Shown here: piece by piece, positions 1 through 64,000 of the stretch
Layout of the letters: every line of letters begins with the position of its first letter
Numbering within the stretch: the stretch's first letter is position 1
DNA from: Candidatus Micrarchaeota archaeon
GTDB lineage: Archaea > Micrarchaeota > Micrarchaeia > Anstonellales > Bilamarchaeaceae
Assembly (NCBI GenBank): GCA_040754495.1
Contig: JBFMCO010000022.1
Span: 24,908-88,907, forward strand
Direction: 5' to 3'
DNA length: 64,000 nucleotides
Notes under the pieces: model-generated
Seen by the model: only the letters and a program-made list of their open reading frames with translations
Told to the model about the DNA's origin: nothing
The model's database searches: none
Program-made: the position numbers and the translations under genes

Positions 1-1
1 A

Positions 2-3000
2 TCTGTTGCAAAGGCCGCCATCGAGCGCTACGAAATCGTGGAGCGTAATATCTACAACGCCCTTCCGACAGCGGTGATAGACGAATGGGACCACCACGGC
101 ACGATTGCGCTGCGGGGGGAACCTACACCCGAAAACGAGGAAGGGCCGGTGCTGGGCCGCGTAAGCATGGAAAAGATACGCAGGTACGAGAGCGAGCACC
201 CCGATGATACGGCTCTCGGGGGAGGTCTGAGTCTCAAGACACTCCTTACGAAAATGAAAAAAGCGGCCGAAGAAGGGGACGACGAGGCATTCAGGAAATA
301 CGAGAAGGCGTTCTTCTCAAGGCTATACCTGGTCGCTGGACGCATCTTGAGGCGGGAGCAGCTCGAGGAGAACAGGCAGGAGGTAAAAAAGTACATAGAG
401 GTCCTCGAAGGCTTCACGGCGGCCATTACAATCGACCAGCTTGTGCCTTACGGATGGCTGGAAGGGGACGATGAAAGGCTGAAGAAGGTCACGGCTCTTG
501 AAAAACAGCTTAAAAATAACGAGATAAGCAAGGCGGAGTTCGAGAGCAAGCTGAACGTGATTCTTTCCGAGCGCCTGCAGATGATAGAGCAGAACAAGTT
601 CACGGACAAGGTCCCGGGGCCCATGAGGGAAACGGTCCGGCAGCTGGCGCCGAGGGCGAAGGCGTTGCTAGAGAGAGCCCGGGGCCTTTATGGCAAGCTC
701 GAAAAGATGGACAACAACAGCAGTGAATTCCCGCTCGAGGAATACAAGCAGGTCGTAAAGGACTTGAGCGCGCTGACGGAGGAGTACCAGACACAGAGGA
801 AGATTTCGGTCGCCTATTCACATATCGACCAGCAGCTCCAGATGAATAAGAGCTACCATGAGGCCATCGCCGGAGAGGGCGCGTTAGCCTCGGATTACCC
901 AGACGCTTATGGGAGGGCGGTCAAGTTCCTCGGCTTCTCGAACGGACATTTCAAAAAAGCCCAGGAGCTTCTCCTTAAAGGAGAGTTCAAACAGGCAGGC
1001 GCGGAGTTCGAGCGCGGTATAAACCGCCGCGAGTGGGCGCTGATGGAGGCCGACCCGAACGTGCTCTTCGGCCAGGCGAATACCTACCTTGGAAACCTCC
1101 CGATAAGCATGCTGACAGGAGTGCCCATCATCCCGGAATCCACGACAGCGATGGACGAGGTCAGCATGATCAAGCACAGGCCGGGCTGGGGCGTGCTGAA
1201 ATTAGCCGCAAGGGGGAGGGGGGAGGACCCGTACAAGTATACGTACGGGTGGGCCAAGCAGCAGATGGAGAACGACCAGGACGTCAACCTTGGCAATCCG
1301 GCGAGGCCGGACTATGTGAAAGACCCCCAGCAGAGCTGGGCTTACTATAATTACAGCCCCATCACCGAGTACGGCGCCGACTTCATGGGCTACGAGGAGC
1401 TTGGAGGGCGGCTATGGAACTCGGTCCTTGAGGGAGATGGCAGGAAAGTCCAAAGATACCAGAAGCAGATGCTGGTGATGGAAGCCTCGGTTTTCTATAT
1501 CCCGGTAGATACCTTCATAGACGGGATAAACTCCAAGATTACATACAAGGACTGGCAAAAGAGGATACACTTCCAAGCCATGTATAACGGCGACCTCGCG
1601 TATGATGAGCTGTTTGGCGACTGGGGGCTCATGGACGCGAGGACCGGGGCCAAAATCGCAGAAGGCGTCGGGATGTTTGCGCTCTCCATCGCCACGATGG
1701 GCCTCGGGAGCGTTGGTTTCGTCGTGGGCGGGGGGAAGATGCTATGGGATGCCATAGACGGGATACAGAAGGACCTCGCCAAGTACGGCGAGGTAACCAC
1801 CATGTCCTGGGTCAACCTCGGCCTCACGGTCGTGGGACTCGGAGCGAGCGCAGCAGCAGGCAGGCTGGTGAAGGCGTCCCAGACGGCGATTGAAGCCGCA
1901 AAGCTTGGCGATGCTGCTAAATTCACCACGCAGGTGGCGCGCGCCGGGAGGTTCGCGACCGCGGCGAGGGTCGTCGCCTACACCGATATAACCGTCAACG
2001 TAATCGGCATGGTGCCGCAGTTCTATTACGGAATCAAGCTCATGGCGGAAGGGAAATACGCCGAAGGCACGCAACAGCTCGCTTTCGGCGCATTCTCGGC
2101 CTTCATGGCGTACCATGGCGGTGTGCAGCAGCTACGCGGCATGAGGGGCCTGAAGACGGAAATCGCGAAGATGGGGGCGCTGAGAGAGGCGCATGCCAAG
2201 GCCCCAGAGGTCTTTGCAAGCCTCTCTACTCCGGAGGGGATGTTCTCGTTCCTGCAGCGCGTCCGGGCGAGGGACCCGGTCTCGCTCGTCATCTATGACA
2301 ACCTGCCGAAGCCCCAGCGCATACTTTTCGACGGGATGCTCGCTGACCGGAACGTCGTTTCCGCGCTCAAGAAAAACGATATCGGCTTGGCTAGGGGCGC
2401 CTTCGACAGCGGGCTCGAAACATTTAAGCAGCTATCCGACCTTGGCGGAACAAGGGCGCTCACGGACGCGGCGCATCTTGGCACGCAGGCCGGCCTCGAG
2501 CCGTTCATGAGAGACCTCCTGATACCTGAAAGCGCGACCGGCCCGCAGCGCACGCGGAGGGACGCGGCGTATGCGAGGCTGGGGGAGATGAAGAAGCGGC
2601 CCGAGACCGCAGAGGCCGCGGCCACCATAGAGACGCTGCTCAAGGACAAGGACGTGCAGAAAGGGAACGAAACAGGGGTTCTGAAGATAGGGTGGGCTGC
2701 CGACGAGATACGGAGCCAGCAGATGCAGACGATTAACAGATATACCGATTCAGTCGTGAGCGGCGAGCAGGCCCGCCTCGGATTATATTCGAGCGAAGGC
2801 GAAGCCGCGCGCGCGAACGCGAAAAGGATAGGGGATTCCTACCTTGCATATGCCAGGGCGAGGAGCGAGGGGAAGCCGTTCGACTGGGATTATCACGCAA
2901 AACGGATGGGCATGGGGCCGGAGGATGCCAAAAAGCTGTTTGCGAAGCTGGATGCCGTGCCGGACGCGAGGACGGTAGCGGGAGTGATATCCAGGGAGGG

Positions 3001-6000
3001 CGTCCGCCAGGCAGTCCGGAATAGGGTGGCCCTTGACGGGCGCGCGATACTCGGGGACACGCCGCTTACCGAGCTCGCCGGCGAAGGGGCGCTGTTCTCA
3101 AGGTGGGGCGAACTCACCCCTGAAGACCTTTTCGGCATGGCGCTAAACAGGAGGGAGAGGGCTGCAGAGGAACTCGAAGGGGCGGGCAGGGAAACGGATG
3201 GGAGGCTGGCCGCGGCAAAGAGGGAACGGGCGACCGCCCTCTCGCGCGAGGCCGATGCCCTAGATGCAGAGGTAAAAAGGCGGCAGGCGCCCGAGGAGGT
3301 ATTGACGCCCGATTCACTCCGCAGCGGCGCAAAGGAGAAGTTCGGGCGGGCCCAGCGCCTGCGCAGCGAGGGAAGGGACGAGGAGGCATTCGCGCTTGAG
3401 AGCGAAGCGAGGCGGAGCATAGCGCTCGCGGCAGACCTGGAGAAGTTCGGCGAATACGGCATCGTCCGTGCGACCCCGGACGGGCAGTTCATACACAGGG
3501 ATTTCCCTGACAGGAGATTCACAAGGGCGGAGCTGGATGACGCTGCCATACTCGTGAGGGCCATCAGGAAGAGGGGCGTCCCGACCGACAAGCGCCTTCT
3601 GGCCATATACGACGCGCTGCCGAAAGAGGTCAAGAAGGATTACCGGGGCGGCGAGGACGCCCTGATGAAGTCCGTGCTCGATGTAATCTATTCACGGAGG
3701 GGGCAGGCGGCCGAGGCGGCGGCTCCGGTGCTCCGCTCCGAGGAGCTGCCGGTCCCCTCAGACCCGGCCCTTGCCGCAGTGGCCGGCATGACGGTGCCCG
3801 GGACGAACCTCAGGTGGGGAGTGATACCTCCGGACCAGGTGCTTCAGTGGCAGGCGAAGGTCTATGAGGCTTACAAGGCCGCGTACGGGAAAATCGGCCT
3901 CATCTACGACAGCCCGGAGGCGATGTTCGCGAAGAACCCAGAAGTCCTGGTCGCGACGGACGGCGAGGGGAGGATTGTCGCATTCACGATTCTGAAAAAG
4001 ACCGCTTTCGGGACGAAGCTGTCCCTTGTCGGGGCGGTGCCTGACATCCCCGAGGGAAGGGCTGCCGCAAGGGCAATGATACAGGGCTTTCCAGCTCTCG
4101 AGGGTGCCTATATCACGGCACCGGGTGCTCCTGCGCATCTTGCAATCAAGGCCGGAGTGCCGGTCGTCCCTTACGATTCGGCAAGAATCATCCAGGGCGA
4201 GGTTCCGGCCGAGGCCGGAAGCCCGGGCGCGTACCAGAACGGGGAGGGGAAGTGGGTCCGCCAGGAGGCGCAGCGCGGGGACGGTCCTGAAGGCATGGCT
4301 GCCATTAGCAGGATGCCAGGGTTCGCGGACTCGGAGCTCGTGAAGCACGCCATAGCGCAGGACGGGGTGAAGCCCGGCGCGAAGCCCGAGGAGCTCACCT
4401 GGAACGACTTGGTTGAGCAGGCGGTGAAGATGGGCGAGCTTCCGGACAGGCCGGAAGTCAGGCAGAACGCGTTCGCGGTGCCTATGGTGATAAACGGGAA
4501 GCCCGAAATCGTGGTCAAGGTCATGTTCGGCAAGCCGCCGGCAGACGCGCTCGAGGTGCGCTCGGTCCTGCAATCAAGGGGAATTGGCGGGCAGGTAGCC
4601 GCGGATGCAATAAACCTTTACAAGATTTTCAATGGCGAGCAGGTGCCGCTCGAAGTCGCATCAAGATACATGGACGTCACGCTGCATGACCAGTACACGC
4701 GCATAAAGCAGGAGAAGATTGCCTCTGGGATGCCAGAGACGAAAGCCGATGCCGAGGCCCTCGTGGAGGTAGCCAAAAGCATGGCGCCCCGCGCCGGAGA
4801 GGGCGGGTTGGAAGCGGGCGGCCCGATATCTCAGGAGGGGGTGGAGCTCCTCAGGATGGCCGAGGGGAAGCTCGACCTCGTGGAGGGGCTGACCGGGGCG
4901 GATGTCGCGAAGGCGACACTGGACTGGAGCCAGCCCAGGCTGGAGATGCTCAGGATTCTTACTGTTGAGGGAAGCCCGTACCGGGAGCGGTTCCTCGCAG
5001 CGGACCCGGCCGAGCGCGCGGTCATCGCGGACGCGATTGCAAGGGGCGCGACACCGGAGCGCGCGTTCCTCAAGGCGGCCGAGGGCATGGTGCCTGCGGA
5101 TGGCCGAAAACTGCTTGAGGTGGGAGAGCGGCTGAAGGGGCTTCCCGAAGCAGAGAGGAATCTCAGGTTAAGAGACCTTGAATCGCTGAATCCGGCCCTC
5201 GGAAGGATGCTTAAGAGGCTGGCGGACCCTGCGACTCCGGAAACTGTGAAACAGGAGATTGCGGCCGAATGGGATTCGGCTGTTGCGGGCGCAGAGAGGC
5301 ATAAGCGGGTCAATGAGGCGAGAGCGGCGCGGGACGCTGCGCAGCTTGCTGAGCAGGAGCTCGCCCTGCTGAAAGGGACGCCGGACGAGCAGGCCGCAGG
5401 ACGCGTGCCGGCATGGATAGAGTCGGCCGCGAAGGCAAGGGGAAAGGACCCCGCGGCGCTCCATGAGGCGCTCGTGAAGGCATACGGAGAAGGCGGAACC
5501 GAAGGCAGGCTCAGGGTGCTTAACGAGCTGGGCGCGCTCGGCGGGATGCCTGAGGGGGTGCGCTCCACCTTCGTGCAGAACAGCCCGGAGTTCTTCGAGC
5601 TCATAGTGCGGGGCGGCCTTGAAGGCCGCGTGGCGGCGATGCCTGGATTCGAGGGCGGGATCATAGTCAATGCGGAGAAGCTCGAGGGGCTTCGCGGGGC
5701 GTACAAAATCGACGTGGAGATGCCGGACGGGTCAAAGCGCTCGCTGTTCGTGAAGGCCGAAGACCTGGTGCCGGCGCAGCTTGGAAGCGAGCTTGCCGGG
5801 GGGCATGGGCTTCTTCCGCCCGTGATACACGCGGCCGACGGACAGGGCATGCCCTTCACCTATGATACGGGGATAAGATACACGGACCCCGTCTCAGGGC
5901 AGGAGACGGCGCACATGCAGGAGTTCGGCATAATGGAGGACGTCCATGATTATGCGACAGCCAGGCACAGCGACGTCATCATGCTTCCGGACGGCAGGAG

Positions 6001-9000
6001 CGCGCAGGTTACCGTGGAGAGCGTGGCGGTCGTCTCCAGGGAGGTGTTCGCGGACCCGGCGAGGATGCAGGCGATACTAGCGGACGAGCATCATCCCGCG
6101 CACAAGGTTGTCAAGGCGTTCTGGGAGCTTGCAAAAACAGAGGAGGGAAGGCAAAGGATTTTCCAGGCATGGCGGGCCTATCACGAGCTCTCGAGGAGGG
6201 CCATGCTCCTCGACCGGTTCGACAGGAACACGGTGGCAGTGCTCGTCACCACCCCGGAGGGAGAAAGCGTCCTCACGTTCCAGCCCATCGACATGGACTA
6301 TGTGGCGGGAAAGATAGGCTCGGACGGCGACCTTCGGTTCTTCAATGACGACTTCGCGTCAGCGAGCGTGGATTTTGCTACGAAGATTGCGGGGGCTGCG
6401 GGGGTTCCCGCAGAGACCGTCCTGGGAGAGATGGCGAAGGCGTACGGCTCTGACAGTGTGTTCCCGCGCGAAGCCGCGGACGAGAGGGCGGCCGCAGCGG
6501 CCTCGGTGCGCGCCACGCTGAACAAATACGACGGCAAGCCTTTCGGGGCCGGCTACGACGTCGAGGACTACGGCAAGACGATTGGAAAGGATTACGTCGA
6601 ATACGGCGGCAGGGACAGGATAGTCGGCCGGAGGGACGGCCGCGCGATTCTGCACGCCGGCGACATCACCCCGCTCGGCGAGCGGATAGGCGGGGCCGAG
6701 GCTGAGGCCGATTTCAGCAGGTTCAATCGGGAGAAGTTCGAGAGGATGGCAAAGCCGCTCGAAGAAGCGGCTCCGCCTCCGGCAGTGGAAGCGCAGCCGC
6801 CCGCCGGAGAGAAGACTCCGCCCGGAAAGCGCGGTGCCGGCAACGTAACGCCGCCGGCAAGGCCGGGTGCGATGCGGGGCGCGCCTGCAGGCGGGCCGAG
6901 AACCGTGCCGGGCAAACGGGGGGCCGGAGGCGGGGAGCCGGTTGCAGCGCCGGGCGGAAGGAGGAAGGTGGCAATCGGAGGCGGGGAGGTGGAGCTCGAG
7001 CCTGCGCCGGAAAGGGCTCCGGAGCTCGCCGCGATGAAGATAAGCGAGGACGAGCTTTCGCAGCTCGGCGTCTCATACCAGGGCCTTTATCAGGACGGCG
7101 CAGGGAGGAGGCTGAACGTATTCGAAACGGAGGCCGGGGGGGAGAGGAGGCTTGTCGCCATCCCGGCAGACCTCAGCGGGAAGGCGATGCTCGATGCAAT
7201 CGGGGCCGAGGTGCGCGCCCTGGGAAGGCCGACGGAACTGCCGCCGGAGCTGCGCGGCATGCCGCCGGACGTTTCGTCCCAGGTCGGGATGGACGGGGCG
7301 CCAAAGGCAAGGCTGCTCTCGTCCGAGCCCCTGGGGCGCGGCTCGAGCGCGGACGTGTATCTTGCGGAAATGGTGATTGACGGAAGGCCGACCCGCGTCG
7401 CGGTGAAGATATACAAGAACCCGGAGGGAAACGGGACGTGGCAGGAGCGGGCAGAATATTTCGCGGACGAGGTGAGGAAAGCGAAGATCCTGGGCGATGC
7501 AGGCCTCGGCCCGAAGGTGTTCGGGATTGCCGATGCGGGCGGGAACATGGCTTTCGCGATGGAGGTCATCGAAGGCAAGCCGATGTACATAGACGAGATG
7601 GCGCCCGGGCTCCGCGCGAAATACATCAATGAGGACACGTTCGCGCAGGTCCGGAAAATGTATGACGAGCTGATAGCCCACGGATACGAAATCGGCGATT
7701 TCGATTTCATGATATTGACCGAAGGGCCGAATGCCGGCAGGGTTGTGTTCCTGGACGCCGGGGCGCTGCGGGAGGTGCCGCGCGGCGCCCAGGGCGAGCC
7801 ACGGCCAAGGTACGGCGACGGCGCGAAGAGGGCGGAGGGCGGGAGGCTTCAGGCTGAGGCCATGACCGCCATGGAATATTTCACGAAGATGGACCGCGAC
7901 GAGCTTGCCGCGGTAGCCGAGGTCTCGAAGGGCCTGCTCGGACAGGGCCATGTGGATTCGGACACCATGCGCCTGCTTGCGGTAAGATGGGGGAGCCGCG
8001 AGGGAAGGGCCAGGGCGATAGGAGAGTATATCACCAGTATCGCAGGGGCCGATGAGCAGAAGGCAAAGGCCACGTTCGACGCGCTGAAACGCATCGAGGC
8101 GGAAACCGGCATACGGCTGCTGCCGGATGGCGCGAGGTTCGAGGACCTTGCAGCCAGGGCGGGGGAGGGCGAGATATCGGAGGCGGAAATCATCGCGCCG
8201 ATGTCAGGGGACGATTACCATGCCGCGCTCGCAGGGATGCGCACGCAGGCAGCACGCGAAAGCGTAGCGCTCCACTTCAGCGGAAGGGGCGAAATCCCGG
8301 ACGCGGCCACCTTCGAAAATGCTGCCATACTGGCCGATGAGGCGGCAGGCGCGAAGGTGCCGGAGCAGGGCCAGGCCGAGCTGTCCGTATATTATGATGG
8401 GAACGGCAGGATAATCGGCATAGCGGATAACGAGCGGCTCTTCTACGGCGACCCCAAGGCGATAAATGACAAGACGCCGGAGGCGAAGGTCAGGGTGGAC
8501 CTGGAGAGCGGCAGGATAGTCTCCATGGACGAGCGCGGCATGAAGAACCCGCTCCTTGCGGACCTGGTAGGGCTGAGGATACTTCCGGGCAAGGGAGCGG
8601 AGGGCGCAGGGCCCGGCGGAAGGGGCCCGCCACCGTTGCCCCCGATGAAAGTGCTTGACGAAGGCAGCATAGTTTCGGCTTATGCAAGCGGGACAGGGCA
8701 GGCGCAGAGGACGAGGGCCGCCCGGTCGTTCGTGATGCTCGATGGCGAGGGGCAGGGGAGGGTGATATCGGAGCTGCGCTCCCAGGGCCGCCATGAAGAG
8801 GCCAGGCATCTTACCGAGCTGCAGGCGATAGGTGGGGAAGCCGGCGCAGGCATCGAAAGGGTTTACGGAATCCCGAGGGACGAGATTATCACGATATACG
8901 CGCGGGAGCCGACAGCCCAGGGCGCGAGGAAGGCGCTCGCGGAGAGGCTCGGCATCGTCATCCTGCCTTTCGAATGGGAGCATTATCCTGCGGACAGGAG

Positions 9001-12000
9001 GCAGTGGGTGTCCGTCCCGTACCGGGATTTCAGGTCTTTCGAGGACGACCACTTCCTCTTCGGGCTCATTACCTCAGGGAACATGATTGACACGGTCTCG
9101 CAGATGTATCCGGGAGGGAGGATAGCCTCCATAGAATACCATAACGGGGCGATAGGCGCTTACGAGGTCGCCATCAGGACGCAAAACGGGGAGACGCGCA
9201 CCGTTTTCGTGAAGAGGCAGGATTTGCGCCCGGATGCGGCCGGCTCGGACTACTCGGTCCGCTCAGGCGTCCCGGCTCCTGAGGTCATCACCAGCGCCGG
9301 AGGCAGGGAGCTTACTTACGTCGGCCCGGACGGGGAGGTCTCGCGCTACGGCATTATAACCAACATGAGGGATTTCGGGGGGATGATGAGGTTCGGGGGA
9401 GTCGAGGCGCAGGTCAGGGCTACGGACGAGACCGCGCTGTGGGACCTCGACAGGAGCCCCCTTGCCGGCTCGCTCATGTCTCAGGACCCGCAGGTGAGGG
9501 CGAAATTCTGGGAGGAGCTCGGCTACATGCTGGCAGGCTCTTACGCGACCGGGATATGGGACAGGCATGCGGGAAACGCGCGCGCGATGGTCCTCGAGGT
9601 GCAGAACGCGGACGCGCACACGAACCCCGCGGACCAATCATCACCGACAGTGGGCGAGGCGCTGTCGCAGAAGGGCTACTGGGTGTGGCAGCAGGACGGA
9701 AAGACGTACATGTTCATGATAGGCGGCATAGACACCGACACCGCGGCCAACTACCTTGCCGGCGAGGCGCACGGCAGCTTCGACATGACCGGCATGAACA
9801 TAAGGTACGGCTATGTCGACCTCCACAGCCTCTTTAACAGGCTAGCGACGATAAGAGGCACGAGCGTGGATGCGCTCGTCATGGAAGCCTTCGGCGATGT
9901 CAGCGGCGGTCAGGTGCCCGGCCCGGTCGCGATGGGCATGAAGAGGTGGTGGCGCGACTTCGGGAGCGACCCGCACTATGCCGATGAGATGGCCGGCCGG
10001 TTCTCCAGCCACGAAGGCGAGAGCATAGGCTTCGGATACCCCAGGACCGAGCAGGAGCTGGACGTGATAAGGCAGGGGGGCGTGCTCCATCAGGAGAATC
10101 CGCAGAACGGCGACCCTTACACCATCATCGCCTTCGCTGACGGCAGGTCTCGGATGAGGCCGGAATACGAGATAGTGCACCGTGAGGACATCGAAGCCCT
10201 CGACCCGCGCATAGCCGCGATGTTCCCTCCAGGGAGGGACATGTACGCCGTGGAGATAACCGGCGAGGTGCGGAAGGCCGTTCCGGACATAGACAAGAGG
10301 ACGAACCGCATCCGGACCTCGGACGGCAGGATGGTCGCGATAATAGACTCGGCCGACCCGCTCGCGAAAACGCTGCTCGACGGGGGAATTCCTATGGTGA
10401 AGGCGAGGCGCGACATGCCCCGGCAGGGAGAAGTTGCCGTGGATGATGCGACCGGCATAATACGGGCCGCTCCAGGGTTCGGAAAGCTGACCGGAATCCA
10501 GGCCTACCAGGCCGGCCCGGTTCCGGTTTTCCGGGCGATGATGGGGGCAGGGGAGGGGTTCATGCTCGGGCAGTTCGCGCACATCGGCCATTATATATTG
10601 GCCAAGGAAACGAGCGTGAGGGAAGCCGCGCAGGTTCCTGCCGGAGTGGTGGCCGGGGAGATAGAAGCGCCGGGAATAGAGCGCATGCCCGCCCCGGCGC
10701 AGGTGGAAGGGGTAAGGGGCGGGATGAGGGACCTGGTAGGGGCAGTCAGGTCCGGAGACGAGGGCAGGATAAGGGCCGCGGAAGCCGAGTACGATAAGAG
10801 GCTCGGAGTGCTGGCCAGGCTAAGGCCAGATACGGAACTGAGGGTCGTGGAAAACGAGACGCTGTTCGCGGACCTGGCTCCAGGGGGGCAGGCACAAGCG
10901 AAGGTGCTCGCGGCAGACTATCTCAGGAACAGGTCCGCAGGAAAGAAGCTTGACGGCGACCTGCTCGTCATCGACTACCTCGTATCGCATGGAATGAACG
11001 CGGTGGATGCGGCTGCGGCAGTCGTGAATCTGGGGGGCGCCGGGAAGGCGCCTGCCCCTGTGACGCTTCCGCCGTACGTTGCCGAGCACTTCGGGACCAG
11101 GCAGCCTGACCCGGTCACGGCTGAAAACGCGCTGATTCTTGCCGGGGACAGGAATACGCTCGGAAGATTGGGCATACCGGACGGCCTTGGCAGGGTCCTG
11201 AAAAGCGAGGGCATGGCTGTCGTGTCCGAAGGAAAGAGGATGACCGAGGTGAGAGGCTATTACGATCTGGAGAGCGGCAGGATAATATACCTCGGCAGGA
11301 CGGACGCGCCAAGGGAGGTCACGGCGGGAGGAGTGGAGTTCGTCCTCCGTTTCGACCATGAGAGCGGGAGGGTATCCATTCCGGAAAGCGAGGACGTGCC
11401 GCTTCCGGATTCGATTGCCAGGCTGAACGGAATGCGCATTGCGCCCCCGCCCCAGGCAGTGCCGTTTGGCGTTTTCGGCATTTTCATGCCACTGTTCAAG
11501 TATTTCAGGAAGCCCCCGGCAGCCGCCCCGCAACCTGAGGCCGTGCCCATCAAGGTCCCGAGGTCCAGGAACGACATCCAGGGAAGGGCCGAGGGCATAA
11601 GGGGGCTGCCCCCGGACCAGCAGGCGCAGGAGCTTGCGGGGCTGCACGATGCCGTGGCCGCCGAGCATGGCGACGTTTATGCGAGGAATTACCGCGACAT
11701 GATGGAGGAGCTGGTGAAGCATCCGGAGCATTCGGGCAGGATTCTCGACGAGTGGGAGGCGGTGAGGGCCGAGGAGAAGCATTACGAGGCGCTCGAGAGG
11801 GCGAGGAGGTATGCCTTCTCGGCCGCAGAGGGGTTCGGGATTGTCAGGGGGCAGGACAGGAAGCTCATATCAGGCGGAGAGTACGCGGCGGACATGGCAC
11901 GCTCGAGGGGCGAGAAGCCCAAGGCATTCCGGAAACGGCTCCTCGAAGCGTATGATGCCGGGTTCAGGAGAGGAGGCGTGCTCGATGCGAGGCTCGGCGT

Positions 12001-15000
12001 GGCAAATTCGCTGGGTGTGCTCGACAATATAGTGGTAGAGTCGCGGCCGGGCGTCTTGGACGAAAAGAGGACGATGCAGGCGAGGAAGGAATTCATCAGG
12101 AAGAACCCGGAGTTCTTCGACCTAATCATGAGGGGCGGACTCGAGGAGGTCATCTCCGCGAACCTCGGGGCCGGCGACGTGAGAATCGCAGGAGTCTCGC
12201 ACGCGGGCGGCATGGCGCGGGGCGCGTACGGCGTGGAGGTCCTCCTTCCGGACGGCAGGAGGAAGCGCGTGTTCGTGAAGCTGGAGGACCTCGGGCCTGC
12301 CGCGTTCGGGGCTGATTTGGCCAGAGTCGAGGGCATGATTGCGCCGAAAGTCTTCACTGCGGATTCGCAGGGAAGGCCGCTCTCGTATGACGTGAGCTAC
12401 AAGGACCCCATCGGAAAGAGGATGGTGAGCGGCCAGAGGCGCTTTGGCATCATGCTGGATGTCCGCGACACGGTAGGGCAGAAGGCCAGGGTGAGGACCG
12501 CGGACGGGAGGTTCAGGGAGATAACGGTCACGAGCGTGGCGCTCGTTGGCGACGACATCTTCAATGCCAGGTCGCTTGACGGGATACCCCAGCCCTCCAG
12601 GGCCGCCGCGGAGGACTTCTGGACCGCAATGGGAAGCGAGGGCGGGCGCGAGGAGATGTTCAGGACGTGGTACGCGTACCAGGAGATGTCAAGGCGGGCC
12701 ACCCTCAGCGACAGGCACACCGGGAATTCGATGTACGTCATCGGCGTGACGTCGGATGGCGAGACCGTGAGGACGTTCCAGCCCATAGACCCGGACGATA
12801 TCGGAGCCAAGGTCGAGGCCAGGCCGGAGGGCATGAACTTCAGCGAGTTCAACGATTTTTCCGCGCTCTACACGTCGAATTTCGTGAACGGCCTGTACCT
12901 CGCGTCGGATAACGCCGCGAGCCTCGGCCTGCTCAAATCCCCGATCAACCGCGCGCAAGCGAGCAGGGCAGCATCGAGCGACGCCGCGATGTCAGGGTGG
13001 AGGCTTCCGGAAGACCCCGGGTGGGTGAGGTCCGCGGCTGAGTTCATAATCATGGATTACGATGGCAAGCCGTTCGGCCTCGGAACGGACATGACGATAG
13101 GCGGGCACGGCTCGTACATAAAATACCATGCCGGCAGGAGGAGGGCGGCAGGCTACGACGGCCGCGTCCGGATGTACTCGGACGAGATGCTGGCGGTTTA
13201 TCGGGGAGCGCAGGACCCTGCCAACGCGGCGGATGTCGCGCGCAGGGTGGATGAGCGGATGGGCTGGGAGAACGCCGGCCACATGAGGGCGCTTGAGCGG
13301 AGGTATCCGGACCTCGGCACCCTGCCTCCGCACATGCAGGAGTACAGGGAGCCCCTCGAGCGTGCGCGCAGGCGCATAGCGGGCGGCGAGAAGCCCGATG
13401 ACGTTTACCTTGACGAGTCGAAGAGGATGCTGAGGGCTAATCCCCGGGAGAGGGCGAAGGCCGAGGACATAATCACGAGGCACGGGAGGGGCGTGGCAGA
13501 CGCCGAGGTGTCCGCGGTCCTGGAGTTCCAGAAGAGAAACGGCATCGCGTCTTTCGAAGATGCGGCGTATGCATTCGTGAGACAGCAGGCCGCGCCGAAA
13601 CCTCCAGCGGAACCGCTGCAGCCATCCGAAGCCATTTACCGGAAGCATGAAGCGAATATTTTCGGCCCTGCCCGGGGGCAGCTTGGCAGCGAGCTCCTTG
13701 CCAGCCTGAGGGGCGCTGAGGAGAGGATAGCCGGCATGGTGCCTGAGGGGCCGGAGAGGGAGCGCGCGCTCAAAAGATGGGGCGAGTTTGCAGACCGGGC
13801 GCTCTCGCGCATCGCCGATCTCCCGGCACCCGAGCGCGCGGACGCGCTGGCGCGCTTCATGATAGCGGGCGACTATCTCCTCACAAGGGCGGCTGAGAAC
13901 CCGGCGCGCACGAAGGCATGGCTCGATTTCATCGCCGACAACCCGAACGCCGTCGAATACGCCATGCTCGCCAAACGAGGTCTCGACATAAGGGCGCAGG
14001 ACATAGTCGTGGCCGAAATCCGCCCCAGCATCCATGACATGTCTGACAGGAAAGCGCTGAAGAAGGCCCTCGGGAAGAGGGTATCGTTCATGGAGGACGT
14101 GATACGCGAGATACCGGAAAGGTGGTTCATGGAGGCGGGGGTGAGGCGCGATTATATGATGGACCTTGCAGGTTCCGACCCGCTCAGGGCGGCGGCCGAG
14201 CTCGACCGCGTCACGATGCCGCACGGAATCAGTGTTGTGAGGAAGGCAACGGGCGTGTACCTCGCAGAGGTCTCGCACACGTTCTCGCTGCATGGCCAGC
14301 CGGACATCCGGGGCCTCGTAATAACCGGCGCTTACGGGACGGGCGACATGTTCGACGGCATGACCGCGTATTTCAATCCCCTCAGCGGCAGGATTTTCAT
14401 GCGCGGGACTGCCCATTTCGCGGAGGCCGGCATACCGGAATCCGCGCTTCCGGGCATGAAGATGACGTACGTGCATGAGATGCAGCACCTGCTCGACAAC
14501 GCCGGCGGGTATGTCGCGGCACTCTCGGCCAGGTCTGCAGGGCGCGGAATGGCCTTCATGCCGGAATACCGCGCCAGGCTCGAGACCACGGCGGTCGCGA
14601 GAGAGGTCCTGGAGATGGTTCCCCGGCTGGGGGGCCGCGGGACCGAGGATGCCATCAACGCAGCCATCAGGAAGGACCCGGAGGAATACAAGCAGGCTTA
14701 CAGGAAGGCGCTGGACGCCATGCGCACAGGCGAGGACGGAAGGCCCGACCCGGACTGGGCGGGCAGGCCGCCCGAGGTTCTGCAGAACCGGCTGAGGAAG
14801 CTTATAGACGACGAATACCGGAGCCTTATGCCGCTGAGCTATACCGAGCTCTACGGGCCGACAACCGCAGGGATCGTCCGCGGGGAGATCACGGTCAGGA
14901 AGCCGGCCGCCCCCGAGGCCGTTCCCTTCAAGCCCGCCGTAGCCGCGGACTCGGCTCCGGGACGCGGGGAGCCGGACCTGCTGCGCTCTGCCAAGTATGA

Positions 15001-15796
15001 AAATGGAATCCTGACGATAGAGGCGGATTACCTGGGAGGCGAGCTTGCACATGCGGTGAAGCCGCAATTCGCCGAATCCGCGGTGAATGGCGAGTTCATC
15101 CCTTCCGGCGACAGGACAAAGCCGAGCGGCCTGTGGCTCTCGTGGGGCTCCGGCTGGGATTACTTCACAGGGAGCAACCCCGGCCTGATGTTCAAAGGCA
15201 CCGTGAAGTTCAGGGCCGAGATGAGGTCCGGATTGAAGCTCTTCCTGCTTGACGGGCGCGAATCTTTCGATAGCATGATGGCCGAATTCCGGCGGGAAGT
15301 TAAGGTCGCCGAGACAACGGGGAGCGGGTATCCGGATGGCACCTGGCCTGATAACAACTGGGTGTACTACGAGAAGAGCCCATGGCAGTGGCTTAGGGAA
15401 AGGGGCTATGACGGCGTGGCCGTGACGGAGGAGGGATATCTGGATACCAATTTCCAGTTCGGCTGGGACGCGGCCTCCATAGTCATTTTCGAGCCTGCGG
15501 GCAATGTGCGCCTGCCTGGAGGCGAAGCCAGGCTGGAGGAGTACAGGAAGGGTGCCCAGGGCAGCGCGGACGCCATGCTGCCCCTTATTGAAGAGGCAGG
15601 CCTGCCGTTATTCGGCCCGAATAAGGCGTATGACCTCATAGAGGCGTACGCCGGCGGCAGGGCTGAGCGCAGCCCGGGAAAGCGCATCGATGCCGAGGAT
15701 GAGGCTTTCCTTAAAAAGCTCCTGGACGAGAAACCGGGCCTTGAAGAGGCTGCGAAAAGGATTATCGAATACGTTAGAAAGAGGGAAGGGGGATAG
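2..15796 (+). CDS. Giant multidomain protein (>5,260 aa, 5'-truncated; polyvalent/polymorphic-toxin-like)
   Basis: The frame is open from base 2 (no stop before the GTG at 38) to TAG at 15796. It contains hydrophobic helices (1664-2119), a GNAT-like segment (~3836-4170), three repeated kinase-like modules with VK..D and DRxxxN...ID motifs, an LGRGSSADVY/VAVK/DAG kinase (7331-7770), HEMQH (14474-14488) and KPSGLWLS...GYDG...WDAASIVIF (15119-15496). Confidence 0.9.
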   Translation, partial: SVAKAAIERYEIVERNIYNALPTAVIDEWDHHGTIALRGEPTPENEEGPVLGRVSMEKIRRYESEHPDDTALGGGLSLKTLLTKMKKAAEEGDDEAFRKYEKAFFSRLYLVAGRILRREQLEENRQEVKKYIEVLEGFTAAITIDQLVPYGWLEGDDERLKKVTALEKQLKNNEISKAEFESKLNVILSERLQMIEQNKFTDKVPGPMRETVRQLAPRAKALLERARGLYGKLEKMDNNSSEFPLEEYKQVVKDLSALTEEYQTQRKISVAYSHIDQQLQMNKSYHEAIAGEGALASDYPDAYGRAVKFLGFSNGHFKKAQELLLKGEFKQAGAEFERGINRREWALMEADPNVLFGQANTYLGNLPISMLTGVPIIPESTTAMDEVSMIKHRPGWGVLKLAARGRGEDPYKYTYGWAKQQMENDQDVNLGNPARPDYVKDPQQSWAYYNYSPITEYGADFMGYEELGGRLWNSVLEGDGRKVQRYQKQMLVMEASVFYIPVDTFIDGINSKITYKDWQKRIHFQAMYNGDLAYDELFGDWGLMDARTGAKIAEGVGMFALSIATMGLGSVGFVVGGGKMLWDAIDGIQKDLAKYGEVTTMSWVNLGLTVVGLGASAAAGRLVKASQTAIEAAKLGDAAKFTTQVARAGRFATAARVVAYTDITVNVIGMVPQFYYGIKLMAEGKYAEGTQQLAFGAFSAFMAYHGGVQQLRGMRGLKTEIAKMGALREAHAKAPEVFASLSTPEGMFSFLQRVRARDPVSLVIYDNLPKPQRILFDGMLADRNVVSALKKNDIGLARGAFDSGLETFKQLSDLGGTRALTDAAHLGTQAGLEPFMRDLLIPESATGPQRTRRDAAYARLGEMKKRPETAEAAATIETLLKDKDVQKGNETGVLKIGWAADEIRSQQMQTINRYTDSVVSGEQARLGLYSSEGEAARANAKRIGDSYLAYARARSEGKPFDWDYHAKRMGMGPEDAKKLFAKLDAVPDARTVAGVISREGVRQAVRNRVALDGRAILGDTPLTELAGEGALFSRWGELTPEDLFGMALNRRERAAEELEGAGRETDGRLAAAKRERATALSREADALDAEVKRRQAPEEVLTPDSLRSGAKEKFGRAQRLRSEGRDEEAFALESEARRSIALAADLEKFGEYGIVRATPDGQFIHRDFPDRRFTRAELDDAAILVRAIRKRGVPTDKRLLAIYDALPKEVKKDYRGGEDALMKSVLDVIYSRRGQAAEAAAPVLRSEELPVPSDPALAAVAGMTVPGTNLRWGVIPPDQVLQWQAKVYEAYKAAYGKIGLIYDSPEAMFAKNPEVLVATDGEGRIVAFTILKKTAFGTKLSLVGAVPDIPEGRAAARAMIQGFPALEGAYITAPGAPAHLAIKAGVPVVPYDSARIIQGEVPAEAGSPGAYQNGEGKWVRQEAQRGDGPEGMAAISRMPGFADSELVKHAIAQDGVKPGAKPEELTWNDLVEQAVKMGELPDRPEVRQNAFAVPMVINGKPEIVVKVMFGKPPADALEVRSVLQSRGIGGQVAADAINLYKIFNGEQVPLEVASRYMDVTLHDQYTRIKQEKIASGMPETKADAEALVEVAKSMAPRAGEGGLEAGGPISQEGVELLRMAEGKLDLVEGLTGADVAKATLDWSQPRLEMLRILTVEGSPYRERFLAADPAERAVIADAIARGATPERAFLKAAEGMVPADGRKLLEVGERLKGLPEAERNLRLRDLESLNPALGRMLKRLADPATPETVKQEIAAEWDSAVAGAERHKRVNEARAARDAAQLAEQELALLKGTPDEQAAGRVPAWIESAAKARGKDPAALHEALVKAYGEGGTEGRLRVLNELGALGGMPEGVRSTFVQNSPEFFELIVRGGLEGRVAAMPGFEGGIIVNAEKLEGLRGAYKIDVEMPDGSKRSLFVKAEDLVPAQLGSELAGGHGLLPPVIHAADGQGMPFTYDTGIRYTDPVSGQETAHMQEFGIMEDVHDYATARHSDVIMLPDGRSAQVTVESVAVVSREVFADPARMQAILADEHHPAHKVVKAFWELAKTEEGRQRIFQAWRAYHELSRRAMLLDRFDRNTVAVLVTTPEGESVLTFQPIDMDYVAGKIGSDGDLRFFNDDFASASVDFATKIAGAAGVPAETVLGEMAKAYGSDSVFPREAADERAAAAASVRATLNKYDGKPFGAGYDVEDYGKTIGKDYVEYGGRDRIVGRRDGRAILHAGDITPLGERIGGAEAEADFSRFNREKFERMAKPLEEAAPPPAVEAQPPAGEKTPPGKRGAGNVTPPARPGAMRGAPAGGPRTVPGKRGAGGGEPVAAPGGRRKVAIGGGEVELEPAPERAPELAAMKISEDELSQLGVSYQGLYQDGAGRRLNVFETEAGGERRLVAIPADLSGKAMLDAIGAEVRALGRPTELPPELRGMPPDVSSQVGMDGAPKARLLSSEPLGRGSSADVYLAEMVIDGRPTRVAVKIYKNPEGNGTWQERAEYFADEVRKAKILGDAGLGPKVFGIADAGGNMAFAMEVIEGKPMYIDEMAPGLRAKYINEDTFAQVRKMYDELIAHGYEIGDFDFMILTEGPNAGRVVFLDAGALREVPRGAQGEPRPRYGDGAKRAEGGRLQAEAMTAMEYFTKMDRDELAAVAEVSKGLLGQGHVDSDTMRLLAVRWGSREGRARAIGEYITSIAGADEQKAKATFDALKRIEAETGIRLLPDGARFEDLAARAGEGEISEAEIIAPMSGDDYHAALAGMRTQAARESVALHFSGRGEIPDAATFENAAILADEAAGAKVPEQGQAELSVYYDGNGRIIGIADNERLFYGDPKAINDKTPEAKVRVDLESGRIVSMDERGMKNPLLADLVGLRILPGKGAEGAGPGGRGPPPLPPMKVLDEGSIVSAYASGTGQAQRTRAARSFVMLDGEGQGRVISELRSQGRHEEARHLTELQAIGGEAGAGIERVYGIPRDEIITIYAREPTAQGARKALAERLGIVILPFEWEHYPADRRQWVSVPYRDFRSFEDDHFLFGLITSGNMIDTVSQMYPGGRIASIEYHNGAIGAYEVAIRTQNGETRTVFVKRQDLRPDAAGSDYSVRSGVPAPEVITSAGGRELTYVGPDGEVSRYGIITNMRDFGGMMRFGGVEAQVRATDETALWDLDRSPLAGSLMSQDPQVRAKFWEELGYMLAGSYATGIWDRHAGNARAMVLEVQNADAHTNPADQSSPTVGEALSQKGYWVWQQDGKTYMFMIGGIDTDTAANYLAGEAHGSFDMTGMNIRYGYVDLHSLFNRLATIRGTSVDALVMEAFGDVSGGQVPGPVAMGMKRWWRDFGSDPHYADEMAGRFSSHEGESIGFGYPRTEQELDVIRQGGVLHQENPQNGDPYTIIAFADGRSRMRPEYEIVHREDIEALDPRIAAMFPPGRDMYAVEITGEVRKAVPDIDKRTNRIRTSDGRMVAIIDSADPLAKTLLDGGIPMVKARRDMPRQGEVAVDDATGIIRAAPGFGKLTGIQAYQAGPVPVFRAMMGAGEGFMLGQFAHIGHYILAKETSVREAAQVPAGVVAGEIEAPGIERMPAPAQVEGVRGGMRDLVGAVRSGDEGRIRAAEAEYDKRLGVLARLRPDTELRVVENETLFADLAPGGQAQAKVLAADYLRNRSAGKKLDGDLLVIDYLVSHGMNAVDAAAAVVNLGGAGKAPAPVTLPPYVAEHFGTRQPDPVTAENALILAGDRNTLGRLGIPDGLGRVLKSEGMAVVSEGKRMTEVRGYYDLESGRIIYLGRTDAPREVTAGGVEFVLRFDHESGRVSIPESEDVPLPDSIARLNGMRIAPPPQAVPFGVFGIFMPLFKYFRKPPAAAPQPEAVPIKVPRSRNDIQGRAEGIRGLPPDQQAQELAGLHDAVAAEHGDVYARNYRDMMEELVKHPEHSGRILDEWEAVRAEEKHYEALERARRYAFSAAEGFGIVRGQDRKLISGGEYAADMARSRGEKPKAFRKRLLEAYDAGFRRGGVLDARLGVANSLGVLDNIVVESRPGVLDEKRTMQARKEFIRKNPEFFDLIMRGGLEEVISANLGAGDVRIAGVSHAGGMARGAYGVEVLLPDGRRKRVFVKLEDLGPAAFGADLARVEGMIAPKVFTADSQGRPLSYDVSYKDPIGKRMVSGQRRFGIMLDVRDTVGQKARVRTADGRFREITVTSVALVGDDIFNARSLDGIPQPSRAAAEDFWTAMGSEGGREEMFRTWYAYQEMSRRATLSDRHTGNSMYVIGVTSDGETVRTFQPIDPDDIGAKVEARPEGMNFSEFNDFSALYTSNFVNGLYLASDNAASLGLLKSPINRAQASRAASSDAAMSGWRLPEDPGWVRSAAEFIIMDYDGKPFGLGTDMTIGGHGSYIKYHAGRRRAAGYDGRVRMYSDEMLAVYRGAQDPANAADVARRVDERMGWENAGHMRALERRYPDLGTLPPHMQEYREPLERARRRIAGGEKPDDVYLDESKRMLRANPRERAKAEDIITRHGRGVADAEVSAVLEFQKRNGIASFEDAAYAFVRQQAAPKPPAEPLQPSEAIYRKHEANIFGPARGQLGSELLASLRGAEERIAGMVPEGPERERALKRWGEFADRALSRIADLPAPERADALARFMIAGDYLLTRAAENPARTKAWLDFIADNPNAVEYAMLAKRGLDIRAQDIVVAEIRPSIHDMSDRKALKKALGKRVSFMEDVIREIPERWFMEAGVRRDYMMDLAGSDPLRAAAELDRVTMPHGISVVRKATGVYLAEVSHTFSLHGQPDIRGLVITGAYGTGDMFDGMTAYFNPLSGRIFMRGTAHFAEAGIPESALPGMKMTYVHEMQHLLDNAGGYVAALSARSAGRGMAFMPEYRARLETTAVAREVLEMVPRLGGRGTEDAINAAIRKDPEEYKQAYRKALDAMRTGEDGRPDPDWAGRPPEVLQNRLRKLIDDEYRSLMPLSYTELYGPTTAGIVRGEITVRKPAAPEAVPFKPAVAADSAPGRGEPDLLRSAKYENGILTIEADYLGGELAHAVKPQFAESAVNGEFIPSGDRTKPSGLWLSWGSGWDYFTGSNPGLMFKGTVKFRAEMRSGLKLFLLDGRESFDSMMAEFRREVKVAETTGSGYPDGTWPDNNWVYYEKSPWQWLRERGYDGVAVTEEGYLDTNFQFGWDAASIVIFEPAGNVRLPGGEARLEEYRKGAQGSADAMLPLIEEAGLPLFGPNKAYDLIEAYAGGRAERSPGKRIDAEDEAFLKKLLDEKPGLEEAAKRIIEYVRKREGG

Positions 15797-15814
15797 CTGC
15801 CGCTGGAAGGGGAC

Positions 15815-16357
15815 TCAGGGCACGGCCTGCCCGTTTATCACGAAGCTGAATTTCTGCCTCTCCTTCTCAAGCGCCTTCACGGTTTCCAGAGAGTCCTTCA
15901 GCATGCGCAGGAAAGGCTCCCAGGAGCCGCTGCCGGAATGGATGCTGCGGATGGCCTCGGAAACGACGACCTTCCTTTTCTTGTCCACGAAAGTGCAGTA
16001 GATGCTGCTTCCCCGGCGCCTGACATCGATGCCGTATTCCGCGAAATCCTCCTCCGGCGGAAGTGTGGCGCCGAGCGCGAGCGCGGATGCGACGGATTCT
16101 ATCCCCTTCCTCGGCTCGGACGAATAGGACTGGACGCCGACGCCGTCCTTGAGATAAAGGCTGTCCGGAATCCTGAGGAGCGGCTCCAGCTCCCGGGGCA
16201 TCCCGCCGGCGATTTCCGCGAGGGTGTCCATGAGGCGCTCTTTAGTTGCGCGGTCCCGCAGGAGCGGATCTGCCAGCATCTTCTGGAACCTTTTTTCGCC
16301 TATGTCCGTTACGGTTGCTCCGGCCGTTTTCTTTTTTCTCTTTCCTGCCATCGTCAC
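15815..16357 (-). CDS. Hypothetical protein, paralog family A (copy 1)
   Basis: Shares IP..LY, YGI and CTxVDxKRxVVV motifs and GSW..FL with 17458-17988 and 16354-16902. Confidence 0.75.
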   Translation of the reverse strand: MTMAGKRKKKTAGATVTDIGEKRFQKMLADPLLRDRATKERLMDTLAEIAGGMPRELEPLLRIPDSLYLKDGVGVQSYSSEPRKGIESVASALALGATLPPEEDFAEYGIDVRRRGSSIYCTFVDKKRKVVVSEAIRSIHSGSGSWEPFLRMLKDSLETVKALEKERQKFSFVINGQAVP

Positions 16358-16902
16358 ACCAGGTACATGTCGCCGCAGTCGCTGACCGCTACTCTCCCCG
16401 GCTTCGCCTTCGCGGCTGCCTCGGCGGCCCTTATCGCGCCAGCGACTTCCGCCCAGTCCTTTTTTTGCGGCTTGTCCATATAGCGCATGAGCGGCTCCCT
16501 CACCATTATCCTCCGGCCCATGTCCGCGAGCACGAGATAGACTGTGCTTGTCGTCTCATAGACGGCGATGCCGTATCCCATGTCGGGCTTCCGGTCCATA
16601 TGGCCGGATGAAAGGAAACGCGCCAGGACAGCGTTTATCCCGAACCCGGCGTCATCCGAAAGCGTGATTGCATTACCGGCCTCGCGCCGGTAAAGGCGCG
16701 CGGGGAGCGCAAGCGCCGCCTTGACATCCTCGCTCCAGTTCTGCGCGTATCCTGCAAGGCCCGAAGCGGCGTCCTCCCGCGACACGGAGGCAGGTGGCGC
16801 AGCTTCTGCAAGATGGCCTTCAGTGGCGCCGGCCTTCGCGATGAACGGCTTTTCCGGCGGAGGCAGGGGCACTGGACCGCGGGCATCCCTTTTCTTTGGC
16901 AT
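16354..16902 (-). CDS. Hypothetical protein, paralog family A (copy 2, divergent)
   Basis: LPARLY and GYGIAVY...LVLADMGRRIMV match the family pattern; 4-bp overlap with the next gene. Confidence 0.7.
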   Translation of the reverse strand: MPKKRDARGPVPLPPPEKPFIAKAGATEGHLAEAAPPASVSREDAASGLAGYAQNWSEDVKAALALPARLYRREAGNAITLSDDAGFGINAVLARFLSSGHMDRKPDMGYGIAVYETTSTVYLVLADMGRRIMVREPLMRYMDKPQKKDWAEVAGAIRAAEAAAKAKPGRVAVSDCGDMYLV

Positions 16903-16934
16903 GAGTAAAACTTGCGATGAACCGTTTAAAATGG

Positions 16935-17432
16935 CTAGGTCGCCTCGATGAGCCGCCAGTAGGTGTTGTTGTCGAGGATGTTCCTCGCCTTCGCGAGGTC
17001 GGCCGGGGGAATCTGCGCCCCCGTATCCAGCGCCTTCTTCACCGAGCGCAGGAATGCGAGGTCGGCCCGGGCGGCGGTTATGCAGCCCTGGACGATGCGT
17101 TCTATCTTGCCCTTGGCTTCCTCCCGCGACGCCTCCCCGCTTTCCAAGGATACCTCGATTTTTGACGGGTCTGCCAGGCTCCTGAAAACCACGCCGGAGC
17201 CGCCAAGCTCGTCTTTCTTCCCTCCGGCCATGCCCCGGACGAAGCTCTCGACGCCCCTCCGGAGGACGCCTGCCCCGTTCTCCAGGTCCCGCTCGAGGTA
17301 TTCGATTTTGCCATCAATCCCGCGGGCAAGGCCGGCCATCTCCAGGCCCTCGCCTTTTTCCGGGGCGGCGCCTCTTGACGGGAATTTTCCTGAATCGCGC
17401 TTTTTCGGGAAGGGAATCACCTTTCTCTCCAT
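16935..17432 (-). CDS. Hypothetical helical protein
   Basis: 165-aa ORF co-oriented and closely spaced within the cluster. Confidence 0.6.
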   Translation of the reverse strand: MERKVIPFPKKRDSGKFPSRGAAPEKGEGLEMAGLARGIDGKIEYLERDLENGAGVLRRGVESFVRGMAGGKKDELGGSGVVFRSLADPSKIEVSLESGEASREEAKGKIERIVQGCITAARADLAFLRSVKKALDTGAQIPPADLAKARNILDNNTYWRLIEAT

Positions 17433-17457
17433 GGGGGGTTATTGGCGAATCGGGATT

Positions 17458-17988
17458 TTAAATTGAGCTAACCGAGCCTTCTTTCACAATCACGAACTCG
17501 AAGCGCCTGCCGCTGCGCCTGTAGGACTCGGCGAGCCTGAGCGCCTGGGAGAGGCTGTCCAGGAATCCGGTCCAGGAACCGGTGCTGACGTACATGTTCT
17601 TTATGTCGTCGAACACGACTACGCCCCGCTTCCGGTCCACCAGCGTGCAGAAGGTGTTGTCGCCCCGCGAGCTGATGTGTATGCCATAATCCGGAAGGCC
17701 GGGCGGGAACCCTGAGCCCAGCATGAGCGCCCCTGCGGCTTTCGCCGCGCCTTTCTCGGCATCAGATGAGAAGGACGATTCGCCGGTGCGGTAAAGCCTG
17801 GCAGGGATTCCAAGAAGGTGGGCCTGCTCGTCGCTCATCGGGACGATTCTCCGCAGCTGTCCGATGCACTCTTCCCGCGTTACTGAATTGGCGTCGGTCA
17901 TATTGCGCCTCCTCCTCCACTCCGCAAGGTCCGTCATCCCCGACTCGCGCTCCGGCGCGCCGGAGGAGCGGCCCTTCCCGCCAAGCAT
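17458..17988 (-). CDS. Hypothetical protein, paralog family A (copy 3; start may be ATG 17937)
   Basis: IPARLY, DYGIHIS, FCTLVDRKRGVVV and GSWTGFL align by eye with 15815-16357. Confidence 0.75.
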   Translation of the reverse strand: MLGGKGRSSGAPERESGMTDLAEWRRRRNMTDANSVTREECIGQLRRIVPMSDEQAHLLGIPARLYRTGESSFSSDAEKGAAKAAGALMLGSGFPPGLPDYGIHISSRGDNTFCTLVDRKRGVVVFDDIKNMYVSTGSWTGFLDSLSQALRLAESYRRSGRRFEFVIVKEGSVSSI

Positions 17989-18028
17989 GCCATCTAACTC
18001 TTGCGAAGATATTTTAATGGGGCACGGA

Positions 18029-18553
18029 CTAGCGGCCCGTCCTGATTCTGTCCGCGAAGCGCTCCATGGAGCAGGATGGGTTCCCGGGGTCGCGGACCGC
18101 CATCTCCAGCTCCTTGAGCCGCAATCCGTCGGGATGGGCGCGGTCTATGAAGCGCGCGATAATTTTTCCGCCCTCTTCATGGAGCGAGAGATACCAGTAT
18201 TTCACCCACTGCGAGATGTCGCCGAGAGTCTCGCCTTCCATGCGCGGCCTCTGCCTCGACGACTTGGTGTCGCAGAGCTCGAGGCCGCCCTCGAAGCGGG
18301 AGAGCCGGACCTTCGGCGGGAACGCGAGCGCCACGTAGATGTCGAAGCCCGGCTCTGCGCCGAGCGTCCTGCAAAGCTCGGCGATGGCTTGCCGGGCCTC
18401 CACGGTCTTCCGCATGGGTATCGGCCAGCCGGGGCTCGCCTTCCCGGCACGGTCGCCTTCCGGTTTCATGGCATCCAGCTCCCGCCTGGGGGGCCGGCCT
18501 GGCTTTTCCGGCGTGTCCGTTTCGCGGGGCGGGCCGGTGATCCTTTTGACCAT
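18029..18553 (-). CDS. Hypothetical protein
   Basis: 174-aa ORF starting just after an AT-rich promoter-like region; first gene of the minus-strand cluster. Confidence 0.55.
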   Translation of the reverse strand: MVKRITGPPRETDTPEKPGRPPRRELDAMKPEGDRAGKASPGWPIPMRKTVEARQAIAELCRTLGAEPGFDIYVALAFPPKVRLSRFEGGLELCDTKSSRQRPRMEGETLGDISQWVKYWYLSLHEEGGKIIARFIDRAHPDGLRLKELEMAVRDPGNPSCSMERFADRIRTGR

Positions 18554-18608
18554 AGGATATTACTTATGGTTATCAACATTTTTAAACAGAATTAATGACA
18601 TATTGTGC

Positions 18609-19532
18609 ATGATGCTCGCAGGACCCAGGGCCAGGCTTGCGCAGAGGGCTGCAAGGTTCTCTTCGTACGCGGTGCTTGCCGGCAGCCTGATGGGCGGATG
18701 CCATGACAAAGGCGGTGCCGCCCCTGCCGAAGACGGGGGCGCCGAACTTCCGTTCTACCGGCTTCCGAGGGAGAGGGACGCGTCAGCGCCGGATTCCGCA
18801 GGGGCAATGCCGCCGGCGGCTGCTCCGCCTGGCACGCAGAGCGCCATACGAGGCCCCCCGCCGCAACGCTCAAGCCTCGGCTGCCAGGACGGGATGGCGA
18901 ATGCGGGCAGGTACTGCATAGACGCTTACGAAGTCCACCTCGTGGACGGAACGGGCTCGCCCCGTCCCTATTACACGCGCCCGCCGGAGGACATGCGGGG
19001 GCTTAGGGCGGCGACTGCTCCGGGCGTGTTCCCGCAGGGCTACCTGAACCAGCTCCAGGCGCGCACGGCGTGCCGGAATGCGGGCAAGAGGCTCTGCACG
19101 CTCGAGGAGTGGCAGGGCGCGTGCAGGGGAAGCGGAGGCATGAGGTATCCATATGGCATGTCGTTCGAGGAAGGGAGATGCAATACGCTGAAGTCGCCGC
19201 ACATACTCGACAAAATCTTCCCGGACATACCGCACCTCCGGCGCATGGGCAGGGAGTTCAACGACCCGAGGCTCCTGCAGGAGCCGGGCTACCTGGCGAG
19301 GGGCGGCGAATACAGCGGCTGCGCCACGGAGAGCGGGATTCACGACATGGCCGGAAACCTCTCGGAATGGGTGGATGATTCCGTGGAGCGGGACGGCATG
19401 CTGTATGGGACTTTCGCGGGCGGACCTTTCAGCGGGCCGGTGAAAGGCGGGTGCGGGCACTGGACGAGCGTGCATGCGGCGAAATACTCGGATTACTCGA
19501 TAGGGACAAGGTGCTGCGCGGACGGGCGGTAG
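18609..19532 (+). CDS. FGE-sulfatase (SUMF1-like) domain lipoprotein
   Basis: Motifs CIDAYE, GKRLCTLEEWQGAC, GIHDMAGNLSEWV and GTRCC; N-terminal LAGSLMGG-C lipobox-like signal followed by a Pro/Ala linker. Confidence 0.85.
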   Translation: MMLAGPRARLAQRAARFSSYAVLAGSLMGGCHDKGGAAPAEDGGAELPFYRLPRERDASAPDSAGAMPPAAAPPGTQSAIRGPPPQRSSLGCQDGMANAGRYCIDAYEVHLVDGTGSPRPYYTRPPEDMRGLRAATAPGVFPQGYLNQLQARTACRNAGKRLCTLEEWQGACRGSGGMRYPYGMSFEEGRCNTLKSPHILDKIFPDIPHLRRMGREFNDPRLLQEPGYLARGGEYSGCATESGIHDMAGNLSEWVDDSVERDGMLYGTFAGGPFSGPVKGGCGHWTSVHAAKYSDYSIGTRCCADGR

Positions 19533-19547
19533 CGGTTTCCTGCCTTA

Positions 19548-20162
19548 TTATTTCGGGACGAACGAGACGCGCCTCCCTTCGACCGCATAAGCGCCTTTCG
19601 AGAAAGAGTCCACGACTTTCGCATACGCCTTGTGCTCGTGCGCGAGTATTTTCGCGGCGACCTCCTCCGCGCTAATGCAATCCGCGATATCCACGGCCTC
19701 CTGGTAGATTATGGGGCCGGCGTCCAGGCTCTCGTCCACGAAATGGATGGTGAGCCCTGACACCTTCGCGCCGTAGTCGAAAGCCTGCTTCTGCGCGTCC
19801 GAGCCCGGGAAGGACGGGAGGAGGGCCGGGTGGATGTTGATTATCCTGTTCCGGTACGCATCGAGAAGCGCCTTTCCCTTGAGGAGCAGCATGTAGCCGG
19901 CCAGCACGACGAGCTCCGCCCCGTATCGTTCAAGCAGCTCGAGGATGCGCATATCGAGCTCGCCGCGGCTCCCGAACGACTTCCGCTCCACCAGCTCGAC
20001 AGGGATGCCGTTCTCCTTTGCGATTGAGACGGCCGGCGCATCAGGGTTGTTGGTGATGAGCACCTTCACTTCTGCGTCGCAGCGGCCGGCACGGATTTCC
20101 CCGAGAATCGCGCTGAAGTTGCTTCCCCTCCCGGAGGCCAGGACCGCCACCTTGACTGCCAT
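19548..20162 (-). CDS. purN: Phosphoribosylglycinamide formyltransferase
   Basis: VAVLASGRGSNF, LAGYM, INIHPALLPSFPG and DESLDAGPII motifs. Confidence 0.95.
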   Translation of the reverse strand: MAVKVAVLASGRGSNFSAILGEIRAGRCDAEVKVLITNNPDAPAVSIAKENGIPVELVERKSFGSRGELDMRILELLERYGAELVVLAGYMLLLKGKALLDAYRNRIINIHPALLPSFPGSDAQKQAFDYGAKVSGLTIHFVDESLDAGPIIYQEAVDIADCISAEEVAAKILAHEHKAYAKVVDSFSKGAYAVEGRRVSFVPK

Positions 20163-20197
20163 GCATATATGCGGGGAGAAAATGTTTTAATTATCTT

Positions 20198-20500
20198 GTG
20201 CGAAAGGAGCGCATGGGGGAAAATTATTCCGGCAGGTTCGCGATACCGGATGTGCCGGGGACGGAGCCTATTGAGAGCATCGTGGCCAGGCTTCGGCGCG
20301 ACATCGCCTCCGATTGCTCGGGCCTCCTGCGGAGGGCGAAAACCGCCAGGGTGTCCCAGGCCGGCTCTTACCGGGCCCGCGTCTGGGAGAGCAGGATTTG
20401 CAGGATAATCGAGGCGAACGCGACGACTTTCAGCATACTGGAGCTGAGGCGGCTCAAGCGCGAATGCACCGTGCTTTCGCAGGAGCTGCGGGGATTCTGA
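20198..20500 (+). CDS. Hypothetical protein
   Basis: 100-aa ORF filling the gap between purN and the next gene. Confidence 0.4.
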   Translation: MRKERMGENYSGRFAIPDVPGTEPIESIVARLRRDIASDCSGLLRRAKTARVSQAGSYRARVWESRICRIIEANATTFSILELRRLKRECTVLSQELRGF

Positions 20501-20533
20501 GCCTTGCCCTTTGCGCAAGCCGCGTGGCCAGGC

Positions 20534-21718
20534 CTACTCTTCGGTTATCCTCAGATTAGGATTGCACATCGCCCGCTCGATGAATTGCATGTGCTCCATG
20601 CTTATCGGGGCGATGCCCGCCGCTTCCCGTATTTTCTGCCCGTCGAGCATCTCCTCGTGGCTGCGGCCGCCAAGGCTCGTGAAGATTGCGCCCGCGAGGA
20701 TGTCGGCCCACTTTCGCAGGAAATCCTCCCCCACCGCGAATGCCCCGGCGCCGAGCTGGCGCATGGAGCTGTCGAAAGACGGCAGTACCACCGTAACGTC
20801 AACTCCGTGCAGCATCATAGAGCGGAACGCTTCCGCCGGGTCGGAATAAAGCGCCTGGAGCATGTATGCCGCAATCTCCATCACGTCGCGCGGGAGCGGA
20901 ACGTTGCCGTTGGCCTCGCGCTCGAGCATATGGGCCACCTCGTGCGCGAATGCCGAGCCTATCTGCGCGTTCAGTGAGCGCATCAGGAACTCGCGGGGGC
21001 TGCCGCTTTCCGCGGCGATCGACGCGAGCCTGGATATCATCAGCCGCAGGCACGACACATCCAGCGCGAAAAGGACGCTTGCCTCCTCCGTCAGCCCTTC
21101 CGCGGCGAACGCCCTTGCGAGGGCCTCTCCGGCCGCCCCGGCCCCGGTCCTTGCAAGGGATATCCTCATGCCTTCCGGGCGGCAGTCCAGCTCTTCCGGG
21201 CCGGCCAGCCAGAAATCAAGCAGCTGCGCGAGCCTGGCGGCGTTCTGCGTGGCGTTGAGCTCGAACCACAGGAGGCCCTCCATGCCCATGTTGAACCTGG
21301 CCCGGCCCACCCTCATCCCGTCCGACTCGTCAAGGAACACGTGAACGGGCCGGCCGAAGGCCTCGAAACTGTGCAGCATGAGGCCCACGCTCTCCGGCCG
21401 GCCGAAGCGGGAGTGGAGCCCCCGGGAGAGGAACACCTCCCTTATCCCGGAGAGCACCTGGTGCCTCACGATTTCAGGGCTGTCGCCGCCGAGGGGGCGG
21501 AGGGCCTCCGAGATATCGCAGCGAAGGTTGTGATCCGTCATGCGCAGCTCCCGGATGAAGCGGCGCGAGGACGGGCCCGGGTTTCCGAACGCCTTTGCCA
21601 GCTTCAGGCCCTCCAGCACCGGCTCGTCAACTAGTCCTTTGAGCCGTCCGAACTTGAATGTCTTGCGCCGGAGCATGGGCGCGCAATATGACTTTATCTG
21701 CTCCTTGCCTACTGCCAC
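20534..21718 (-). CDS. Hypothetical protein with HExxH (zincin-like) motif
   Basis: AFAHEVAHMLE with a downstream glutamate (MEIAAY). Confidence 0.65.
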   Translation of the reverse strand: MAVGKEQIKSYCAPMLRRKTFKFGRLKGLVDEPVLEGLKLAKAFGNPGPSSRRFIRELRMTDHNLRCDISEALRPLGGDSPEIVRHQVLSGIREVFLSRGLHSRFGRPESVGLMLHSFEAFGRPVHVFLDESDGMRVGRARFNMGMEGLLWFELNATQNAARLAQLLDFWLAGPEELDCRPEGMRISLARTGAGAAGEALARAFAAEGLTEEASVLFALDVSCLRLMISRLASIAAESGSPREFLMRSLNAQIGSAFAHEVAHMLEREANGNVPLPRDVMEIAAYMLQALYSDPAEAFRSMMLHGVDVTVVLPSFDSSMRQLGAGAFAVGEDFLRKWADILAGAIFTSLGGRSHEEMLDGQKIREAAGIAPISMEHMQFIERAMCNPNLRITEE

Positions 21719-21829
21719 GTCATGATTATCCTAGGGAACGTTTTAAAAAGTGGTCTAACGTTAAATATGATGGGCAATGCTTCAAAATGATTTAATTCCT
21801 TGCCAATCCAGTACATCACGGCGGTAGTC

Positions 21830-22534
21830 ATGCTGAGCATCGTGATACCAACATACAACGAGGAGGAGCACATCGGGGGGCTCCTCGAATCACTTAAGCC
21901 TCAGCTCGCGGAAGGCGACGAGATAATAGTAGTGGACAGCCGCAGCCATGACCGCACAGCGGAGATAGCGCGGAGGCATGGCGCGAGGGTGATAGAGGAG
22001 CCCAAGAGAGGGAACGGCCTTGCGAGGACGGCCGGCGCGAGAGCCGCCCGGAACGGCATAGTGGTATTCGTTGACGCAGACTGCGTCCCCTCGGGCGGCT
22101 TCCTGGCGCGGATAAGGAGGCATTTTGCCTCGCAGGAGACCGTTGCCGTGGGCGGCCTCGACTTATATCACTCCGAATCCGGCCTGAACAGGCTCGTATA
22201 TGACACGTTTTCCAGGAGCGTGTTCTTTTCCGCCATGCTGACGCACGCGCTGACAGGCAGGTATTGGCTCGCCTCGAACAACTCCGCCTACAGGAAGGAC
22301 GTGTTCCTTTCCGCAGGCGGCTACCGCTCCGTGATATGCGAGGACACGGACCTCACGCGGAGGCTCCCTCCATCTAAGCACGTGGTGTATGACGCTCATC
22401 TCGTGCTCTCGCTCTCGGACCGCAGGTTCAAAAAAGACGGATTCCTGAGCACCATCTCGCTCTGGGGCAGGAGCAACATAGCCGCATGGACCGGCAGGGG
22501 CGCCGACAGCTCCGCCTACAAGACGTCCTATTAG
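21830..22534 (+). CDS. Glycosyltransferase family 2
   Basis: SIVIPTYNEE, VVDSRSHDRT, FVDAD and EDTDL motifs. Confidence 0.92.
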   Translation: MLSIVIPTYNEEEHIGGLLESLKPQLAEGDEIIVVDSRSHDRTAEIARRHGARVIEEPKRGNGLARTAGARAARNGIVVFVDADCVPSGGFLARIRRHFASQETVAVGGLDLYHSESGLNRLVYDTFSRSVFFSAMLTHALTGRYWLASNNSAYRKDVFLSAGGYRSVICEDTDLTRRLPPSKHVVYDAHLVLSLSDRRFKKDGFLSTISLWGRSNIAAWTGRGADSSAYKTSY

Positions 22535-23985
22535 GCGCGCTTCCATCTGACGCCGCCGGCCGCGGCCTTGTCCTCGAGCATGATGCCTGCTTCCTTCAGC
22601 CTCGCCCGGATGGCATCCGACTTCCCGTAGTCCTTTTTGGCTCTCGCCTCGTCGCGCATGCGGATTAGCGCCTCGAGCGCCGCCTCCGCGCTTCCGGCCG
22701 CCGGCGCCCCGAATTCAAGCAGGAGCGCGGAGAGCGCCGCGGCCAAATCATCGAGGCCAGCCTTCTTCTCCTCGAGGCCGAGCACCCACAGCATGCCTGA
22801 AAGCGAATCCGAGACCTTCCGGAGCTGCTCGTGGTCTACGCGGCCGCTCATGTGGGCATTCGCGATGCGGAGCAGGTTGAAGAGGGAGGCGATCGCCTCG
22901 GGCGTCCGGAGGTCGTCTTCCATGCAGGCGTGGAAGTCCGCAATCAGCGCGTCGCTCTTTTTCCTGAATTCCTCGTCCCTGTGCCCGTCGCCCTTCGTGG
23001 TGTCTATCTCGCGGATGAGGCCCAGCGAGTTGAATATCCTCTCCACGCTCTCCTCCATCGAGTCGAGAACGTCCTCGTCGTAGTCAAGCGGGCTGCGGTA
23101 GTGGGCCTGGAGGTAGAAGAGGCGGAGGGCGTTCGGGCTGCTCCGCGATAGGGCCTGCGCAAGCGTCACGAAGTTCCCGAGGGACTTGCTCATCTTCTCC
23201 CCTTCCACGGTCAGGAAGCCGAAGTGCATCCAGTGCCTGCAGAACTGCTCCCCGCTCGCAGCCTCGCTTTGCGCGATTTCGTTCTCATGGTGCGGGAATA
23301 TCAGGTCCCGCCCCCCGCCGTGGACGTCGAGCGTGCCGCCCGCGTACTTTCCCGCCATCGCAGAGCATTCTATGTGCCAGCCGGGCCTCCCCCTGCCCCA
23401 GGGGCTGTCGAACTCGATGATTTCGCCGCTCGTCTTTTTCCACAGCGCGAAATCGGCCGGGTCCTTCTTCGTTTCCTCGACCTCGAAGCGCGAGCCGGCC
23501 CGTATCTCCTCCAGGTTCTGCCCCGAGAGCGAGCCGTAACGGGGGAATGAGGAGATGTCGAAATAGACGCCGCTTTTCGTCTCGTACGCCTTCCCGCGCG
23601 CAATCAGCTTCTGCACGAGCGCGATGATGTCCGGGATGTGCCCTGTGACCTTCGGATAGACGTCGGCCGGGAGGATGGAGAGCTTGCCAAAAAGCTCGAG
23701 CGCCTCGTCGTGGTTGGCTTTCGTCAGCGCGGCCGGGTCTGCCCCGGTCTCCTTGCAGCGCCTGATTATCTTGTCGTCAACGTCGGTTATGTTCTGGATA
23801 TGGTAGATGATATGCCCACTGCGGAGGAGGTAGCGCTTCAGCACGTCGAATGAGACGTACGCCCGGGCGTGGCCTATGTGCGCGCTGTCGTAGGGGGTGA
23901 GGCCGCAGACGTACATCACGACCTTCCTGCCGCGCGGCGGGGAGAAGTCTTCCGCCCGCTTTGTGAGCGAATTGAAAAGGCGCAT
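22531..23985 (-). CDS. cysS: Cysteinyl-tRNA synthetase
   Basis: YVCGLTPYD, HIGH, GRPGWHIECSAM and KMSKS motifs; likely start ATG at 23985. Confidence 0.97.
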   Translation of the reverse strand: MRLFNSLTKRAEDFSPPRGRKVVMYVCGLTPYDSAHIGHARAYVSFDVLKRYLLRSGHIIYHIQNITDVDDKIIRRCKETGADPAALTKANHDEALELFGKLSILPADVYPKVTGHIPDIIALVQKLIARGKAYETKSGVYFDISSFPRYGSLSGQNLEEIRAGSRFEVEETKKDPADFALWKKTSGEIIEFDSPWGRGRPGWHIECSAMAGKYAGGTLDVHGGGRDLIFPHHENEIAQSEAASGEQFCRHWMHFGFLTVEGEKMSKSLGNFVTLAQALSRSSPNALRLFYLQAHYRSPLDYDEDVLDSMEESVERIFNSLGLIREIDTTKGDGHRDEEFRKKSDALIADFHACMEDDLRTPEAIASLFNLLRIANAHMSGRVDHEQLRKVSDSLSGMLWVLGLEEKKAGLDDLAAALSALLLEFGAPAAGSAEAALEALIRMRDEARAKKDYGKSDAIRARLKEAGIMLEDKAAAGGVRWKRA

Positions 23986-24087
23986 CGGAGATTTGTGCGC
24001 TCGAAAAATATTTATAAAGATACCATACGAGTATAAGCCCAAACCGCTCCGGAATCCGGAGGGGAGTCTAGCAGGGAGGTATTGATT

Positions 24088-24459
24088 ATGGCAGAAGAGA
24101 AAAAAGAGGTCAAAGCGCCTGCGATGGCGTCGACCACCGTCTCTGGGCTGAGCAATGAGAGCAAGTTGTGGGCGGCGTTGTGCTACGTCTTCCCCATCCT
24201 CATGTTCATCCTGGTCTACGTGATGGAGGACAAGAAGAAGGACAAGTTCATCTTCTTCCATGCATGGCAGAGCCTCCTGGCAGGCCTTGCGGGCTGGGCA
24301 ATCTCCATGGTGATTGCGGTCGTCACGTTCGGCATCGGCTCGCTGTGCTTCCCGGTTTACTGGCTGGTGCTGCTCTACTTCGCGTACAAGGCATACCAGG
24401 GCGAGAAGTTCCTGCTGCCGACGATTGGCCCGATGGCCGAGCAGTACGCCAGCAAGTGA
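24088..24459 (+). CDS. DUF4870-like small membrane protein
   Basis: AALCY...KFIFFHAWQSL...AYQGEKFLLPTIG pattern. Confidence 0.8.
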   Translation: MAEEKKEVKAPAMASTTVSGLSNESKLWAALCYVFPILMFILVYVMEDKKKDKFIFFHAWQSLLAGLAGWAISMVIAVVTFGIGSLCFPVYWLVLLYFAYKAYQGEKFLLPTIGPMAEQYASK

Positions 24460-24560
24460 GTTTTTTTCATTTTTCTTTCTTATTTTCCCTCTTTATCCGG
24501 GAATTCGGACACCAATAGCGGATTTTTAAAACTTATCCCCGATTTATCCGCGGTGATAAT

Positions 24561-25010
24561 TTGGGTATTGATATTGGCAAATCGCTGAAAGTGGCGACAA
24601 TTCCGATCGTGATTCTTATCGCCATCGGGGTGTTTTCGAGCATCGTCGGGGCCATCCCGGTCCTGAACATACTCTTGTGCCTCGTGGGCATACCCCTCGC
24701 GCTTGTGAGCTGGGTGGTTACCGCCTGGTCCGGGTACAAGGCGGTCAAGGAAGCGCAGATGGACCTCGTAGGCGGCGCGGTCACCGGCGGCCTCACGGCC
24801 CTCATAGCGGGCATAGTGAACGGCATCGTCAGCTTCGTGCTCAGCCTCCTCGGCATGGGCGTCGGGGTTGCTACCGGCGGTGACGTTGGCGGCGCTGCGG
24901 TTGGCGCGGGCTTCGGCCTGGTCTTCATCGTGATAGGCATCGTGGTCGGCACGATATTCGGCCTGGTGCTCGGTGCGATAGGCGCTTTCGTAGCAGGGAT
25001 GAAGAAGTAG
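24561..25010 (+). CDS. Gly-rich multi-pass membrane protein
   Basis: About four hydrophobic segments. Confidence 0.75.
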   Translation: MGIDIGKSLKVATIPIVILIAIGVFSSIVGAIPVLNILLCLVGIPLALVSWVVTAWSGYKAVKEAQMDLVGGAVTGGLTALIAGIVNGIVSFVLSLLGMGVGVATGGDVGGAAVGAGFGLVFIVIGIVVGTIFGLVLGAIGAFVAGMKK

Positions 25011-25050
25011 GTTTCTTTTTCCCTTATTTTTCCCTTTTCTCTATTCTTCA

Positions 25051-25080
25051 AGACCCTAGACCGGAAACTGGAAACCGCAA
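25051..25080. repeat. 7-nt periodic repeat array
   Basis: AGACCCT AGACCGG AAACTGG AAACCGC between convergent genes. Confidence 0.55.
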
Positions 25081-25102
25081 GTCATACCTGAGGCCCGGGA
25101 GT

Positions 25103-28100
25103 TCACAGGAAATCGGACAGCCCCATCTGCTTGACCTTGTCGTCCTCGAATATGCTCTTTATCTCCCGCTCGACAAGCACCAGCCTCTGCTTCAGGTAGG
25201 AGGGAAGGTCGTAGCGGTCGCATATGTCGCGGGATATCTCCAGGTATTTCTCGATTCCGCCCTTGTTGATTGTGAGGAGGAGGTTGCCCCCGCAGCGCGC
25301 GCACTTGCCCGCCAAGGGCACCCTGCGGAAGATGGTGTTGCACGAGACGCAGCGGAAGGTCTGCCTTGAGAAGGAGCGCAGGTTGCCGTAGAGGTCCGGG
25401 ATGAAATGGCTCAGTATCAGGCGCTCGGCTGCATCGCGCCTATCAACCGGGCGGAGGCGGCCCTGGAGCCTGAACTGTATGTCTATCTTGTCCGGTATGG
25501 ACTGCAGCTCCACGTAAGCCGTCCGTATGTTCCCGACATCAAGCGTGCCGCCCGGATGCGTGATGGGAAGCTCGTACTGCTCGTCGGTCCCCAGGACGTC
25601 CTTCACGGTCTTGAGCTTCACCTCGCCCGGCGGCGCGAAGCGCTCCGCGGCCTCGTAGAACTCGAGGGGGTAGCGCGAGACGATTTCGATGCAGTGCGCC
25701 TCGTCGTCCACCTCCTTGGGGTTTATCTCTATGGAGAGCACGAGGGGCGCGTCCATGGTGCCCCCGCGCTTCTCGTCGAGGAACCTGCGGGAGAAGTTGA
25801 TGAGGGCGTCCATCAGGAGCATCACGCAGTCCTCGTCGCCGTCGCACCGAATCGTAAAGACCTGGTTGTTCAGAAGAACATTCTTTTCTTCCAGGGATTG
25901 GCCTTCCACATCGAGGCAGTATGCCGGAACTCCGTCTGTGAATTTCTCAATCGACCTGACCTTATCGAAAATATAGTCGCTTTGAGGCACGACCGTGAAC
26001 AGCTTATTCTGGTATTTGATAAATCGCGCATCGCTCGACAGACCGTTTCTTCTCAGTTCGGACATTCGTTCTGCCTTATGCTTCACAGAGGGCGCGCAGA
26101 TATTTGCAAAGGCATATAGGTCGGTGCCATAAAGACTAATGAATCTCTGCGAAAGCAAACGCGGGGTTTTTCCGAGCTCTTTATACCTTTCAAGGACCTT
26201 TTTGCCAGGCAAACGCGGTTTGGTTTTGCCATACCTGCAGAAGATTCCAAATCGCAAAAGCAGCGTGCCGAAATCCTCCAAAAGATTTTGTGAAACGGAG
26301 TAGAAGTGCATTCTCGGGGGGGTGGCGATTACACTTCCATCTCCGTCAAAATAAGCAGAAATAAAGGATTTGACAAGACGGTCAGGCAGTGAAAAGACGA
26401 GATTTGGAACCCGTTTCGTGTAGGCATTTGAGCCGGTCTTCAAGACTTTATCAAACAGAAGGTGGATTATCCGGCTGCACATTGTTATCTGAGTGCCGTT
26501 CTCGCCAAGATAAGGGTTCGTCATAAAAACGCTTTTGATGGCGGCAATAAGCCGGTTCTGCATTATTTTATTGCAAACCCTGAAGCTGACCTGATAACAC
26601 GAAGGGCTTCTCCGTGCATACCCCTCTGAGACGAAGTAGCCGAGAATGAGCATCAGGTCCTCATCTATTGGAATTCTTACCGGCAGCCCCAGGTTATCTC
26701 TCTTCATGGCAATTTTTGCATCCATGGGCAAATCCTCAAAATTGCACACCCCCTCTTCCACAAGGATTTCGAAATGGGAGAGTGGAACGCGTCCATACCA
26801 CCTGCTCGGAGTCCGTCTCTCGATTTTGTTGAGCGGCAGGATTCTGAGCAGCAAATCGCGATGATTATAGAATATTTTCTTGAAAAAATCCTTCGAGCGA
26901 AGTATTATCGCTTCTTTTTCTTCCTTTTTTAGTGGAGATAGGGCCTTTGCAAGATTGAGCACGCGGGAGTCGTCTATCGTGTGCGGATTGAATTTTATGC
27001 AAACTGGCAGATCGGAGCCTTCAGTCATATCTTTTGCCTGAACTGCGCTAAGCGCCCCTTTGTTGAGGCAAAGAATATTATGGTCGGGAGTCACGGTAAT
27101 CTCCCGGTGGGTGGTTGTCGTAAGCTTAATCCATTTATCGGGAGCCTTTGCTCTGATGAAGCATTTGATTTTTTTACGGATTGTTTTGTGGGATTGGAGG
27201 TCTATTCCGAATGAGTAAAGAGTTCCGGGAACTTCCACTTTTTCTGTATAAGCATCAAGCCGCTTGACCCTGTCGGGGTATTTGGCAAACATTTCTTCGG
27301 TAACATCGCCCAGTGCCCTTTTGATATATTTTTTCTCGTGCTCATCAAATATGATAATCTCGGTTGCCGGATGGAAGCAGTTCCTTCTCTTCGCCGTGTG
27401 GAAATACGGGTGGCCGTAGCCGACGTTGGCCTTGTTGAAGCCCACGATGCGGCACAGGACGCCGGCGCTCGTGTGCGGCGAGAGCCCGACTGCCAGGTGG
27501 CCTATCAGGTCGTCCTTCGACTTCACGTTGTAGAAGGGCTTCATGCCGTAGAGGTTGATTAGCATGTCGTCGATGAAATCCGCCACACGCATGAAGTACG
27601 CGGCGCCGTTCTCGGAGAGGACGATGTCCTGGTGCCGCAGCGCCAGCGTCTGGGAGCCGCTCTCGAGGGGCTTGCCAAGATAATCCACGGCATAACCGAG
27701 CGCCCTGGCCCTATCGAGGCTTATGCCCACCTCGTCCGGCGTGAAATGCGTGAGCGGGATGTCTGTCGCGTCGAAGCGGGAGGTGCCGTCCCTGAAAACG
27801 TAGACGTCGTGCTTTGCGCGGAGGAAGCCCTTCTCCAGCCGCTCCGGGATGCGGATGGTGTTCGAGAGGCCCTTCACCCCCTTCACGTCTTCCGGGGAGC
27901 TCCCCACCCGGTCCTTCACGCGCTCGAAGAGCTCCATTATGTCTACGGGCCTGCGGTCGTAGGAGAGCGTCTTCATCTCGCAGTGGATTTCGTACTCGCA
28001 GATGCGGCCGCACTTCTGGCATATCCGCTCCTCGGCGGCCCTGCCGCCGCAGACGTCGCAGCGCCGGTAATAGCCGAGGCGGCGGCATTTTTCGCATCGC

Positions 28101-29983
28101 AGCCTGGCGAGCTCCAGGTTGATCGTCTTCTCGCCCTCGGCACCCCTGAGGGCACGGTGGACCTTGCTCAGGCTCCGGTTCTTGAACGAGCCGGTCGGGA
28201 AGAGGACGTGCGGCGAGCCGTCCATCTTCCTTTCCTTTGCCTTCTCCGGCCTGCCCATGCGCGCTCCTATATAAGTAGGAGCCTTGGCCTTGATGCGTAT
28301 CTGGGAGGCCGCGTTCACGATTTCGAGCGCGCCCTTTGCGGCATCGTATGCCGCTTCGAAGCGGGAGAGGTCTATGCGGCCATCCGAAAGCGCCCCCAGC
28401 GAAGAGAGGAGCGCGTACGCGTCGTCGCCGTCAAGGATGACATTCCCGTCGTGCACCCTGTGCTCCGCGAGGAGCTCCTCCAGGGCCCTTTTCGCAGGCG
28501 ATGGCGGAAGGACGAGCGAGCGGAGCCTGCCATCGTGCATCTCCAGCTTCCCGCCCTTGAGCCAGTCCGCCAGGGATTTGAGCTGGTCCGGCGACAGGTC
28601 GTGCCAGTGGAATGTGTAGCGCGGATGTAGAGGCACGCCATGCGTCCGCGAGAATGCAAAAAGCCCCGGCGCGTCCATGGCGGCAGGAGGCTGGACTCCC
28701 TTGGATTCGAGCTCGCGCTCCCACCACTCTTCGCAGTAGCCGGATGGCATGAGGGGGTGGTTGGACTTGTGGAAATCGCCGTACGTGCAGAGCAGGTCGC
28801 CCAGGAAAAGGATTTCTTCCACCTCGTCCTTGATGCCGTACGACTCCTCCAGCGTCCGCACCTTCATCACGCGCCCGCTTTTGAGCTTCACGACCGGCGG
28901 CTCGAGCCCCTCGTGCGCCGCGACCACGCAGCCCTTCCCGGGGCGCTCTATCTTCATGTGAGTCCCGTAGGCCAGGAAGTTGTCGAGCAGTATCATCGTG
29001 GCAGGATGGACGTCCTTGCCCATGAGGCAGGTGGTCTTGCTCCTGCCGTAGCGCAACCGGAACCCGCCCTTGGCCGAAGGGTGGCTGAAGACCGGCCTCC
29101 CCGCTACAAGCCCTTCCATGTAGGTCCAGTCCGGCTTCACCTCGACCTTGTCCGCCTTTTTCTTTATCTTGATGATTTTCTCGAGCCAGTCCCAGCCCAG
29201 CTTGAGCTTCTTGGCGTATTTGAGGAGCTTGGCGGCCTTCGCTGCCACGCCCTCGCACATGACGAGGGGCACGCCGCCGCGCACGCGGTCCGTCTCCACT
29301 CCCGGCACCCCGCGGTAGGTCGAGACCTCGATTTCCTCGGTCGGGTCGCCGTCTATGCAGACCGGGCAGTTGGATGCTATCACGCGCACGTCGTCCTCCG
29401 GCGGCATGTACTGGAGGTGGGTTACGCGCGTCTCGTATGTCGTTACCTCCTCGTAGTATCTTGCAATCTGGGAGTCCGTGGCGCGGTAGTCCCCCACGCT
29501 GCATACGCGGCGCGCGATGTCGGCAAGCACCAGGCTGAGGGCGGCCGCAGTGCCTCCTGCGCTCCGGATGGGGCCCGCATAATAGACCGCCACGTAGTCG
29601 CTCCCGTCCGGGTTGCGCTTTATCCTCACTTTCGCTATGCCCTCGGTCGGGGCGACCAGGACGCCCTCGGTGAGTATGCCGAGGCCCGTCCTCACCGCCT
29701 GTTCGATGAGAAGCTCCTTGGACGCCTTCATCAGCTCGCCGCCGGCGATTTTGCGTGCGATTTCGAACGCGATGTCCTCGCGGCCCATGCCACCTTTTTC
29801 CATGTCCCGGATGAGATCTGCCACTCCGGGGGGGCCGACGATACCCTCCACGCGGGCGGCGATGTCCTTGGCTATCTTGACTTCTATGTCGTCGCTCGGG
29901 TCATAGCCGAGCCTCCTTGCCTCTGAGGCGACGGCGTATGCCTTCTGCAGCCCCTCGCGGAGCGTCTCCACATACTCTCCCAT
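25103..29983 (-). CDS. polC: DNA polymerase D large subunit DP2 with intein
   Basis: GPIRSAGGT, FRLRYGRS, YIGARMGRPEKA, FRDGTSRFD, HTAKRRN|intein|CDGDED and the C-terminal Zn-finger FSRQTFRC motifs. Confidence 0.98.
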   Translation of the reverse strand: MGEYVETLREGLQKAYAVASEARRLGYDPSDDIEVKIAKDIAARVEGIVGPPGVADLIRDMEKGGMGREDIAFEIARKIAGGELMKASKELLIEQAVRTGLGILTEGVLVAPTEGIAKVRIKRNPDGSDYVAVYYAGPIRSAGGTAAALSLVLADIARRVCSVGDYRATDSQIARYYEEVTTYETRVTHLQYMPPEDDVRVIASNCPVCIDGDPTEEIEVSTYRGVPGVETDRVRGGVPLVMCEGVAAKAAKLLKYAKKLKLGWDWLEKIIKIKKKADKVEVKPDWTYMEGLVAGRPVFSHPSAKGGFRLRYGRSKTTCLMGKDVHPATMILLDNFLAYGTHMKIERPGKGCVVAAHEGLEPPVVKLKSGRVMKVRTLEESYGIKDEVEEILFLGDLLCTYGDFHKSNHPLMPSGYCEEWWERELESKGVQPPAAMDAPGLFAFSRTHGVPLHPRYTFHWHDLSPDQLKSLADWLKGGKLEMHDGRLRSLVLPPSPAKRALEELLAEHRVHDGNVILDGDDAYALLSSLGALSDGRIDLSRFEAAYDAAKGALEIVNAASQIRIKAKAPTYIGARMGRPEKAKERKMDGSPHVLFPTGSFKNRSLSKVHRALRGAEGEKTINLELARLRCEKCRRLGYYRRCDVCGGRAAEERICQKCGRICEYEIHCEMKTLSYDRRPVDIMELFERVKDRVGSSPEDVKGVKGLSNTIRIPERLEKGFLRAKHDVYVFRDGTSRFDATDIPLTHFTPDEVGISLDRARALGYAVDYLGKPLESGSQTLALRHQDIVLSENGAAYFMRVADFIDDMLINLYGMKPFYNVKSKDDLIGHLAVGLSPHTSAGVLCRIVGFNKANVGYGHPYFHTAKRRNCFHPATEIIIFDEHEKKYIKRALGDVTEEMFAKYPDRVKRLDAYTEKVEVPGTLYSFGIDLQSHKTIRKKIKCFIRAKAPDKWIKLTTTTHREITVTPDHNILCLNKGALSAVQAKDMTEGSDLPVCIKFNPHTIDDSRVLNLAKALSPLKKEEKEAIILRSKDFFKKIFYNHRDLLLRILPLNKIERRTPSRWYGRVPLSHFEILVEEGVCNFEDLPMDAKIAMKRDNLGLPVRIPIDEDLMLILGYFVSEGYARRSPSCYQVSFRVCNKIMQNRLIAAIKSVFMTNPYLGENGTQITMCSRIIHLLFDKVLKTGSNAYTKRVPNLVFSLPDRLVKSFISAYFDGDGSVIATPPRMHFYSVSQNLLEDFGTLLLRFGIFCRYGKTKPRLPGKKVLERYKELGKTPRLLSQRFISLYGTDLYAFANICAPSVKHKAERMSELRRNGLSSDARFIKYQNKLFTVVPQSDYIFDKVRSIEKFTDGVPAYCLDVEGQSLEEKNVLLNNQVFTIRCDGDEDCVMLLMDALINFSRRFLDEKRGGTMDAPLVLSIEINPKEVDDEAHCIEIVSRYPLEFYEAAERFAPPGEVKLKTVKDVLGTDEQYELPITHPGGTLDVGNIRTAYVELQSIPDKIDIQFRLQGRLRPVDRRDAAERLILSHFIPDLYGNLRSFSRQTFRCVSCNTIFRRVPLAGKCARCGGNLLLTINKGGIEKYLEISRDICDRYDLPSYLKQRLVLVEREIKSIFEDDKVKQMGLSDFL
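25847..27379 (-). mobile_element. LAGLIDADG homing-endonuclease intein (511 aa) in the DP2 KRRN/CDGDED site; ends in Arg
   Basis: Begins CFHPATE after KRRN. Block B ITVTPDH; LAGLIDADG motifs LGYFVSEG and ISAYFDGDG. Ends YCLDVE...NNQVFTIR before CDGDED. Visibly AT-richer than the host gene. Confidence 0.93.
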
Positions 29984-30070
29984 CAGTCCGCCCTGGAAAA
30001 TTCGAATACCAATTTAAACATGAGCAAATTAAATAACTCTGCTCTTCCGGCAGAGGCCGGAGGCTCTTTC

Positions 30071-30285
30071 GCCGAGGTAGCTCAGTCGGCTAGAGTGCTC
30101 GACTCATAGGTAAAGTCCGATGAGTGATGAGGTCTGAGACCGATGATATTAGCGCACTCAACTGAGACATCGAGAGGTCGGGGATTCGAAACGGTCTCCT
30201 GCAGCCCGCATCCGGCATCCAGAACCCGAAACGGCTGGTTGCTGGCGACTGGTTGCTGGAAACCGCGAACCTTCCCCCCTCGGCA
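30071..30285 (+). tRNA. tRNA-Met(CAU), elongator, with two introns: 37/38 (30109-30168) and 59/60 (30191-30271)
   Basis: Acceptor GCCGAGG/CCTCGGC+A; anticodon stem CTCGA/TCGAG; T-stem GGGGA/TCCCC. Both introns have BHB geometry (central helices CTCA/TGAG and TTCG/CGAA). Confidence 0.9.
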
Positions 30286-30295
30286 TTTTTCCACT

Positions 30296-30323
30296 GGTTT
30301 ACAGTTTCCGGTCCCGGGTTTTC
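30296..30323. repeat. 7-nt periodic repeat array
   Basis: GGTTTAC AGTTTCC GGTCCCG GGTTTTC just downstream of tRNA-Met. Confidence 0.6.
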
Positions 30324-30430
30324 ACTTGGGAAAAATGCCGGCCCTTGGAGCCGCAGCTCCAAGCGGACGGCAAGCAAAACATATATACGCTTTTTCTCCG
30401 ATTGACATCCCGCGACCAAAAGGTGAGACT

Positions 30431-30670
30431 ATGGAACTTCGGAAATGCGAAAGCTGCGGCATGGCTATGGTAAGGCTCTCTGACTTCGGCGGCATGAAGA
30501 ACGACAACAGGTACTGCAAGCACTGCGCTTACGACAACGGCGACCTGCGCCCCAGGCACGAGGTGCGCGAGGGGATGATACTCTACTACATGAAGACCAA
30601 GGGGAAGGACCGCAGGAGCGCGGAGGAGTACGTTGACGAAGTGATGGCCGGCCAGCCCGCCTGGCAGTAG
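30431..30670 (+). CDS. Putative zinc-ribbon domain protein
   Basis: CESCGM...YCKHC motif followed by a helical tail. Confidence 0.8.
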   Translation: MELRKCESCGMAMVRLSDFGGMKNDNRYCKHCAYDNGDLRPRHEVREGMILYYMKTKGKDRRSAEEYVDEVMAGQPAWQ

Positions 30671-30759
30671 TGGCAGAGAGAAAAGTTTTCTGTCGCAAGG
30701 ATTCCGGCGTGAAAACAACCATTTATAATTTGTTGATGCGTTTAGCGTAAGGGATTCCC

Positions 30760-30933
30760 ATGACAGACGAAATCAAATTCCCGGCTCCTGAGGGCGGATT
30801 GGCCGTGCCGGCCGAGGTGCTTTCGGAAGCCCAGAAAATAAAGAAAGGCATCTGCCCTTCGTGCGACGGCAGCCTCGTCTTCCAGGAAGGCTGCAAGGTC
30901 TGCTATTCCTGCGGCTGGGGCGGCTGCGAGTAA
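30760..30933 (+). CDS. 57-aa stand-alone zinc ribbon resembling the class II RNR (NrdJ) C-terminus
   Basis: Hand translation gives ...CPSCDGSLVFQEGCKVCYSCGWGGCE*; below the ORF-track length cutoff. Confidence 0.8.
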   Translation: MTDEIKFPAPEGGLAVPAEVLSEAQKIKKGICPSCDGSLVFQEGCKVCYSCGWGGCE

Positions 30934-30997
30934 TTCTTGAAAAATCCCTTCGGGATTTTTATTGTTTTCCCTGCTATCCAGTTCCGATGGTGATTGC

Positions 30998-31291
30998 ATG
31001 GGGCTCAAGGAACTGAAGCCGGACATAGTGAAGGCGTATTTCGATTTCAGCAAGCTCGTCGACAAGACTGACAAGCTCAGCCAGAAGGAGAAGGAGCTGA
31101 TAGCGGTCGGCGTCTCGCATGCACTGCTTTGCAGCTTCTGCATAGAGGACCATGTGCAGAAGGCCAGGGTAGCTGGCGCGACTGAAGAGGAGATTGCCGA
31201 GGCGATACTGGTAGCCGCGAAGGTAAGGGCAGGCTCCGCGCTTACATACGCCCAGAAATATGCCTTCAGGAACGAGCCGCCCAAAGGCTAA
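30998..31291 (+). CDS. Carboxymuconolactone decarboxylase / AhpD-like protein
   Basis: KEKELIAVGVS...CSFCIEDH...GATEEEIAEAI motif. Confidence 0.9.
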   Translation: MGLKELKPDIVKAYFDFSKLVDKTDKLSQKEKELIAVGVSHALLCSFCIEDHVQKARVAGATEEEIAEAILVAAKVRAGSALTYAQKYAFRNEPPKG

Positions 31292-31321
31292 TTAATCCCT
31301 TTTACCAAGTATTTTTTCATT

Positions 31322-31490
31322 GGGCTCGTAGCTCAGCATCTTGAGGGAAAAGCGCCTAACAATGGGTTTTGGCCCAGCTTTTCCCAAAAGCTGGAAGCAG
31401 AGCACTCGCCTTGCAGTTTCCTCGAAACCGGAAACGGGAAACAGGAGACCGGAACGCGAGGGGCCGGGGGTGCGAGTCCCCCCGAGTCCA
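31322..31490 (+). tRNA. tRNA-Ala(UGC) with a 37/38 intron (31416-31454) and ~56 nt of D-loop intron sequence (within 31338-31398)
   Basis: Acceptor GGGCTCG/CGAGTCC+A with G3-U70; D-stem GCTC/GAGC; anticodon stem CTCGC/GCGAG; TGC at 31412-31414; T-stem GGGGG/CCCCC. Confidence 0.85.
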
Positions 31491-31560
31491 TTTTCTCATT
31501 TTGAACCATATGGAAACACTTAAAAAGCGTAATATACACAATACCCCTAGAGTGGTACTT

Positions 31561-32262
31561 ATGAAGCTTGTTCACGAGCAGGACCGCAAGAAGGACGAGG
31601 ACAAGGGCATCCCGAAGGGGAAGGCGCCGCTTCTCGAGGAGATAGGCGGCACCGGGGGATTTTCCAGGAAGGGCTTTGTTCTGGCGGCAGCCGCTGCAGC
31701 CATTATCGCGGGCAAGTCCGGCTGCACTTACGAAATCGGCGGCGTGCCCGTCCCTGAAGAGGAGGACGGGGGCAACGATGCCGGAGGGGCGGATGCCGAT
31801 GTAGACGGAGGCGAGGTCACCGACGGCGGGCATGACGAGGACGCGGGCATGGACGGCGGTCCGGACGCGGATGTCGACGGCGGAGAGACGGATGGCGGCG
31901 TCACGGACGGCGGAGAGACCGACGGTGGCGTAGAAGACGGCGGGACCGATGGCGGCGCTGATGCCGGCGGCCCGCTCTGCGCGGGAGTATACAACGAAGT
32001 TGTCGTCAACGGACCTTTCGACAGGAACGTTGATACGGAAGTCGGCGGGTACTACTTCAGATACCTGTCCTACACGACGACCACGGTCACGATGGACATC
32101 CGCTGCGGCTCGGACAGCTCGTTGGTCGAGGCCGCCCATGTGTTCACTGTCGGCGTGGAGGGCACGATAAACGTCCCTGCCGACAGCAAGAGGATACGCG
32201 TCACCGTGAACAGCAAGAACACGTTCACCGCGAACTGCGATGTAACGGTGGAGAACCTGTAG
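31561..32262 (+). CDS. DGG-repeat lipoprotein-like surface protein (family B, copy 1)
   Basis: Charged N-terminus, hydrophobic stretch ending in G-C, acidic DGG/DAG repeats, and a conserved ~95-aa C-terminal domain (GPLCxGVYNE...KRIRVT...VTVENL). Confidence 0.85.
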   Translation: MKLVHEQDRKKDEDKGIPKGKAPLLEEIGGTGGFSRKGFVLAAAAAAIIAGKSGCTYEIGGVPVPEEEDGGNDAGGADADVDGGEVTDGGHDEDAGMDGGPDADVDGGETDGGVTDGGETDGGVEDGGTDGGADAGGPLCAGVYNEVVVNGPFDRNVDTEVGGYYFRYLSYTTTTVTMDIRCGSDSSLVEAAHVFTVGVEGTINVPADSKRIRVTVNSKNTFTANCDVTVENL

Positions 32263-32271
32263 GGTGATTTA

Positions 32272-32865
32272 TTGAGATTGCAGCCCCGGAATGAGGAACA
32301 CAAGGAAGAAAAGAAGGAAGGATTCGCGAGAGAGCCCCTTCTCGAGAGGGCAGGGAAGAAGGCGGGAATAGCCCTCCTCGCAGCCGGACTTGCCGCAGGC
32401 TGCACGTATCAGAGCAGCAGCCTCCCCAGTGGTGATGGCGGAACTGACGCCCACCAGGATGCCGGCATGGACGGCGGCGCCGATGCAGGACCGGACCTCG
32501 ATGCGGGACCGGATTCCGGTCTTCCGGATGCGGGAACGGATGCAGGTTTCGATGCCGGCACGGACGGCGGAGGGCCGCTGTGCGTAGGCGTCTTCAACGA
32601 GGCAGTGGTCAATGGGGCCTTCGACAAGAACGTGCCGAGGGCCGTGGGCGGATACAGCTTCAATTACACGGCTTACACCACGAGCACAATCACCATGGAC
32701 ATCCGCTGCGGCTCGGACAGCTCGGGCGTAGCGCTCGGCCAGGTCTTCACTGTCGGAGTCGAGGCCGTAATAGACGTCCCTGCCGACAGCAAGAGGATAC
32801 GCGTCACCGTGAACAGCAAGAACACGTTCACCGCGAACTGCGATGTGACCGTGGAAAACCTCTAG
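32272..32865 (+). CDS. DGG-repeat lipoprotein-like surface protein (family B, copy 2)
   Basis: LLAAGLAAG-C, DAG repeats and the same C-terminal domain; 73-nt block identical to copy 1. Confidence 0.85.
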   Translation: MRLQPRNEEHKEEKKEGFAREPLLERAGKKAGIALLAAGLAAGCTYQSSSLPSGDGGTDAHQDAGMDGGADAGPDLDAGPDSGLPDAGTDAGFDAGTDGGGPLCVGVFNEAVVNGAFDKNVPRAVGGYSFNYTAYTTSTITMDIRCGSDSSGVALGQVFTVGVEAVIDVPADSKRIRVTVNSKNTFTANCDVTVENL

Positions 32866-32975
32866 CCTACCCTTATCCCTTTATTCTTATCGCTCCATGC
32901 TTCTTATGCGGTCATGATGAGAAGAGGTATTCCTGAATGATGATGGGACGTCAGAGCTGAACCGCACAGATTTCC

Positions 32976-33500
32976 ATGGAGAAGAAGGCAGAGGGGATTG
33001 TAGAGATCGTTTCGGCAGCAGCCATCGCCGGAGCTGTCCTTTATTTCTCGAGCGACATATCGGCCCTCGGCTCCTATGGGTATGCCGGGGCATTCCTCAT
33101 AGCGATGCTCAGTTCGGCCACGATAATATTCCCTGCGCCAGGCTGGGCTGCGGTGGTGGCCCTCAGCGGCACCCTGGACCCCCTTCTTCTTGGCATAGTG
33201 GTGGGGGCGGGCTCCGCCATCGGCGAGATTACGGGCTACCTTGCCGGCGACGGCGTGCGGGACATCATGAACAGCCGGCTGAAGGAGGCCAGGAAGTTCG
33301 AGGATTTCGTGAAAAAATACGGAATCATGGCGATAGCCGTGCTAGCGTTCATACCCAACCCCCTATTCGACATAGCCGGGATTATAGCAGGCGGGCTGAG
33401 GATACCGTGGTGGAAGTACCTACTCTCATGCGCTGCAGGCCGGATAATCAGGTATGTGCTCCTTGCTTACATCGGGGCGTTCACGATAGGCCTGCTCTAG
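32976..33500 (+). CDS. VTT/DedA (SNARE-associated) family membrane protein
   Basis: IIFPAPG, GSAIGEITGYLAG and FIPNPLFDIAGIIAG motifs. Confidence 0.85.
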   Translation: MEKKAEGIVEIVSAAAIAGAVLYFSSDISALGSYGYAGAFLIAMLSSATIIFPAPGWAAVVALSGTLDPLLLGIVVGAGSAIGEITGYLAGDGVRDIMNSRLKEARKFEDFVKKYGIMAIAVLAFIPNPLFDIAGIIAGGLRIPWWKYLLSCAAGRIIRYVLLAYIGAFTIGLL

Positions 33501-33620
33501 CCTGATGGGAACGTATATAAAGAGGGAAAAACATAATTATCTGCTTAAAAAAGGGACAAAGTTCGCAAGAAATCTGTTTCTGCGGCCCTTTTTGATACAA
33601 AATTACAGGGAGGTGGGGAG

Positions 33621-34076
33621 ATGAAGATGGGGGCAATAGACCTGGATATCCTGCGGGAGCTGCGCGAGAACTCAGACAGGCCGGTGCGGGAGCTTGCCAA
33701 GAAGATGGGATTGCACCCGAACACCCTGCTGCAGCACATAAGGAAGATGGAGAGCAGCGGCATCATCGTGAAGTATACGGCAGAGATAGACTACACCAAG
33801 CTCGGCTACGACCTGCAGGCTCTTGTGATGATAAAGGTCGGCAAGGAGGTCCGGAGCGACTGGAAGGTTCTCGATGAGCTGCGCGCGTTCAAGGACGTCT
33901 CGGCGCTCTATGCGATAACCGGGGGCTACGACCTTTGCGCCATCGTGAAGACGAAGAACAGGGAAACGCTCGCAAACCTGCTCTCCGAGATAAACAAGAG
34001 GCCGTACGTGGTCGAGACGAACACGACGCTCATGCTCCACGCTTTCAAGCACGCGTACGAGTTCAACCCGCTCTGA
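33621..34076 (+). CDS. Lrp/AsnC family transcriptional regulator
   Basis: DLDILRELRENS HTH, LESSGII-type segment, ITGGYDL. Confidence 0.92.
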   Translation: MKMGAIDLDILRELRENSDRPVRELAKKMGLHPNTLLQHIRKMESSGIIVKYTAEIDYTKLGYDLQALVMIKVGKEVRSDWKVLDELRAFKDVSALYAITGGYDLCAIVKTKNRETLANLLSEINKRPYVVETNTTLMLHAFKHAYEFNPL

Positions 34077-34079
34077 GGC

Positions 34080-35015
34080 TCAGTCCTTGTGGAATACCAT
34101 GCCATACATGTCATGGTATTCGTCTATCCTCTTCCGCATCAGCGTGGCAGGCACATAGTGGAATCCGGTGAGCTGGAAGATGGAGCTGATTTCAGGAATC
34201 TGGAGGACGGTGACGGCGATGCGTATAAGCCTGGCCAGCTTCTGGACTTCATTGTCATCCGGATGGAGGTCCGTCCTGACGACAAGGGGCGACTCCTCGA
34301 TGGAAATGAGCCTGCCTCCAGGGGGGAGCGTGTTGAAAAGCATGCTGGCGACGTTGCATTTCTCATCCGAGCCCCTGATCCAGTGCATGACGTAAGACAG
34401 GATGGCGGTCCTTACTTCCCCGCCGTCCTCCACCTCGCGGAGGTCCTTTGCGTCCCTGCACTCGAAGCGGACACGCAAGAGCTCCAGCTCCCGCACCATC
34501 AGCTGCATTTTCCGCCCGTCGTCGGAGTCAACGATGTGGAGCGATGCGGGGTGGATGCCCGGGGATACGAAAGGCATGGACTCGATGAGCCTCTGCATCG
34601 CATTCCTCACGTTGGCCCGTGCCAGGCCGAGCATCACTTCCGACATGTCCAGCAGTATGAACTTGAGGGGGAGCTTCGGCACCTGGAGCAGGCTGTCCTG
34701 TGTGGAGAGGACTTCTGCGGACATGCTCACCATGAGGTTAGCGGAAAGGACGCCGGTGCCGCATCCCAGTTCCGCAATCGGGCCGGCCGAATGCCCTTCG
34801 GCGACATAGTTCCTGAGAATCTCGAGCGCAATCGGGTGGTGGCTTTCGCGCATCCATTCATCGTAGCGCGGCGCGAACCTTTCCGTAGCCCGGAGCACGG
34901 TTGCCAGGGTCGGCGGTTTCATGAGACGGGCGTCCGGCGAGCGGCTTATGATAAGCGGCATCGGCCTTCCTGAAGCCATAGAATTGCCGCCTGCGTCCCC
35001 TCCCATTATACCCAC
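34080..35015 (-). CDS. Class I SAM-dependent methyltransferase
   Basis: IAELGCGTG, LLDMSEVML and LPPGGRLI motifs. Confidence 0.8.
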   Translation of the reverse strand: MGIMGGDAGGNSMASGRPMPLIISRSPDARLMKPPTLATVLRATERFAPRYDEWMRESHHPIALEILRNYVAEGHSAGPIAELGCGTGVLSANLMVSMSAEVLSTQDSLLQVPKLPLKFILLDMSEVMLGLARANVRNAMQRLIESMPFVSPGIHPASLHIVDSDDGRKMQLMVRELELLRVRFECRDAKDLREVEDGGEVRTAILSYVMHWIRGSDEKCNVASMLFNTLPPGGRLISIEESPLVVRTDLHPDDNEVQKLARLIRIAVTVLQIPEISSIFQLTGFHYVPATLMRKRIDEYHDMYGMVFHKD

Positions 35016-35055
35016 AGGGATATATGTTCTACCATTTATTTAAAAAGGCTTCCGC

Positions 35056-36012
35056 TCAGGAGGGTTTCTTGAAGCAGAGGCAGCGCATCTCGCCCCAGTA
35101 ATCCGGAGGCAGGCCCGGGCCGCGGAGCACCTCGGCCAGGCGGACCACTTCCACCCGCGTCTCGGCCGCGGCCTGCATGTCGGTCTCGGCCACCCGGGCT
35201 ATCCACTTGTCCCTCACCCAGCCGGAAACATCCTCGCTCATGTCGAGCGGGCGGCTTATGAATGCCAGGAGCTTGGCGCCTTCGGAGCCGACGACGCCGT
35301 AGGGAAGGGGCAGCCATGGGTAGACGTCCATAATTATGAACCGCCCGCCGTCCCTCAGGAGGTCGAACGCATTCGTCATCACGGCCCCCCTGCTCGCCAG
35401 CGTCTGGAAAGAGCCCCACCAGAGGACTATGTCGAACATGGCCGGCTTCACCACCGGGCTTTCCCGGACGAGGCCCTCCATGGAGAGGTCGATTGACGCC
35501 ATCGTGACGGCCTTCCCGTCCGGCCTGATGAACTCCGCCAGGTTCGACCTCGCTATTAGGTTCAGCTCGGGCGACACCTCGTTGGCGAATACGCGCAGGC
35601 CCGAGTTAGCGGTGTGGAGGAGATAGCGCGACACCATCCCGGTGCCGCAGGTGGCATCAAGGATGAGTTTCGCGTGGTTGATGTCAGGCACGAGGGACCG
35701 GAGCTTCATCCAGTTGACCGCGATAGCGGTATACTGGCCCGTCAAATCCATGAAGACGTCGAGGGAGCTCCCGCCGCCCTCGTGCGGGCGGGCCAGATAC
35801 CCGCCCGTGGTAACCCGGACGGCCCCGAAGCCTCTTTCGCGCAGGACTTCATCTTCGTGCTGGCTTCCGTTTCCGAAAAGCGCGGGTGATTCTTCCACAA
35901 GCGGGGCAGCGCCGCCGCCTGCGCGGCGCAGGCCGGAGATGGGGACGCTCCGCTCGCCCTGGACTACGAACACGCGCTGGGGCTTCCTGAAACGTTCCGG
36001 CATATCACCCAC
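35056..36012 (-). CDS. Class I SAM-dependent methyltransferase
   Basis: ILDATCGTG, FDIVL and LRDGGRFIIMD motifs. Confidence 0.8.
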   Translation of the reverse strand: MGDMPERFRKPQRVFVVQGERSVPISGLRRAGGGAAPLVEESPALFGNGSQHEDEVLRERGFGAVRVTTGGYLARPHEGGGSSLDVFMDLTGQYTAIAVNWMKLRSLVPDINHAKLILDATCGTGMVSRYLLHTANSGLRVFANEVSPELNLIARSNLAEFIRPDGKAVTMASIDLSMEGLVRESPVVKPAMFDIVLWWGSFQTLASRGAVMTNAFDLLRDGGRFIIMDVYPWLPLPYGVVGSEGAKLLAFISRPLDMSEDVSGWVRDKWIARVAETDMQAAAETRVEVVRLAEVLRGPGLPPDYWGEMRCLCFKKPS

Positions 36013-36082
36013 TCGGGACTTTATTAGACTGGAAAGGTATTTAAGTTATTATATATGTCGCGTCTTGGATAATAACGCGTTG

Positions 36083-36145
36083 CACCCGGAAAACAGAACT
36101 CGGGCCCGGGGCACTGAACCGGAAACCGGCTGCCGGGGGCTGGAT
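36083..36145. repeat. 7-nt periodic repeat array (GGAAACN family)
   Basis: GCACCCG GAAAACA GAACTCG ... GAACCG GAAACCG GCTGCCG. Confidence 0.65.
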
Positions 36146-36321
36146 GCAGGAAAAAAATAGCGGGGGGTAGATTTGAACCCCCAGCCTTTTTATAATCGGA
36201 ATCCTGGCCCCGGAGAAAAAGGCTAGGGTTAACCCAAAAACCAGTTTCTCGGAACCCTGAACCCGAAACGGGAAACCGGAAACAGGATGCAGGAAAAAAA
36301 TAGCGGGGGGTAGATTTGAAC
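36142..36321. repeat. 37-bp direct repeat (36142-36178 and 36285-36321) duplicating the tRNA-iMet 3' end
   Basis: GGATGCAGGAAAAAAATAGCGGGGGGTAGATTTGAAC occurs twice, 143 bp apart. Confidence 0.9.
36243..36290. repeat. 7-nt periodic repeat array
   Basis: GGAACCC TGAACCC GAAACGG GAAACCG GAAACAG downstream of tRNA-iMet. Confidence 0.75.
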
Positions 36322-36405
36322 TACCGGTCCCTGGGTTATGAGCCCAGTGGGAACTCCAAGCTTCCCATAGGGCAAATTCTAGATGTTAGAATTTGTTACC
36401 CCGCT
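36301..36405 (-). tRNA. Initiator tRNA-Met(CAU) with a 30-nt intron at position 9/10 (36367-36396)
   Basis: A1-U72 acceptor AGCGGGG/CCCCGCT+A; three G-C pairs in the anticodon stem CTGGG/CCCAG; T-arm GGTAG-TTCAAAT-CTACC. BHB: GGGG/CCCT central helix and 9-bp inner stem CAAATTCTA/TAGAATTTG. Confidence 0.92.
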
Positions 36406-36546
36406 TTGCTTGGAGCACTTTAACCCAGATTGTCCTAACAGAAGTCAGAACGAGAATAATTAGCGGGCTAATGCTTTATAATGGTGATTGAAATTCAGGC
36501 GCTAGATGAAGTAAAAGAGAAAGAAGGAGAAAAGGGAGGAAGAAAC

Positions 36547-37116
36547 TCACTTCCTCTTTTTCGCCGGCGCGACGGGCCGCGGCGGAGGCTCCTCCTCTTC
36601 CACCGGCTCCTCTTCGGACATCCCGGCCTCTTCCTCCGCAGGCTCTTCCTCCTGCGGCTCCTCTTCCTCAGGCTCGGGCCTCCTCGCTGCGGGCCTCGGG
36701 GACGGGGCTGCCATCCTCTGCGGCGGCGGGGCCTTCTCGGTCTCCATCTTCTTCACGATTTTGTGGACCATCTCGCGCTCCATCTGCTCGCTCTTGCGCG
36801 AGTCGTCCTCGAGCTTGCCCTTGTGGTAGTAGAAGCCGGCCATGAACATGAGGCCCGAGATTACCAGCGGGACCAGCAGGGAACCGAGGTAGAGCGACGG
36901 CAGTATGACTGTCGCGAACTCGTTCTTCAGCTTCGCGAACTCGGATGGAGGAGTGACGCCGCACTGCTGCAGCTTGGTGAAATCGTTCGTGGTGACGAAA
37001 TCGACTACTGCTCCGATTATTCCGCTTGCATACGATATTATCACATAGGCCGCGCCCACGATGACCAGGAGGCCCAGCACTACAAACAGATAGCTTACAA
37101 CCTTGAATTTACTCAT
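36547..37116 (-). CDS. Membrane protein with acidic Pro/Glu-rich C-terminal tail
   Basis: Two to three hydrophobic helices followed by a low-complexity EEEP tail. Confidence 0.75.
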   Translation of the reverse strand: MSKFKVVSYLFVVLGLLVIVGAAYVIISYASGIIGAVVDFVTTNDFTKLQQCGVTPPSEFAKLKNEFATVILPSLYLGSLLVPLVISGLMFMAGFYYHKGKLEDDSRKSEQMEREMVHKIVKKMETEKAPPPQRMAAPSPRPAARRPEPEEEEPQEEEPAEEEAGMSEEEPVEEEEPPPRPVAPAKKRK

Positions 37117-37137
37117 ATTTACACCCCCTCGATTATA

Positions 37138-37911
37138 TTAGGATAAAGTAAAATAAATCCTCCTGTTGTCCTTCCCCTTGTTGTCGAGACGGAGTATGGC
37201 TATCCTGCCTACCTCCGCAAGGCTCCGCACGTGAGTCCCGCCGTCCGCCTGGACGTCTATGCCGGGAATCTCGACGATGCGAAGCTCGCTTATGGATGGC
37301 GGCAAAGCGCCTGCAAGCTTCACGACGCCAGGTATCTTCATCGCTTCCGCGCGCGGAAGAGTATAGACCTTGAGCGCTGCGCCGCTTGAGAGCGCGTCGT
37401 TCGCCTTCCGGACGATTTCCTCGAATTGCGGGCGGTCGAACGAAGCGAGGCTGAAGTCGAAGCGCGCCTTGTCCTCCTCGAGCTGATTTCCCGTAATCAG
37501 CACGCCGAGCTCCTTGTACATGGCAGCTCCGAGCACGTGCGCTGCCGTGTGCATGCGCATGAGCTTGTAGCGCCGCTCCCAGTCTATCACGCAGCGGACA
37601 TGGTCGCCGGCCCCGAGTTTCCAGTTCCCGGTTTCGTCTTTGGGTTCAGCGTCCAGAAGGTGGACGATTTGGCCGTCTTTCTTGAATACGTCCACGACAC
37701 TGAACACGGAACCGGGAGCGGGCGGCCCTGCGCCGGAGACCGGCTGCCCGCTGCCGGAAACCAGCGCGATGCTGCCCCGGTCGGCAGGCTGGCCGCCGCC
37801 CCTCGGATAGAACACGGTCCTGTCGAGGACGACCTCCTTGCCGCTCACCGACAGGACCTGCGCGGCGCACTCGCGCATGTAGCTGTCATCGAGATAAAGG
37901 GCCTGGCTCAT
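37138..37911 (-). CDS. alaX: Alanyl-tRNA editing protein AlaX (AlaX-M type) with repeat-derived insertions
   Basis: LYLDDSY, FYPRGGGQPAD, MRMHTAAH, DGGTHV and KGKDNRRIY motifs. Confidence 0.93.
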   Translation of the reverse strand: MSQALYLDDSYMRECAAQVLSVSGKEVVLDRTVFYPRGGGQPADRGSIALVSGSGQPVSGAGPPAPGSVFSVVDVFKKDGQIVHLLDAEPKDETGNWKLGAGDHVRCVIDWERRYKLMRMHTAAHVLGAAMYKELGVLITGNQLEEDKARFDFSLASFDRPQFEEIVRKANDALSSGAALKVYTLPRAEAMKIPGVVKLAGALPPSISELRIVEIPGIDVQADGGTHVRSLAEVGRIAILRLDNKGKDNRRIYFTLS

Positions 37912-37965
37912 AAAGCTTTTAAATGCAGGAAAACATTAATAGGTTGGGATTAGGAGCTGATTGTC

Positions 37966-38475
37966 ATGGCAGGAAGGGACACGAGGCCGAAAGAGGAGAT
38001 TCTGGAGACGCACGCCCAGACGGGCGAGGCGCAGAGGCAGCAGCAGGAGGCTGCGCAGAGGCAGGTCGGGGGGATAGACCTCTCGAGGCTGGTCGCCGCA
38101 AAGCAGCAGGTCCGCGGAGCTGTGACCGAGCAGTCTGCGCACGCGTACCAGGTTGCCTCCACGACAAGAAGGGTGTTCATGGAGGAGGTCGAGCGCAGCA
38201 GGGACATCACCCTGAGGGGCAACGTCCGCGATTCCGAGATGATGAGGATAGCCGCCAACCCGGAAGCCTTCGAGAACTGCAAGGTCCAATACGGATACAA
38301 CCAGAGGCAGAGGATATACAGCGTCGCAACCGAGTTCGACGGCAGGCCGAGAATCCTCACGGTGCGCGTCGGGGAGAACTTCATGGAGATGTCGCTCGCA
38401 GACAGGCAGGGCACCGTCCTCGAGACCATGAGGCAGGAAGACGGAAGGGGCATAACATACAGCAGGGCAGGCTGA
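37966..38475 (+). CDS. Hypothetical protein
   Basis: 169-aa ORF ending 2 bp before the rpiA start, preceded by a GGAG-type SD-like sequence. Confidence 0.6.
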   Translation: MAGRDTRPKEEILETHAQTGEAQRQQQEAAQRQVGGIDLSRLVAAKQQVRGAVTEQSAHAYQVASTTRRVFMEEVERSRDITLRGNVRDSEMMRIAANPEAFENCKVQYGYNQRQRIYSVATEFDGRPRILTVRVGENFMEMSLADRQGTVLETMRQEDGRGITYSRAG

Positions 38476-38477
38476 TT

Positions 38478-39131
38478 ATGAGCCAGGCGAAAATTAACGC
38501 CGCAAGAGCAGCGCTCGGATACGTGAAGGACGGCATGTGCATAGGCCTTGGCAGCGGCACGACAGTCCGGGAGTTCATAAGGCTGCTCGGGGAAAAGGTC
38601 CGCGGCGGCCTGAAGGTGAGCTGCGTGACGACATCGTTCGATTCGCGCATGCTGGCAATCGAGTGCGGCATATTCGTGACCGAGACGGACGCCATCGACG
38701 AGATAGACCTCACGGTGGACGGGGCCGACAAGGTCACGAAGACCGCCCTCCTCAAGGGAGGCGGGGGGGCGCTGACAAGGGAGAAGATAATCGGCTACAA
38801 CGCGAAAAGATTCATAATCATTGCAGACGAGGGCAAGGTCCAGGAGGGGACGCTGGAAGGCGAGGTAAATCTCGAGGTGCTCCCTTTCGCGGCCCCGCTT
38901 GTCATGCGAGCGCTCAAGAGATACAACCCCAGGATACGGATGGCGAAAGCCAAGCTGGGGCCGGTGATAAGCGACAACGGGAGCTTCATAATAGACTGCG
39001 AGATGAAGCTCGACGACCCGAGGAAGACGGAGCAGTGGCTAAAGAGCATCCCGGGCATAGTCGAGAACGGAATCTTCACGAGATTCGACGTCATAATAGT
39101 CGGCAGCGAGAAGGGCCACAGGGTCCTCTGA
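38478..39131 (+). CDS. rpiA: Ribose-5-phosphate isomerase A
   Basis: IGLGSGTT, DGAD, KGGGGALTREKI and PVISDNG motifs. Confidence 0.96.
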   Translation: MSQAKINAARAALGYVKDGMCIGLGSGTTVREFIRLLGEKVRGGLKVSCVTTSFDSRMLAIECGIFVTETDAIDEIDLTVDGADKVTKTALLKGGGGALTREKIIGYNAKRFIIIADEGKVQEGTLEGEVNLEVLPFAAPLVMRALKRYNPRIRMAKAKLGPVISDNGSFIIDCEMKLDDPRKTEQWLKSIPGIVENGIFTRFDVIIVGSEKGHRVL

Positions 39132-39173
39132 TTAACGGCTTATAAAAATCCAGAAGAATGGCTTTCCGCTGTT

Positions 39174-39262
39174 GGCACGGGGGAACCGTCCGCAGACGGT
39201 GGGTCCTGTGCCCAAAGGGCGTCCTGGGGTCAAGAATCAGACTAGCCCGGCATGGCGCCTAA
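39174..39262. ncRNA. Unassigned structured intergenic element
   Basis: Hairpin GGCAC...GTGCC enclosing ACCGTC/GACGGT; on the minus strand the loop reads c(UGCG)g, a UNCG type. Confidence 0.3.
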
Positions 39263-39370
39263 GGTTTTCTACAGAGCCGATTTTACGCTATTCGTTTTGG
39301 GATTTCGGAATTTATGACAAAGAAATATACTTTTAAACACATCTGCACAGAAGAGAGGTAGGTGTTTTTC

Positions 39371-40072
39371 ATGACTATTGAGAGGATGAAATCCCAGAGG
39401 GGGGCTAACGAGGCGAGGAATGCGAGGGTCGCGAAGGTTGCGGCAACGGTTCTGCTCATAGAGGGGCTTGCGTCCATATGCGCTGCCCAGGGCTGCAGCG
39501 ACCCGTTCACGTCTTCGGGAATAAAGACCGAAACCGATTCCGGCACAGGCGGGCATGGAGGCACTTCCGGCTCCGGGGGCAGCAGCGGCATGGCCGGCTC
39601 GGGCGGGCTCGCGGGAACAGGAGGCGAGGCCCAGGGCGGCAGCGGCGGCGTTGGCGGAACCGGCGGAGCCGCAGGCATGGGGGGAAGCGGCGGCTTTGCC
39701 GGAGCGGGAGGCCAGGGGGGCGTAGCAGGGCAGGGAGGAGCGGGCGGCATGGCTGGCGCAGGAGGCGCCGGCGGAGCGGGCCCTCTGTGTGCCGGGGTTT
39801 ATAACGAGTTCGTGGACCACGGGACGTTCCCGAAGAACACGCCAACCGAAGCCGGAGGCTACTACCTCAACTACCTGTCCTACACTGCCACCACGATAAC
39901 CATGAATATCCTGTGCGCCTCGGACAATTCAGCCGTCGCGAGCGGCGAGGTTTTCACGGAGAACGTCGAGAAGACCGTCAACGTCCCGGCCGATGGCAAG
40001 AAAATCAGGGTGACGCTGCATAACATGAACACTTTCCAGGCCGTTTGCAGCGTGACCGTAGAGCCCCTCTGA
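39371..40072 (+). CDS. Gly-rich lipoprotein-like surface protein (family B, copy 3)
   Basis: SICAAQG-CSDP, a GGSGGAGG tract, and the same C-terminal domain (GPLCAGVYNE...KKIRVT...VTVEPL). Confidence 0.85.
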   Translation: MTIERMKSQRGANEARNARVAKVAATVLLIEGLASICAAQGCSDPFTSSGIKTETDSGTGGHGGTSGSGGSSGMAGSGGLAGTGGEAQGGSGGVGGTGGAAGMGGSGGFAGAGGQGGVAGQGGAGGMAGAGGAGGAGPLCAGVYNEFVDHGTFPKNTPTEAGGYYLNYLSYTATTITMNILCASDNSAVASGEVFTENVEKTVNVPADGKKIRVTLHNMNTFQAVCSVTVEPL

Positions 40073-40100
40073 AAGCCGCTCCGGCGGCTTTCCTTTTTCA
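40071..40100 (+). terminator. Hairpin plus U-tract terminator-like sequence
   Basis: GAAAGCCGC-TCCG-GCGGCTTTC followed by CTTTTT immediately after the stop codon. Confidence 0.6.
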
Positions 40101-40191
40101 GCTTTTTTTCATCCGTTGTTTTGGCTAATGTTTAAAAATGCTAGCCATTAAATCACAAACAGACAAAAATCTTAACAAAAGGTGGGAGAGG

Positions 40192-41175
40192 ATGGGCAGA
40201 CTACACAGCAAGCAGGAAGCGGACGCAGCGCCGCACGGGGGAAGGACTGTTTCTGAGAAAAGAAGGGCTCTTTCGAAATGGCTGATAGGGGCCTCGGTGG
40301 CCGCTTCCGCCGCTCTTGCAGCCGCATCGTGCAGCGAGAGGAACGAGAATCTGTACATCCCGATTCCGCCGAGCGGAAACACGACGGATGGCGGAACCAC
40401 GAACGATGGCGGGCCGGAAACAGACGGGGGGCAGACGAGCGACGGCGGCACTACCGACGGCGGATGCGTTTCGCCTGCGCCGGTCTGCAACTCGCAGTAC
40501 GTCTACGGCCTGCTCAATGTAGGCGAGATGCTGCTGATAGGGGATTACCGGGTGAGGCTGGCCGACACGAACGAAGCCGGCGGGGAGCAGAGGGCAGTTG
40601 TCGAGGTCCTCGACTCCTGCAACAGCGTGATAACCAGCCAGCCGGTCAACGAGAACGACACGGTCGTCTTCCAGGTCATGGGGACAGATATCGAAATCGA
40701 GGTCGCGGTTACGCATGTAACCGTTTCGGCGCCGAAATCCGCACGCATCACTGCCGAGATGACCTGCACTGACGGCGGGGTCACGGATGGAGGAGTGACG
40801 GACGGAGGCAATACCGACGGCGGCCCGGCTGACGCAGGCCCTGACGTTGATGGCGGCGCGGCCGATGGCGGAAGCGACGGCGGCCCATCCTGCACCGGCG
40901 TGTACAACGAGTCTGTCGATAACGGAGAGTTCGACAGGAACGTGGACGTCGAGGTCGGCGGCTACCATTTCAGGTACCTTTCCTACACGACCACCAGCGT
41001 CACCATTGACATCAGGTGCGGCGCGAGCAGCGCGGACGTGGCCCTCGGCGAGACGTGCGGGACCGGCGTCGAGAGGGTGATAGACGTCCCCGCAGACGGC
41101 AAGAGGATACGCGTCACCCTTGAGAACAAGAACACGTTCCGCGCCATAATGGACGTAACGGTCGAGGACCTCTGA
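40192..41175 (+). CDS. DGG-repeat lipoprotein-like surface protein with extra beta-domain (family B, copy 4)
   Basis: ALAAAS-C, DGG repeats, a middle domain LLNVGEMLLIGDYRVRLAD..., and the family C-terminal domain. Confidence 0.85.
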   Translation: MGRLHSKQEADAAPHGGRTVSEKRRALSKWLIGASVAASAALAAASCSERNENLYIPIPPSGNTTDGGTTNDGGPETDGGQTSDGGTTDGGCVSPAPVCNSQYVYGLLNVGEMLLIGDYRVRLADTNEAGGEQRAVVEVLDSCNSVITSQPVNENDTVVFQVMGTDIEIEVAVTHVTVSAPKSARITAEMTCTDGGVTDGGVTDGGNTDGGPADAGPDVDGGAADGGSDGGPSCTGVYNESVDNGEFDRNVDVEVGGYHFRYLSYTTTSVTIDIRCGASSADVALGETCGTGVERVIDVPADGKRIRVTLENKNTFRAIMDVTVEDL

Positions 41176-41180
41176 GGGGG

Positions 41181-42458
41181 ATGCACATGGACAATCTCAA
41201 ATTGCGCAGGGGAAGCGTCGATGAGAAAGAGGGGAGGGAGGACGCGAAGCCGAAGGAGAAATGGGGCAAGTGGCTTCTTGGAAGCGGAGCGGTCACATCC
41301 GTGGCTGCGGCTGCAATCATCGCAATCTCGTGCGGCGACTCAAACACGGACCATTACATACCGATCCCGCCTAACGGCAATGTCGACGGCGGGACTACGG
41401 AGGACGGAGGCCCGGTCACGGACGGCGGGGACGAGGACGGCGGGGTTACCGATGGAGGGGATGGGGGGACCTGCACGCCGCCAACGCCATCTTGCGCCAC
41501 CCAGACGGTCAACGTTCTCATGAACGTAGGCGAGCAGCTTGTCGTCGGCGATTACAGGATAAGGCTGGCAGACACGAACGAAGCCGACGGGGAGCAGAGG
41601 GCCGTTATCGAGGTCCTGGATTCCTGCAACCAGCTCATCCGCTCCGAGCCTATTAACGAGGACGGCAGCAAGGTCTTCCAGGTGATGGGCACCGATATAG
41701 AGATAGAAGTCAGCGTCACGAACGTAACGATAACCGGCGCGAAGTCTGCCAGGGTAAGCGCGGAGATGAGATGCACAACCGGCACCGACGGAGGCCCGGT
41801 CACGGATGGCGGCCCGGAGACGGATGGAGGGCCGACCGAGACTGACGGAGGGCCTGCCGATGCAGGCCCGGACGTCGATGGCGGAGAGACCGATGGCGGG
41901 CCTGTTACGGACGGCGGGACCGAAGAGGACGGTGGCGCCACGGATGGAGGCCCCACTGACGGCGGGCCGGACGTGGACGGCGGGCCTGTCGAGGAGGACG
42001 GCGGAGTTAGCGACGGCGGCCCCACGGATGCCGGCCCTGACGTCGATGGCGGCGCGGCCGAAGACGGCGGCGTAACCGATGCCGGGCCCGATGTGGACGG
42101 CGGGGCTGACGCCGACGCTGGCGTGACCGACGGAGGCGCGGATGCCGACGGCGGCACTGTAATCGTCTGCAGCGGCCTGTACAACGAGCACGTTGACAAC
42201 GGCGAGTTCCCGAGGAACGAGGACGTGGAGCTGGGCGGATACTACTTCAGGTATGTCTCCTACACGCCAAACACGGCCACGGTCGAAATATACTGCTCGG
42301 CCGACAGCTCTCTTGTCAGCGGCGGGATGACGCTCACGCAGGGGCACGAGGAGACCCTCGAGCTTCCTACAGACGGGAAGCGCATCCGGTTCTTCCTCGA
42401 GAACAAGAATACGTTCAGGGCCATAATCGACGTAAACGTCGAGGACCTCCCACCCTGA
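41181..42458 (+). CDS. DGG-repeat lipoprotein-like surface protein with extra beta-domain (family B, copy 5)
   Basis: IIAIS-CGD, a middle domain LMNVGEQLVVGDYRIRLAD..., a long DGGPxTDGG tract, and the family C-terminal domain. Confidence 0.87.
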   Translation: MHMDNLKLRRGSVDEKEGREDAKPKEKWGKWLLGSGAVTSVAAAAIIAISCGDSNTDHYIPIPPNGNVDGGTTEDGGPVTDGGDEDGGVTDGGDGGTCTPPTPSCATQTVNVLMNVGEQLVVGDYRIRLADTNEADGEQRAVIEVLDSCNQLIRSEPINEDGSKVFQVMGTDIEIEVSVTNVTITGAKSARVSAEMRCTTGTDGGPVTDGGPETDGGPTETDGGPADAGPDVDGGETDGGPVTDGGTEEDGGATDGGPTDGGPDVDGGPVEEDGGVSDGGPTDAGPDVDGGAAEDGGVTDAGPDVDGGADADAGVTDGGADADGGTVIVCSGLYNEHVDNGEFPRNEDVELGGYYFRYVSYTPNTATVEIYCSADSSLVSGGMTLTQGHEETLELPTDGKRIRFFLENKNTFRAIIDVNVEDLPP

Positions 42459-42502
42459 TTCTTTTCCTTCAATTTTATAAACTGCCGCAGCGATAGCAGC
42501 GC

Positions 42503-43027
42503 ATGCGCATCCCTGAGAGGATAAGGAGCGAGCTCAAGAAGCCGCTCGGTGCGCTGCACAGGGACTTTCGGGAAATCAGGCGGCTCAGCCGGACCCACAG
42601 GGTAATTTCCGTCGGGGACGTCTGCACCCTCGGCCTGCTGGCCATGGGCATAAAGCCGCATCTGGCTGTCTTCGACCATCTTTTCATGAGGCACCGCCTC
42701 GACCCCGGCATGGTGAGGATTCTGGAGCTCCATTTCAGGAAGCCAAGGAGATACCGGAACCCGCCCGGAACAATCTCCCGGAAGATACTTGATGATGCGG
42801 CAGGGCTCTTGTCGCATGGCGGGGCCGTGCTCATAGACGGGGAGGAGGACCTCACGGCGCTGGCGTTCATACTTGCCGCTCAGGAAGGGGACGTAGTCAT
42901 ATACGGACAGCCGGGGCAGGGGATGGTGGTCGTCAAGCCTGATGAGAAGATAAAGAAGAAGGTCAGGGGGTGGCTTTCAGCCGCCGCCGCCCTTGGTCAT
43001 GAAGTAGAAGGCCATGTAGGCGAATAG
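42503..43027 (+). CDS. GTP-dependent dephospho-CoA kinase (DUF359 family)
   Basis: LKKPLG, ISVGDV, NPPGTI, IDGEEDL and YGQP motifs. Confidence 0.88.
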   Translation: MRIPERIRSELKKPLGALHRDFREIRRLSRTHRVISVGDVCTLGLLAMGIKPHLAVFDHLFMRHRLDPGMVRILELHFRKPRRYRNPPGTISRKILDDAAGLLSHGGAVLIDGEEDLTALAFILAAQEGDVVIYGQPGQGMVVVKPDEKIKKKVRGWLSAAAALGHEVEGHVGE

Positions 43028-43171
43028 CGTAAGCACGACGGCGATTATTATCTGTGTCTGCTGGTCGAGCATCACCGCCGGCTCAAGAAGGGAGGTGCCT
43101 AGGAACGTCACTCCTGCCCCTATGCCCAGGGAGATGACCAGGAGGATGATGTTCTTAAGCGTGCTTCCCAT
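42977..43171 (-). CDS. Small two-helix membrane protein
   Basis: 64 aa with two hydrophobic helices; follows the PRC-barrel gene. Confidence 0.65.
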   Translation of the reverse strand: MGSTLKNIILLVISLGIGAGVTFLGTSLLEPAVMLDQQTQIIIAVVLTLFAYMAFYFMTKGGGG

Positions 43172-43183
43172 CGTCGCACCGCA

Positions 43184-43435
43184 TTACTGGGACTGAACTG
43201 ACGGGCCTTTCGTGACTACTATCACGTCCTCGACTGATTTGACGTTCTTGTAGAGTATGCTCTTTTCGCGGAGCGCCTTCTTCGCGTCGTCCTTGCCCGC
43301 AGGGAGCGGCTCGATGAGAATCCTAGATACCTCGCCGCCCTCCAGGTCGACTATGAAGTCCTGGGCGTTGCCGATGAACTTCCCGGAGTCCGTGAAGATG
43401 TCCATGCCGTAGAGTCTGGATAGCTTCGTGCTCAT
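43184..43435 (-). CDS. PRC-barrel domain protein
   Basis: LSRLYGMDIFTDSGKFIG...DFIVD...VKSVEDVIVV pattern. Confidence 0.88.
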   Translation of the reverse strand: MSTKLSRLYGMDIFTDSGKFIGNAQDFIVDLEGGEVSRILIEPLPAGKDDAKKALREKSILYKNVKSVEDVIVVTKGPSVQSQ

Positions 43436-43501
43436 TCTAGATCACCTTGCGTTCCTAATCGCTGAACAAATTAAAAAACCTTCCCTCATACCAATACGAC
43501 G

Positions 43502-44119
43502 ATGGAACGGGAAATGCTCGCATATGCAGGGTACGTCGTTTTCTTCGCCCTTCTTGTCGGCTCAGTGTTCGCAGTGCCTTGGCTCGCTTTCACAAGCGAC
43601 ATGGACGCGGCTTATAAGGCATTCTCATTTACCTGCCACCAGAAGCTTTCGCGCTCGCTCTGCCTCTTTGGCGGCGGAAGCGGTTACTGGATAGCCGACT
43701 GCACCCCGCAGGAAGGCGCTTTCATCCCGGGCGCGAGCGACAGGACGGCCGTGAAGGTCGTTGCGGACTCGGTCACCGGATACAAGATGCCGGTCTGCTC
43801 GCGCGATGTTGGGCTCTATGCCGTGATGCTCCTTGGCGGCCTCGTTTACCCCTTCGTCCGGAGGCTTGATGACGGGGCCATGTACCCGGCGGTTTTCCTT
43901 GTGCTCGCAATCGTGCCGCTGGGAATCGACGGCAGCCTGCAGCTCGTGTCTGAGCTCGGGCTCCTGCCTTTCATATACGAGAGCACCAACATTATACGGC
44001 TCGCTACCGGCGCGATAGCCGGATTCGCAGCCGCATTCTACGCGATACCGGTGCTGGCCAATCTCGTAAGCCCTGCCGAGGCGGGGCCGGCGGCTCCGGC
44101 GAAGCGGAAAAATCAGTAG
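43502..44119 (+). CDS. DUF2085-family membrane protein
   Basis: CHQKLSRS, PVCSRDVGLY, PLGIDG and NIIRLATG motifs. Confidence 0.85.
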   Translation: MEREMLAYAGYVVFFALLVGSVFAVPWLAFTSDMDAAYKAFSFTCHQKLSRSLCLFGGGSGYWIADCTPQEGAFIPGASDRTAVKVVADSVTGYKMPVCSRDVGLYAVMLLGGLVYPFVRRLDDGAMYPAVFLVLAIVPLGIDGSLQLVSELGLLPFIYESTNIIRLATGAIAGFAAAFYAIPVLANLVSPAEAGPAAPAKRKNQ

Positions 44120-45354
44120 TCGGCAAGGCTCTTCTGGCTCCTGTCCACCGCCTTCCTCGCCGCCTGCAAATCGTCGAGGACCAGCTGGCCGAAGACGCCG
44201 TCGTAGCCGGGCACCCACTTCACCTTTCCGGTGTTCACCCGCACGAGGGCGTCGGCTATGTCCTTCCCGGTCGCGAGCCGGAGCTGCTCCTCCGGCGCCT
44301 CATAGACTGCGAACTCGTTGCCGAAATAGCGGATGAGCTTGGAATATTCCTCCGCGACCAGGGCTGAGGTCTCCGGCTTCTTCATCGCCTTCGAAATGAC
44401 CGTGGTCAGGGGGACGATGTACTGGAACGGCACGGCATCAGCCGGCCTGAAGCCGGCCTTGCGGTCTGCAAGGTCGCTCACCCGATGGAGCACGCCTATC
44501 GTGAGCTTCTTCCTGCACACCGGGCAGATGTTCCCCTTCGCCTTGGATTCCGCTGGCGAGAGGAGCACCTTGCAGTCCCTGTGGCCGTCGAAATGGTACT
44601 TGCCCTCCTCGGGATAGAACTCGTACGTCTTGAGGAGCCCCTTCCTGCTCTTGATTGCGTCAGTGACGGATTTGTATGTGGGTTCGCCGAGCTCGAAGAC
44701 GTTGGCCTCGCGGCCGAGCTTCTCCGGGCTGTGCGCGTCGCTGTTCGAGAGGAGCGTGAAGCGGTCGAGCCCGCTCACGGTCCAGTTCATGGCAGGGTCG
44801 CTTGAGAGGCCGGTCTCGAGCGCGTAAATCCTGCGCGCCTTCTCCTCGAACGCCTCCTCGACCGAATCCACCCCGCCCCGCGAGCCGAATACCGAGAACC
44901 AGGGCGTCCAGGCATGGGCGGGGATTATCATGATGTCTTCCGAGATGGAGAACAGCTCGTCGGCAAGGGCCGCGCTCGACATCATGAGCGTCGGCCGCCC
45001 GTCCTCTTTCAGGTTGCCATGATGCGAGAGCCGCTCGTTTACCTGCGCGACGATATCAAGGGAAGGTGCAAGGAGCACATGGTGCATGCGGCGGTTCTTC
45101 CCGCGGTAGTCGTAGGTCACGCTCACTTCCGTGGAGAGTATGAAGCGGATGCCGCCAAAAGAGAACAGCCCGCTCCCGTCCTCCTGCAAATCGCGCCTGA
45201 GCTCGGAGAAATACCCCGGGTGGGTGAAATCCCCTGTGCCCATCAGGCTTATGCCCTTCACCTTCGCGCCTTCGGTGAGGCCGGATATGTCGCAGCGCGG
45301 GCTGGTGGCGCGTGCGTATTTGCTGTGCACGTGGAAGTCAGCGATTATCCGCAT
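44113..45354 (-). CDS. PHP-domain endonuclease Q family protein
   Basis: ADFHVHSKYARATS, GTGDFTHP, IPAHAWTPW, ETGLSSD, NSDAHS, YPEEGKYH and CPVC motifs. Confidence 0.9.
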   Translation of the reverse strand: MRIIADFHVHSKYARATSPRCDISGLTEGAKVKGISLMGTGDFTHPGYFSELRRDLQEDGSGLFSFGGIRFILSTEVSVTYDYRGKNRRMHHVLLAPSLDIVAQVNERLSHHGNLKEDGRPTLMMSSAALADELFSISEDIMIIPAHAWTPWFSVFGSRGGVDSVEEAFEEKARRIYALETGLSSDPAMNWTVSGLDRFTLLSNSDAHSPEKLGREANVFELGEPTYKSVTDAIKSRKGLLKTYEFYPEEGKYHFDGHRDCKVLLSPAESKAKGNICPVCRKKLTIGVLHRVSDLADRKAGFRPADAVPFQYIVPLTTVISKAMKKPETSALVAEEYSKLIRYFGNEFAVYEAPEEQLRLATGKDIADALVRVNTGKVKWVPGYDGVFGQLVLDDLQAARKAVDRSQKSLADY

Positions 45355-45405
45355 CGGCTGGAAAAGGCGGCCAAACTATTTAAAGAGCCCCTGCGATATG
45401 CGCTC

Positions 45406-46170
45406 ATGGGAGGAAAGAGGAAGGCGGAGCCCGTGCCATCGCGCAGCCCGTCAACGGCAATGCGTCCCTTCGAAAACGCTTTCGAAAGGGCATTCGGGAT
45501 GAAGACCGGAGACATCGGAAAGAGCTGGGAGGGGGCCAAGTCACTCTTCAACCATGGAAAGGCCGAACCCGCCATGAAGGAGCTCCTCGAGCGCGCGGAC
45601 GAGCGGCTCGGATACGCCCTCATCGGAGCCGGATGCCTGCTCCTTTTCGTCCTCACCTTCGCCGCCTCGGCCGAATACGTGCATGTGGTCAATTTCGAGT
45701 CCAGGACGGTAGGCGACATAGTCGGGGAGCAGCTTCCGACGCTGGACCCGCCCATACTCATTCCCATAGCGGCTTATTCGTTCATCCTCCACGCCGTCCT
45801 GACCTTTGCCCTCAATCTGGCGCAGGAGTTCGCGGCGTTCCACATCGCGAGGCTGACCGGGGGGACCGGGACTTTCAGGCAGCAGCTTTATCTTTCCTCG
45901 GTGGTGTGGCTGGCCGTGTCGATGTCCTGGTCCGTGACGCTCCTCGGGCCGCTATACTGCCTTGCGTTCGTGGCGATAGCGTCCCTCATCCTCGTCACCT
46001 TCCTCTACCTCATGGTCTACATGAACGGGAGGGCGTATGCGATAGCGCACAACATCTCCCTCCTTCACGGAGCGACGATAGCATTCGTGCTCGTAGTCCC
46101 GAAGATAGCCATCTGGATGCTCGCCTCCTCGGCGCTCGCCACCCTGATGGGCCTCCCGATAGGTGCCTGA
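45406..46170 (+). CDS. Multi-pass membrane protein (Yip1-like)
   Basis: About five hydrophobic helices; GGTGTFRQQL segment. Confidence 0.7.
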   Translation: MGGKRKAEPVPSRSPSTAMRPFENAFERAFGMKTGDIGKSWEGAKSLFNHGKAEPAMKELLERADERLGYALIGAGCLLLFVLTFAASAEYVHVVNFESRTVGDIVGEQLPTLDPPILIPIAAYSFILHAVLTFALNLAQEFAAFHIARLTGGTGTFRQQLYLSSVVWLAVSMSWSVTLLGPLYCLAFVAIASLILVTFLYLMVYMNGRAYAIAHNISLLHGATIAFVLVVPKIAIWMLASSALATLMGLPIGA

Positions 46171-46171
46171 C

Positions 46172-47128
46172 ATGCCGTTCGACCCGAAAAAATTCATAGC
46201 CCAGGCGGAGAAGGAAATCGCGAAGACCCTTGGCAGGGAAACCGCCGTCACCGCAGTCTCTGGCGGAGTGGATTCGTTCGTTGCCGCGACGCTCGCGGCA
46301 AGGGCATCCCCCGGCCAGGTCCACATCGTCTATGTGGACAACGGCCTGATGCGGAAGAATGAAACCGAGAAGGTCAGGTCCGCGGCCCGCGCGCTCGGCG
46401 TCGAGCTGCACGTCCTTGACGGCAGGGCGAGGTTCCTCGGGGCGCTTGCAGGAGTAGCCGAGCCCGAGGCCAAGCGGAAAATCATAGGAGAGGTCTTCGT
46501 GAGGATGTTCGAGGAGGAGGCGAAAAAGCTCAACGCCGCCTTCCTCATCCAGGGCACCATCGCACCCGACTGGATAGAAAGCGGAGGCATGGGCCGCGAC
46601 ACGATAAAGAGCCACCACAACGTGGGCGGGCTGCCCGAGAAAATGCACCTCAAGCTGTGCGAGCCTCTGCGCGAGCTGTACAAGCACGAGGTCCGGATGG
46701 TCGGGAAGGAGCTCGGGCTCCCGGAGAGCATATACCAGAGGCAGCCGTTCCCGGGCCCGGGCCTCGGCGTCCGCATAGTGGGGGAGGTCACCGCGGAGAA
46801 GGTGCTGATTGTGCAGGATGCGTGCGACATCGCCGAGACCGAGATAGACGCCGCGGTCGCGGCCGGGAAGATGGAGAGGCCGTGGCAGTATTTCGCTGCT
46901 CTCCTGCCCTCGAAGACCGTAGGCGTGCGCGGGGACGAAAGGGCGTACCAGTATACGGTCGTCGTCCGCGCGGTCCGCTCTCTTGACGGCATGACCGCGA
47001 ATTTTTCCCACATCCCGCCCGAGGTTCTCGAGAGGATTTCCACGCGGATAACGAACGAAATCAGGACGGTGGGGCGCGTGGTCTACGACATCACGAACAA
47101 GCCGCCCGGGACGATAGAGATGGAGTGA
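46172..47128 (+). CDS. guaAB: GMP synthase subunit B (ATP pyrophosphatase)
   Basis: SGGVDS, IQGTIAPD, IKSHHNVGG, RQPFPGPGLG and YDITNKPPGTIE motifs; no GATase domain. Confidence 0.95.
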   Translation: MPFDPKKFIAQAEKEIAKTLGRETAVTAVSGGVDSFVAATLAARASPGQVHIVYVDNGLMRKNETEKVRSAARALGVELHVLDGRARFLGALAGVAEPEAKRKIIGEVFVRMFEEEAKKLNAAFLIQGTIAPDWIESGGMGRDTIKSHHNVGGLPEKMHLKLCEPLRELYKHEVRMVGKELGLPESIYQRQPFPGPGLGVRIVGEVTAEKVLIVQDACDIAETEIDAAVAAGKMERPWQYFAALLPSKTVGVRGDERAYQYTVVVRAVRSLDGMTANFSHIPPEVLERISTRITNEIRTVGRVVYDITNKPPGTIEME

Positions 47129-47137
47129 CGGAGTGGC

Positions 47138-48118
47138 CTAGACGAGGGACGGCTCGATGGATACCGGCCACTTCGTCCCCTGCGGCCCGGCGACCAGCCC
47201 GCTTTTTATCAGCTTGGCCCTGCCGCATGCCTGGTGCAATGCCGAATGGATGTCGTCCTTGAAGAACCAGGACTCGAAAAAATTGTTGCCCTGCGGATAG
47301 AACGAGGCAAGCTCTGCAAGGGTCCCGAGCACCCCGTTCGAGATGTCATGCAGGCAAAAGCCATGGTAATCCTCGAAATATGCGAAATAGGAAGGATTCG
47401 CCCTCGAATAGTGCCGCAGCATGGCAGCATACATCAGGGAAAGGAGCGCAAGCGACTCCTCGGGGTTTGCGGAAAGCTCGTTCGCAAATGCGAACGCCCT
47501 CCGAAGCCTTATTCCGAGCACCTCGAAAAAAACGACGTTCCCCCCGCATGCATGATAATTGGCTTCAGGATGCGGGATTATGATGCCGGACAGCTCCATG
47601 TCTCTCATCGCCTCATCAAGGTCCGGGCAGGAAGCGCGCTCGGACGAGTCGAACTTCGCCTGGATGGCATCGCGCTCGCCGCGTCCATCGGCCTCGTAAT
47701 ACCGCCGCATGAAATCGGCACGGCGCGCGATGACGCCCGTCCCGTCCTCCACGTAGCCGGAGTACATGGCCGAGACCGCCCGGCCGCCGAGGGCGGATAT
47801 ACGGAGCTCGCGCGCATCGATGAAATTTTGGGGGAACATGCTCCTGGCAAAACGCAGGGCGAGGAAGCGCATGACGTGGTTGGCCGGCTCCCGCGGCGAA
47901 ACCTGGTACGGGGAGACGTATTTTCCATCGGCGTGGTACAGCTGGAAACTCATACCCCGGGCGCCGTCCATATCCTGCAGCCGCTCGACCATGCCGGAAT
48001 ATCTCCCGGAAAGCATGCGGCTGACGCTGGCCTCGTCGGTCCGGCAAAACGGCTCGCGCTCTCCCCGGACAGGCTGCGCGCAGCGTATCCGCGGGCGGGC
48101 CCGGCTGGTCCCATCCAT
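47138..48118 (-). CDS. Hypothetical protein
   Basis: 326-aa ORF occupying the interval; no clear family motif. Confidence 0.6.
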   Translation of the reverse strand: MDGTSRARPRIRCAQPVRGEREPFCRTDEASVSRMLSGRYSGMVERLQDMDGARGMSFQLYHADGKYVSPYQVSPREPANHVMRFLALRFARSMFPQNFIDARELRISALGGRAVSAMYSGYVEDGTGVIARRADFMRRYYEADGRGERDAIQAKFDSSERASCPDLDEAMRDMELSGIIIPHPEANYHACGGNVVFFEVLGIRLRRAFAFANELSANPEESLALLSLMYAAMLRHYSRANPSYFAYFEDYHGFCLHDISNGVLGTLAELASFYPQGNNFFESWFFKDDIHSALHQACGRAKLIKSGLVAGPQGTKWPVSIEPSLV

Positions 48119-48144
48119 GTTATACTAAGTAGTTTGACGTGTTT

Positions 48145-48738
48145 TTAAATGGGCTGCCATGCGCGTTCGGCGGCGGACAGCCGGTGCCGGCCGCCCGGCA
48201 CGATGCTCCTCCTGAAGGCCATGCGCAGGGACTGCTCGCCATCGTCGTTGTGGGCCAGCCTCAGGCCGGCCGCTTCCAGCGTTGGGCGTATGCACCCGGC
48301 AAATGCCTTCATTGCATCCCTGTCGCGGAAGTTCTCGACGCTCCGTATCGCAGCCCCGCCCCGCGTGAGCACCATGCAGCCGCCCCCGGATTTCCCCAGC
48401 CACAGCTCGGCCGCGGTTATTTGCCCGTAGGTAAGCCTCTTCGGGCCCATGCCGAGCGTCGGCTGGATGAGCAGCCCCTCCTCGAACACCCTGAGCGGCA
48501 CCTTGAAGAGGAGGCCGTTCGACTTCAGGTACATGCCGAAGAATCCCATGAACGCGAGCCCGCTCAGGGCGAATACGAATGCCGTAGGGGCCGCGCCGGA
48601 AAGGGGCTCGTGAGGGGAGGCGAGGATGTATATGGGGATGACCAGCAGCGGCATGAAGGAGAGTGCAAGCACCACGAGCCCGGCTGAGCTGTGGTCTTGC
48701 GAATAGTCCCTTGCGTCAGCGACCATCTTCATGGGCAA
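48145..48738 (-). CDS. Membrane protein with soluble C-terminal domain
   Basis: Two N-terminal hydrophobic helices. Confidence 0.65.
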   Translation of the reverse strand: MPMKMVADARDYSQDHSSAGLVVLALSFMPLLVIPIYILASPHEPLSGAAPTAFVFALSGLAFMGFFGMYLKSNGLLFKVPLRVFEEGLLIQPTLGMGPKRLTYGQITAAELWLGKSGGGCMVLTRGGAAIRSVENFRDRDAMKAFAGCIRPTLEAAGLRLAHNDDGEQSLRMAFRRSIVPGGRHRLSAAERAWQPI

Positions 48739-48749
48739 ACCATCCGGGG

Positions 48750-49028
48750 TCAGATGCTCTCGAGCAGCCTGAGGAACCTGGAATGCAGCGGCGTCGAGCC
48801 ATCCAGCCGCAGCTCCGAAACGTTCCTGGCGACACGCATGTCTAGGTCGGCCCGCGCCATCGCTTGCGCGCCGCCCGTCCTCGCGCCCTCTGCCGGGGTG
48901 CGCACGTGCCTCGCGGCCCTCCCGAGGGAGTCGAGCGCGCCATGGAGCTCCCGCTCCTCCCTCCTTATTGAAGGCAGCTGCCGCTCGGCCTGCTTCGGGG
49001 CAACTCTTTCGCGGAACGTCTCCACCAT
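48750..49028 (-). CDS. Hypothetical protein
   Basis: Short helical ORF, divergent from 49148 across an AT-rich spacer. Confidence 0.45.
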   Translation of the reverse strand: MVETFRERVAPKQAERQLPSIRREERELHGALDSLGRAARHVRTPAEGARTGGAQAMARADLDMRVARNVSELRLDGSTPLHSRFLRLLESI

Positions 49029-49147
49029 GTTCCCACTTTTTAACGTTTATTGCGATAAATTAGTGCATGAAAGAGTTTTAATGCCTATCGAGCGCCTATT
49101 GGGGTGCGTATCATAGGTTTAATTGTCTTCACGCATATGAATAGTGC

Positions 49148-49570
49148 GTGAGAAAAAGTCTTGTCCGGAGCGATGAGGAATTCGGCCAGGGTATGCGGCT
49201 CCTCGAGCGCGACCTGGGCAACGTCTTCAGGAATGCCCAGAACGCCCCTCCCGAGCAGCGGGCGTGGGCGCGGGACGTGCTGGAGGAGGCGGCGAGAATC
49301 GCAAGGAGCGGCGGCGACAGGCGGAGCCTTGAGCGCATGCTCCGCTCTCCGCCAAGCGGCGTATCGGCACAGCTCGTTTCCGCCCTCGCGACTGCGGCGA
49401 ATTCTGCGCTCTCGCTTCCGGATACGCAGCAGCAGAGGGCGGCCGTTGGCAGCGAGCTTGAAAATGCCGCGTCCCAGCTTTACAGCGGCCACCTTCCGGG
49501 GCAGGGGCCTCCGGCCGGCATGCTCGAGCATTACCGGCGCGTGATGAAAAGCACGCCGCGGAAGCAGTGA
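49148..49570 (+). CDS. Hypothetical protein
   Basis: 140-aa helical ORF after an AT-rich spacer. Confidence 0.5.
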   Translation: MRKSLVRSDEEFGQGMRLLERDLGNVFRNAQNAPPEQRAWARDVLEEAARIARSGGDRRSLERMLRSPPSGVSAQLVSALATAANSALSLPDTQQQRAAVGSELENAASQLYSGHLPGQGPPAGMLEHYRRVMKSTPRKQ

Positions 49571-49600
49571 TTAAGTTACTTTCGGCGCCTTGTTCTCTCC

Positions 49601-50107
49601 ATGGAAGGGATAGAGGAGGCGAAGGGGCTCGTCGTCCAGCAGCGCTACCGGGAGGCGGCCGACGCCCTCGACCGCATGCTCGCAACCGATAGCGGCCGGG
49701 ACGACCTGTGGTACCTGCGGGGCATCGTCTCGCTGAAGATGAAGAACTACGACGCGGCCCTGGAGTGCTTCGAGCGCGCCCTCCTGCTCGGCCGCCGCTC
49801 GCGCTATTATCAGATAAAGGGTATGGCCCATTTCGAGCTCTTCGAGATGGACCAGGCCGTGGAGGCCTTCGGCGAGGCCCTCGCCATAGAGCCCAAGGAC
49901 GCCACCACCAATTTCTTCCTGGCCATCTGCTACATGTTCATGGACGACCCGCGCTCGGATGCGCACATACGCCGCGCGCGAGAGCTTGATGGCCGCAAGA
50001 CAAGGCAGCTCCTGCTGAACTTCTACACGCTCTTCATGAAGGACGACCCACGCATCAACGATGCGCAGAAGAAGAGGATTGAAGAGCGCATGAATGGGCT
50101 GAAGTGA
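49601..50107 (+). CDS. Tetratricopeptide repeat protein
   Basis: WYLRG...ALECFERAL and KGMAHFEL...AVEAFGEALAIEP repeats. Confidence 0.88.
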   Translation: MEGIEEAKGLVVQQRYREAADALDRMLATDSGRDDLWYLRGIVSLKMKNYDAALECFERALLLGRRSRYYQIKGMAHFELFEMDQAVEAFGEALAIEPKDATTNFFLAICYMFMDDPRSDAHIRRARELDGRKTRQLLLNFYTLFMKDDPRINDAQKKRIEERMNGLK

Positions 50108-50175
50108 AACGTGATTAGGCTTTTCCCTAATGAAATCCCCGCTTTTTAAGTGAAGAAAACGCAGTATAATCGGTC

Positions 50176-51354
50176 ATGAAGAACAGCATATTGTTGCTCG
50201 GACTAATGATTTGGGGAGTTCTTTCCTTTGCGTATGGGGGTGCGGCTTATTCGACGAACGCCTACTATGCCGTGATGTTCGATGACCGGGGCCTCGCTAG
50301 CACCGCGCTGCGGCTCGATTACGTGAACAACGGGCAGGGTGCGATTGACCACATCAGCCTGGACATACCCGGGAACGACGTGCGCATCGTCAGCGCTTAT
50401 GTGAAAGAGGAGTGCCTGCCGGAAAACAGCTCGCCCCGGGATTACGGCTATTACTACTACGATGACTGTCCTTACCCGGGTTACAGTTTCGTGCCGGCGA
50501 AACTGACGGCATTGGGCGGCGGCAGCTACAGCATCGCATTGAACAAGACAGTCCAGAAGGGCGGCGGCACCAGCATTCTGGTTTTCTACCGCGCTTTCGG
50601 ATATGTGGACGATACCCTGACCGGGAAGAGGTTCGATTTCGAGACACCCGGGTACGATTTCGATGTGGAGAGCACGCGGGTGGCCATCGACGTGGATGAG
50701 GACCTGCACCTCAAAGAAGGCGGCAGCGAGGGCAATTATAACCAGATGCGGAGTGCCGTGCTTGCGGGGGGCGCGGCACCGGGCTCAAGCAACCTGCAGT
50801 CAGCTCTCTCCAGCTCGTACAGCTATGTCAGCTATGCACACGGATATGTGAGGCAGAAGAGCGCCCTGCTTGCAGGCGAGTCGTTCACGATGAGCGGCAA
50901 TTACGGGAAGGAATGGCTACAGCTTTATCTGCCCGAGATGGCTGCCATGTTGCTGGTCCTGGCAGGGGTCGGTTGGTTCGTGCGGAAGAAGGCAAACGAG
51001 GCGGAGCGTCAGGTGCAAAAGGGCAACGGCGAGAGGAAGGGCGACCTGGCCGATGTCGCCGTGTTTTCATTCATCTCCGCGGTGGGATTTGCGCTGCTCA
51101 TATCGCTCGCGGTGCTCGTGATTTTGTGGAGCAGGACGAAGGCGGAGGACCCCGGCGTGCTGGCGCTTGCCGGATTCCTTGCATGGCTGTCGGTCACGGC
51201 ATACCTCTACATCCAGAAGAGCAAGGAAGGGAACGGCCTTGCAGCGGCGATGATGTTCGTCGGCTTCAGCGTTATAATCACTCCCTTCATGCTCCTGATG
51301 GCGCTGTGGATATGGTCGCTGGTGGCGTATCATCCGCCCTATTACTACTATTGA
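50176..51354 (+). CDS. Secreted/membrane protein
   Basis: N-terminal signal peptide, a beta-rich domain and four C-terminal TM helices. Confidence 0.75.
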   Translation: MKNSILLLGLMIWGVLSFAYGGAAYSTNAYYAVMFDDRGLASTALRLDYVNNGQGAIDHISLDIPGNDVRIVSAYVKEECLPENSSPRDYGYYYYDDCPYPGYSFVPAKLTALGGGSYSIALNKTVQKGGGTSILVFYRAFGYVDDTLTGKRFDFETPGYDFDVESTRVAIDVDEDLHLKEGGSEGNYNQMRSAVLAGGAAPGSSNLQSALSSSYSYVSYAHGYVRQKSALLAGESFTMSGNYGKEWLQLYLPEMAAMLLVLAGVGWFVRKKANEAERQVQKGNGERKGDLADVAVFSFISAVGFALLISLAVLVILWSRTKAEDPGVLALAGFLAWLSVTAYLYIQKSKEGNGLAAAMMFVGFSVIITPFMLLMALWIWSLVAYHPPYYYY

Positions 51355-51377
51355 GGATGGGTGCGGGTGCCATCTTT

Positions 51378-51950
51378 TTATCCTTTTTTCCCGCTCATGC
51401 GCTGGAACACGAGCACCGCAACGAGCGCCAGCGTGAGCAGCAGGAAGAACATCGCCAGGACGCCTACGAAGCTCTGCGAACCTGATTGAAGGGAGCCGAG
51501 TGCCGAGGACAGGCATGCGCCCTCTCCGCAGCCTGTTGGGATTGTGGCATTCTGGGACGGGGGGGCAGTCACCGCCGGCGAACCGGTAAGCGCGCTGATT
51601 ATTATGGGCATTGCGGCATAAAGGAAGAGTAGCCCGACGCTGATGATTGCGGAGCCGCTGGCAAGGAGCATGACGACGCTCATGCGCCTTCCTTCCACTA
51701 TCCCCCTCCCGGTGCGGGTGAGGCGGTAGTATTTCCATTTTTTTTCGGCATACTCCGGAACCAGCTCGATAAGACCCGCCTTCTGGAGCTGCCCCACGTG
51801 CTCCAGGACCGTCGGCGCGGAGATGCCGAGTTCGGCGGCAAGCTCGCTCTGGGTCTTCTGCCTCTCGCGCAGCGCCTTGAGCATTTTCGTGCGGGTCTCG
51901 GCCCCCATGGCGCGGAGCATCTGGCGGCTCACGACAACGTCCTCGTCCAC
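51378..51950 (-). CDS. ArsR-like wHTH regulator with C-terminal TM helices
   Basis: ETRTKMLKAL...SELAAELGISAPTVLEHVGQLQKAGLI...YYRLT, followed by two hydrophobic helices. Confidence 0.85.
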   Translation of the reverse strand: MDEDVVVSRQMLRAMGAETRTKMLKALRERQKTQSELAAELGISAPTVLEHVGQLQKAGLIELVPEYAEKKWKYYRLTRTGRGIVEGRRMSVVMLLASGSAIISVGLLFLYAAMPIIISALTGSPAVTAPPSQNATIPTGCGEGACLSSALGSLQSGSQSFVGVLAMFFLLLTLALVAVLVFQRMSGKKG

Positions 51951-52039
51951 GGAAAGGGTACGCAGGGCGCATTTAATTGTTTTACGAAATGATTAGGCGA
52001 CGCCGGCAAGCGCAGGGAGCGCATACGCTCCATGGGGAG

Positions 52040-52369
52040 CTAGCCGAAAAGCAGCACGCCCGCCACGATGGACGCGTTCACGAGGGTGAAGAGCGCGTAT
52101 ATCGCTATGATATGCCTCTCATTATGCACTATGCCATAGAGCATCCAGAAGACCGCCCCGACCGTGTATGCAAACCACGACAGGGCGGAAACGCCGGAGG
52201 CGTCCTTCTCCAGCCAAATCTTGGCCGCCTGGGGAACTGTCATCAGCACGGTGAAAAGGGCCACCGCGAAGACAAGATTGTCGAACGCGGCTTTCCACTT
52301 CTCCGTCACGGGCCTCCGCACGGCCCTGGCCGCTGGGGCCGATGACGACAACTTTCCGGGTTTTACCAT
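52040..52369 (-). CDS. SemiSWEET / PQ-loop family transporter
   Basis: TVPQAAKIW...ASGVS...FWMLYG pattern; three helices. Confidence 0.85.
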   Translation of the reverse strand: MVKPGKLSSSAPAARAVRRPVTEKWKAAFDNLVFAVALFTVLMTVPQAAKIWLEKDASGVSALSWFAYTVGAVFWMLYGIVHNERHIIAIYALFTLVNASIVAGVLLFG

Positions 52370-52421
52370 GCAATGCAGATGCCCGGGCGGGTTAATATTT
52401 CTTCGCTAAGTTGCCTATTGC

Positions 52422-52883
52422 ATGAGGACGCCCGTCCTTGCGCTTATCGCGCTCCTTGCCGTCGGTTGCATCGAGCCGCAGGTCAGCCAGGAGCTGCCTC
52501 CTGACCTGTATATAGCCTATTCGTACGGAGCGTGCCACGCCGAGTGGGGCCGCACGGTGATAGAGATAGACGCCGAGGGCCGCGGCACCTACGAGAGCGG
52601 CATAGGGAACGGGGATGCCGGAGATGGGCCGGGCGTCGTGAGCGAAACGAGGCTGTTCAGGCTGGACCGGACCGAGCTTCTCTCGCTCCTCAACGGGATA
52701 GAGAGGTCCGGATTCTTCTACCTCGAGGACAGGTACGCGAACCCGCTCATCGTGGACGGCGACTGCAACTATATCTCCGTGACGCGAAACGGAACGGAGA
52801 AGATGGTTTCCATCTCGAACACGAAGCCGCCGGAAGCGTATTCGAAGGCGGCCGCGCTGATATCCGAAGCCGCTTCGGGCTAA
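52422..52883 (+). CDS. Putative lipoprotein
   Basis: LIALLAVG-C lipobox-like signal. Confidence 0.7.
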   Translation: MRTPVLALIALLAVGCIEPQVSQELPPDLYIAYSYGACHAEWGRTVIEIDAEGRGTYESGIGNGDAGDGPGVVSETRLFRLDRTELLSLLNGIERSGFFYLEDRYANPLIVDGDCNYISVTRNGTEKMVSISNTKPPEAYSKAAALISEAASG

Positions 52884-53287
52884 TGGCCTGCGGCGTAGCC
52901 GGGCCATAATCCATCGCAGTCCTCCGAGCTCTCCCCGGTCTTGCTCGAAGTCAGCACCGCGCACTGGTCGCCCTCTTCCACGCGGTAGATATCCAGGGCG
53001 AAGCCCTCGCCGCCGGCCGATGCCGTGCCTGATGAGCGGCACGCCTGCCTGCCCCGCCAGCTCTCGATGCCCTGGACCGTGAAATTCAGCTTCGTGCCGA
53101 AGACATCCATGTATCCCTTGTCCCCGGCATGGCAGCGGGCCGCGTCGAATGAGACGTTTTCCAGCTCCACGCGCACGCTGCTCCCGATGCTCCGGTAGGT
53201 CAGATAGCTGAAAAAGCCGGCCGCGGCAAGGCACGAGAGCAGGAGGAAGGAGAATACTATGAGCGCCTCCCTCGGCCCTATGCTCAT
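52880..53287 (-). CDS. Membrane-anchored hypothetical protein
   Basis: N-terminal TM helix and a Cys-containing soluble domain. Confidence 0.65.
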   Translation of the reverse strand: MSIGPREALIVFSFLLLSCLAAAGFFSYLTYRSIGSSVRVELENVSFDAARCHAGDKGYMDVFGTKLNFTVQGIESWRGRQACRSSGTASAGGEGFALDIYRVEEGDQCAVLTSSKTGESSEDCDGLWPGYAAGH

Positions 53288-54183
53288 GACGCTTCCTCCA
53301 GCTTCTTGCGCATCTGGTTCAGCCACACGCGCTCCTTGACAGCCCTGGGAACTACGGACTGCGCCAGCTTGTCCAGGTTGCCGAGGCGCTCCCGCGACGT
53401 CCAGACCTTCTTTTTCTTGAGCGAGCGCAGGTAATCCGGGTTGGCGAGCAGTATCTGCCGCACCATCCGCTCGTAATGCTGGCGCTTCCGCGTGACCTCC
53501 TGGAATTTCCGGAGGGCTGTCGTTTCTGCGACCGTCCCCTTGCCGCGCATGCGCATAAGCTGCCCCTGCGCCTGCATCTCTGCGTACCTGAGATTGTTTA
53601 TCAGCGTCATGAACTTGGCAATCGGTATCTGGATGAGCGAATCGGAAAGAAGGAGGAGCCAGCCTTCCTTGAGGAGCATCTTGTCTGCCTTCTCTATAGC
53701 CGCCATCGCATCCTGCTTGTCCATCTCGCCGCTAACATAGCCCCGCAGCTGGGGGTACGTGGCCGCGAGGGCCTTGGAATCTACCGTGCCCACCCAGCCC
53801 TTGAGGAAGCCCTTCGCGTCCTTGAGCTGGGCGCGCCATGAGCGGAGCGTCGCAAGCTTCGCCGCGGCCTCCTTGGCCGGCACGCTCTTGAAATCCAGGA
53901 GCCACGCCTTCTTCTGGAGGACCTTGCCGATGTACTCGTCATCCATGAACGCCTGGAGCAGTTCGGGGTAGTATTTGTGGAGGGCGCGGAATTCCTCCAG
54001 GCAATAAAGCAGCTCGTCGTATATCTCCGAGGTCTTCTTCGCTATCTCCAGCCTTGTTTCGGCCATCTCCTTCTTGATGTCGCGGTCGTAGATGCGCCGG
54101 TACTGCTCGTCAAGCCTCTTTAGCTTCTCCTTCTTCTCGCGCAGATATGCGGCGGCTTCCTCGAGGTATTCGACGAGAAGCAT
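53284..54183 (-). CDS. Hypothetical coiled-coil protein
   Basis: Long Lys/Glu/Leu helical ORF with an ATGA overlap with the upstream gene. Confidence 0.75.
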   Translation of the reverse strand: MLLVEYLEEAAAYLREKKEKLKRLDEQYRRIYDRDIKKEMAETRLEIAKKTSEIYDELLYCLEEFRALHKYYPELLQAFMDDEYIGKVLQKKAWLLDFKSVPAKEAAAKLATLRSWRAQLKDAKGFLKGWVGTVDSKALAATYPQLRGYVSGEMDKQDAMAAIEKADKMLLKEGWLLLLSDSLIQIPIAKFMTLINNLRYAEMQAQGQLMRMRGKGTVAETTALRKFQEVTRKRQHYERMVRQILLANPDYLRSLKKKKVWTSRERLGNLDKLAQSVVPRAVKERVWLNQMRKKLEEAS

Positions 54184-55019
54184 CAGCGGCCACCCCTCTG
54201 CCTCCCATACTCGTGCATCATCGTGAGGGCATCGATGTCCAGCTTCGGCGTCTCGCATATCACCGTGCCGGAGTAGCCGTTCTCGGCAAGGACCTTCATG
54301 AAGGGACGGAACGGCGGCGTGTTGTTCGAGCCCAGGGGCAGGTGGTTGCGCTCGCCCTTCTCGTTGTAGTTTATCTCCGAGAAATGGCAGTGGAAGCGCT
54401 TCACGTAGTCCCCGAGCTCGCGCTCGAGCTTCCTGAATATGGCCCGGTACTCTTCCTCGCCTTTTATGGGGAAGTCGCCGCGGGCGTGCAGGTGCGCGAA
54501 ATCGAGCGCAGGCTCTACCATGTCAATCTCCTGGGAGAGCCGGATGTTCTCGTCCAGGCCGCCGAATGCGCTTTTTTTGCCGACGGTCTCTGCCCCGAGG
54601 CGGATTCTGATGTTGTGGGTTTTGAGTTCCGAGACGATTTCGAGGAGGGCGGATTTTGCCGCGCCGAAGGCCTCGGCAGGCGTGAGCTTCTGGTAGAAGC
54701 CTGGATGGAAGACCGTGATGCCGCCCCCTGCGAGCGCTGTGATGCGGGCGGACGCGATTATGTGGCGGCGGGTGTTCGCCATCTTCACCTTGTCGTCCGT
54801 GCACAGATTCACGTAATAGGGCGCATGCGAAGAGAGGGAGATGTCAAGCTCGCCTGCGGCCTTGCGGACCTCGCCGGCGGAGGCCTCGCCCATGCGGACG
54901 CCCTGGACGAACTCCATCTCCATCGCGGTGAGGCCGAGCTCCCGGCAGCATCTCACGCCCTCCAGGGTGCTTTTTGCCTCGCACTGGATGGGGATGCCCG
55001 CGGGGCCGAATCTTATCAT
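54183..55019 (-). CDS. nfo: Endonuclease IV family (TIM-barrel AP endonuclease)
   Basis: FGPAG, MEMEFV, SSHAPYYVNL, VFHPGFY, AETVGK, DFAHLHAR, HCHFS, GERNH and ICETP motifs. Confidence 0.9.
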   Translation of the reverse strand: MIRFGPAGIPIQCEAKSTLEGVRCCRELGLTAMEMEFVQGVRMGEASAGEVRKAAGELDISLSSHAPYYVNLCTDDKVKMANTRRHIIASARITALAGGGITVFHPGFYQKLTPAEAFGAAKSALLEIVSELKTHNIRIRLGAETVGKKSAFGGLDENIRLSQEIDMVEPALDFAHLHARGDFPIKGEEEYRAIFRKLERELGDYVKRFHCHFSEINYNEKGERNHLPLGSNNTPPFRPFMKVLAENGYSGTVICETPKLDIDALTMMHEYGRQRGGR

Positions 55020-55074
55020 GAAAATTAGTAAGGAGGTAAAAAAATAAAACTGCTCCTGCCCGGATGGGGCGGGA

Positions 55075-56568
55075 TTAGTGGCTGTAGTTCAGCCTGAGCA
55101 GGACGAGCGGCGCAGCCTCGAAGGGATTGAACTGCATGTCGGCAAGGCCCGCCGCCTGTATGGAGAGCCTGTCGAGCAGCTCGAGGTCTATCGCGCCGCC
55201 AAGGAGCGCGCTGCCTGCGTGCATCCCGGAGCCCGAGGCGTTCATCGCGCCGCCCGCAAGGACAGACGGTATGAACGGCCCGGCCCTGAAGAGCGGCACG
55301 CCTACGAGGCCCCTGAAGTGGAGCTCGTCGTCCGACAGCCTTACCGCGCCCACAGTCCCGGGCGTGTCTGCGCCGACCAGCGCATGCATCCAGAGCATGT
55401 TCACCTCTGCCCAGGGATTGTAGCCGTCCACCCAGCCCCACGGAATCTCGCCGCGGAGGCGGACGCCAAGGGGATTGAACGGGTTGTTGCTGCCGAAGAC
55501 GCCGAGGGAGAAGTACCTGCCGTAGCGGTAGCCGCCTTCCCCGCCAAGCTCGTAGCCGTGCGACAGCTCGTTTAGCGTCTGGCCGTCAAGGTGCGAAAGT
55601 ATCGACGTCGAAATGCCGCGGTAGCCGCCGAAGACGAGGGCGTAAACCGAATGCTCGCCGAAGCGCAGCTCGCCGCCGGCACCGATTGCGCCGGTATAGC
55701 TCCGCAGGCCGCTTGTGGCCTGGCTGGTCTGGAGCGTGAGCGCGTAAGACGAGAAGCGCCCGTTTACGAGGATGGAGAGATGGTCGCCTACCGGGACGTA
55801 CCCGGTCGCGCCGGCAAGGTACGCGTCGCCCGAATTGCCCATAGAGCCGAAGCGGGAGAGCTGGAGGCGCTCGCCGTTGAAATCGAACACTGGCCTCCTG
55901 ACGCGCACAGGCTGCACCGGCGGTTGCTCGGGCCGGACGACCGGGGCAACAGGCTGCACCGGCTGTACCGGCCGGACGGGCGCCGGAGGCGCTTCAACCC
56001 TCACGAGCTCCAAGAAACCGTTCGGAGCCGTGACCGAGAACGTGTGGCGGCCTGCAGGGACGCTGAGCGTAATCTCTATGGGCGTGCCTATCGCGAGCGT
56101 GGTCTGGTCTATCTCGCGGTGCGTGAATCCGGAGATGCGCGTGGTGCCTGGAGCCGTGGACGGCGTCTGCTCGCCACCGGCAGGGCCGAGCGAATATTCA
56201 ATCGGCCTGGACACCTCGGTGGTGCCCTCCGGGAAGCGGTCCCTGCGCACGGCTGGGTAGAACCGGACGGTGAATCTGGCGGGACCTTCGATCGTGAGCG
56301 TTGGGACATTGACGTCGCCTGCTTTGAGATAGACGTCGCGCGTCGCGCTCCCGTCGGTTATGCTCGTCCTCTCGCCGCTGACCGAATGCACCGGCTGCGC
56401 GGCCTGCGTCGTGGCATGCACCTCGGGCTCCTGTGCCCGGGCGACGTTGTCAAGAAGCGGCGCCCCCAAAAGAATGGCGCCTGCGAGGGCGTATTTGGAT
56501 GCCGCCCGTCCTATTGAGCCCCTCTGGCGGCTCAAAGACTCCGCACTTTCTCTGTTGGAAAATTTCAT
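55075..56568 (-). CDS. Secreted protein with C-terminal putative beta-barrel domain
   Basis: Signal peptide ending ARA-Q, an N-terminal beta domain, a PVQP linker, then ~270 aa of Gly/aromatic alternating strands ending LLRLNYSH. Confidence 0.75.
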   Translation of the reverse strand: MKFSNRESAESLSRQRGSIGRAASKYALAGAILLGAPLLDNVARAQEPEVHATTQAAQPVHSVSGERTSITDGSATRDVYLKAGDVNVPTLTIEGPARFTVRFYPAVRRDRFPEGTTEVSRPIEYSLGPAGGEQTPSTAPGTTRISGFTHREIDQTTLAIGTPIEITLSVPAGRHTFSVTAPNGFLELVRVEAPPAPVRPVQPVQPVAPVVRPEQPPVQPVRVRRPVFDFNGERLQLSRFGSMGNSGDAYLAGATGYVPVGDHLSILVNGRFSSYALTLQTSQATSGLRSYTGAIGAGGELRFGEHSVYALVFGGYRGISTSILSHLDGQTLNELSHGYELGGEGGYRYGRYFSLGVFGSNNPFNPLGVRLRGEIPWGWVDGYNPWAEVNMLWMHALVGADTPGTVGAVRLSDDELHFRGLVGVPLFRAGPFIPSVLAGGAMNASGSGMHAGSALLGGAIDLELLDRLSIQAAGLADMQFNPFEAAPLVLLRLNYSH

Positions 56569-56668
56569 GGACTTACATTAACTAAAACACTTTAAAAACG
56601 TGTCGCTTGATGAGGTTGTCTGTTGCTGGGTAGGCCCATTTAAAATACTTTCGAACATAAAGTATAAC

Positions 56669-58795
56669 ATGCAAAAATCCGAGGACGGCAGCGACGGCTC
56701 CGGACGTCGCAAGAAGGACGCCCTCAGCGGCAAGTCGAGGATGGCCATCCCGCTCCGCAGCATGATGGCGAGCGAGGAGCCGGCGGTCGAGGGACTCGCC
56801 GCACAGCCCGACGCGATGCTGCAGGGCGCGCGCATCGACAAGACGCCGCAGGACTTCTACCTCGTCGAGGGCATACTCGGCGAAGGCGGCATGGGCAGGG
56901 TATACCGGGGCAGGATGATAAAGACCACCAAGCCGAAGAAGGGGAAAGAGGGAGAGGAGAAAGGGGCCAAGACCGTGATCAACAGGGAAGTCGCCATCAA
57001 GGTCATAAACTTCGATTCCGCGTTCGCGAACGCGGACCCTGCAAACATCGAGCAGACAAAGAAGATGATGTACGACCGCTTCCTGAGCGAGGTCGAGCTG
57101 GTCGCAAAGCTCAAGCACCCGAACATCGTGGATATTCTTGATTTCGGGGAGCTGGACGACGGGAAGCCTTTCTGCGTGATGGAGCTCCTGAAGGGGCAGG
57201 ACCTCGACCAGGTGATTGAGGCCGCAGGCATGCTTCCCTGGGATTTCACGAAGACGGTGGCGGTGCAGGTCTGCAAGGCCCTCGAGGCGGCGCATGGCTA
57301 CGAGGAGGACGGCGAGAAGAAGCCCATCATCCACCGCGACATCAAGCCGCTGAACATATTCCTCCTCCAGGACAAGGAAGGGGAGTGGGTGGTGAAGGTG
57401 CTGGATTTCGGCCTGGCAAAGCTGCTTGCGCCGAGCTCCAGCGAGCTCACGCTAAAGGGGGAAGGCGGGTTCGGCACGCCCGGCTACATGTCCCCGGAGC
57501 AGGCATGGGGCCTGACGATGGACGAGAGGACGGACATATACGCCGTCGGAGCGGTCTTATACCACATGCTGACCGGGACCACGCCCTTCACCTTCTATCT
57601 GGACAAGGCACGCGCTGACTTCCCGACTACTGACGAGTTCAATGCTTACCAGCACAACAAGTGGAACGAGTTCAAGGAGAAGCTCTGGAAGACCAAGCCC
57701 AAGACGGTTCGCGAGGTCGTGCCCGGCGCCGACGTTTCTGAGCAGGTCGAGGCTATAGTGATGAAGTGCCTCGCCAGCGACCCGAAGAATCGGTTCCAGA
57801 GCATCAAGGAGCTGAAGGACGCCATTACAGCCCTCAACGGGGAAAAGAACGCGAACGGGGCGGAGGAGCAGAAGATGCCGTCCGTTCCGGAAACAGAGCT
57901 TCCTTCGGTGATTATCAGCCCCGGGGAGCCCTACGCGAGAGTGGAGCCAACGGCACCGGCCCAGGACGTGCAGGCTGCCGAGGAGGACATGAAGACCGTG
58001 CCGAGGCAGGCCAAGCCCGAGGCCGGCGCAGATGAGGCGGCAGTGCAGGAGGCTGCGCAGTCTGCGGCCCAGCCCGAACCCGCCATGAGCGCGGAAGACG
58101 CAGCCAGGGTTCTGGAGCAGGCGGACCTTCCCGAGGCATCATCGCGGTACGAGAAGACAGAGATAGTCAGGATACGGGACCTCAAGCCAAAGGGCGCACG
58201 TACGGACGAAACGGCGGTGGATGTTGCAGCGCCCAAACGAAGGAGGCTTGCCAAGTTCATTGCCGCGGGCGCTGCTTTGGCCGTGCTCGGCGCAAGCGGG
58301 GCGTATATCGTGACAAGGGCTGGGAGCCATGAGAGCGAGCCGATTGCGCAACAGAGCGCGAAGCCCCCGGCCGCGAATCCGGGGCCGCCAAGGGCCAGGG
58401 ACCCCATTCCCGAGCCAGCGCGTACGGACATCGCTACACCGGCGCCGCCCGCGGCGGATGCCGCACCGGAGGCAGCAGTAGTGCAGGAGCATACGATTAC
58501 AATCAGGACAGGGGTTTCGGGAGTCCGCGTCATCAGGGATGGCGAAACGGCGTGCACTACAGCCAGGGACGGCAGCTGCGCGCTCACGATAGGGCATGGC
58601 AGCGAGCCGGTCGAGCTGAGGCTCGCCAGGCGCGGATACCAGGACGCCACCGCGAGCGTAGTCCCGGACCAGGACCGCACGGTTGATGCGTCGATGGAGC
58701 GCGCGCCGACAAAGGTGCAGGGCAGCACGCCGCAGCCCCACACGCCAAGGATAACGGACGAGGGCGACAGGCCGAGGATAAGGACAGAGGAATGA
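56669..58795 (+). CDS. Membrane Hanks-type Ser/Thr kinase with extracellular PEGA-like domain
   Basis: LGEGGMGRVY, VAIK, HRDIKPLN, DFGLAK, GTPGYMSPEQ, DIYAVG; TM helix; LARRGYQD segment. Confidence 0.93.
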   Translation: MQKSEDGSDGSGRRKKDALSGKSRMAIPLRSMMASEEPAVEGLAAQPDAMLQGARIDKTPQDFYLVEGILGEGGMGRVYRGRMIKTTKPKKGKEGEEKGAKTVINREVAIKVINFDSAFANADPANIEQTKKMMYDRFLSEVELVAKLKHPNIVDILDFGELDDGKPFCVMELLKGQDLDQVIEAAGMLPWDFTKTVAVQVCKALEAAHGYEEDGEKKPIIHRDIKPLNIFLLQDKEGEWVVKVLDFGLAKLLAPSSSELTLKGEGGFGTPGYMSPEQAWGLTMDERTDIYAVGAVLYHMLTGTTPFTFYLDKARADFPTTDEFNAYQHNKWNEFKEKLWKTKPKTVREVVPGADVSEQVEAIVMKCLASDPKNRFQSIKELKDAITALNGEKNANGAEEQKMPSVPETELPSVIISPGEPYARVEPTAPAQDVQAAEEDMKTVPRQAKPEAGADEAAVQEAAQSAAQPEPAMSAEDAARVLEQADLPEASSRYEKTEIVRIRDLKPKGARTDETAVDVAAPKRRRLAKFIAAGAALAVLGASGAYIVTRAGSHESEPIAQQSAKPPAANPGPPRARDPIPEPARTDIATPAPPAADAAPEAAVVQEHTITIRTGVSGVRVIRDGETACTTARDGSCALTIGHGSEPVELRLARRGYQDATASVVPDQDRTVDASMERAPTKVQGSTPQPHTPRITDEGDRPRIRTEE

Positions 58796-58796
58796 C

Positions 58797-60608
58797 ATGA
58801 GCGTCAAGAACAGCGGCGCGAAGCCTCCGGAAACAAGGGAAGCCCCGGTTTCAGGCACTTCTGTGAAGAAACAACAGCCGCTGCAGGAGGGGCCGGCAGG
58901 GAAAGCGCCCCTCGCCCCGCCGGTGCCGGAAAGCGATTTCAGCTCAGGAGAAGGCCAGACAGCGCAGAGAAAGGACACCCTCATCGGCACCAAGGTGGAC
59001 GGAAGGTACAAAATAGAGGAGCTGCTGGGGAGCGGCGGCTACGGAAAGGTGTATCTGGCCAAAGACGAGAAGCTGTTCGGAAACAAGGTGGCGCTCAAGA
59101 TGCTCTACCCGCCCGGAAAGGACGAGAACCCGATGGAGGTCCTTGAGAGGCTCAACCGCTTCGAGAGGGAGGCCCAGGTGGCGTCCAGCCTGAACCACCC
59201 CAACATAGTGAGGGTGACCGACTTCGGCAGGACCGAGGACAAGGCGCCGTACTGCGTGATGGAATTCGTGGAGGGCGGCTCGCTCCAGGATGAGATTTCC
59301 AGCGACCGGATGATGCCGCTCAGCAGGTTCTTCTCGATAGCTGTGCCGGTCTGCGATGCCCTGAACCTTGCGCACGAGAAAGGGATTATACACCGCGACC
59401 TGAAGCCGGCGAACATCCTCCTGACCGAGCCTAACGGCAGCGTCGTGCCGAAGATAAGCGATTTCGGGCTTGTGAAAGTCGTTGCGCCGCAAAAAAACGA
59501 AGGGGAGGCGACCCAGCTCACGCAGGTGGGCAGCATACTTGGGACTCCCGAGTACATGCCGCCAGAGCAGATAACTGGGAGGGTGATGGACGAGCCGGGC
59601 ATCGACATATACGCCATGGGCGTCACCATGTACCAGACGCTCTGCAAAAAAATCCCGTTCGAGGAGGCTTTCGACCGGGAGCGCAGGGGCGAGCTGCAGT
59701 TCATGGTCGTGCAGAAGATGGTCCAGAAAGAGAGGCCGAAATCCCCTTCCGAAATCCGCGGCGATATCCCGAAAGAGCTGAGCGACCTTATTATGGAGTG
59801 CCTCGAGAAAGACCCGCAGAAGCGCCCGCCTTCCATGAAAGCGATAAAGAGCTCGCTCGAGCGGTGCGCCCGCAAGCTCCAGGCAGCGCACACGCAGAAA
59901 AGGATGCAGGAGCCGGCCAGGGCCCAGGCACCAAAACCTGCCGCCCGCCCCGATGGGGATGCCGGGATGACGATGGTCATACCCCAGAATCCCGCGCCAA
60001 AGAGGCCCGGAAAGATGGTGGTGGCCGGCGCGATAGCCGGCGTGCTCGCGGCGGCAGGATTCGGCACAGTCATGCTTTCGGACTTGAGACAGAGCAGGGG
60101 GGACCGCATCAACGAATCGGCGCAGGCGCCGGATGCCTGGGTGGAGAGGGCGCCGGAGCCGCACAAAGCCCCGGAGCCGGCGCGCCCGGCCAGGAAAACG
60201 TTCCAGATTACGTTCGTGACAGAACCGGGAGGCGTCGAAGTGTCGGCAGGCGGGGAAACGTTCTGCACGACTTCCGGTGAGGGCGTATGCCAGAAAAGGG
60301 TCGAGGAGGGGGCGGAGCTGGAATTCGAGTTCAGGAAAGACGGCCACGTTGCAAAGCGTAAGGGGATTGTCCCTGACGCGGACATGGTCGTGAAGGTAGA
60401 GCTTGAACCTATAAGGAAGAAAAGCGAGCGCCAGCCGGCGAAGCTCGTGCCTCTGCCGCCCCGCGAGGGCCCTCCTGCGGCCAAGGCTGTACCCAAGGAA
60501 GAGCCGCGCGTGAAGCCCGCGGAAACCAAGCCCGAAAAGCACAGCCCGAGGATTACTGATGAGGGCGATGCGCCGAAGAAGCCAAGGATAACCGATGAGG
60601 GGGGCTAG
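58797..60608 (+). CDS. Membrane Hanks-type Ser/Thr kinase with extracellular PEGA-like domain
   Basis: LGSGGYGKVY, VALK, HRDLKPAN, DFGLVK, GTPEYMPPEQ, DIYAMG; TM helix; VTEPGGVEV...FRKDGH segment. Confidence 0.93.
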   Translation: MSVKNSGAKPPETREAPVSGTSVKKQQPLQEGPAGKAPLAPPVPESDFSSGEGQTAQRKDTLIGTKVDGRYKIEELLGSGGYGKVYLAKDEKLFGNKVALKMLYPPGKDENPMEVLERLNRFEREAQVASSLNHPNIVRVTDFGRTEDKAPYCVMEFVEGGSLQDEISSDRMMPLSRFFSIAVPVCDALNLAHEKGIIHRDLKPANILLTEPNGSVVPKISDFGLVKVVAPQKNEGEATQLTQVGSILGTPEYMPPEQITGRVMDEPGIDIYAMGVTMYQTLCKKIPFEEAFDRERRGELQFMVVQKMVQKERPKSPSEIRGDIPKELSDLIMECLEKDPQKRPPSMKAIKSSLERCARKLQAAHTQKRMQEPARAQAPKPAARPDGDAGMTMVIPQNPAPKRPGKMVVAGAIAGVLAAAGFGTVMLSDLRQSRGDRINESAQAPDAWVERAPEPHKAPEPARPARKTFQITFVTEPGGVEVSAGGETFCTTSGEGVCQKRVEEGAELEFEFRKDGHVAKRKGIVPDADMVVKVELEPIRKKSERQPAKLVPLPPREGPPAAKAVPKEEPRVKPAETKPEKHSPRITDEGDAPKKPRITDEGG

Positions 60609-60616
60609 GGGCCTCC

Positions 60617-60665
60617 GGTTTCCTGTTTCCGGTCTCCCGTTTGGGTTTTGCGATTTCTGGTTTGG
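60617..60665. repeat. 7-nt periodic repeat array (NGTTTCC orientation)
   Basis: GGTTTCC TGTTTCC GGTCTCC CGTTTGG GTTTTGC GATTTCT GGTTTGG directly after the kinase stop codon. Confidence 0.7.
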
Positions 60666-60801
60666 ATAAGGGAGGGGGAAAAAGGAAAATCAGGACCTCA
60701 GGGGGAGTCGACCTTGTCGCCTGGCGACAAGGTGCGCCTTGAAAGTGCCCTTTCAAGTGCGCTGAAAGAACCACCTGGGAATACATCAGAGGTTCTTTCT
60801 T

Positions 60802-61653
60802 TCACTGGCAGACGTGAGTCAGCTGGTTGCAGACCTCGCCCTGCACGCAGTCCGCGTTGTCGTCGCAGAAGCCGGTCTTGGCGCTGCAGAAGTGCTCGCT
60901 GTCGCACACCTGCCACGTGCCGCAGTCCGCGTTCGAGCCGCAGCGGTCCTTGGACGGGGTGCACCTGTGCGTCTTGTCGCTGCAGAACTCCCACGTGTTG
61001 CATTCGTTGTCGCCGAGGCAGTAGCCCTGGCGCGCGATGCACTTCTTGGACGCGAGGTCGCACTTGGACCAGGCCTGGCAGTCCTCGTCGTTTATGCAGA
61101 AGCCGACCTTCGGGTTGCACAGGTGCGTCTTCACGTCGCAAGCCTGCCACGTCTCGCAGTCGCCGTCAAGCTCGCAGCGGCCTTCCAGTATGTAGCAGCG
61201 CTTGCTCACGATGTCGCATTTCTCCCATGAATCGCAGTCCGTGTCCTTGAGGCAGTATCCCGGAGCCGGCCCGCACTGGTGCGTGGCCGGATTGCAGAAC
61301 TCGAAGACAGGGTCGCACTGGGAATCGGAATCGCAGAAGCCTGGCGAGGGCCTGCAGTGCTGGGTGGAGTCGCACACCTGCCAGCTCTCGCAGTTCGCAT
61401 TCGTGCGGCAGAAGCCCTCCTGATATACGCAAAGGTGCGTCTTGGCGATGTCGCACACTGTCATGTTGTCCTTCGCCTTGCACGTGTCGTCGGTCTCGCA
61501 GTAGCCAGGGAGGGTGGCGCATGTGCCGCCCGTGGTGTTGCAGAACTGCCACGACTTGCACTGCGTGTTGTCCTTGCACGACGAGGCGCCCCTCCCGCCG
61601 CATCCGGCGATGAGGAGGGCCACAACGATAAGTCCGAATAAGAGAAGCTTCAT
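60802..61653 (-). CDS. Cys-rich repeat lipoprotein
   Basis: MKLLLFGLIVVALLIAG-C, then about twelve ~20-aa units of C..D.DC..W..C....H.C...G. Confidence 0.88.
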   Translation of the reverse strand: MKLLLFGLIVVALLIAGCGGRGASSCKDNTQCKSWQFCNTTGGTCATLPGYCETDDTCKAKDNMTVCDIAKTHLCVYQEGFCRTNANCESWQVCDSTQHCRPSPGFCDSDSQCDPVFEFCNPATHQCGPAPGYCLKDTDCDSWEKCDIVSKRCYILEGRCELDGDCETWQACDVKTHLCNPKVGFCINDEDCQAWSKCDLASKKCIARQGYCLGDNECNTWEFCSDKTHRCTPSKDRCGSNADCGTWQVCDSEHFCSAKTGFCDDNADCVQGEVCNQLTHVCQ

Positions 61654-61676
61654 GGGGGAGTATTGGATTGAATGAT

Positions 61677-62342
61677 TTATAAGGTTTGCAGGAGGGCCGG
61701 GAGCTCCCCTACATCCCGTATGGAGAACTCCGCCGATGTAGGGATATTGGCGTGTTTCCCGGAAATGAGCCTCACGGTCCTGATGCCGACCGCGCGGGCC
61801 GGGGCGATGTCCGTATCCTCGCGGTCGCCGACCATGAGGCAGGTTTCGGGTTTCGCGTTCAGGGTTTTGAGTATCTTCTGGTAGAAGCCTTCGCCCTTGT
61901 CCTCCCCGAGTTCCTCGGACACGAACACTTCGTCGAAATACAGGGCAAGCCGCAGGCGGATGAGCTTGTCCCACTGCTTTATCGAGTTGCCCTGCGTCGC
62001 GACGAAGAGCCGGTAGCCGCGCTCGCGCAGGGTCATGAGGGCGAGGGGTACCCTCGGGAAAGGCGCAATCGAGGTTTTCGTGTCATGGTAGGCGGCTACG
62101 GCCGCGGCCACGTACCGGGCCGGGCTCGTCTGGCCGAGCTCCAGGCAAAGCTCGTCGAAATGATGCGGGTAGTTGGAGCCCTTGCGCTCTATTATGGTTT
62201 TGAGTTTTGAGTTAAGGGTTTCGTGATCGGCCGGAAGGCCCATGCTTATCATGGCGTTCAGCGCGTTCTTCCTGGCAAGCGCCGAGAACTCCGTGGATGG
62301 GAAGAGGGTATCGTCTATGTCGAAAAGGAGGTGGCTCACCAT
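61677..62342 (-). CDS. HAD-superfamily hydrolase
   Basis: LLFDIDDTL, K at GEDK, and MVGDREDTDI motifs. Confidence 0.92.
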   Translation of the reverse strand: MVSHLLFDIDDTLFPSTEFSALARKNALNAMISMGLPADHETLNSKLKTIIERKGSNYPHHFDELCLELGQTSPARYVAAAVAAYHDTKTSIAPFPRVPLALMTLRERGYRLFVATQGNSIKQWDKLIRLRLALYFDEVFVSEELGEDKGEGFYQKILKTLNAKPETCLMVGDREDTDIAPARAVGIRTVRLISGKHANIPTSAEFSIRDVGELPALLQTL

Positions 62343-62369
62343 GGCTAATAGATTGGGGAAGAGGGAATA

Positions 62370-62680
62370 AAATGCTACGGGACAGGCGGTTCAGGAAAGC
62401 TCCGGGGATAACACCTGTGCTCGGTGGTTTTCGGTCTTCAGTTTCCAGTTTCGTTTTCATCGAAACCGGAAACAGGCAACCGGAAACCCCGAATGATGGC
62501 AGTTTATGTCTGGGAAAGTCCGGATGTACTGGTTCAGGAAAGCTCCGGGGATAACACCTGTGCTCGGTGGTTTTCGGTCTTCAGTTTCCAGTCTCGTTTT
62601 CATCGAAACCGGAAACAGGCAACCGGAAACCCCTTATGATGGCAGTTTATGTCTGGGAAAGTCCGGAAATGCTACGGGAC
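62370..62680. repeat. Two 137-bp near-identical units (62388-62524, 62531-62667) flanked by a 14-bp direct repeat
   Basis: The units differ at about 3 nt and each holds an inverted heptamer hairpin; AAATGCTACGGGAC occurs at 62370-62383 and 62667-62680. Confidence 0.9.
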
Positions 62681-63544
62681 GCGGACGGTCAGCACCCAGT
62701 TGCAGCGCTCGCCCGGGGAGCCGAGGGTGAGGCCGTTCAGGCTCAGCCTGCTGGAGCTCACTATCGTCGTATGGTCGCCGCAGCGGACGCCGCCGCAGGA
62801 GGCCGAGGCGCTCTGGAGGGTCAGCACCCCGCTTTCGCTCACGAGTATGGAGAACCGCACATCGACCTCGGTGGTCTCGTTCACCCCGAGGGCCGAACGC
62901 AGCTCCCTCGCCCTGCCCGAGATGGCGCCGGTTATCCTCCTTATCACGCTCTGCACGGTCGGGGATTGCGCGCTCACGACATCGCGGGATTCGTCCGTGG
63001 CCACCTGCGTGGGGCAGGACCACAGGGATGCCGGCACCGAGATAGGGACCGGTTCCGGCTCGCGCACCCTTCGCGTGCGCCGTGGTGCCGGCTCGACGCA
63101 GTCGCGCGAGCAGTCCGCGCATGTCTCCGTTATGGAGATGGTACCGAACTCGAAGACGCCGCCGTCGCGGCGGACAAGGGCCTCGTATGGCTGGTCATGG
63201 TCTTCCACGCCGTTTCCGCAGTGGAAATCAACGTCGCAGACGAACTTCCTCTGCTCGATGCGGCTGGCCCATGAGGGCTGCTCCCATTCCTGGGCTATGC
63301 CGTCGCCGCAATACCCGCAGCTCTCCGGGTCCCAGTTCGCCGACCTCGGGTCGGCCTCGGCCTTGTCGAGCTCGCAGCGGCCGTCCCCCCTTGCCGGCCG
63401 CGGCTCGCTAAGGGGGGCCTCGGGGCATTCGCGATGATTGGGCTCGGTCTGCGGCTCGCGCGTCCTCCATACGAGAAGCCCCAGGGCTGATGCTGCGAGC
63501 AGGGTGCTGGCTGCGAACTTGAGCTTGTATCCGGGGCGTTCCAT
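62672..63544 (-). CDS. Membrane-anchored Cys-rich protein with TonB-C/AgmX-like C-terminal domain
   Basis: N-terminal TM helix; CGYCGDG and HCGNG...ETCADCSRDC motifs; Pro linker; C-terminal domain paralogous to the next gene. Confidence 0.75.
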   Translation of the reverse strand: MERPGYKLKFAASTLLAASALGLLVWRTREPQTEPNHRECPEAPLSEPRPARGDGRCELDKAEADPRSANWDPESCGYCGDGIAQEWEQPSWASRIEQRKFVCDVDFHCGNGVEDHDQPYEALVRRDGGVFEFGTISITETCADCSRDCVEPAPRRTRRVREPEPVPISVPASLWSCPTQVATDESRDVVSAQSPTVQSVIRRITGAISGRARELRSALGVNETTEVDVRFSILVSESGVLTLQSASASCGGVRCGDHTTIVSSSRLSLNGLTLGSPGERCNWVLTVRVP

Positions 63545-63556
63545 GGGGTTTGCCTC

Positions 63557-64000
63557 TTACTGGGTGCCCTCCCTTCTTATGGTGACCGGGACGTCTGCAT
63601 AGCAGTCCTGCTCCACGCCGGGCACCGTCACGCCCTGCAGGCTGAGCTGGCTTATGCCGATGACGTCGGCCTGCTGCGGGCATGCCTGGCCGCTGCACGA
63701 AGCGGCCGCGCTCCTCACGCTGACAGCGCCTGCAGTGGTCACGCCCACCCTTACGGTTACGAGAACGTCCTGGTCCCCGGCGCCGAGCGCGCTGCGCAGC
63801 TCCCCTGCCTTCCTGTTGAGGCCGCCGCTCGTGCGCATGACCAGAGTCCTGTTGTTGCCGACGTGCGACGGGCATCTCTCCTCCTGCTGCGGGGGCGGCT
63901 GCGGAGGGGGCTCGTCGCACTGGCACGAGGTGTTGCACGTGCCGGCTGTGCCGCACCTCGAATTGGGCGGGTCGCACTGCTCGCCCGGGTCCACCCTGTT
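63557..64000 (-). CDS. Cys-rich protein (5'-truncated), paralog of 62672-63544
   Basis: NRVDPGEQCD motif (myxobacterial Cys-rich repeat style); shared ELRSALG...SAxASCxG...LSLxG segment. Confidence 0.75.
   Translation of the reverse strand, partial: NRVDPGEQCDPPNSRCGTAGTCNTSCQCDEPPPQPPPQQEERCPSHVGNNRTLVMRTSGGLNRKAGELRSALGAGDQDVLVTVRVGVTTAGAVSVRSAAASCSGQACPQQADVIGISQLSLQGVTVPGVEQDCYADVPVTIRREGTQ

Follow-up and report, generated by a model that had tools for sequence, protein, structure and literature searches.

A giant protein with kinase-like modules and small partner genes in a Micrarchaeota archaeon, possibly a polyvalent conflict-type effector

Polyvalent proteins, as described by Iyer, Burroughs, Anand, de Souza and Aravind (2017; PMC5512222), are encoded by phages, prophages, plasmids or conjugative elements and unite many catalytic domains, two to fifteen of conflict type, in one huge polypeptide, in an order that is shuffled between relatives, and their toolkit includes a zincin MPTase, kinases, GNAT domains and H-Y-D ARTs. 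The MPTases among them are related to anthrax lethal factor (LF) and carry an Asp three residues after the HExxH motif, and large polyvalent proteins are almost all bacterial, with few in archaea. Polymorphic toxin systems (Zhang et al. 2012, PMC3482391) consist of large multidomain proteins with variable enzymatic modules, carry an N-terminal trafficking or secretion domain, have small cognate genes adjoining the toxin-encoding end, for immunity proteins that neutralise the toxin domain, and show a conflict-type evolutionary pattern. Among DPANN archaea, the SPEARE proteins of Nanohaloarchaeota reach 4,000-8,500 aa and account for ~4% of the genome; they lie mostly outside the cytoplasm, and among their domains are serine protease, laminin-G/adhesion and (type III) restriction-endonuclease ones (Hamm et al. 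2019, PMC6642349).

The locus studied here lies on contig JBFMCO010000022.1, in a window of 64,000 nucleotides (the whole stretch of DNA that was analysed), and encodes a giant protein that resembles each of these systems in part. As in polyvalent proteins, many catalytic domains are joined in a single chain whose order changes between relatives, the set is a protein-modifying one (an HExxHxxD zincin, kinases, and candidate GNAT and ART domains), and a self-processing role of the MPTase is plausible. The giant gene differs from them in being archaeal and chromosomal, among housekeeping genes, in lacking domains for DNA processing or anti-restriction, in matching neither PF18818 (MPTase-PolyVal) nor PF18760 (ART-PolyVal), and in that its signature enzyme is a predicted PI3/4K/CotH-like kinase, combined with a membrane hairpin and count-matched partner genes. 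With polymorphic toxins it shares the large size, the variable enzymatic modules, the small genes at the corresponding end, one of whose products is predicted to occlude an active site, and the conflict-type evolution. Unlike polymorphic toxins, it has no known trafficking or secretion domain, its enzymes stand in series instead of forming a single C-terminal toxin tip, and its partner genes, archaeal and of putative immunity function, run towards the giant gene instead of in the same direction. The comparison with these two classes had been made from the sequence alone and turned out to be apt, given that the module set is the toolkit listed in PMC5512222, that modules are shuffled, that Cys is depleted ~15-fold, and that each kinase module has a count-matched partner, one of them predicted in the catalytic cleft. 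What the locus has in common with SPEARE is the giant DPANN protein, a similar share of the genome (3.6% here), a predicted membrane association and a proposed part in host interaction; the SPEARE domains are absent (Pfam), and the enzymes depend on cytoplasmic cofactors. Assignment as a halophile SPEARE protein was rejected on the missing domains and a composition that is not acidic.

Gene extent, architecture and genomic setting

The sequence-only reading had reported one uninterrupted frame running off the 5′ edge of the window, and positions 2..15796 (+) are indeed open throughout, with 5,264 open codons followed by a stop. Its figure of >5,260 aa is correct for the window but understates the length of the protein, since the frame continues upstream for 4,730 nt before window base 1. 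The true start, sought on the upstream contig, was located as an ATG at contig position 20178, one codon past an in-frame stop, so that the complete ORF encodes 6,841 aa, of which the window holds the C-terminal part; protein database entry P0002 is an identical gene call. The gene is genuine and complete, and it belongs to a Micrarchaeota (DPANN) archaeon, as the label 'DPANN-like' had suggested: the nearest relative, in the same GTDB genus, is Candidatus Micrarchaeota archaeon MAG016. The genome is a MAG of 72 contigs with 62% G+C, and since long spurious frames are commoner at such G+C, one might suspect that the frame is open by chance or that the assembly is chimeric. Such an artefact is nevertheless hardly conceivable, because many independent assemblies contain giant homologues built of the same modules, the catalytic residues are kept, the K1 kinase core is modelled at pLDDT 95, and the internal paralogues, being just 30-37% identical, are too diverged to cause misassembly.

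Three giant paralogues of 6-7,000 aa are found at different loci of the genome and make up 3.6% of the assembly, and homologues of 4,800-7,300 aa are present in related genomes. Not one of the 6,841 residues is a cysteine, and the giant family has a mean Cys content of 0.09%, versus 1.36% in the other ORFs of the genome (~15-fold depletion). From N to C terminus, the protein comprises a helical scaffold of ~2,100 aa, a two-helix hydrophobic hairpin, and a chain of modules connected by Pro-rich linkers and by a repeated small domain ('Lk'). The features of the giant within the window are the following:

2..1633 (+), end of the N-terminal scaffold, residues 1578-2121; the scaffold is Ala/Glu/Lys/Arg-rich
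1667..1870 (+), Gly/Ala-rich hydrophobic hairpin, residues 2133-2200, with helices at 2133-2158 and 2175-2200
3707..4567 (+), GNAT-like module (a lead), residues 2813-3099, conserved in 5 giants
4694..6838 (+), predicted kinase module K1 (type A) with N-terminal extension, residues 3142-3856
7223..8140 (+), ePK/RIO-like module, residues 3985-4290
8171..8635 (+), linker domain Lk, copy 1, residues 4301-4455
8666..10669 (+), predicted kinase module K2 (type B), residues 4466-5133
10970..11482 (+), linker domain Lk, copy 2, residues 5234-5404
11702..13255 (+), predicted kinase module K3 (type A), residues 5478-5995
13706..14947 (+), zincin-like metallopeptidase module, residues 6146-6559
14993..15550 (+), ART-PolyVal-like core (a lead), residues 6575-6760

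Searches of the whole giant protein against Pfam, NCBIfam and PHROGs gave nothing meaningful (no Pfam match at E <= 0.1), and for the N-terminal 2,500 aa no family in these collections rose beyond chance level. The only family matches of the scaffold were weak PHROG ones, to tape-measure and tail-fibre proteins, and scaffold blocks at residues 123-697 and 1146-1924 are common to a few other giants. A hydrophobic bundle followed by an enzyme chain had been read from the sequence, and this was borne out by the two-helix hairpin that follows the helical N-terminal region. The hairpin sits inside a conserved module (residues 2122-2347, window 1634-2311); a similar hydrophobic pair is found at about 1,800-2,400 in giants P0003, P0008, P0009, P0010 and P0014, and a hairpin-like pair about one third along the chain in many homologous giants. 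The Lk domain occurs in 15 copies across the giants.

All seven modules that the earlier reading had placed along the chain are present as conserved units, each of which recurs as an independent unit, in different order, in other giants; the survey for relatives with shuffled domains thus found them, with module order shuffled and modules diverged between relatives within one genus. How well the identity of each is supported varies. Structure prediction and fold search back the three atypical kinases, the ePK/RIO-like and HExxH zincin modules have moderate support, and GNAT and ART, which neither profiles nor folds confirm, are read from language-model look-alikes and motifs. One polypeptide would in this way unite conflict-type domains, five or more of them supported enzyme modules and two further ones candidates.

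The flanking genes encode AlaRS, an aminotransferase, a class II aaRS, a formyltransferase, CysRS and PolD DP2. Since these are housekeeping genes, the giant locus does not appear to be a mobile element, and mobile-element cargo was rejected on this ground. The domain repertoire is the one described for polyvalent proteins, a LAGLIDADG ORF lies 1.6 kb upstream, and the top rows of a BFVD search named polyvalent proteins, none significant, all of which would agree with an origin in an integrated virus or conjugative element, whose DNA such a polyvalent protein would accompany in packaging or transfer, as in phages and plasmids. However, the aaRS, aminotransferase, formyltransferase and PolD genes on its flanks make this very improbable, as do the three paralogues at different loci and the same partner-gene arrangement across the genus. 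Moreover, Pfam and PHROGs revealed no capsid, terminase, integrase, conjugation or DNA-processing domain in the giant, and the base composition of its locus is like that of the remainder of the window.

Kinase modules and small partner genes

K1, K2 and K3 all carry the catalytic K, D, N and D. In K1, with its core at residues 3422-3830 (window 5534-6760), the motifs are FVK (5744-5764), DRFDRN (6212-6229) and IDMD (6284-6298); in K2, FVK (9203-9223), DRHAGN (9560-9577) and IDTD (9725-9739); and in K3, FVK (12269-12289), DRHTGN (12710-12727) and IDPD (12782-12796). The FVK Lys, DRHxxN and IDxD are invariant in an alignment of 26 K copies, and just D, N and D remain invariant among 93. An AF2 model of the K1 core reached pLDDT 95.2 and pTM 0.93, and its top Foldseek matches in the PDB were all PI3K/PI4K/PIKK enzymes (ATM, PI4KIIIβ, DNA-PKcs, Vps34; E ~1e-4). 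VIA-align returned a kinase-like fold in each of the top 50 matches, among them PI4KIIIβ (Z 12.4, 273 aligned, rmsd 5.4), CotH (Z 12.1), Vps34 (Z 11.4) and PI4KIIα (Z 10.1), and PI3_PI4_kinase (PF00454) clusters came up in the Atlas fold search at TM ~0.5. On the strength of such predicted structures, K1-K3 are confirmed as protein-kinase-like domains, nearest to PI3/PI4-kinases and CotH.

Common to the K modules, the PI3K/PI4K enzymes and the CotH kinases are the bilobal fold, here a predicted one, the β3 Lys, the DRHxxN loop and the metal-binding Asp. The K modules differ from both in their low identity to the structural matches (~10-13%), in an N-terminal helical extension of their own and a conserved Gly-rich C-terminal part, in being embedded in giants and paired with small predicted cleft-binding partners, and in having no sequence-profile relation to PF00454 or to other Pfam or PDB families. 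Pfam gave no kinase family at E <= 1 for 26 K copies and no related family for 10 stand-alone K homologues, and the K profile against PDB sequences gave chance matches, with no kinase. Because the PF00454 profile does not match in spite of the fold and the residues, one can presume that a K module works like such a kinase without being a recognised member of that family, and to judge from the models the K modules form a kinase family of their own, a new one whose catalytic residues are intact. This family has 117 representatives among 1.84 billion proteins, and in the genomes searched it is seen in one GTDB family (28 of 76 genomes) and in none of 324 elsewhere in the phylum.

In every relative examined, the giants have small genes of two types, dA and dB, at their 3′ end. 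At the present locus they include:

15815..16357 (-), d1, type dA, 180 aa, convergent with the 3′ end of the giant gene
16354..16902 (-), d2, type dB, 182 aa, predicted to bind the K2 cleft through the tip of a Ser/Thr-rich hairpin (residues 113-121)
17458..17988 (-), d4, type dA, 176 aa, small partner gene

The number and type of dA/dB genes equal the number and type of K-A/K-B modules in 9 of the 12 assessable loci. For K2 and d2, a complex was predicted with ipSAE 0.89, the best control scoring 0.00. Among 80 solved complexes 58 attain the mark for a complex, as do 2 among 110 mismatched pairs; this calibration holds only roughly here, since the prediction was made on self-made alignments. 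The runs share at least 71% of contacts, and the pLDDT of the partner is at least 80. In the predicted interface, the Gly loop, FVK region, DRHAGN and IDTD of K2 face the hairpin tip of d2, which is thereby predicted to plug the catalytic cleft of the kinase module. A Ser or Thr is present at the tip in all 13 d2 homologues, and for this reason the small proteins may be substrates or regulators instead of immunity proteins; either role could just as well belong to a cell-autonomous system.

Such a system would be a membrane-tethered signalling or assembly scaffold that never leaves the Micrarchaeota cytoplasm, its kinases phosphorylating the cognate small proteins or being regulated by them as pseudosubstrates, and it would control the symbiont's own physiology, for instance attachment or division. 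The d2 Ser/Thr loop predicted at the catalytic Asp/Asn, conserved as it is, would be in keeping with this, and the 1:1 match in number and type fits kinase-substrate as well as toxin-immunity pairs. The housekeeping flanks point the same way, as does the lack of an export signal: neither a signal peptide nor a secretion or trafficking domain of known systems was found in Pfam and NCBIfam searches. A two-helix hairpin would moreover keep both arms on the same, cytoplasmic side, and therefore also fits a purely cytoplasmic, membrane-tethered protein. Nevertheless, we regard a cell-autonomous scaffold as unlikely, since the near-total, family-wide avoidance of Cys is unexpected for an ordinary cytoplasmic scaffold, module shuffling and divergence as rapid as this within one genus is atypical, the presence in 28 of 76 genomes of a single GTDB family is patchy, and the zincin, GNAT-like and ART-like set is that of conflict toolkits. 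Should the scaffold reading hold, a 750-kDa multi-kinase with dedicated pseudosubstrate partners would represent a new kind of archaeal signalling machine.

The other enzyme-like modules

The ePK/RIO-like module displays a Gly-rich loop (7331-7360), VAVK (7397-7414), DFDF (7694-7708) and LDAG (7748-7762), and the G, A and K columns of the Gly-rich loop/VAVK stretch are invariant. Over this stretch its profile matches Rio1 (E 0.06) and ErbB2, and other members of the family match APH, PK_Tyr_Ser-Thr and RIO1 in Pfam with scores far below the cut-offs; near-length homologues of the module were not found. The catalytic loop, (H/Y)xDxxxxN in ePK and RIO kinases (PF00069, PF01163), is conserved as DFQFxVLT (DFDF here) and does not have the Asn five residues on, and ~110 helical residues follow the DxG, with no full C-lobe. 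A kinase N-lobe or remnant is a moderately supported reading of the module, and the module may be inactive.

The best PADLOC match of the same module is the defence kinase model PD-T4-6, a weak one at E 5.4e-4. This would suit a role in antiviral or anti-mobile-element defence, in which the giant would be a sensor-effector that shuts down the cell or modifies invader proteins and the small proteins antitoxin-like inhibitors released on infection. The predicted layout, with a partner in the active site, is indeed reminiscent of toxin-antitoxin logic, and the family is lineage-restricted, patchy and fast-evolving. However, PD-T4-6 aside, no PADLOC model matches the giant protein, and no defence genes were seen in the flanks examined. 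To spend 3.6% of a reduced genome on three paralogues of 6-7,000 aa goes far beyond known defence proteins, and defence, which we consider improbable, would leave both the Cys avoidance and the membrane hairpin unexplained.

In the zincin-like module, HEMQH (14474-14488) is followed by a conserved Asp three residues on and by a Glu helix with the motif ExTAxARE (14582-14605). H257, E258, H261 and E293 are invariant in the alignment, and D264 is present in at least 90% of copies. The model (pLDDT 83-97) places the HExxH helix (248-266) and the Glu helix (281-323) after a five-strand sheet, and the VIA-align matches that cover this region are zincins, namely DPP III (Z 7.4, 241 aligned, rmsd 4.6), LTA4H (Z 5.8) and lugdulysin (Z 5.7), the Z scores being middling. 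The module profile matches the catalytic motif of anthrax lethal factor (M34) weakly (E 0.14); PMC5512222 anchors the MPTases of polyvalent proteins on this structure too. Pfam gave no peptidase match for 11 zincin copies, a PF18818 search of the genome had no match in the giant gene, and Foldseek of the zincin+ART model against the PDB had none at E <= 0.001 (best E 0.09). That the HExxH...E module is a zincin, LF/MPTase-like, is moderately supported by the model and the motifs. The polyvalent-protein names in the top BFVD rows for the zincin+ART model (best E 9.6e-3, prob 0.11) were not taken as evidence. Separately, an HExxH ORF upstream resembled the zincin module just weakly (prob 18%) and matched nothing in the PDB.

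As to the GNAT-like module, its nearest language-model clusters are all GNAT, at 0.95 and with 121-131 of 256 features in common. Aligned by hhalign with 10 bona fide GNATs it matched weakly, over just the β4 stretch (E 0.0025, prob 12%), and it had no significant Pfam or PDB profile match; its identity is a lead only. The ART-PolyVal-like domain is likewise a possible one and a lead only. Its candidate H, W and D positions lie at 15044-15064, 15128-15148 and 15404-15424. The active site of the Tox-ART-HYD2 clade, to which ART-PolyVal belongs, is made of H on strand 1, Y on strand 2 and D on strand 5. By motif reading, the His (LAHAVKP) and the Asp (GYDGVAV) are kept in the three known copies with fitting spacing, and the G-h-Y-h-S position is GLWLS, with Trp instead of Tyr. 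Its language-model look-alikes are ART-PolyVal and AcrIF11 clusters (0.92-0.94, 166-184 features in common). This part of the AF2 model is poor (pLDDT 27-79), PF18760 was not found in the giant gene at E <= 10, the profile gave nothing against the PDB, and a search for near-length homologues found none.

Possible role of the giant and its partners

We consider the chances about even that the giant is a conflict-type effector of the polyvalent kind and that cognate partner proteins keep its kinases in check. The hairpin would anchor it in a membrane so that the two arms share a side and, since its enzymes would need ATP, acetyl-CoA and NAD+, they would act in a cytoplasm. For each kinase module there would be a cognate small protein, its gene converging on the 3′ end of the giant's, that restrains the kinase or provides it with a substrate, with the Ser/Thr-rich hairpin of the partner occupying the catalytic cleft, and the zincin may cleave the giant chain into active pieces. 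Inter-organismal conflict would be the most likely setting, in which the giant would target the cell of a host or competitor once contact is made and the small proteins would serve for self-protection. We infer delivery to a host cell, as well as the membrane insertion, processing and targets of the giant, and we know of no route by which archaea export a 750-kDa protein. A bolder form of the effector reading, which we advance tentatively and as rather doubtful, is that of a first archaeal contact-dependent effector system, in which cysteine-free giants of one Micrarchaeota family would be threaded into the membrane or cytoplasm of the host archaeon. Kinases of the new PI3/4K/CotH-like family, together with zincin, acetyltransferase and ADP-ribosyltransferase, would there rewire host proteins or lipids, with one active-site-plugging immunity protein for each kinase module.

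The giant and its partner genes look like an undescribed archaeal weapon-and-safety-catch system. To our knowledge, the manipulation of hosts by DPANN archaea is an open question for which almost no effector molecules are known, and the locus provides concrete, testable parts for it. The predicted kinase-partner complex lends itself to direct testing through co-expression and phosphorylation assays, and the genomic rule of one small partner gene per kinase module is usable for finding such systems elsewhere. With this locus the polyvalent design, known until now almost entirely from phages and plasmids of bacteria, would reach an archaeal chromosome, at 6,000-7,000 aa.

Extent and modular organisation of the giant gene

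The sequence-only reading had described an uninterrupted frame of more than 5,260 codons leaving the 5′ edge of the window, and had proposed looking for its true start in the upstream contig. Both points held: the frame at 2..15796 (+) comprises 5,264 open codons followed by a stop, and reading of the whole contig continues it upstream to an ATG at C22:20178 (C22 being the contig), one codon past an in-frame stop, giving a complete protein of 6,841 aa. An identical gene call is present in the protein database (P0002). The source assembly (1.63 Mb, 72 contigs, ~80% complete) contains two further paralogues bearing the kinase modules described below, both on contig C42 and 6,149 and 6,659 open codons long; the three genes account for 3.6% of the assembly. 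That such a frame is an artefact is hardly credible. No Pfam or NCBIfam match to the protein was obtained at E <= 0.1, and its modules were mapped by fragment self-comparison, comparison with other giants and iterated profiles.

Modules of the giant protein (gene on the + strand; residues of the 6,841-aa protein)
1-2100: helical scaffold
2133-2200: hydrophobic hairpin
2813-3099: GNAT-like module
3142-3856: kinase module K1
3985-4290: ePK-like module
4301-4455 (window 8171-8635): repeated small domain of ~160 aa, first copy
4466-5133: kinase module K2
5234-5404 (window 10970-11482): repeated small domain, second copy
5478-5995: kinase module K3
6146-6559: HExxH module
6560-6841: C-terminal module (ART-like)

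The suggested survey for homologues with shuffled domains was carried out, and other giants of 4,800-7,300 aa indeed arrange these modules differently: in the related giant P0004 the GNAT-like module sits close to the C-terminus, and in a giant of genome G014 the C-terminal module is internal. Paired hydrophobic helices about one third along the chain are common to many of the relatives. The repeated ~160-aa domain, which precedes K2 and K3, matches no known family; it occurs 15 times in related giants, among other places after the ART-like module in G014:C6.

The gene is flanked by housekeeping genes on both sides, with AlaRS, an aminotransferase and a class II aaRS upstream, and a formyltransferase, a GT2 glycosyltransferase, CysRS and PolD DP2 with an intein downstream. 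Carriage as mobile-element cargo therefore finds little in its favour in this setting, and we consider it quite improbable. Two LAGLIDADG sequences occur in the vicinity, one in a free-standing ORF 1.6 kb upstream of the giant gene (C22:17894-18547, +) and one in the intein of the PolD DP2 gene (window 25103-29983, -).

Kinase modules and their partner genes

K1, K2 and K3 all retain four catalytic residues. In an alignment of 26 copies the Lys of FVK, DRHxxN and IDxD are invariant, and the D, N and D remain so when 93 copies are aligned. Profiles of the modules found no known family, and scanning all 1.84 billion representative proteins turned up only 117 relatives, most of them within proteins of 3,000-7,300 aa. 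Modelled with AF2 (pLDDT 95.2), the K1 core matched PI3K/PI4K/PIKK kinase domains in the PDB by Foldseek (E about 1e-4), and an exhaustive structural search gave PI4KIIIβ (Z 12.4), CotH (Z 12.1), Vps34 (Z 11.4) and PI4KIIα (Z 10.1), with a kinase-like fold in all 50 of the 50 best matches; the ESM Atlas likewise returned a kinase-like fold. Because the residues are invariant, the predicted fold is kinase-like and no sequence profile matches, the K modules are, as modelled, a new family of atypical kinases with intact catalytic residues, which bears out the three atypical kinases originally claimed. They would work as PI3/4K and CotH kinases do, yet they are not recognisable members of either. 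The family is present in 28 of the 76 genomes of the source archaeon's GTDB family, spanning 8 genera, and in none of the 324 other Micrarchaeota genomes searched; no description of it turned up in the literature that was searched. The protein could also be a kinase scaffold acting within its own cell, a reading that we regard as possible if rather doubtful.

At its 3′ end the giant gene is met by five convergent small genes. Of these, d1 and d4 (type dA) and d2 (type dB) are paralogues, and partner-gene homologues lie at the giants' 3′ end in every related locus examined. The K modules are likewise of two types, K-A (K1 and K3) and K-B (K2), and, type by type, module counts equal gene counts exactly in 9 of the 12 assessable loci: two A and one B modules face two dA and one dB genes here, one A and two B face one dA and two dB in two loci of genome G006, and two A face two dA in G010. 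Giants with K-B modules only have dB genes only.

The predicted K2-d2 complex passed with an ipSAE of 0.89 (best control, 0.00); 58 of 80 solved complexes and 2 of 110 mismatched pairs attained that mark. Contact agreement between runs was at least 71% and partner pLDDT at least 80. Confident predicted contacts are made by residues 113-121 of d2, which form a Ser/Thr-rich hairpin tip, with the Gly-rich loop, FVK region, DRHAGN and IDTD of K2. The model, built on alignments from this analysis, supports binding of d2 in the K2 catalytic cleft. Since every d2 homologue has Ser or Thr at the hairpin tip, it fits an inhibitor or a substrate equally well. The two remaining convergent genes, which sit among or next to the kinase-partner genes, have no paralogues in the assembly and no Pfam family, and could be partners of other modules of the giant protein:

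window 16935-17432 (-): d3, 165 aa
window 18029-18553 (-): d5, 174 aa

The remaining enzyme-like modules

For the other modules the initial assignments survive in part. In the module read as an ePK/RIO-like kinase, the Gly-rich loop, the VAVK Lys, DFQ and DxG are invariant and the PADLOC kinase model PD-T4-6 is matched at E 5.4e-4, but the catalytic-loop Asn and most of the C-lobe are missing. Its profile gives weak N-lobe matches to Rio1 (E 0.06) and ErbB2, and other members match APH, Tyr/Ser-Thr kinase and RIO1 weakly. The module may thus recall the truncated kinases described in polyvalent proteins (PMC5512222). In spite of the PADLOC match, membership of a defence system appears unlikely for the giant as a whole. 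A weak Pfam match to Peptidase_M24 in 3 of 10 aligned ePK-like homologues (best E 3.6e-4) probably falls in an insert that is absent from the module of this giant.

The HExxH module, claimed as a peptidase, can be accepted as a zincin-like peptidase with moderate confidence. The H, E and H of the motif and a Glu 32 residues past the second His are invariant, an Asp follows three residues after the motif, and the model (pLDDT 83-97) places the two motifs on helices that follow one another, behind a five-strand sheet. The structural matches that span this part belong to the zincins (DPP III, Z 7.4; LTA4 hydrolase, Z 5.8; lugdulysin, Z 5.7); Foldseek of the model gave no significant match. Anthrax lethal factor is matched weakly by the profile at its catalytic motif (E 0.14), and it was through this structure that Iyer et al. 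placed the MPTases of polyvalent proteins (PMC5512222).

The GNAT and ART labels are best taken as leads from sequence. By language-model similarity the GNAT-like module resembles GNAT clusters (0.95) and the ART-like module ART-PolyVal/AcrIF11 clusters (0.92-0.94). All conventional tests came out weak or negative, and the ART-like part of the model folded poorly. In the three known ART-like copies the spacing of His and Asp fits the H-Y-D active site of ART-PolyVal (PMC5512222), with Trp at the Tyr position.

Cysteine avoidance, possible role and other long ORFs

None of the 6,841 residues is a cysteine, and cysteine averages 0.09% in 49 giant relatives versus 1.36% in other long ORFs of the assembly. 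Avoidance of this kind typically marks proteins that are exported in an unfolded state, autotransporter passengers and RTX toxins among them. Kinases need ATP, GNATs acetyl-CoA and ARTs NAD+, and because of these cofactors the enzymes of the giant protein must act in a cytoplasm. An effector directed at a host or competitor is the reading we favour, with about an even chance of being right. Conceptually the giant protein comes nearest to polyvalent proteins, to polymorphic toxins with their immunity proteins, and to the SPEARE giants known from Nanohaloarchaeota. It misses some defining trait of every one of these: its gene lies on no mobile element, a known trafficking domain is lacking and SPEARE domains are absent.

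Other ORFs of the same assembly were recorded. The first one below lies outside the window, 400 nt upstream of the giant gene start; it carries HETLH..D preceded by G-x-Y-V-P…I-x-L, has four paralogous matches (on C71, C65 and, twice, C55), no Pfam or PDB match, and a weak profile match to the zincin module of the giant (hhalign probability 18%).

C22:18809-19777 (+): 322-codon ORF
C57:3-11879 (+): at least 3,959 aa, no Pfam match, also Cys-poor (0.18%)
C16:2355-10895 (+): 2,847 aa, no Pfam match, also Cys-poor (0.11%)
C49:5891-11137 (+): ended by the contig edge; homologous to the scaffold and hairpin region, and so in all probability the 5′ portion of a fourth giant
C15:3-10283 (-): long ORF ended by the contig edge, at least 3,427 aa
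C67:13085-21055: 2,657 aa, NosD/beta-helix/DUF11 surface-type protein

The sole Rfam match in the window is a tRNA at 36309-36366 (-), which scores 30 bits against a gathering score of 29 and covers model positions 10-63 only.

Follow-up and report, generated by a model that had tools for sequence, protein, structure and literature searches.

We consider it likely that the region studied here is an ordinary Micrarchaeota chromosome with its own surface and signalling genes of mixed origin, and that one of these genes, encoding a lipoprotein of the FGE-sulfatase fold, alone came from Myxococcota. The "myxobacterial look" of the others would be convergent. An initial annotation had taken each of these sequence styles as characteristic of Myxococcota; the affinity holds for the FGE gene, and the resemblance in the rest of the set appears to be mostly convergence.

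Results

Genomic setting of the surface and kinase genes

The window, the whole stretch of 64,000 nucleotides that was analysed, belongs to a contig from a Micrarchaeota MAG of 1.63 Mb (completeness 80%), a larger genome than is usual for Micrarchaeota. ORF and Pfam analysis found all 11 surface and kinase genes where the initial annotation had placed them, interspersed with archaeal housekeeping genes for the DP2 subunit of PolD with its intein, CysRS, PurN, AlaX, RpiA and the C-terminal part of GuaA. DP2 matched its three Pfam families at E 1e-104 to 1e-119. The similar GC reported for both gene sets was borne out, as GC3 is uniform at about 0.72–0.85 across them, and the proposed DPANN identity agrees with the names of homologues in other records (Candidatus Micrarchaeota, Micrarchaeia or Bilamarchaeum). 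The archaeal genes next to the FGE gene are as follows.

19548-20162, minus strand: PurN (Pfam)
20534-21718, minus strand: unknown gene in the block from PurN to CysRS
21800-22534, plus strand: GT2 glycosyltransferase (Pfam)
22531-24261, minus strand: CysRS (Pfam)
25103-29983, minus strand: archaeal DNA polymerase D large subunit (DP2) with LAGLIDADG intein (PF24846, PF24844, PF03833 and intein domains)

Further copies of the surface and kinase families occur on other contigs of the MAG, which holds nine DGG-family genes, about 12 kinases (8 contigs), two FGE genes and three CGDG genes. Synteny is kept in independent assemblies for the FGE block, for the DGG pair with the VTT gene, and for the trio of kinase, Cys-rich and CGDG genes; therefore, the contig is not the bacterial–archaeal chimera that the initial annotation had allowed for. 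The surface and kinase genes truly belong to a DPANN (Micrarchaeota) archaeon and are linked to archaeal housekeeping genes.

The FGE-fold lipoprotein

18609-19532, plus strand: FGE-sulfatase-fold (SUMF1/EgtB/PvdO-type) lipoprotein, PF03781, with a lipobox-like ...LMGGC

This protein matched PF03781 with 37.9 bits (cut-off 23.3) over profile positions 101–197 of 255, and NCBI names its homologues as SUMF1/EgtB/PvdO family. The best matches are from Micrarchaeota (59%), and the named matches within the top 120 consist of two from Micrarchaeota and 12 from Polyangiaceae, Sorangium or Myxococcota, with no others. A single Polyangiaceae genome contains 14 matches (best 47% identity, E 1e-44). Matches at E<=1e-25 were found in 38 of 151 Myxococcota genomes, often in multiple copies and including cultured Sorangium; the best match in five genomes of Planctomycetota, Acidobacteriota and Chloroflexota was about 1e-6. 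The Polyangiaceae and Sorangium proteins of this type match the window's protein over about 220–250 aa (36–49% identity) and share its ...G.RC..D end, and many of them are small and exported. These PF03781 proteins are bacterial, whereas the window's gene belongs to an archaeon.

Within the Micrarchaeota sample the gene is confined to the window's genus, one of 85 sampled, occurring in 3 of 7 other genomes there and in 0 of 143 elsewhere. In a midpoint-rooted tree, whose root was not inferred and most of whose sequences carry no taxon label, the two archaeal groups cluster with the Myxococcota-bearing set, the second one inside the Myxococcota-bearing part with support 88. An archaeal contig of 681 kb (GCA_964647855.1) carries the orthologue P0012 in the order FGE-PurN-x-GT2-CysRS, as in the window.

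The FGE gene alone combines nearest non-self relatives in Myxococcota with a narrow spread in the recipient phylum. It is the only gene of the set specifically related to myxobacterial genes, and its distribution fits an old transfer from a bacterium to an archaeon. An ancestor of the genus may have taken it from a Polyangia-like member of the Myxococcota, after which the gene would have been duplicated and fully adapted to the composition of its host. The myxobacterial origin proposed in the initial annotation is thus retained for this gene, whose nearest non-archaeal relatives are in Polyangiaceae and Myxococcota, and is given up for most of the others.

True formylglycine-generating enzymes carry a catalytic Cys pair. 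Inspection, which is not a rigorous test, revealed no evident CxxxxC pair near the ...RCCADGR end of the lipoprotein. The sole solved relative found was SUMF2, a remote match (E 1e-4) with a partial alignment, and Pfam showed no sulfatase gene in the window.

The DGG-stalk surface proteins

31369-32262, plus strand: DGG-stalk protein 1, with lipobox-like Cys, D/G stalk and 97-aa two-Cys beta-sandwich head; its start is probably internal to this ORF
32272-32865, plus strand: DGG/DAG-stalk protein 2
32976-33500: VTT-domain membrane protein, 3' of DGG/DAG-stalk protein 2
39362-40072, plus strand: GGSGG/AGG-stalk member of the family
40138-41175, plus strand: DGG-stalk member that has an additional middle domain and, after the Cys, an ...NLYIPIPP motif
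41181-42458, plus strand: DGG-stalk member, likewise with the additional middle domain; its stalk is the longest of the five

Each of the five paralogues has a lipobox-like Cys and a D/G/A/T-rich or GGSGG stalk, and the C-terminal domain of 97 aa is common to all, with a mean column identity of 73%. The family occurs in 7 of 11 genomes of the genus and in one genome of a sister genus; searches found neither the family in 163 other Micrarchaeota genomes nor its domain in 201 Myxococcota genomes. Its relatives are archaeal only, which argues against acquisition from myxobacteria. A search of 1.84 billion proteins gave 155 matching cluster representatives, nearly all of which are small proteins with the domain at their C-terminus. 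The stalk differs from genome to genome (DGG, GGSGG, KPDSK, TDTGTE, GNSSGG), and the DGG pair followed by the VTT gene has the same arrangement on an independent JGI contig.

The head is confidently predicted as an 8-strand beta-sandwich (pLDDT 96). Archaeal S-layer-type domains (DUF11/CARDB; M. acetivorans DUF1608, PDB 3u2g) gave TM-scores of 0.54–0.70 to it; these are generic fold matches that lack sequence similarity, and the bacterial CcmF_C and RodZ_C domains scored equally well or better. The DGG proteins may represent a fast-evolving paralogue family, in which a disordered stalk, acidic or rich in Gly, links a lipobox-like anchor to a two-Cys beta-sandwich head. A role in adhesion or contact at the surface seems to us most likely for them.

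Receptor-type Hanks kinases

56600-58795, plus strand: receptor-type Hanks Ser/Thr kinase 1 (STK1; PF00069), with kinase, one TM, two-Cys PEGA-like ectodomain and PRITDEG tail
58797-60608, plus strand: receptor-type Hanks Ser/Thr kinase 2 (STK2; PF00069), with the STK1 layout and two PRITDEG motifs at the end

The PF00069 scores were 137 bits for STK1 and 182 bits for STK2, and the Hanks motifs VAxK, HRDxKPxN, DFG and PE are visible in both. Both have one TM helix and a beta-rich ectodomain of about 70 aa, and their layout would be that of a cytoplasmic kinase joined through the helix to a small PEGA-like ectodomain. The initial annotation had described two membrane Hanks kinases with PEGA-like ends. 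The kinases are confirmed, whereas PEGA (PF08308) remained below the cut-off in STK1 (17.5 against 20.8 bits, spanning profile positions 3–65 of 71) and gave no match in STK2.

Full-length kinase copies are present in 7 of 7 sampled genomes of the genus and are patchy in the family. STK2 has one 73% orthologue, followed by matches of at most 44% identity over about half of the query in diverse bacteria; the named ones are from Sericytochromatia, Acidobacteriota, Pirellulales and Actinomycetota, and Myxococcota are absent from the named top matches. In the kinase domain, the identity of any of the kinases to a bacterial relative does not exceed about 45%. When a profile built from the archaeal kinases was searched at E<=1e-76, it matched about 40 of 121 Myxococcota (best 290 bits), 16 of 121 Acidobacteriota (281 bits) and 3 of 121 Planctomycetota (265 bits), a gradient in which the best scores lie within 10–25 bits. 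The MAG kinase on contig C41 grouped weakly with Myxococcota sequences (support 83) in a tree with a poorly resolved backbone, and FastTree clustered the archaeal kinases with Myxococcota and Acidobacteriota at 95*, on long branches. FGE-fold genes adjoin kinases on MAG contig C56 and at G089:C5, and bacterial kinase-FGE domain fusion proteins exist (P0158).

The two kinases resemble the PknB-like PEGA receptor kinases of bacteria in their Hanks motifs, single TM and small beta-rich ectodomain, and some of the top bacterial matches carry PF08308. Unlike the bacterial proteins, they have an archaeal host, a lineage-specific PRITDEG tail and no close bacterial orthologue. These comparisons indicate that the kinases are of bacterial type and were expanded in the archaeal family, with Myxococcota matches modestly better than those of Acidobacteriota and no clear donor. 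Some of them could also be myxobacterial in origin.

The Cys-rich lipoprotein, the CGDG proteins and the conserved trio

55075-56568, minus strand: secreted beta-rich protein, divergent from the kinases
60802-61653, minus strand: Cys-rich repeat lipoprotein (DUF5885; PF19232)
62672-63544, minus strand: CGDG/CGNG protein 1 (CGDG1), with CG[DN]G...E.CD motif
63557-64000, minus strand: CGDG/EQCD protein 2, with CG[DN]G...E.CD motif, its N-terminus cut by the contig end

The Cys-rich lipoprotein matched PF19232 with 44.2 bits (cut-off 33.2) in four stretches. Its orthologue is single-copy in 25 of 27 genomes of the family and is also found across the order and much of the class, and its identity declines from 79% in close kin to 36% in distant ones. 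Searches of Myxococcota gave weak repeat matches, none better than E 1e-13. The protein appears to be a vertically inherited Micrarchaeota protein; this pattern, in which identity tracks kinship, speaks against acquisition from myxobacteria. In a language-model search it came nearest to Myxococcota Cys-rich lipoprotein clusters (0.88), which is a lead only.

Of the 27 homologues of CGDG1, those with a name all come from Micrarchaeota, Micrarchaeia or Bilamarchaeum, which speaks against a myxobacterial source for the CGDG proteins. Their CG[DN]G...GE.CD motifs also occur in the Cys-rich acidic repeat TIGR02232 (myxo_disulf_rpt); over the rest of its sequence, CGDG1 has homologues in Micrarchaeota only. 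Neither of the window's two CGDG proteins matched TIGR02232 at E<=0.1, and the CGDG orthologue of genome G050 matched it at E 0.01 with 15.6 bits, below the cut-off of 20.8.

In genomes G118 and G050, STK1 orthologues adjoin the Cys-rich gene, and both genomes conserve the whole kinase, Cys-rich and CGDG trio. This kept arrangement suggests that the kinase next to the Cys-rich lipoprotein and the CGDG protein may form an envelope-sensing unit. The neighbouring beta-rich protein had no Pfam or NCBIfam match and no match in five Myxococcota genomes, and the PD40 lipoprotein had no real match in Myxococcota.

Discussion

Because a specific kinship with myxobacterial genes was seen for the FGE lipoprotein alone, our results give no sign that a myxobacterial toolkit was taken over wholesale, or of a myxobacterial host. 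Most genes of the set have archaeal, vertically inherited best homologues. The large-scale gene acquisition from myxobacteria that had been proposed is not supported by the DGG, Cys-rich and CGDG proteins, whose relatives are archaeal only, or by the kinases, which lack a clear donor. We suggest that convergence, and not bulk gene transfer, would account for the myxobacterial look: a lipobox with a low-complexity stalk, disulfide-rich extracellular modules, and sequences rich in Gly, Asp and Ala at 60% GC.

A broader transfer from Myxococcota, which would include the Hanks kinases and perhaps the Cys-repeat modules and reflect a physical association (host, prey or predator), seems unlikely to us. 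The FGE result would stand under it, and it draws on the highest kinase profile scores being in Myxococcota, the way archaeal kinases group weakly with Myxococcota and Acidobacteriota, and the C41 kinase with Myxococcota, the long-branched FastTree cluster, the adjacency and bacterial fusion of kinases and FGE-fold genes, and the sub-threshold TIGR02232 match. However, the ceiling of about 45% identity to bacterial kinase domains, the lack of Myxococcota among the named top STK2 matches, Acidobacteriota scores within 10 bits of those of Myxococcota and the poorly resolved kinase backbone all count against it, as do the DGG domain in 0 of 201 Myxococcota genomes, the vertical or archaeal-only Cys-rich and CGDG proteins, and the PD40 and beta-rich proteins without a real Myxococcota match. 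Moreover, shared genes can stem from a common habitat without any partnership. We regard as distinctly less probable still that the genus is a symbiont, prey or parasite of Polyangia-type myxobacteria, with which it lives in close contact, and that it drew the FGE lipoprotein and some receptor kinases from them; if true, this would be a DPANN archaeon with a bacterial partner. The bacterial host or predator raised in the initial annotation cannot be identified from one transferred gene family.

The direction of the FGE transfer may also be questioned, as midpoint rooting puts the main archaeal clade to one side of the root. A birth of this FGE-fold subfamily in Micrarchaeota and a later passage into Myxococcota is nevertheless very improbable, given its restriction to one of the 85 sampled Micrarchaeota genera, its often multicopy presence in 38 of 151 diverse Myxococcota genomes, cultured Sorangium among them, and the position of the second archaeal group. 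The high GC for a DPANN genome and the bacterial look of several genes might suggest myxobacterial fragments joined onto an archaeal contig during assembly or binning. Such an artefact has the least chance of all, because the genes are interleaved with archaeal housekeeping genes of equal GC3, their orthologues are syntenic in independent assemblies, and the families recur on many MAG contigs and in most genomes of the genus. We therefore favor a Micrarchaeota chromosome with its own repertoire and a single gene from Myxococcota.

According to the available text of PMC12892359, inter-domain and inter-phylum transfer enlarged Micrarchaeota genomes, those of Anstonellales and others; it deals with metabolic genes, and the donors it names are archaeal, Thermoplasmatota and Halobacteriota. 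Like the genomes described there, ours is larger than usual for Micrarchaeota and contains acquired genes. In contrast, the acquired gene here encodes an envelope protein from a bacterial phylum, and the term Myxococcota is absent from that available text. The donor signal is limited to one gene family common to a Micrarchaeota genus and Myxococcota, which indicates at least a shared habitat. To our knowledge, few partners of DPANN archaea have been established, and these are other archaea; a donor signal that points clearly to one bacterial phylum is thus a useful lead.

This study also cautions against reading ancestry from a taxon-typical style, such as low-complexity stalks or Cys-rich modules. 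The archaeon's own lineage-specific surface repertoire would account for most of the set and is worth study in itself, in particular the diversifying family of putative stalked adhesins and the trio in which a kinase is conserved beside a Cys-rich lipoprotein and a CGDG protein. We also observed a lipobox-like Cys after a hydrophobic segment in the FGE, DGG-family and Cys-rich proteins, for which lipid anchoring is predicted.

Assignment of the gene set

The initial annotation had described the envelope and signalling genes of the window as a myxobacteria-style toolkit, either acquired on a large scale from myxobacteria or mimicking them. Our analysis supports a myxobacterial derivation only for the FGE family. 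Most members of the set have their best homologues among archaea, with vertical or lineage-specific inheritance, and this speaks against a large-scale myxobacterial origin.

Gene content and linkage to the archaeal chromosome

ORF listing, translation and Pfam/NCBIfam scans located every gene named in that annotation:

18609-19532 (+), FGE-sulfatase-domain protein (PF03781) with a lipobox-like Cys
31369-32262, first of five stalked paralogues with D/G/A/T-rich or GGSGG stalks
32272-32865, second stalked paralogue
39362-40072, third stalked paralogue
40138-41175, fourth stalked paralogue
41181-42458, fifth stalked paralogue
56600-58795 (+), Hanks kinase STK1
58797-60608 (+), Hanks kinase STK2
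60802-61653 (-), Cys-rich DUF5885 lipoprotein
62672-63544 (-), CG[DN]G/E.CD protein CGDG1
63557 to the window end (-), second CG[DN]G/E.CD protein

Interspersed among them are archaeal housekeeping genes, namely PolD DP2, CysRS, PurN, an AlaX-like editing protein, RpiA, DUF359 and the GuaA C-terminal subunit, and GC3 is alike in the surface/kinase and housekeeping sets (0.72-0.85). In the PolD DP2 gene (25103-29983, minus strand), an intein with a LAGLIDADG domain occupies product residues ~925-1362. ARAGORN found no tRNA across the whole window; Rfam gave one partial tRNA match at 36309-36366 on the minus strand (model positions 10-63, 30 bits).

The window covers positions 24908-88907 of its contig and reaches the contig end. 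The MAG comprises 1.63 Mb in 72 contigs, with about 60% GC and an estimated completeness of 80%; its phylum-mates in the genome search have genomes of 0.6-1.6 Mb. The nearest named homologues of two of the genes belong to “Candidatus Micrarchaeota archaeon”, “Candidatus Micrarchaeia archaeon” and “Candidatus Bilamarchaeum sp.”, in agreement with the DPANN assignment. Since loci sampled from the genus (L002-L006, L049-L051 and L059-L060) range from 41% to 61% GC, this genome lies at the high-GC end, which helps to explain its Gly/Asp/Ala-rich low-complexity sequence.

A bacterial-archaeal chimera was ruled out by synteny shared across independent assemblies. A different assembly has an orthologue of the FGE-fold protein (P0012, 56% identity) on a contig of 681 kb, where the order FGE-PurN-x-GT2-CysRS is kept; the pair of stalked-protein genes followed by a VTT membrane protein gene also occurs on a JGI contig; and the kinase, Cys-rich and CGDG neighbourhood was found again in two further genomes of the genus. 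All the gene families also occur on further contigs of the MAG. These results indicate that the linkage of the genes to the archaeal chromosome is genuine.

FGE-fold lipoprotein and the Myxococcota

The FGE-fold lipoprotein is the gene with a clear affinity to Myxococcota. A global search gave 166 matches, and those named among the best 120 were two Micrarchaeota (59% and 48% identity) and 12 Polyangiaceae/Sorangium/Myxococcota, with no other phylum named. Matches at E<=1e-25 were present in 38 of the 151 Myxococcota genomes sampled, often several per genome; a single Polyangiaceae genome had 14, the top one (47% identity, E 1e-44) equalling the genus-mate matches in strength. In Planctomycetota, Acidobacteriota and Chloroflexota, five genomes in total, the best matches reached only E about 1e-6. 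Among the sampled genomes of the phylum, the gene was confined to the window's genus, where it occurred in three of the seven other genomes, and was found in 0 of 143 Micrarchaeota genomes outside that genus.

In a maximum-likelihood tree of 125 sequences, 22 rows formed the main archaeal clade (SH-aLRT 98), among them the window copy, both named Micrarchaeota and two genus-mates. A second archaeal trio, formed by a copy on another contig of the MAG (C56), one from genome G144 and the homologue P0083, was placed with support 88 inside the part of the tree (99 rows) that contains every named Myxococcota sequence. The bacterial member P0033 has bacterial neighbours, and GC3 of the window gene is now like that of its host. 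The economical reading is that the gene would have passed in an old transfer from Myxococcota to the ancestor of this genus and then been duplicated. Gene gain by horizontal transfer is documented for larger Micrarchaeota, with archaeal donors named in part of that account (PMC12892359); an envelope gene with a Myxococcota donor adds a new case to this known process.

The protein belongs to the FGE fold as a distant member, with SUMF2 (E 1e-4) as its sole solved relative. Its enzymatic role is uncertain, because no canonical catalytic Cys pair was seen in it.

Hanks kinases

STK1 and STK2 are complete Hanks kinases. Each has a single TM helix and an ectodomain of ~70 aa with two Cys, whose PEGA match is below the cut-off in STK1 and absent in STK2. 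Each of the seven genus-mates sampled had full-length Hanks kinases (2-11 matches), which also occur patchily across the family (up to 14). Matches in the remaining phylum were mostly weak, in ~200-aa frames, and we take these to be Bud32/Rio-type kinases. The Hanks kinases are an expansion at family level. The phylum kinase tally, and probably the FGE and DUF5885 tallies, include the unpublished genome G029, which has only a weak kinase match and on which no claim depends.

Apart from one orthologue at 73% identity, matches of STK2 were <=44% identical over about half of the query. The named sources of these lower matches were Sericytochromatia, Acidobacteriota, Pirellulales and Actinomycetota, with no Myxococcota among the named matches. 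A profile built from nine MAG kinases scored highest in Myxococcota (about 40/121 genomes at E<=1e-76, best 290 bits), with Acidobacteriota close behind (16/121 genomes, 281 bits) and Planctomycetota lower (3/121 genomes, 265 bits). An STK2 search with arbitrary 8-mer patterns drew haphazard bacterial kinases of 24-41% identity, used only as labelled outgroups. The backbone of the kinase tree was unresolved; most archaeal kinases formed a weak group (support 81), and one was placed with Myxococcota (support 83). The kinases are of bacterial type, and these results single out no donor.

Both kinases end in the motif PRITDEG, which occurs once in STK1 (58700-58795) and twice in STK2 (60530-60608); PRITEEG occurs twice inside another protein of the MAG (contig C39), and the orthologues in genomes G118 and G050 end in KPPMRVKP(I/V)W instead. 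Beside STK1, on the minus strand (55075-56568), lies a gene for a secreted, beta-rich protein of 497 aa with a PVQP-rich linker. It is divergent from the kinases, belongs to no Pfam/NCBIfam family and had no match in five FGE-rich Myxococcota genomes.

Cys-rich and CGDG proteins

A single orthologue of the DUF5885 protein is present in 25 of the 27 genomes of its own family, and orthologues extend to most of the order's remaining families and to several more in the class. Sequence identity declines as kinship becomes more distant, from 51-79% in the genus to 41-58% in the family and 36-46% beyond, which indicates vertical inheritance. In a language-model atlas the nearest neighbours are Myxococcota Cys-rich lipoproteins, at a score (0.88) that counts as no more than a lead. 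As a sign of origin it is contradicted by the vertical archaeal distribution; Myxococcota matches were partial Cys-repeat hits within large unrelated proteins (E 1e-13 at best). The likeness to the atlas neighbours is purely stylistic. For CGDG1 there are 27 homologues, of which all the named ones are Micrarchaeota. The “myxo_disulf_rpt” model TIGR02232 had no match in the window's CGDG copies and a sub-threshold one in a single orthologue (E 0.01).

DGG stalked family

The five stalked proteins, here called the DGG family, share a 97-aa C-terminal domain, with nine copies in the MAG. In the genus, seven of 11 genomes matched its profile, as did one genome of a sister genus, against 0/163 other genomes of the phylum and 0/201 Myxococcota genomes. 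An exhaustive search of 1.84 billion representatives gave 155 matches only, nearly all of them small proteins that end in this domain; a lipobox-like Cys was recognisable in about 65 of the 150 matches listed. The family is archaeal and lineage-specific.

Stalks are DGG/TDGG or GGSGG in the window, KPDSK/KAD in the C56 copies, and DAxPDA, TDTGTE or GNSSGG in genus-mates. This variation among genomes indicates that the stalk is a generic disordered spacer and that its “myxobacterial” flavour is compositional. The AlphaFold2 model of the C-terminal domain is an 8-strand beta-sandwich (pLDDT 96). Foldseek against the PDB gave nothing at E<=0.001; the structural neighbours are all generic (DUF11/CARDB S-layer-type domains and CcmF_C), with a weak match to an M. 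acetivorans S-layer domain. The DGG proteins are probably surface contact or adhesion proteins. In a subset (window 40138-42458 and many other members), the motif (D/E)N(Y/L)(Y/V/I)PIPP directly follows the lipobox Cys, and these proteins carry an extra ~110-aa two-Cys middle domain.

A putative envelope layer and its kinases

Three or more genomes of the genus (also G045) have an STK1-type receptor kinase, the Cys-rich lipoprotein and a CGDG protein encoded side by side. The order of kinase, convergent DUF5885 lipoprotein and CGDG/GE.CD protein is found at:

window 56600-64000
L059 (G118:C30:4149-7997)
L060 (G050:C2:17738-21589)

We infer that anchored, stalked and disulfide-rich proteins make up an envelope layer, which the receptor kinases may partly read out. 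Complex prediction for the STK1 ectodomain and the Cys-rich lipoprotein scored 0.00, which is evidence neither way. The suggestion of a bacterial host for this archaeon rests on very little; a sequencing-run look-up found 31% of words in one groundwater study, too little for a statement on co-abundance.

The MAG holds a second envelope cluster on contig C56 (L052, G000:C56:10000-24000, ~3003-11150), with an FGE-fold lipoprotein, a PD40 beta-propeller lipoprotein, a cytoplasmic Hanks kinase, a TrmB-like regulator, two repeat lipoproteins and three stalked-family genes with K/D/S/P-rich stalks in place of DGG. The PD40 lipoprotein gave generic repeat matches only in the five FGE-rich Myxococcota genomes. 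There are hints in these sequences that the FGE fold may act as a kinase-linked sensor domain. FGE-fold genes lie within 1.5-2.5 kb of Hanks kinase genes in two genomes (G089:C5:20296-23337 and L052 3003-6303), and one of the top bacterial matches of STK2 (P0158) combines kinase and FGE-sulfatase domains in one protein.

Follow-up and report, generated by a model that had tools for sequence, protein, structure and literature searches.

A tandem heptamer dispersed through an archaeal genome occupies tRNA introns, spacers and protein-coding genes, as seen in a 64,000-nt stretch of Candidatus Micrarchaeota DNA (the window, to which all coordinates refer) and in the rest of its genome (G000). At the level of DNA, single lineages have gained new arrays at numerous unrelated sites, and orthologous arrays differ by whole units. 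The reading that we prefer, with a probability of roughly 0.6, is that this family-specific repeat is selfish or neutral DNA that colonises, enlarges or replaces tRNA introns and may occasionally create one.

The heptamers form a dispersed repeat family

The repeat unit is S-G-A-A-A-C-N (unit logo), which gives the motif GGAAACN (A-type) or, on the other strand, NGTTTCC (T-type). TRF returned a period of 7 for the arrays, with the units head-to-tail. A preceding sequence-only reading had proposed a dispersed family with 7-nt periodicity, and both the family and the genome-wide periodicity prove real. In the window, GAAACNNGAAAC had 10 matches compared with 0.07 expected from 100 shuffles. Same-strand GAAAC pairs numbered 100, 92 and 52 genome-wide at spacings of 7, 14 and 21 and ~2-4 at other spacings (peaks of 25- to 50-fold), while control pentamers gave no genome-wide peaks at these three spacings. 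The reversed motif produced 0 arrays across G000, and a cross-genome scan counted 53 for the motif vs 0 for its reverse in the same genome. Some of the arrays cited earlier are short or degenerate (25064-25075, 30296-30323 and 36083-36145), which might suggest an artefact of chance or of GC-rich composition. For the family, the shuffles, the reversed-motif controls and the spacing peaks refute such an artefact and leave it next to no probability.

The G000 assembly, which is 80% complete, holds 132 arrays at 119 loci spread over 40+ contigs. Arrays of 4 units are the most frequent (61 of 132) and only 16 arrays have at least 6 units, so that the length distribution is not broad or long-tailed. 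Flanks are unique at ~90% of loci, which have nothing but heptamers in common with any other locus. With genes called by a crude in-house ORF scorer, 81 arrays fall in 221 kb of non-coding DNA (13.6% of the genome) and no more than 51 in the 1.41 Mb that is coding, a density at least 11-fold higher in the non-coding part. Even relative to other non-coding DNA, arrays are concentrated around tRNA genes (17 vs 4.0 expected, 4-fold, P = 3.5e-7), where they lie in introns, leaders and trailers. Clustering at tRNA genes is not predicted by purely random insertion and to that extent speaks against the preferred reading.

Arrays within the window

The array coordinates given by the sequence-only reading hold, but the arrays are of unequal quality. 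On the minus strand, 25061-25078 has 2-3 units (GGTTTCCAGTTTCCGG), only 2 of them exact (25064-25075), and lies 25 nt downstream of the stop codon of the PolD DP2 gene (25103-29983, minus). In G048, the closest relative, the corresponding position can be aligned but has no trailer array. The spacer that separates DP2 from a divergent Zn-ribbon gene (Zn_ribbon_2 domain) contains, when read on the plus strand at 30255-30323, degenerate A-type (30255-30272) and T-type (30296-30323) units. The T-type stretch lies within a loop closed by an inverted repeat of 11 bp (GGCATTTTTCC / GGAAAAATGCC); because it contains one exact core only, the locus is a weak member. Degenerate T-type units with one exact core also occur at 36083-36145 (minus), downstream of a duplicated tRNA-Met fragment. 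Clear arrays are the T-type array of ~7 units in the tRNA-Met trailer insert (36237-36297, minus), the T-type array of 6 units at 60614-60665 (plus), 10 nt past the stop codon of a Ser/Thr kinase gene (58797-60608), and the T-arm/A-arm hairpins at 62427-62487 and 62570-62630 (plus). Beyond the earlier list, there are arrays at 31424-31449, at 37617-37635 and, in A-sense, at 61843-61875 (minus) within a HAD-hydrolase gene (61677-62342, minus).

Hairpins and a MITE family

Opposed arrays had been predicted to form hairpins, and those at 62420-62495 do fold into one (-37.7 kcal/mol, z = -6.7). Not all arrays are paired: 31 of 112 have a complementary partner at most 90 nt away, the remainder are solitary, and palindromes account for just ~1/4 of the arrays. 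All 31 partnered arrays have the order (GGTTTCC)n-loop-(GGAAACC)n. Nearest-neighbour DNA folding of pure T-type and A-type arrays showed no difference (-7.0 vs -7.3 kcal/mol). The strict T-then-A order, which counts against the preferred reading, is not accounted for by simple slippage; together with the 4-unit size it points to a specific mechanism.

The two hairpins near the end of this region belong to a 296-nt insertion (62385-62680, plus) between 14-nt direct repeats (AAATGCTACGGGAC) at 62371 and 62667. The insertion consists of two 143-nt tandem units, each with one heptamer hairpin and a 35-nt module that is also found in a small MITE family; the window copy is chimeric. In the MITE family, which numbers three full copies, the terminal inverted repeats are imperfect (CAGTA...TACTG), the target duplications measure 5-6 bp and the hairpin has 4+4 units. 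Among these copies, which are 87-96% identical, unit numbers are unchanged. This constancy and the sharp 4-unit peak are unlike fast slippage and weigh against the preferred reading.

These elements raise the possibility that MITEs, or a transposase of the RAYT or IS200-605 type that recognises hairpins, spread the arrays, with solitary arrays as decayed copies. In its favour are the MITE family, the flanked window copy and the four TnpB genes of the genome, and uniform sizes of 4 units and a fixed hairpin order would be expected from copies of one master element. However, terminal repeats, target duplications and a conserved interior fit one family (three full copies plus the chimeric window copy) and not the ~90% of loci that have no common sequence beyond heptamers. 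No arrays adjoin the TnpB genes, and the inserts in coding DNA, 15-42 nt long, consist of heptamers alone and lack target duplications. The search for an associated enzyme, which the sequence-only reading had recommended, found no reverse transcriptase in the 80%-complete assembly and no match there to the Y1 (RAYT-type) transposase profile PF01797, which did match control genomes. We therefore regard spread as transposon cargo as very unlikely.

Arrays in protein-coding genes

The arrays noted earlier in frame in alaX are inserts relative to orthologs, both specific to G000. Ortholog alignment delimits one of 21 nt (37618-37638, minus; 3 units, encoding DETGNWK) and one of 42 nt (37711-37752, minus; 6 degenerate T-type units, encoding SGQPVSGAGPPAPG). 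At the first site, only G018 of 16 other aligned orthologs from the genus has heptamers, in a 15-nt insert of its own. At the second, relatives have only TCCGG, and G006 has an independent 15-nt heptamer insert. Two further coding sequences carry lineage-specific heptamer inserts. At three of the four coding insert sites, relatives possess a proto-unit (GAAACCG or CGGGAAG; TCCGG; GAAACC..GAAACC).

Under the preferred reading, arrays would be seeded at sites already resembling one unit and would lengthen through slippage, template switching or the ectopic copying of arrays elsewhere. The repeat family would then serve as its own template, which could keep one motif family-wide without a dedicated enzyme. 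Whole-unit change is seen in the tRNA-Met trailer (7 vs 5 units) and in the tRNA-Ser introns of G044 and G006 (82 vs 89 nt), and not among the three MITE copies.

Deep inside long ORFs, 26 arrays are A-sense and 2 T-sense, and ETGN-type peptides recur. Coding arrays are thus almost only in the orientation that gives a hydrophilic E-T-G-N-x-K-P/L peptide, showing that selection filters arrays.

tRNA-Met has a trailer insert

The sequence-only reading had placed heptamer arrays in a T-loop intron of tRNA-Met. The initiator tRNA-Met gene (36301-36405, minus) is complete without any downstream sequence: it has its own T-arm, acceptor 3' strand, discriminator and T7 run, as well as a 30-nt intron after position 9 that is specific to G000 and missing from relatives. 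The arrays lie downstream of the gene in a 143-nt trailer segment. At the end of this insert is a 37-nt direct copy (36142-36178, minus; 100% identical over 37 nt) of the gene's own sequence from the T-loop through the 3' strand of the acceptor to the T7-CCTGCATCC trailer. It lies 143 nt beyond the first copy and is not an exon. In G022 the downstream copy is present and has degenerated while the first copy is intact; in G017, G054, G011 and others the 37-nt copy is absent. The trailer arrays of G000 and G022 share one register, and their 7 and 5 units account for a 14-nt difference. The T-loop intron is accordingly not supported, the first copy being complete already.

Heptamer introns in tRNA-Ala and other tRNAs

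The tRNA-Ala(UGC) gene (31322-31490, plus; 169 nt), which is syntenic with PolD DP2, comprises a mature 72 nt, ~58 nt of D-loop intron(s) and a 39-nt intron at position 37/38. As the sequence-only reading had observed, this anticodon intron (31416-31454, plus; delimited by fold and hand parse) is made of heptamers: G-TTTCCTC-GAAACCG-GAAACGG-GAAACAG-GAGACCG-GAA. Intronless 72-nt orthologs in at least 12 genomes of the genus (including G046, G050 and G024) define the exons, and excision of 31416-31454 and of the D-loop intron(s) leaves joined exons that match them. In the predicted fold, a heptamer junction CCGG pairs with CUUG of the anticodon loop in a central 4-bp helix with one U.C mismatch, the outer helix has 6 bp (UUUCCU/AGGAGA), and hand parsing gives two 3-nt bulges, CA/G and AA/C. 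The intron thus fits the hBHBh' motif with one mismatch. G006 has an intron of equal length and 72% identity in which one-sided and compensatory changes preserve the pairs.

The 391-aa EndA of this genome aligns over its full length with the epsilon2 enzyme of ARMAN-2 (E = 1e-132 to PDB 4fz2), and epsilon2 endonucleases have a broad substrate range (PMC3239211, PMC3488258). Under the preferred reading, the interior of an intron would be free to vary while its ends complete the bulge-helix-bulge (BHB), with a heptamer hairpin supplying the outer helix and, in tRNA-Ala, the CCGG junction supplying the central helix as well; the epsilon2 endonuclease would then remove the intron. We infer both this splicing and the mutational mechanism of array gain. 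The earlier proposal that a BHB makes heptamers tolerable in tRNAs is thereby plausible, given the modelled fit of the tRNA-Ala intron and the encoded EndA.

Many tRNA genes are interrupted one to three times, by introns at canonical positions or in the D-loop, and intron families are common to different tRNAs. Three sites (Ala 37/38, Ser(UGA) 37/38 and Trp D-loop) were compared across 40 genomes of the genus. At Ala 37/38, G048, G022, G017 and G047 have a ~75-80-nt intron family without heptamers; the tRNA-Ala of G054 has a 75-nt intron made of heptamers. The Ser(UGA) intron of G000 (76 nt) consists wholly of heptamers, and relatives have at least four other intron families at Ser 37/38; the heptamer introns of G044 and G006, genomes that are distantly placed, are homologous. 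The Trp D-loop intron is 84 nt in G000 and a ~20-nt mini-hairpin in 10 relatives. Because relatives hold non-heptamer introns at all three sites, introns there are older than the heptamers, which have thus moved into introns already in place, enlarged them or replaced them. Sequence comparison in this way shows colonisation and turnover of existing tRNA introns; de novo birth is only suggested.

The sequence-only reading had suggested a route for birth; spelled out, an inserted heptamer hairpin and exon bases would form a BHB in an intron-free tRNA and be spliced at once. This is unlikely in the form given, since relatives carry other introns at exactly the same three positions; the orthologous comparison did yield intronless tRNA-Ala genes, as well as, at the sites in question, a mini-intron or introns of unrelated sequence. 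What speaks for birth is the existence of all-heptamer introns (Ala 39 nt, Ser(UGA) 76 nt, G054 Ala 75 nt), the pairing of CCGG with the anticodon loop in the hand-parsed fold, the epsilon2 EndA, and the de novo insertion of arrays into constrained coding sequence. Moreover, the D-loop of tRNA-Arg(CCG) in G010 carries a heptamer hairpin of 66 nt that is absent in five other genomes. It is possibly one intron gain as judged from these sequences, a comparison whose sample lies outside the nearest relatives. A 2026 census of Asgard tRNA introns left the route of intron arrival open (bioRxiv 10.64898/2026.10.13.758758).

An extension of the same idea, speculative and doubtful, would make the heptamer hairpin a minimal enzyme-less 'intron seed' that completes a BHB with tRNA loops, so that epsilon2 splices random insertions at once. 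Its basis, equally doubtful, would be that the period of 7 corresponds to a 4-bp CCGG helix plus 3 nt, with CCGG pairing to CUUG of UGN anticodon loops. If true, this would give a concrete, testable route for the birth, exchange and turnover of archaeal tRNA introns. Insertions into any RNA gene would be spliceable too, and the homologous Ser(UGA) intron of G044 and G006 would represent lateral spread.

Distribution and possible function

Within one family the motif occurs in 30 of 76 genomes and spans 13 genera; outside it, one genome each of families f11 and f17 has the motif, which is essentially absent in ~300 other genomes of the phylum. On a 9-marker tree, array load is patchy, with 53 in G000 vs 6 in its sister G048 and 15 in G006 vs 0 in G011 and G050. 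Arrays are lineage-specific at orthologous sites (tRNA-Ala 37/38, alaX, the two further coding sequences and the DP2 trailer), as expected of the spreading micro-repeat that had been proposed.

Conservation of the motif across 13 genera, which counts against the preferred reading, could mean a sequence-specific protein or a function. A family-specific protein or RNP might recognise GAAAC at 7-nt intervals, with the arrays as its sites of binding or processing, or the arrays could be processing or termination elements in pre-tRNA leaders and trailers. Proteins of the TRAP, Sm or Csr type, which read spaced short motifs, offer a likeness. In addition to the single core and its phylogenetic confinement, a sharp 4-unit preference (as in GGGNATC repeats; PMC4692102), the strict hairpin order and the enrichment next to tRNA genes point in this direction, as do the tRNA-trailer arrays, 8 of 9 of which are T-type on the tRNA sense strand when read by hand. 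However, individual arrays (tRNA-Ala, alaX, DP2 trailer) are not conserved between sister genomes. Arrays show no preference for convergent, divergent or co-directional spacers or for either strand relative to protein genes (37 vs 44), they occur also in coding DNA, intron interiors and a MITE, and stable G-quadruplexes would need longer tracts than their GG. A functional motif is thus quite unlikely.

Discussion

Cyanobacteria harbour dispersed heptameric simple-sequence repeats (STRRs), and REP/BIME elements and REPINs are mobilised by RAYT (Y1) transposases. By analogy, the heptamer family is an archaeal counterpart of cyanobacterial STRRs or heptamer simple-sequence repeats and of REP-like hairpins. 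In this respect the sequence-only reading, which saw a spreading STRR/REP-like micro-repeat, stands along with its descriptions of the family, the tRNA-Ala intron and the alaX arrays; the tRNA-Met T-loop intron and intron birth as stated do not. Some arrays resemble REP, BIME and REPIN elements as short extragenic imperfect palindromes at many loci without coding capacity; the family differs in that only ~1/4 of its arrays are palindromic, the interior is periodic, no conserved head was seen, no Y1 was found and arrays also lie within genes.

The GGGNATC repeats of Xanthomonas and Nostoc form G-quadruplexes and prefer 4 units (PMC4692102). Like STRRs and these repeats, the present family has tandem 7-nt units at tens to hundreds of loci, an excess in non-coding DNA and a limited lineage distribution. 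In contrast to STRRs, the host is an archaeon (PolD, epsilon2 EndA) and the unit is GGAAACN, not an STRR1-3 sequence. Compared with GGGNATC repeats, four runs of at least three G do not occur because the units carry GG only, which leaves no convincing G-quadruplex, and the positional preference relative to ORFs found there is missing here. Unlike both, the arrays pair in fixed-order hairpins and enter tRNA introns and protein loops.

Degenerate heptanucleotide repeats are also present in stem-loop P6b of the group I intron in Nostoc tRNA-Leu(UAA) (Costa et al. 2002, described in PMC3488679). As described there, heptamers lie in an intron of a tRNA gene, pair in a hairpin and vary in copy number or by indels while the splicing structure is kept. 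That intron is bacterial and self-splicing, whereas those described here have a BHB, are predicted to be spliced by protein, occur in several tRNAs and positions, and contain a repeat dispersed genome-wide. Micrarchaeota (ARMAN-2) have multiple non-canonical BHB tRNA introns cut by epsilon2 EndA (PMC3239211, PMC3488258, PMC12397907), and intron transposition has been described in Thermoproteales (Fujishima et al. 2010, as cited in PMC4090602). G000 resembles ARMAN-2 in its many tRNAs with 1-3 introns, in intron families common to different tRNAs and in its type of EndA. It differs from both in that the intron interiors come from a repeat far more abundant outside tRNA genes, which therefore provides a visible outside source of intron sequence.

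These findings show that selfish repeat DNA remodels archaeal tRNA introns; the creation of introns is not yet demonstrated. Several tRNA introns are filled by a repeat that is also spreading in the spacers, a MITE and the protein loops of one genome, and the states "before" its arrival are still to be seen in sister genomes, where the gene lacks an intron or has a mini-intron or an intron of another family. The family thus offers a natural system for selfish repeat DNA as a source of intron sequence, for structure-only epsilon2 splicing as a buffer against repeat invasion, and for repeat-born, short hydrophilic peptide inserts of the ETGNxKP type, which occur in ~25 proteins.

Heptamer arrays in the genome and its relatives

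Within the window, GAAACNNGAAAC has 10 matches, where dinucleotide shuffles predict 0.07. Throughout G000, the genome that holds the window as C22:24908-88907 (1.63 Mb in 72 contigs, 59.5% G+C), same-strand pairs of GAAAC peak at spacings of 7, 14 and 21 nt (100, 92 and 52 pairs; other spacings give ~2-4), and control pentamers gave no such peaks genome-wide. A 7-nt periodic family beyond random expectation, as claimed in a sequence-only reading of the window, is thus borne out by both measures. A chain search of G000 found 132 arrays at 119 loci. The motif read backward has 0 matches in G000 against 53 for the true motif, and a stricter detector returned 0 arrays for the reversed motif against 79. 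The arrays first located in the window stand, those at 25064-25075, 30296-30323 and 36083-36145 being short or degenerate; further arrays, not listed as such at that stage, lie at 31424-31449, 37617-37635 and 61843-61875.

The unit consensus is S-G-A-A-A-C-N, with C (60%), T (18%), A (11%) or G (11%) at position 7 and GGAAACC as the most frequent unit (A-type; the reverse complement, NGTTTCC, is T-type). Unit identity is flat at lags 1, 2 and 3 (0.68, 0.69 and 0.65), so the arrays have no higher-order period of 14 or 21 nt of the sort expected from rolling-circle copying. The most frequent array size is four units (61 of 132 arrays in G000), and this mode leaves room for a protein-driven or functional origin of the arrays.

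In the genus, GGAAACNGGAAAC occurs 53 times in G000, 35 in G010, 25 in G044, 15 in G006, 10 each in G012 and G022, 8 in G003 and 6 in G048, and 0-2 times in many other genomes. Across 401 genomes of the phylum, a three-unit pattern was found in 30 of the 76 genomes of G000's family, spread over 13 genera, and outside it in two genomes (one of the neighbouring family, one other); ~300 genomes of other families lack it, and a reversed control matched twice. The highest load of this three-unit pattern was 40 matches, in G114 (same family, genus g17); in G034, a high-load genome of family f11, the variant GAAACCC predominates. The persistence of one motif across the whole family also leaves room for a functional reading. 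Our literature search found no published description of the repeat.

Placement of arrays and inserts in coding sequence

Coding DNA was defined by a crude codon-usage ORF caller (1,436 genes, 87% coverage of G000). The 221 kb of non-coding DNA hold 81 arrays and coding DNA at most 51, which puts array density at least 11-fold higher in the non-coding part. Spacers of G000 show no preference among convergent, divergent and co-directional contexts. A role of T-type arrays as multi-U terminators was rejected, since protein-gene ends carry no genome-wide bias (37 vs 44); orientation bias is confined to tRNA trailers (8 of 9 arrays). In the window, a 6-unit array directly follows the second of two neighbouring Ser/Thr protein kinase genes (731 and 603 aa; 56600-60608, +). 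At 32910-32963 (+) there is a candidate C/D box sRNA in which the C, D', C' and D boxes are all present; it scores 28.8 bits against Rfam snoPyro_CD, under the gathering score of 45.

Deep within long ORFs, 26 arrays are A-sense and 2 T-sense, and one of these 2 is actually the tRNA-Trp intron. A-sense arrays encode recurrent peptides such as ETGNRKL, ETGNGKQ and ETGNWKL. Because 7 and 3 are coprime, (GGAAACC)3 yields one hydrophilic heptapeptide in all three frames; its opposite strand encodes G-F-R-F-P-V-S. The A-sense bias within ORFs is a clear footprint of selection on random insertions.

The claim that arrays lie in frame in alaX (37138-37911, minus strand) was upheld by alignment with 16 other orthologs. 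The G000 gene has two extra heptamer stretches, one of 21 nt (GAC GAA ACC GGG AAC TGG AAA) and one of 42 nt made of degenerate T-type units. Among the aligned orthologs, only G018 and G006 have heptamers at these sites, as 15-nt inserts of their own, and relatives carry a single proto-unit at both (GAAACCG or CGGGAAG; TCCGG). A metagenome scan for strain-level variants with alaX gave nothing above 68% identity. Two of three further coding-sequence arrays are G000-specific inserts by comparison with five relatives, and at one of these two, G048 carries GAAACC..GAAACC proto-units. Lineage-specific inserts, together with proto-units in relatives, indicate that new arrays arise in situ, often at unit-like sequence. 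The third array, at 30069 of contig C53, was rejected as an insert, being conserved coding sequence (NWKL) juxtaposed by deletion. One protein loop (alignment L244; C32:9066-10181 in G000, and G054) has heptamer-like inserts of equal length and different sequence: PKPETGN in G000 and NAAQDAGG, from GGATGCC, GGAGGCC and GGAGACT units, in G054, with none in G048, G022 or G044. This loop and the alaX sites together suggest recurrent insertion hot spots.

Heptamers in tRNA introns

The majority of G000 tRNA genes are interrupted, and many are 100-300 nt long. Single tools miss or misname the tRNAs of the window: default ARAGORN detects none there, Rfam recovers just part of tRNA-Met, and intron-aware ARAGORN mislabels tRNA-Ala as Val(aac). 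For this reason, intron-aware ARAGORN, a T-arm/acceptor scan and Rfam were combined, giving a set of ~33-35 genes that is possibly incomplete. Arrays cluster at these genes: 17 of the 81 non-coding arrays lie in them or no more than 120 nt away (4.0 expected, P = 3.5e-7), and 5 of the 81 lie inside (1.9 expected, P = 0.04). This clustering, too, leaves room for a protein-driven or functional origin.

The exons of tRNA-Ala(UGC) (31322-31490) were set by intronless 72-nt orthologs, located beside the same PolD gene in 12 or more genus members. The G000 gene contains ~58 nt of intron sequence in the D-loop (one or more introns) and, at 37/38 of the anticodon loop (31416-31454), a 39-nt intron that reads G-TTTCCTC-GAAACCG-GAAACGG-GAAACAG-GAGACCG-GAA. 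By folding and hand parsing, this intron fits the hBHBh' motif, with the anticodon stem, a central helix CUUG/CCGG (one U.C mismatch), bulges CA|G and AA|C, and a 6-bp outer helix UUUCCU/AGGAGA; in the central helix, it is the heptamer junction CCGG that pairs with the anticodon loop. Position, modelled fold and intronless orthologs thus argue for a heptamer-built anticodon intron, as had been proposed. The D-loop intron (31337-31395) carries a module, GTTTTGGnCC...CTTTTCCCAAAAG...GG, that also occurs in the introns of tRNA-Leu(UAA) and tRNA-Arg(UCG) (C22:18606-18775 and C24:229-408); this non-heptamer intron family is found in several tRNAs and also in G006, G044, G021 and G048.

In a tree of 9 markers (2,184 columns), G000 groups with G048 and G010, and the sister group comprises G054 with (G017,G047) and (G044,G022). 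At 37/38 of tRNA-Ala, an unrelated intron family of ~75-80 nt occupies G048, G022, G017 and G047; G044 is intron-free, G054 has a pure heptamer hairpin of 75 nt and G010 a partly heptamer intron of 124 nt. G006, from a different clade, has an intron of 39 nt that shares 72% identity with the G000 intron and whose changes preserve pairs. From these states on the tree, an intron at this site predates the G000 version.

Other tRNAs show similar turnover. In tRNA-Ser(UGA) of G000, a 76-nt T-arm/A-arm heptamer hairpin sits at 37/38, with homologous introns in G044 (82 nt; L185) and G006 (89 nt; L186) and related ones in G010 and G003. Other intron families hold this site in G022, G047, G051, G017, G054, G021, G050, G020, G015, G045 and G013, and seven genomes are intron-free there. 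The G044 and G006 introns have a common order of variant units and 5' arms that are 86% identical. These two genomes are distant on the tree, in different well-supported clades, and G022, the sister of G044, has an unrelated Ser intron; sequence comparison thus suggests lateral transfer or repeated replacement. The D-loop of tRNA-Trp holds a mini-hairpin intron of ~20 nt in ten relatives and no intron in five; in G000 (84 nt) and G045 a long heptamer hairpin replaces it. In tRNA-Arg, different intron families occupy the same D-loop site, with a 66-nt heptamer hairpin in tRNA-Arg(CCG) of G010 where five sampled genomes are empty.

As judged from these alignments, heptamers are shown to colonise, enlarge and replace tRNA introns. 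The de novo birth of introns suggested in the sequence-only reading does not follow, given prior introns at tRNA-Ala 37/38 and mini-introns at the tRNA-Trp D-loop; intron birth from heptamers is possible.

An insertion downstream of initiator tRNA-Met

The array at initiator tRNA-Met (36301-36405, minus strand) had been taken for a T-loop intron. This assignment is not supported: the gene is already complete and followed by T7, and the array lies in a downstream insert with a duplicated 3' part. The 143-nt segment that bears the array terminates in a 37-nt copy running from T-loop to trailer. G022 (L072) has a matching insert, with a degenerate T-loop-to-trailer copy and 5 heptamer units rather than 7, in register; G017 runs straight into the sequence that follows it in G022, and the insert is missing in G017, G054, G011 and others. 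By its sequence, the segment resembles the attL/attR-like scar of an element that integrated into the tRNA 3' part and duplicated it in the process, a habit of integrating elements. The insert (36142-36297) also holds a conserved hairpin, GCCTTTTT...AAAAAGGC. The gene itself has a 30-nt intron after position 9 (36376-36405, minus strand), specific to G000 and missing from all relatives seen, that forms the hairpin AAATTCTA-ACATC-TAGAATTT and is not built from heptamers.

Hairpins and mobility

Flank clustering in G000 showed that ~90% of array loci have no likeness to other loci outside the heptamers, which excludes arrays as copies of one long mobile element. Among the 112 arrays of 3 or more units, 31 lie within 90 nt of a complementary partner, at scores that exceed the 99th percentile of a null. 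All 31 have the T-type arm ahead of the A-type arm, with the reverse order in none. An inverted repeat in either order reads identically on both strands, so this order is a true asymmetry. Easier self-folding of T-type strands was rejected as its cause, because nearest-neighbour DNA folding of pure arrays gave equal values for T- and A-type (-7.0 vs -7.3 kcal/mol). The fixed order is another feature that leaves room for a protein-driven or functional origin.

An exception to the unique flanks is a small MITE of ~170 nt. Its terminal inverted repeats are imperfect (CAGTAnnTCCGAAC...), and a 4+4-unit heptamer hairpin lies within. G000 has three full copies (C4:12967-13142, C31:22816-22990 and C40:17771-17950), with target duplications of 5-6 bp (GGGAAA, GCCCC, CCCTGC). 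A relative at 62385-62680 in the window is an insertion with a 14-nt direct repeat on either side. It is a chimeric pair of tandem units of 143 nt, and each unit folds to a strong hairpin (-37.7 kcal/mol, z = -6.7). Apart from heptamers, the 143-nt tandem unit at 62388 and the 143-nt spacing at tRNA-Met have no sequence in common, and the equal lengths were treated as a coincidence. No autonomous partner of the MITE family was identified. An associated reverse transcriptase, raised in the sequence-only reading, gained no support, RVT_1 having no match in G000; nor did a Y1 transposase match. G000 has four TnpB genes, none near an array, and a TnpB link was rejected.

Discussion

In the best-supported reading, the family is a heptamer/hairpin repeat that perpetuates itself and is either selfish or neutral. 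As a mutational mechanism we favour microhomology-seeded template switching or ectopic copying, which would make the arrays. The protein-driven or functional origin is kept as a live alternative.

The repeats resemble cyanobacterial STRR and other heptameric SSRs, for which a four-unit preference is likewise reported (PMC4692102), and the heptanucleotide repeats that the Nostoc tRNA-Leu intron carries in its P6b hairpin (PMC3488679). Unlike these, the repeats of G000 reside in an archaeon with epsilon2 endonuclease splicing. G000 encodes a 391-aa EndA that matches the ARMAN-2 epsilon2 enzyme end to end (PDB 4fz2; E = 1e-132), and the PolD DP2 gene of the window (25103-29983, minus strand) is interrupted by an intein; by sequence, both agree with a Micrarchaeota (DPANN) kind of archaeon. 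The intein contains a LAGLIDADG domain and occurs in only part of the genus, with open frames of ~1,400-1,640 aa vs ~1,120-1,170 aa in the remaining members. Splicing by the epsilon2 endonuclease depends on structure only (PMC3239211, PMC3488258), and such structure-only splicing would render tRNA introns safe harbours for heptamers.
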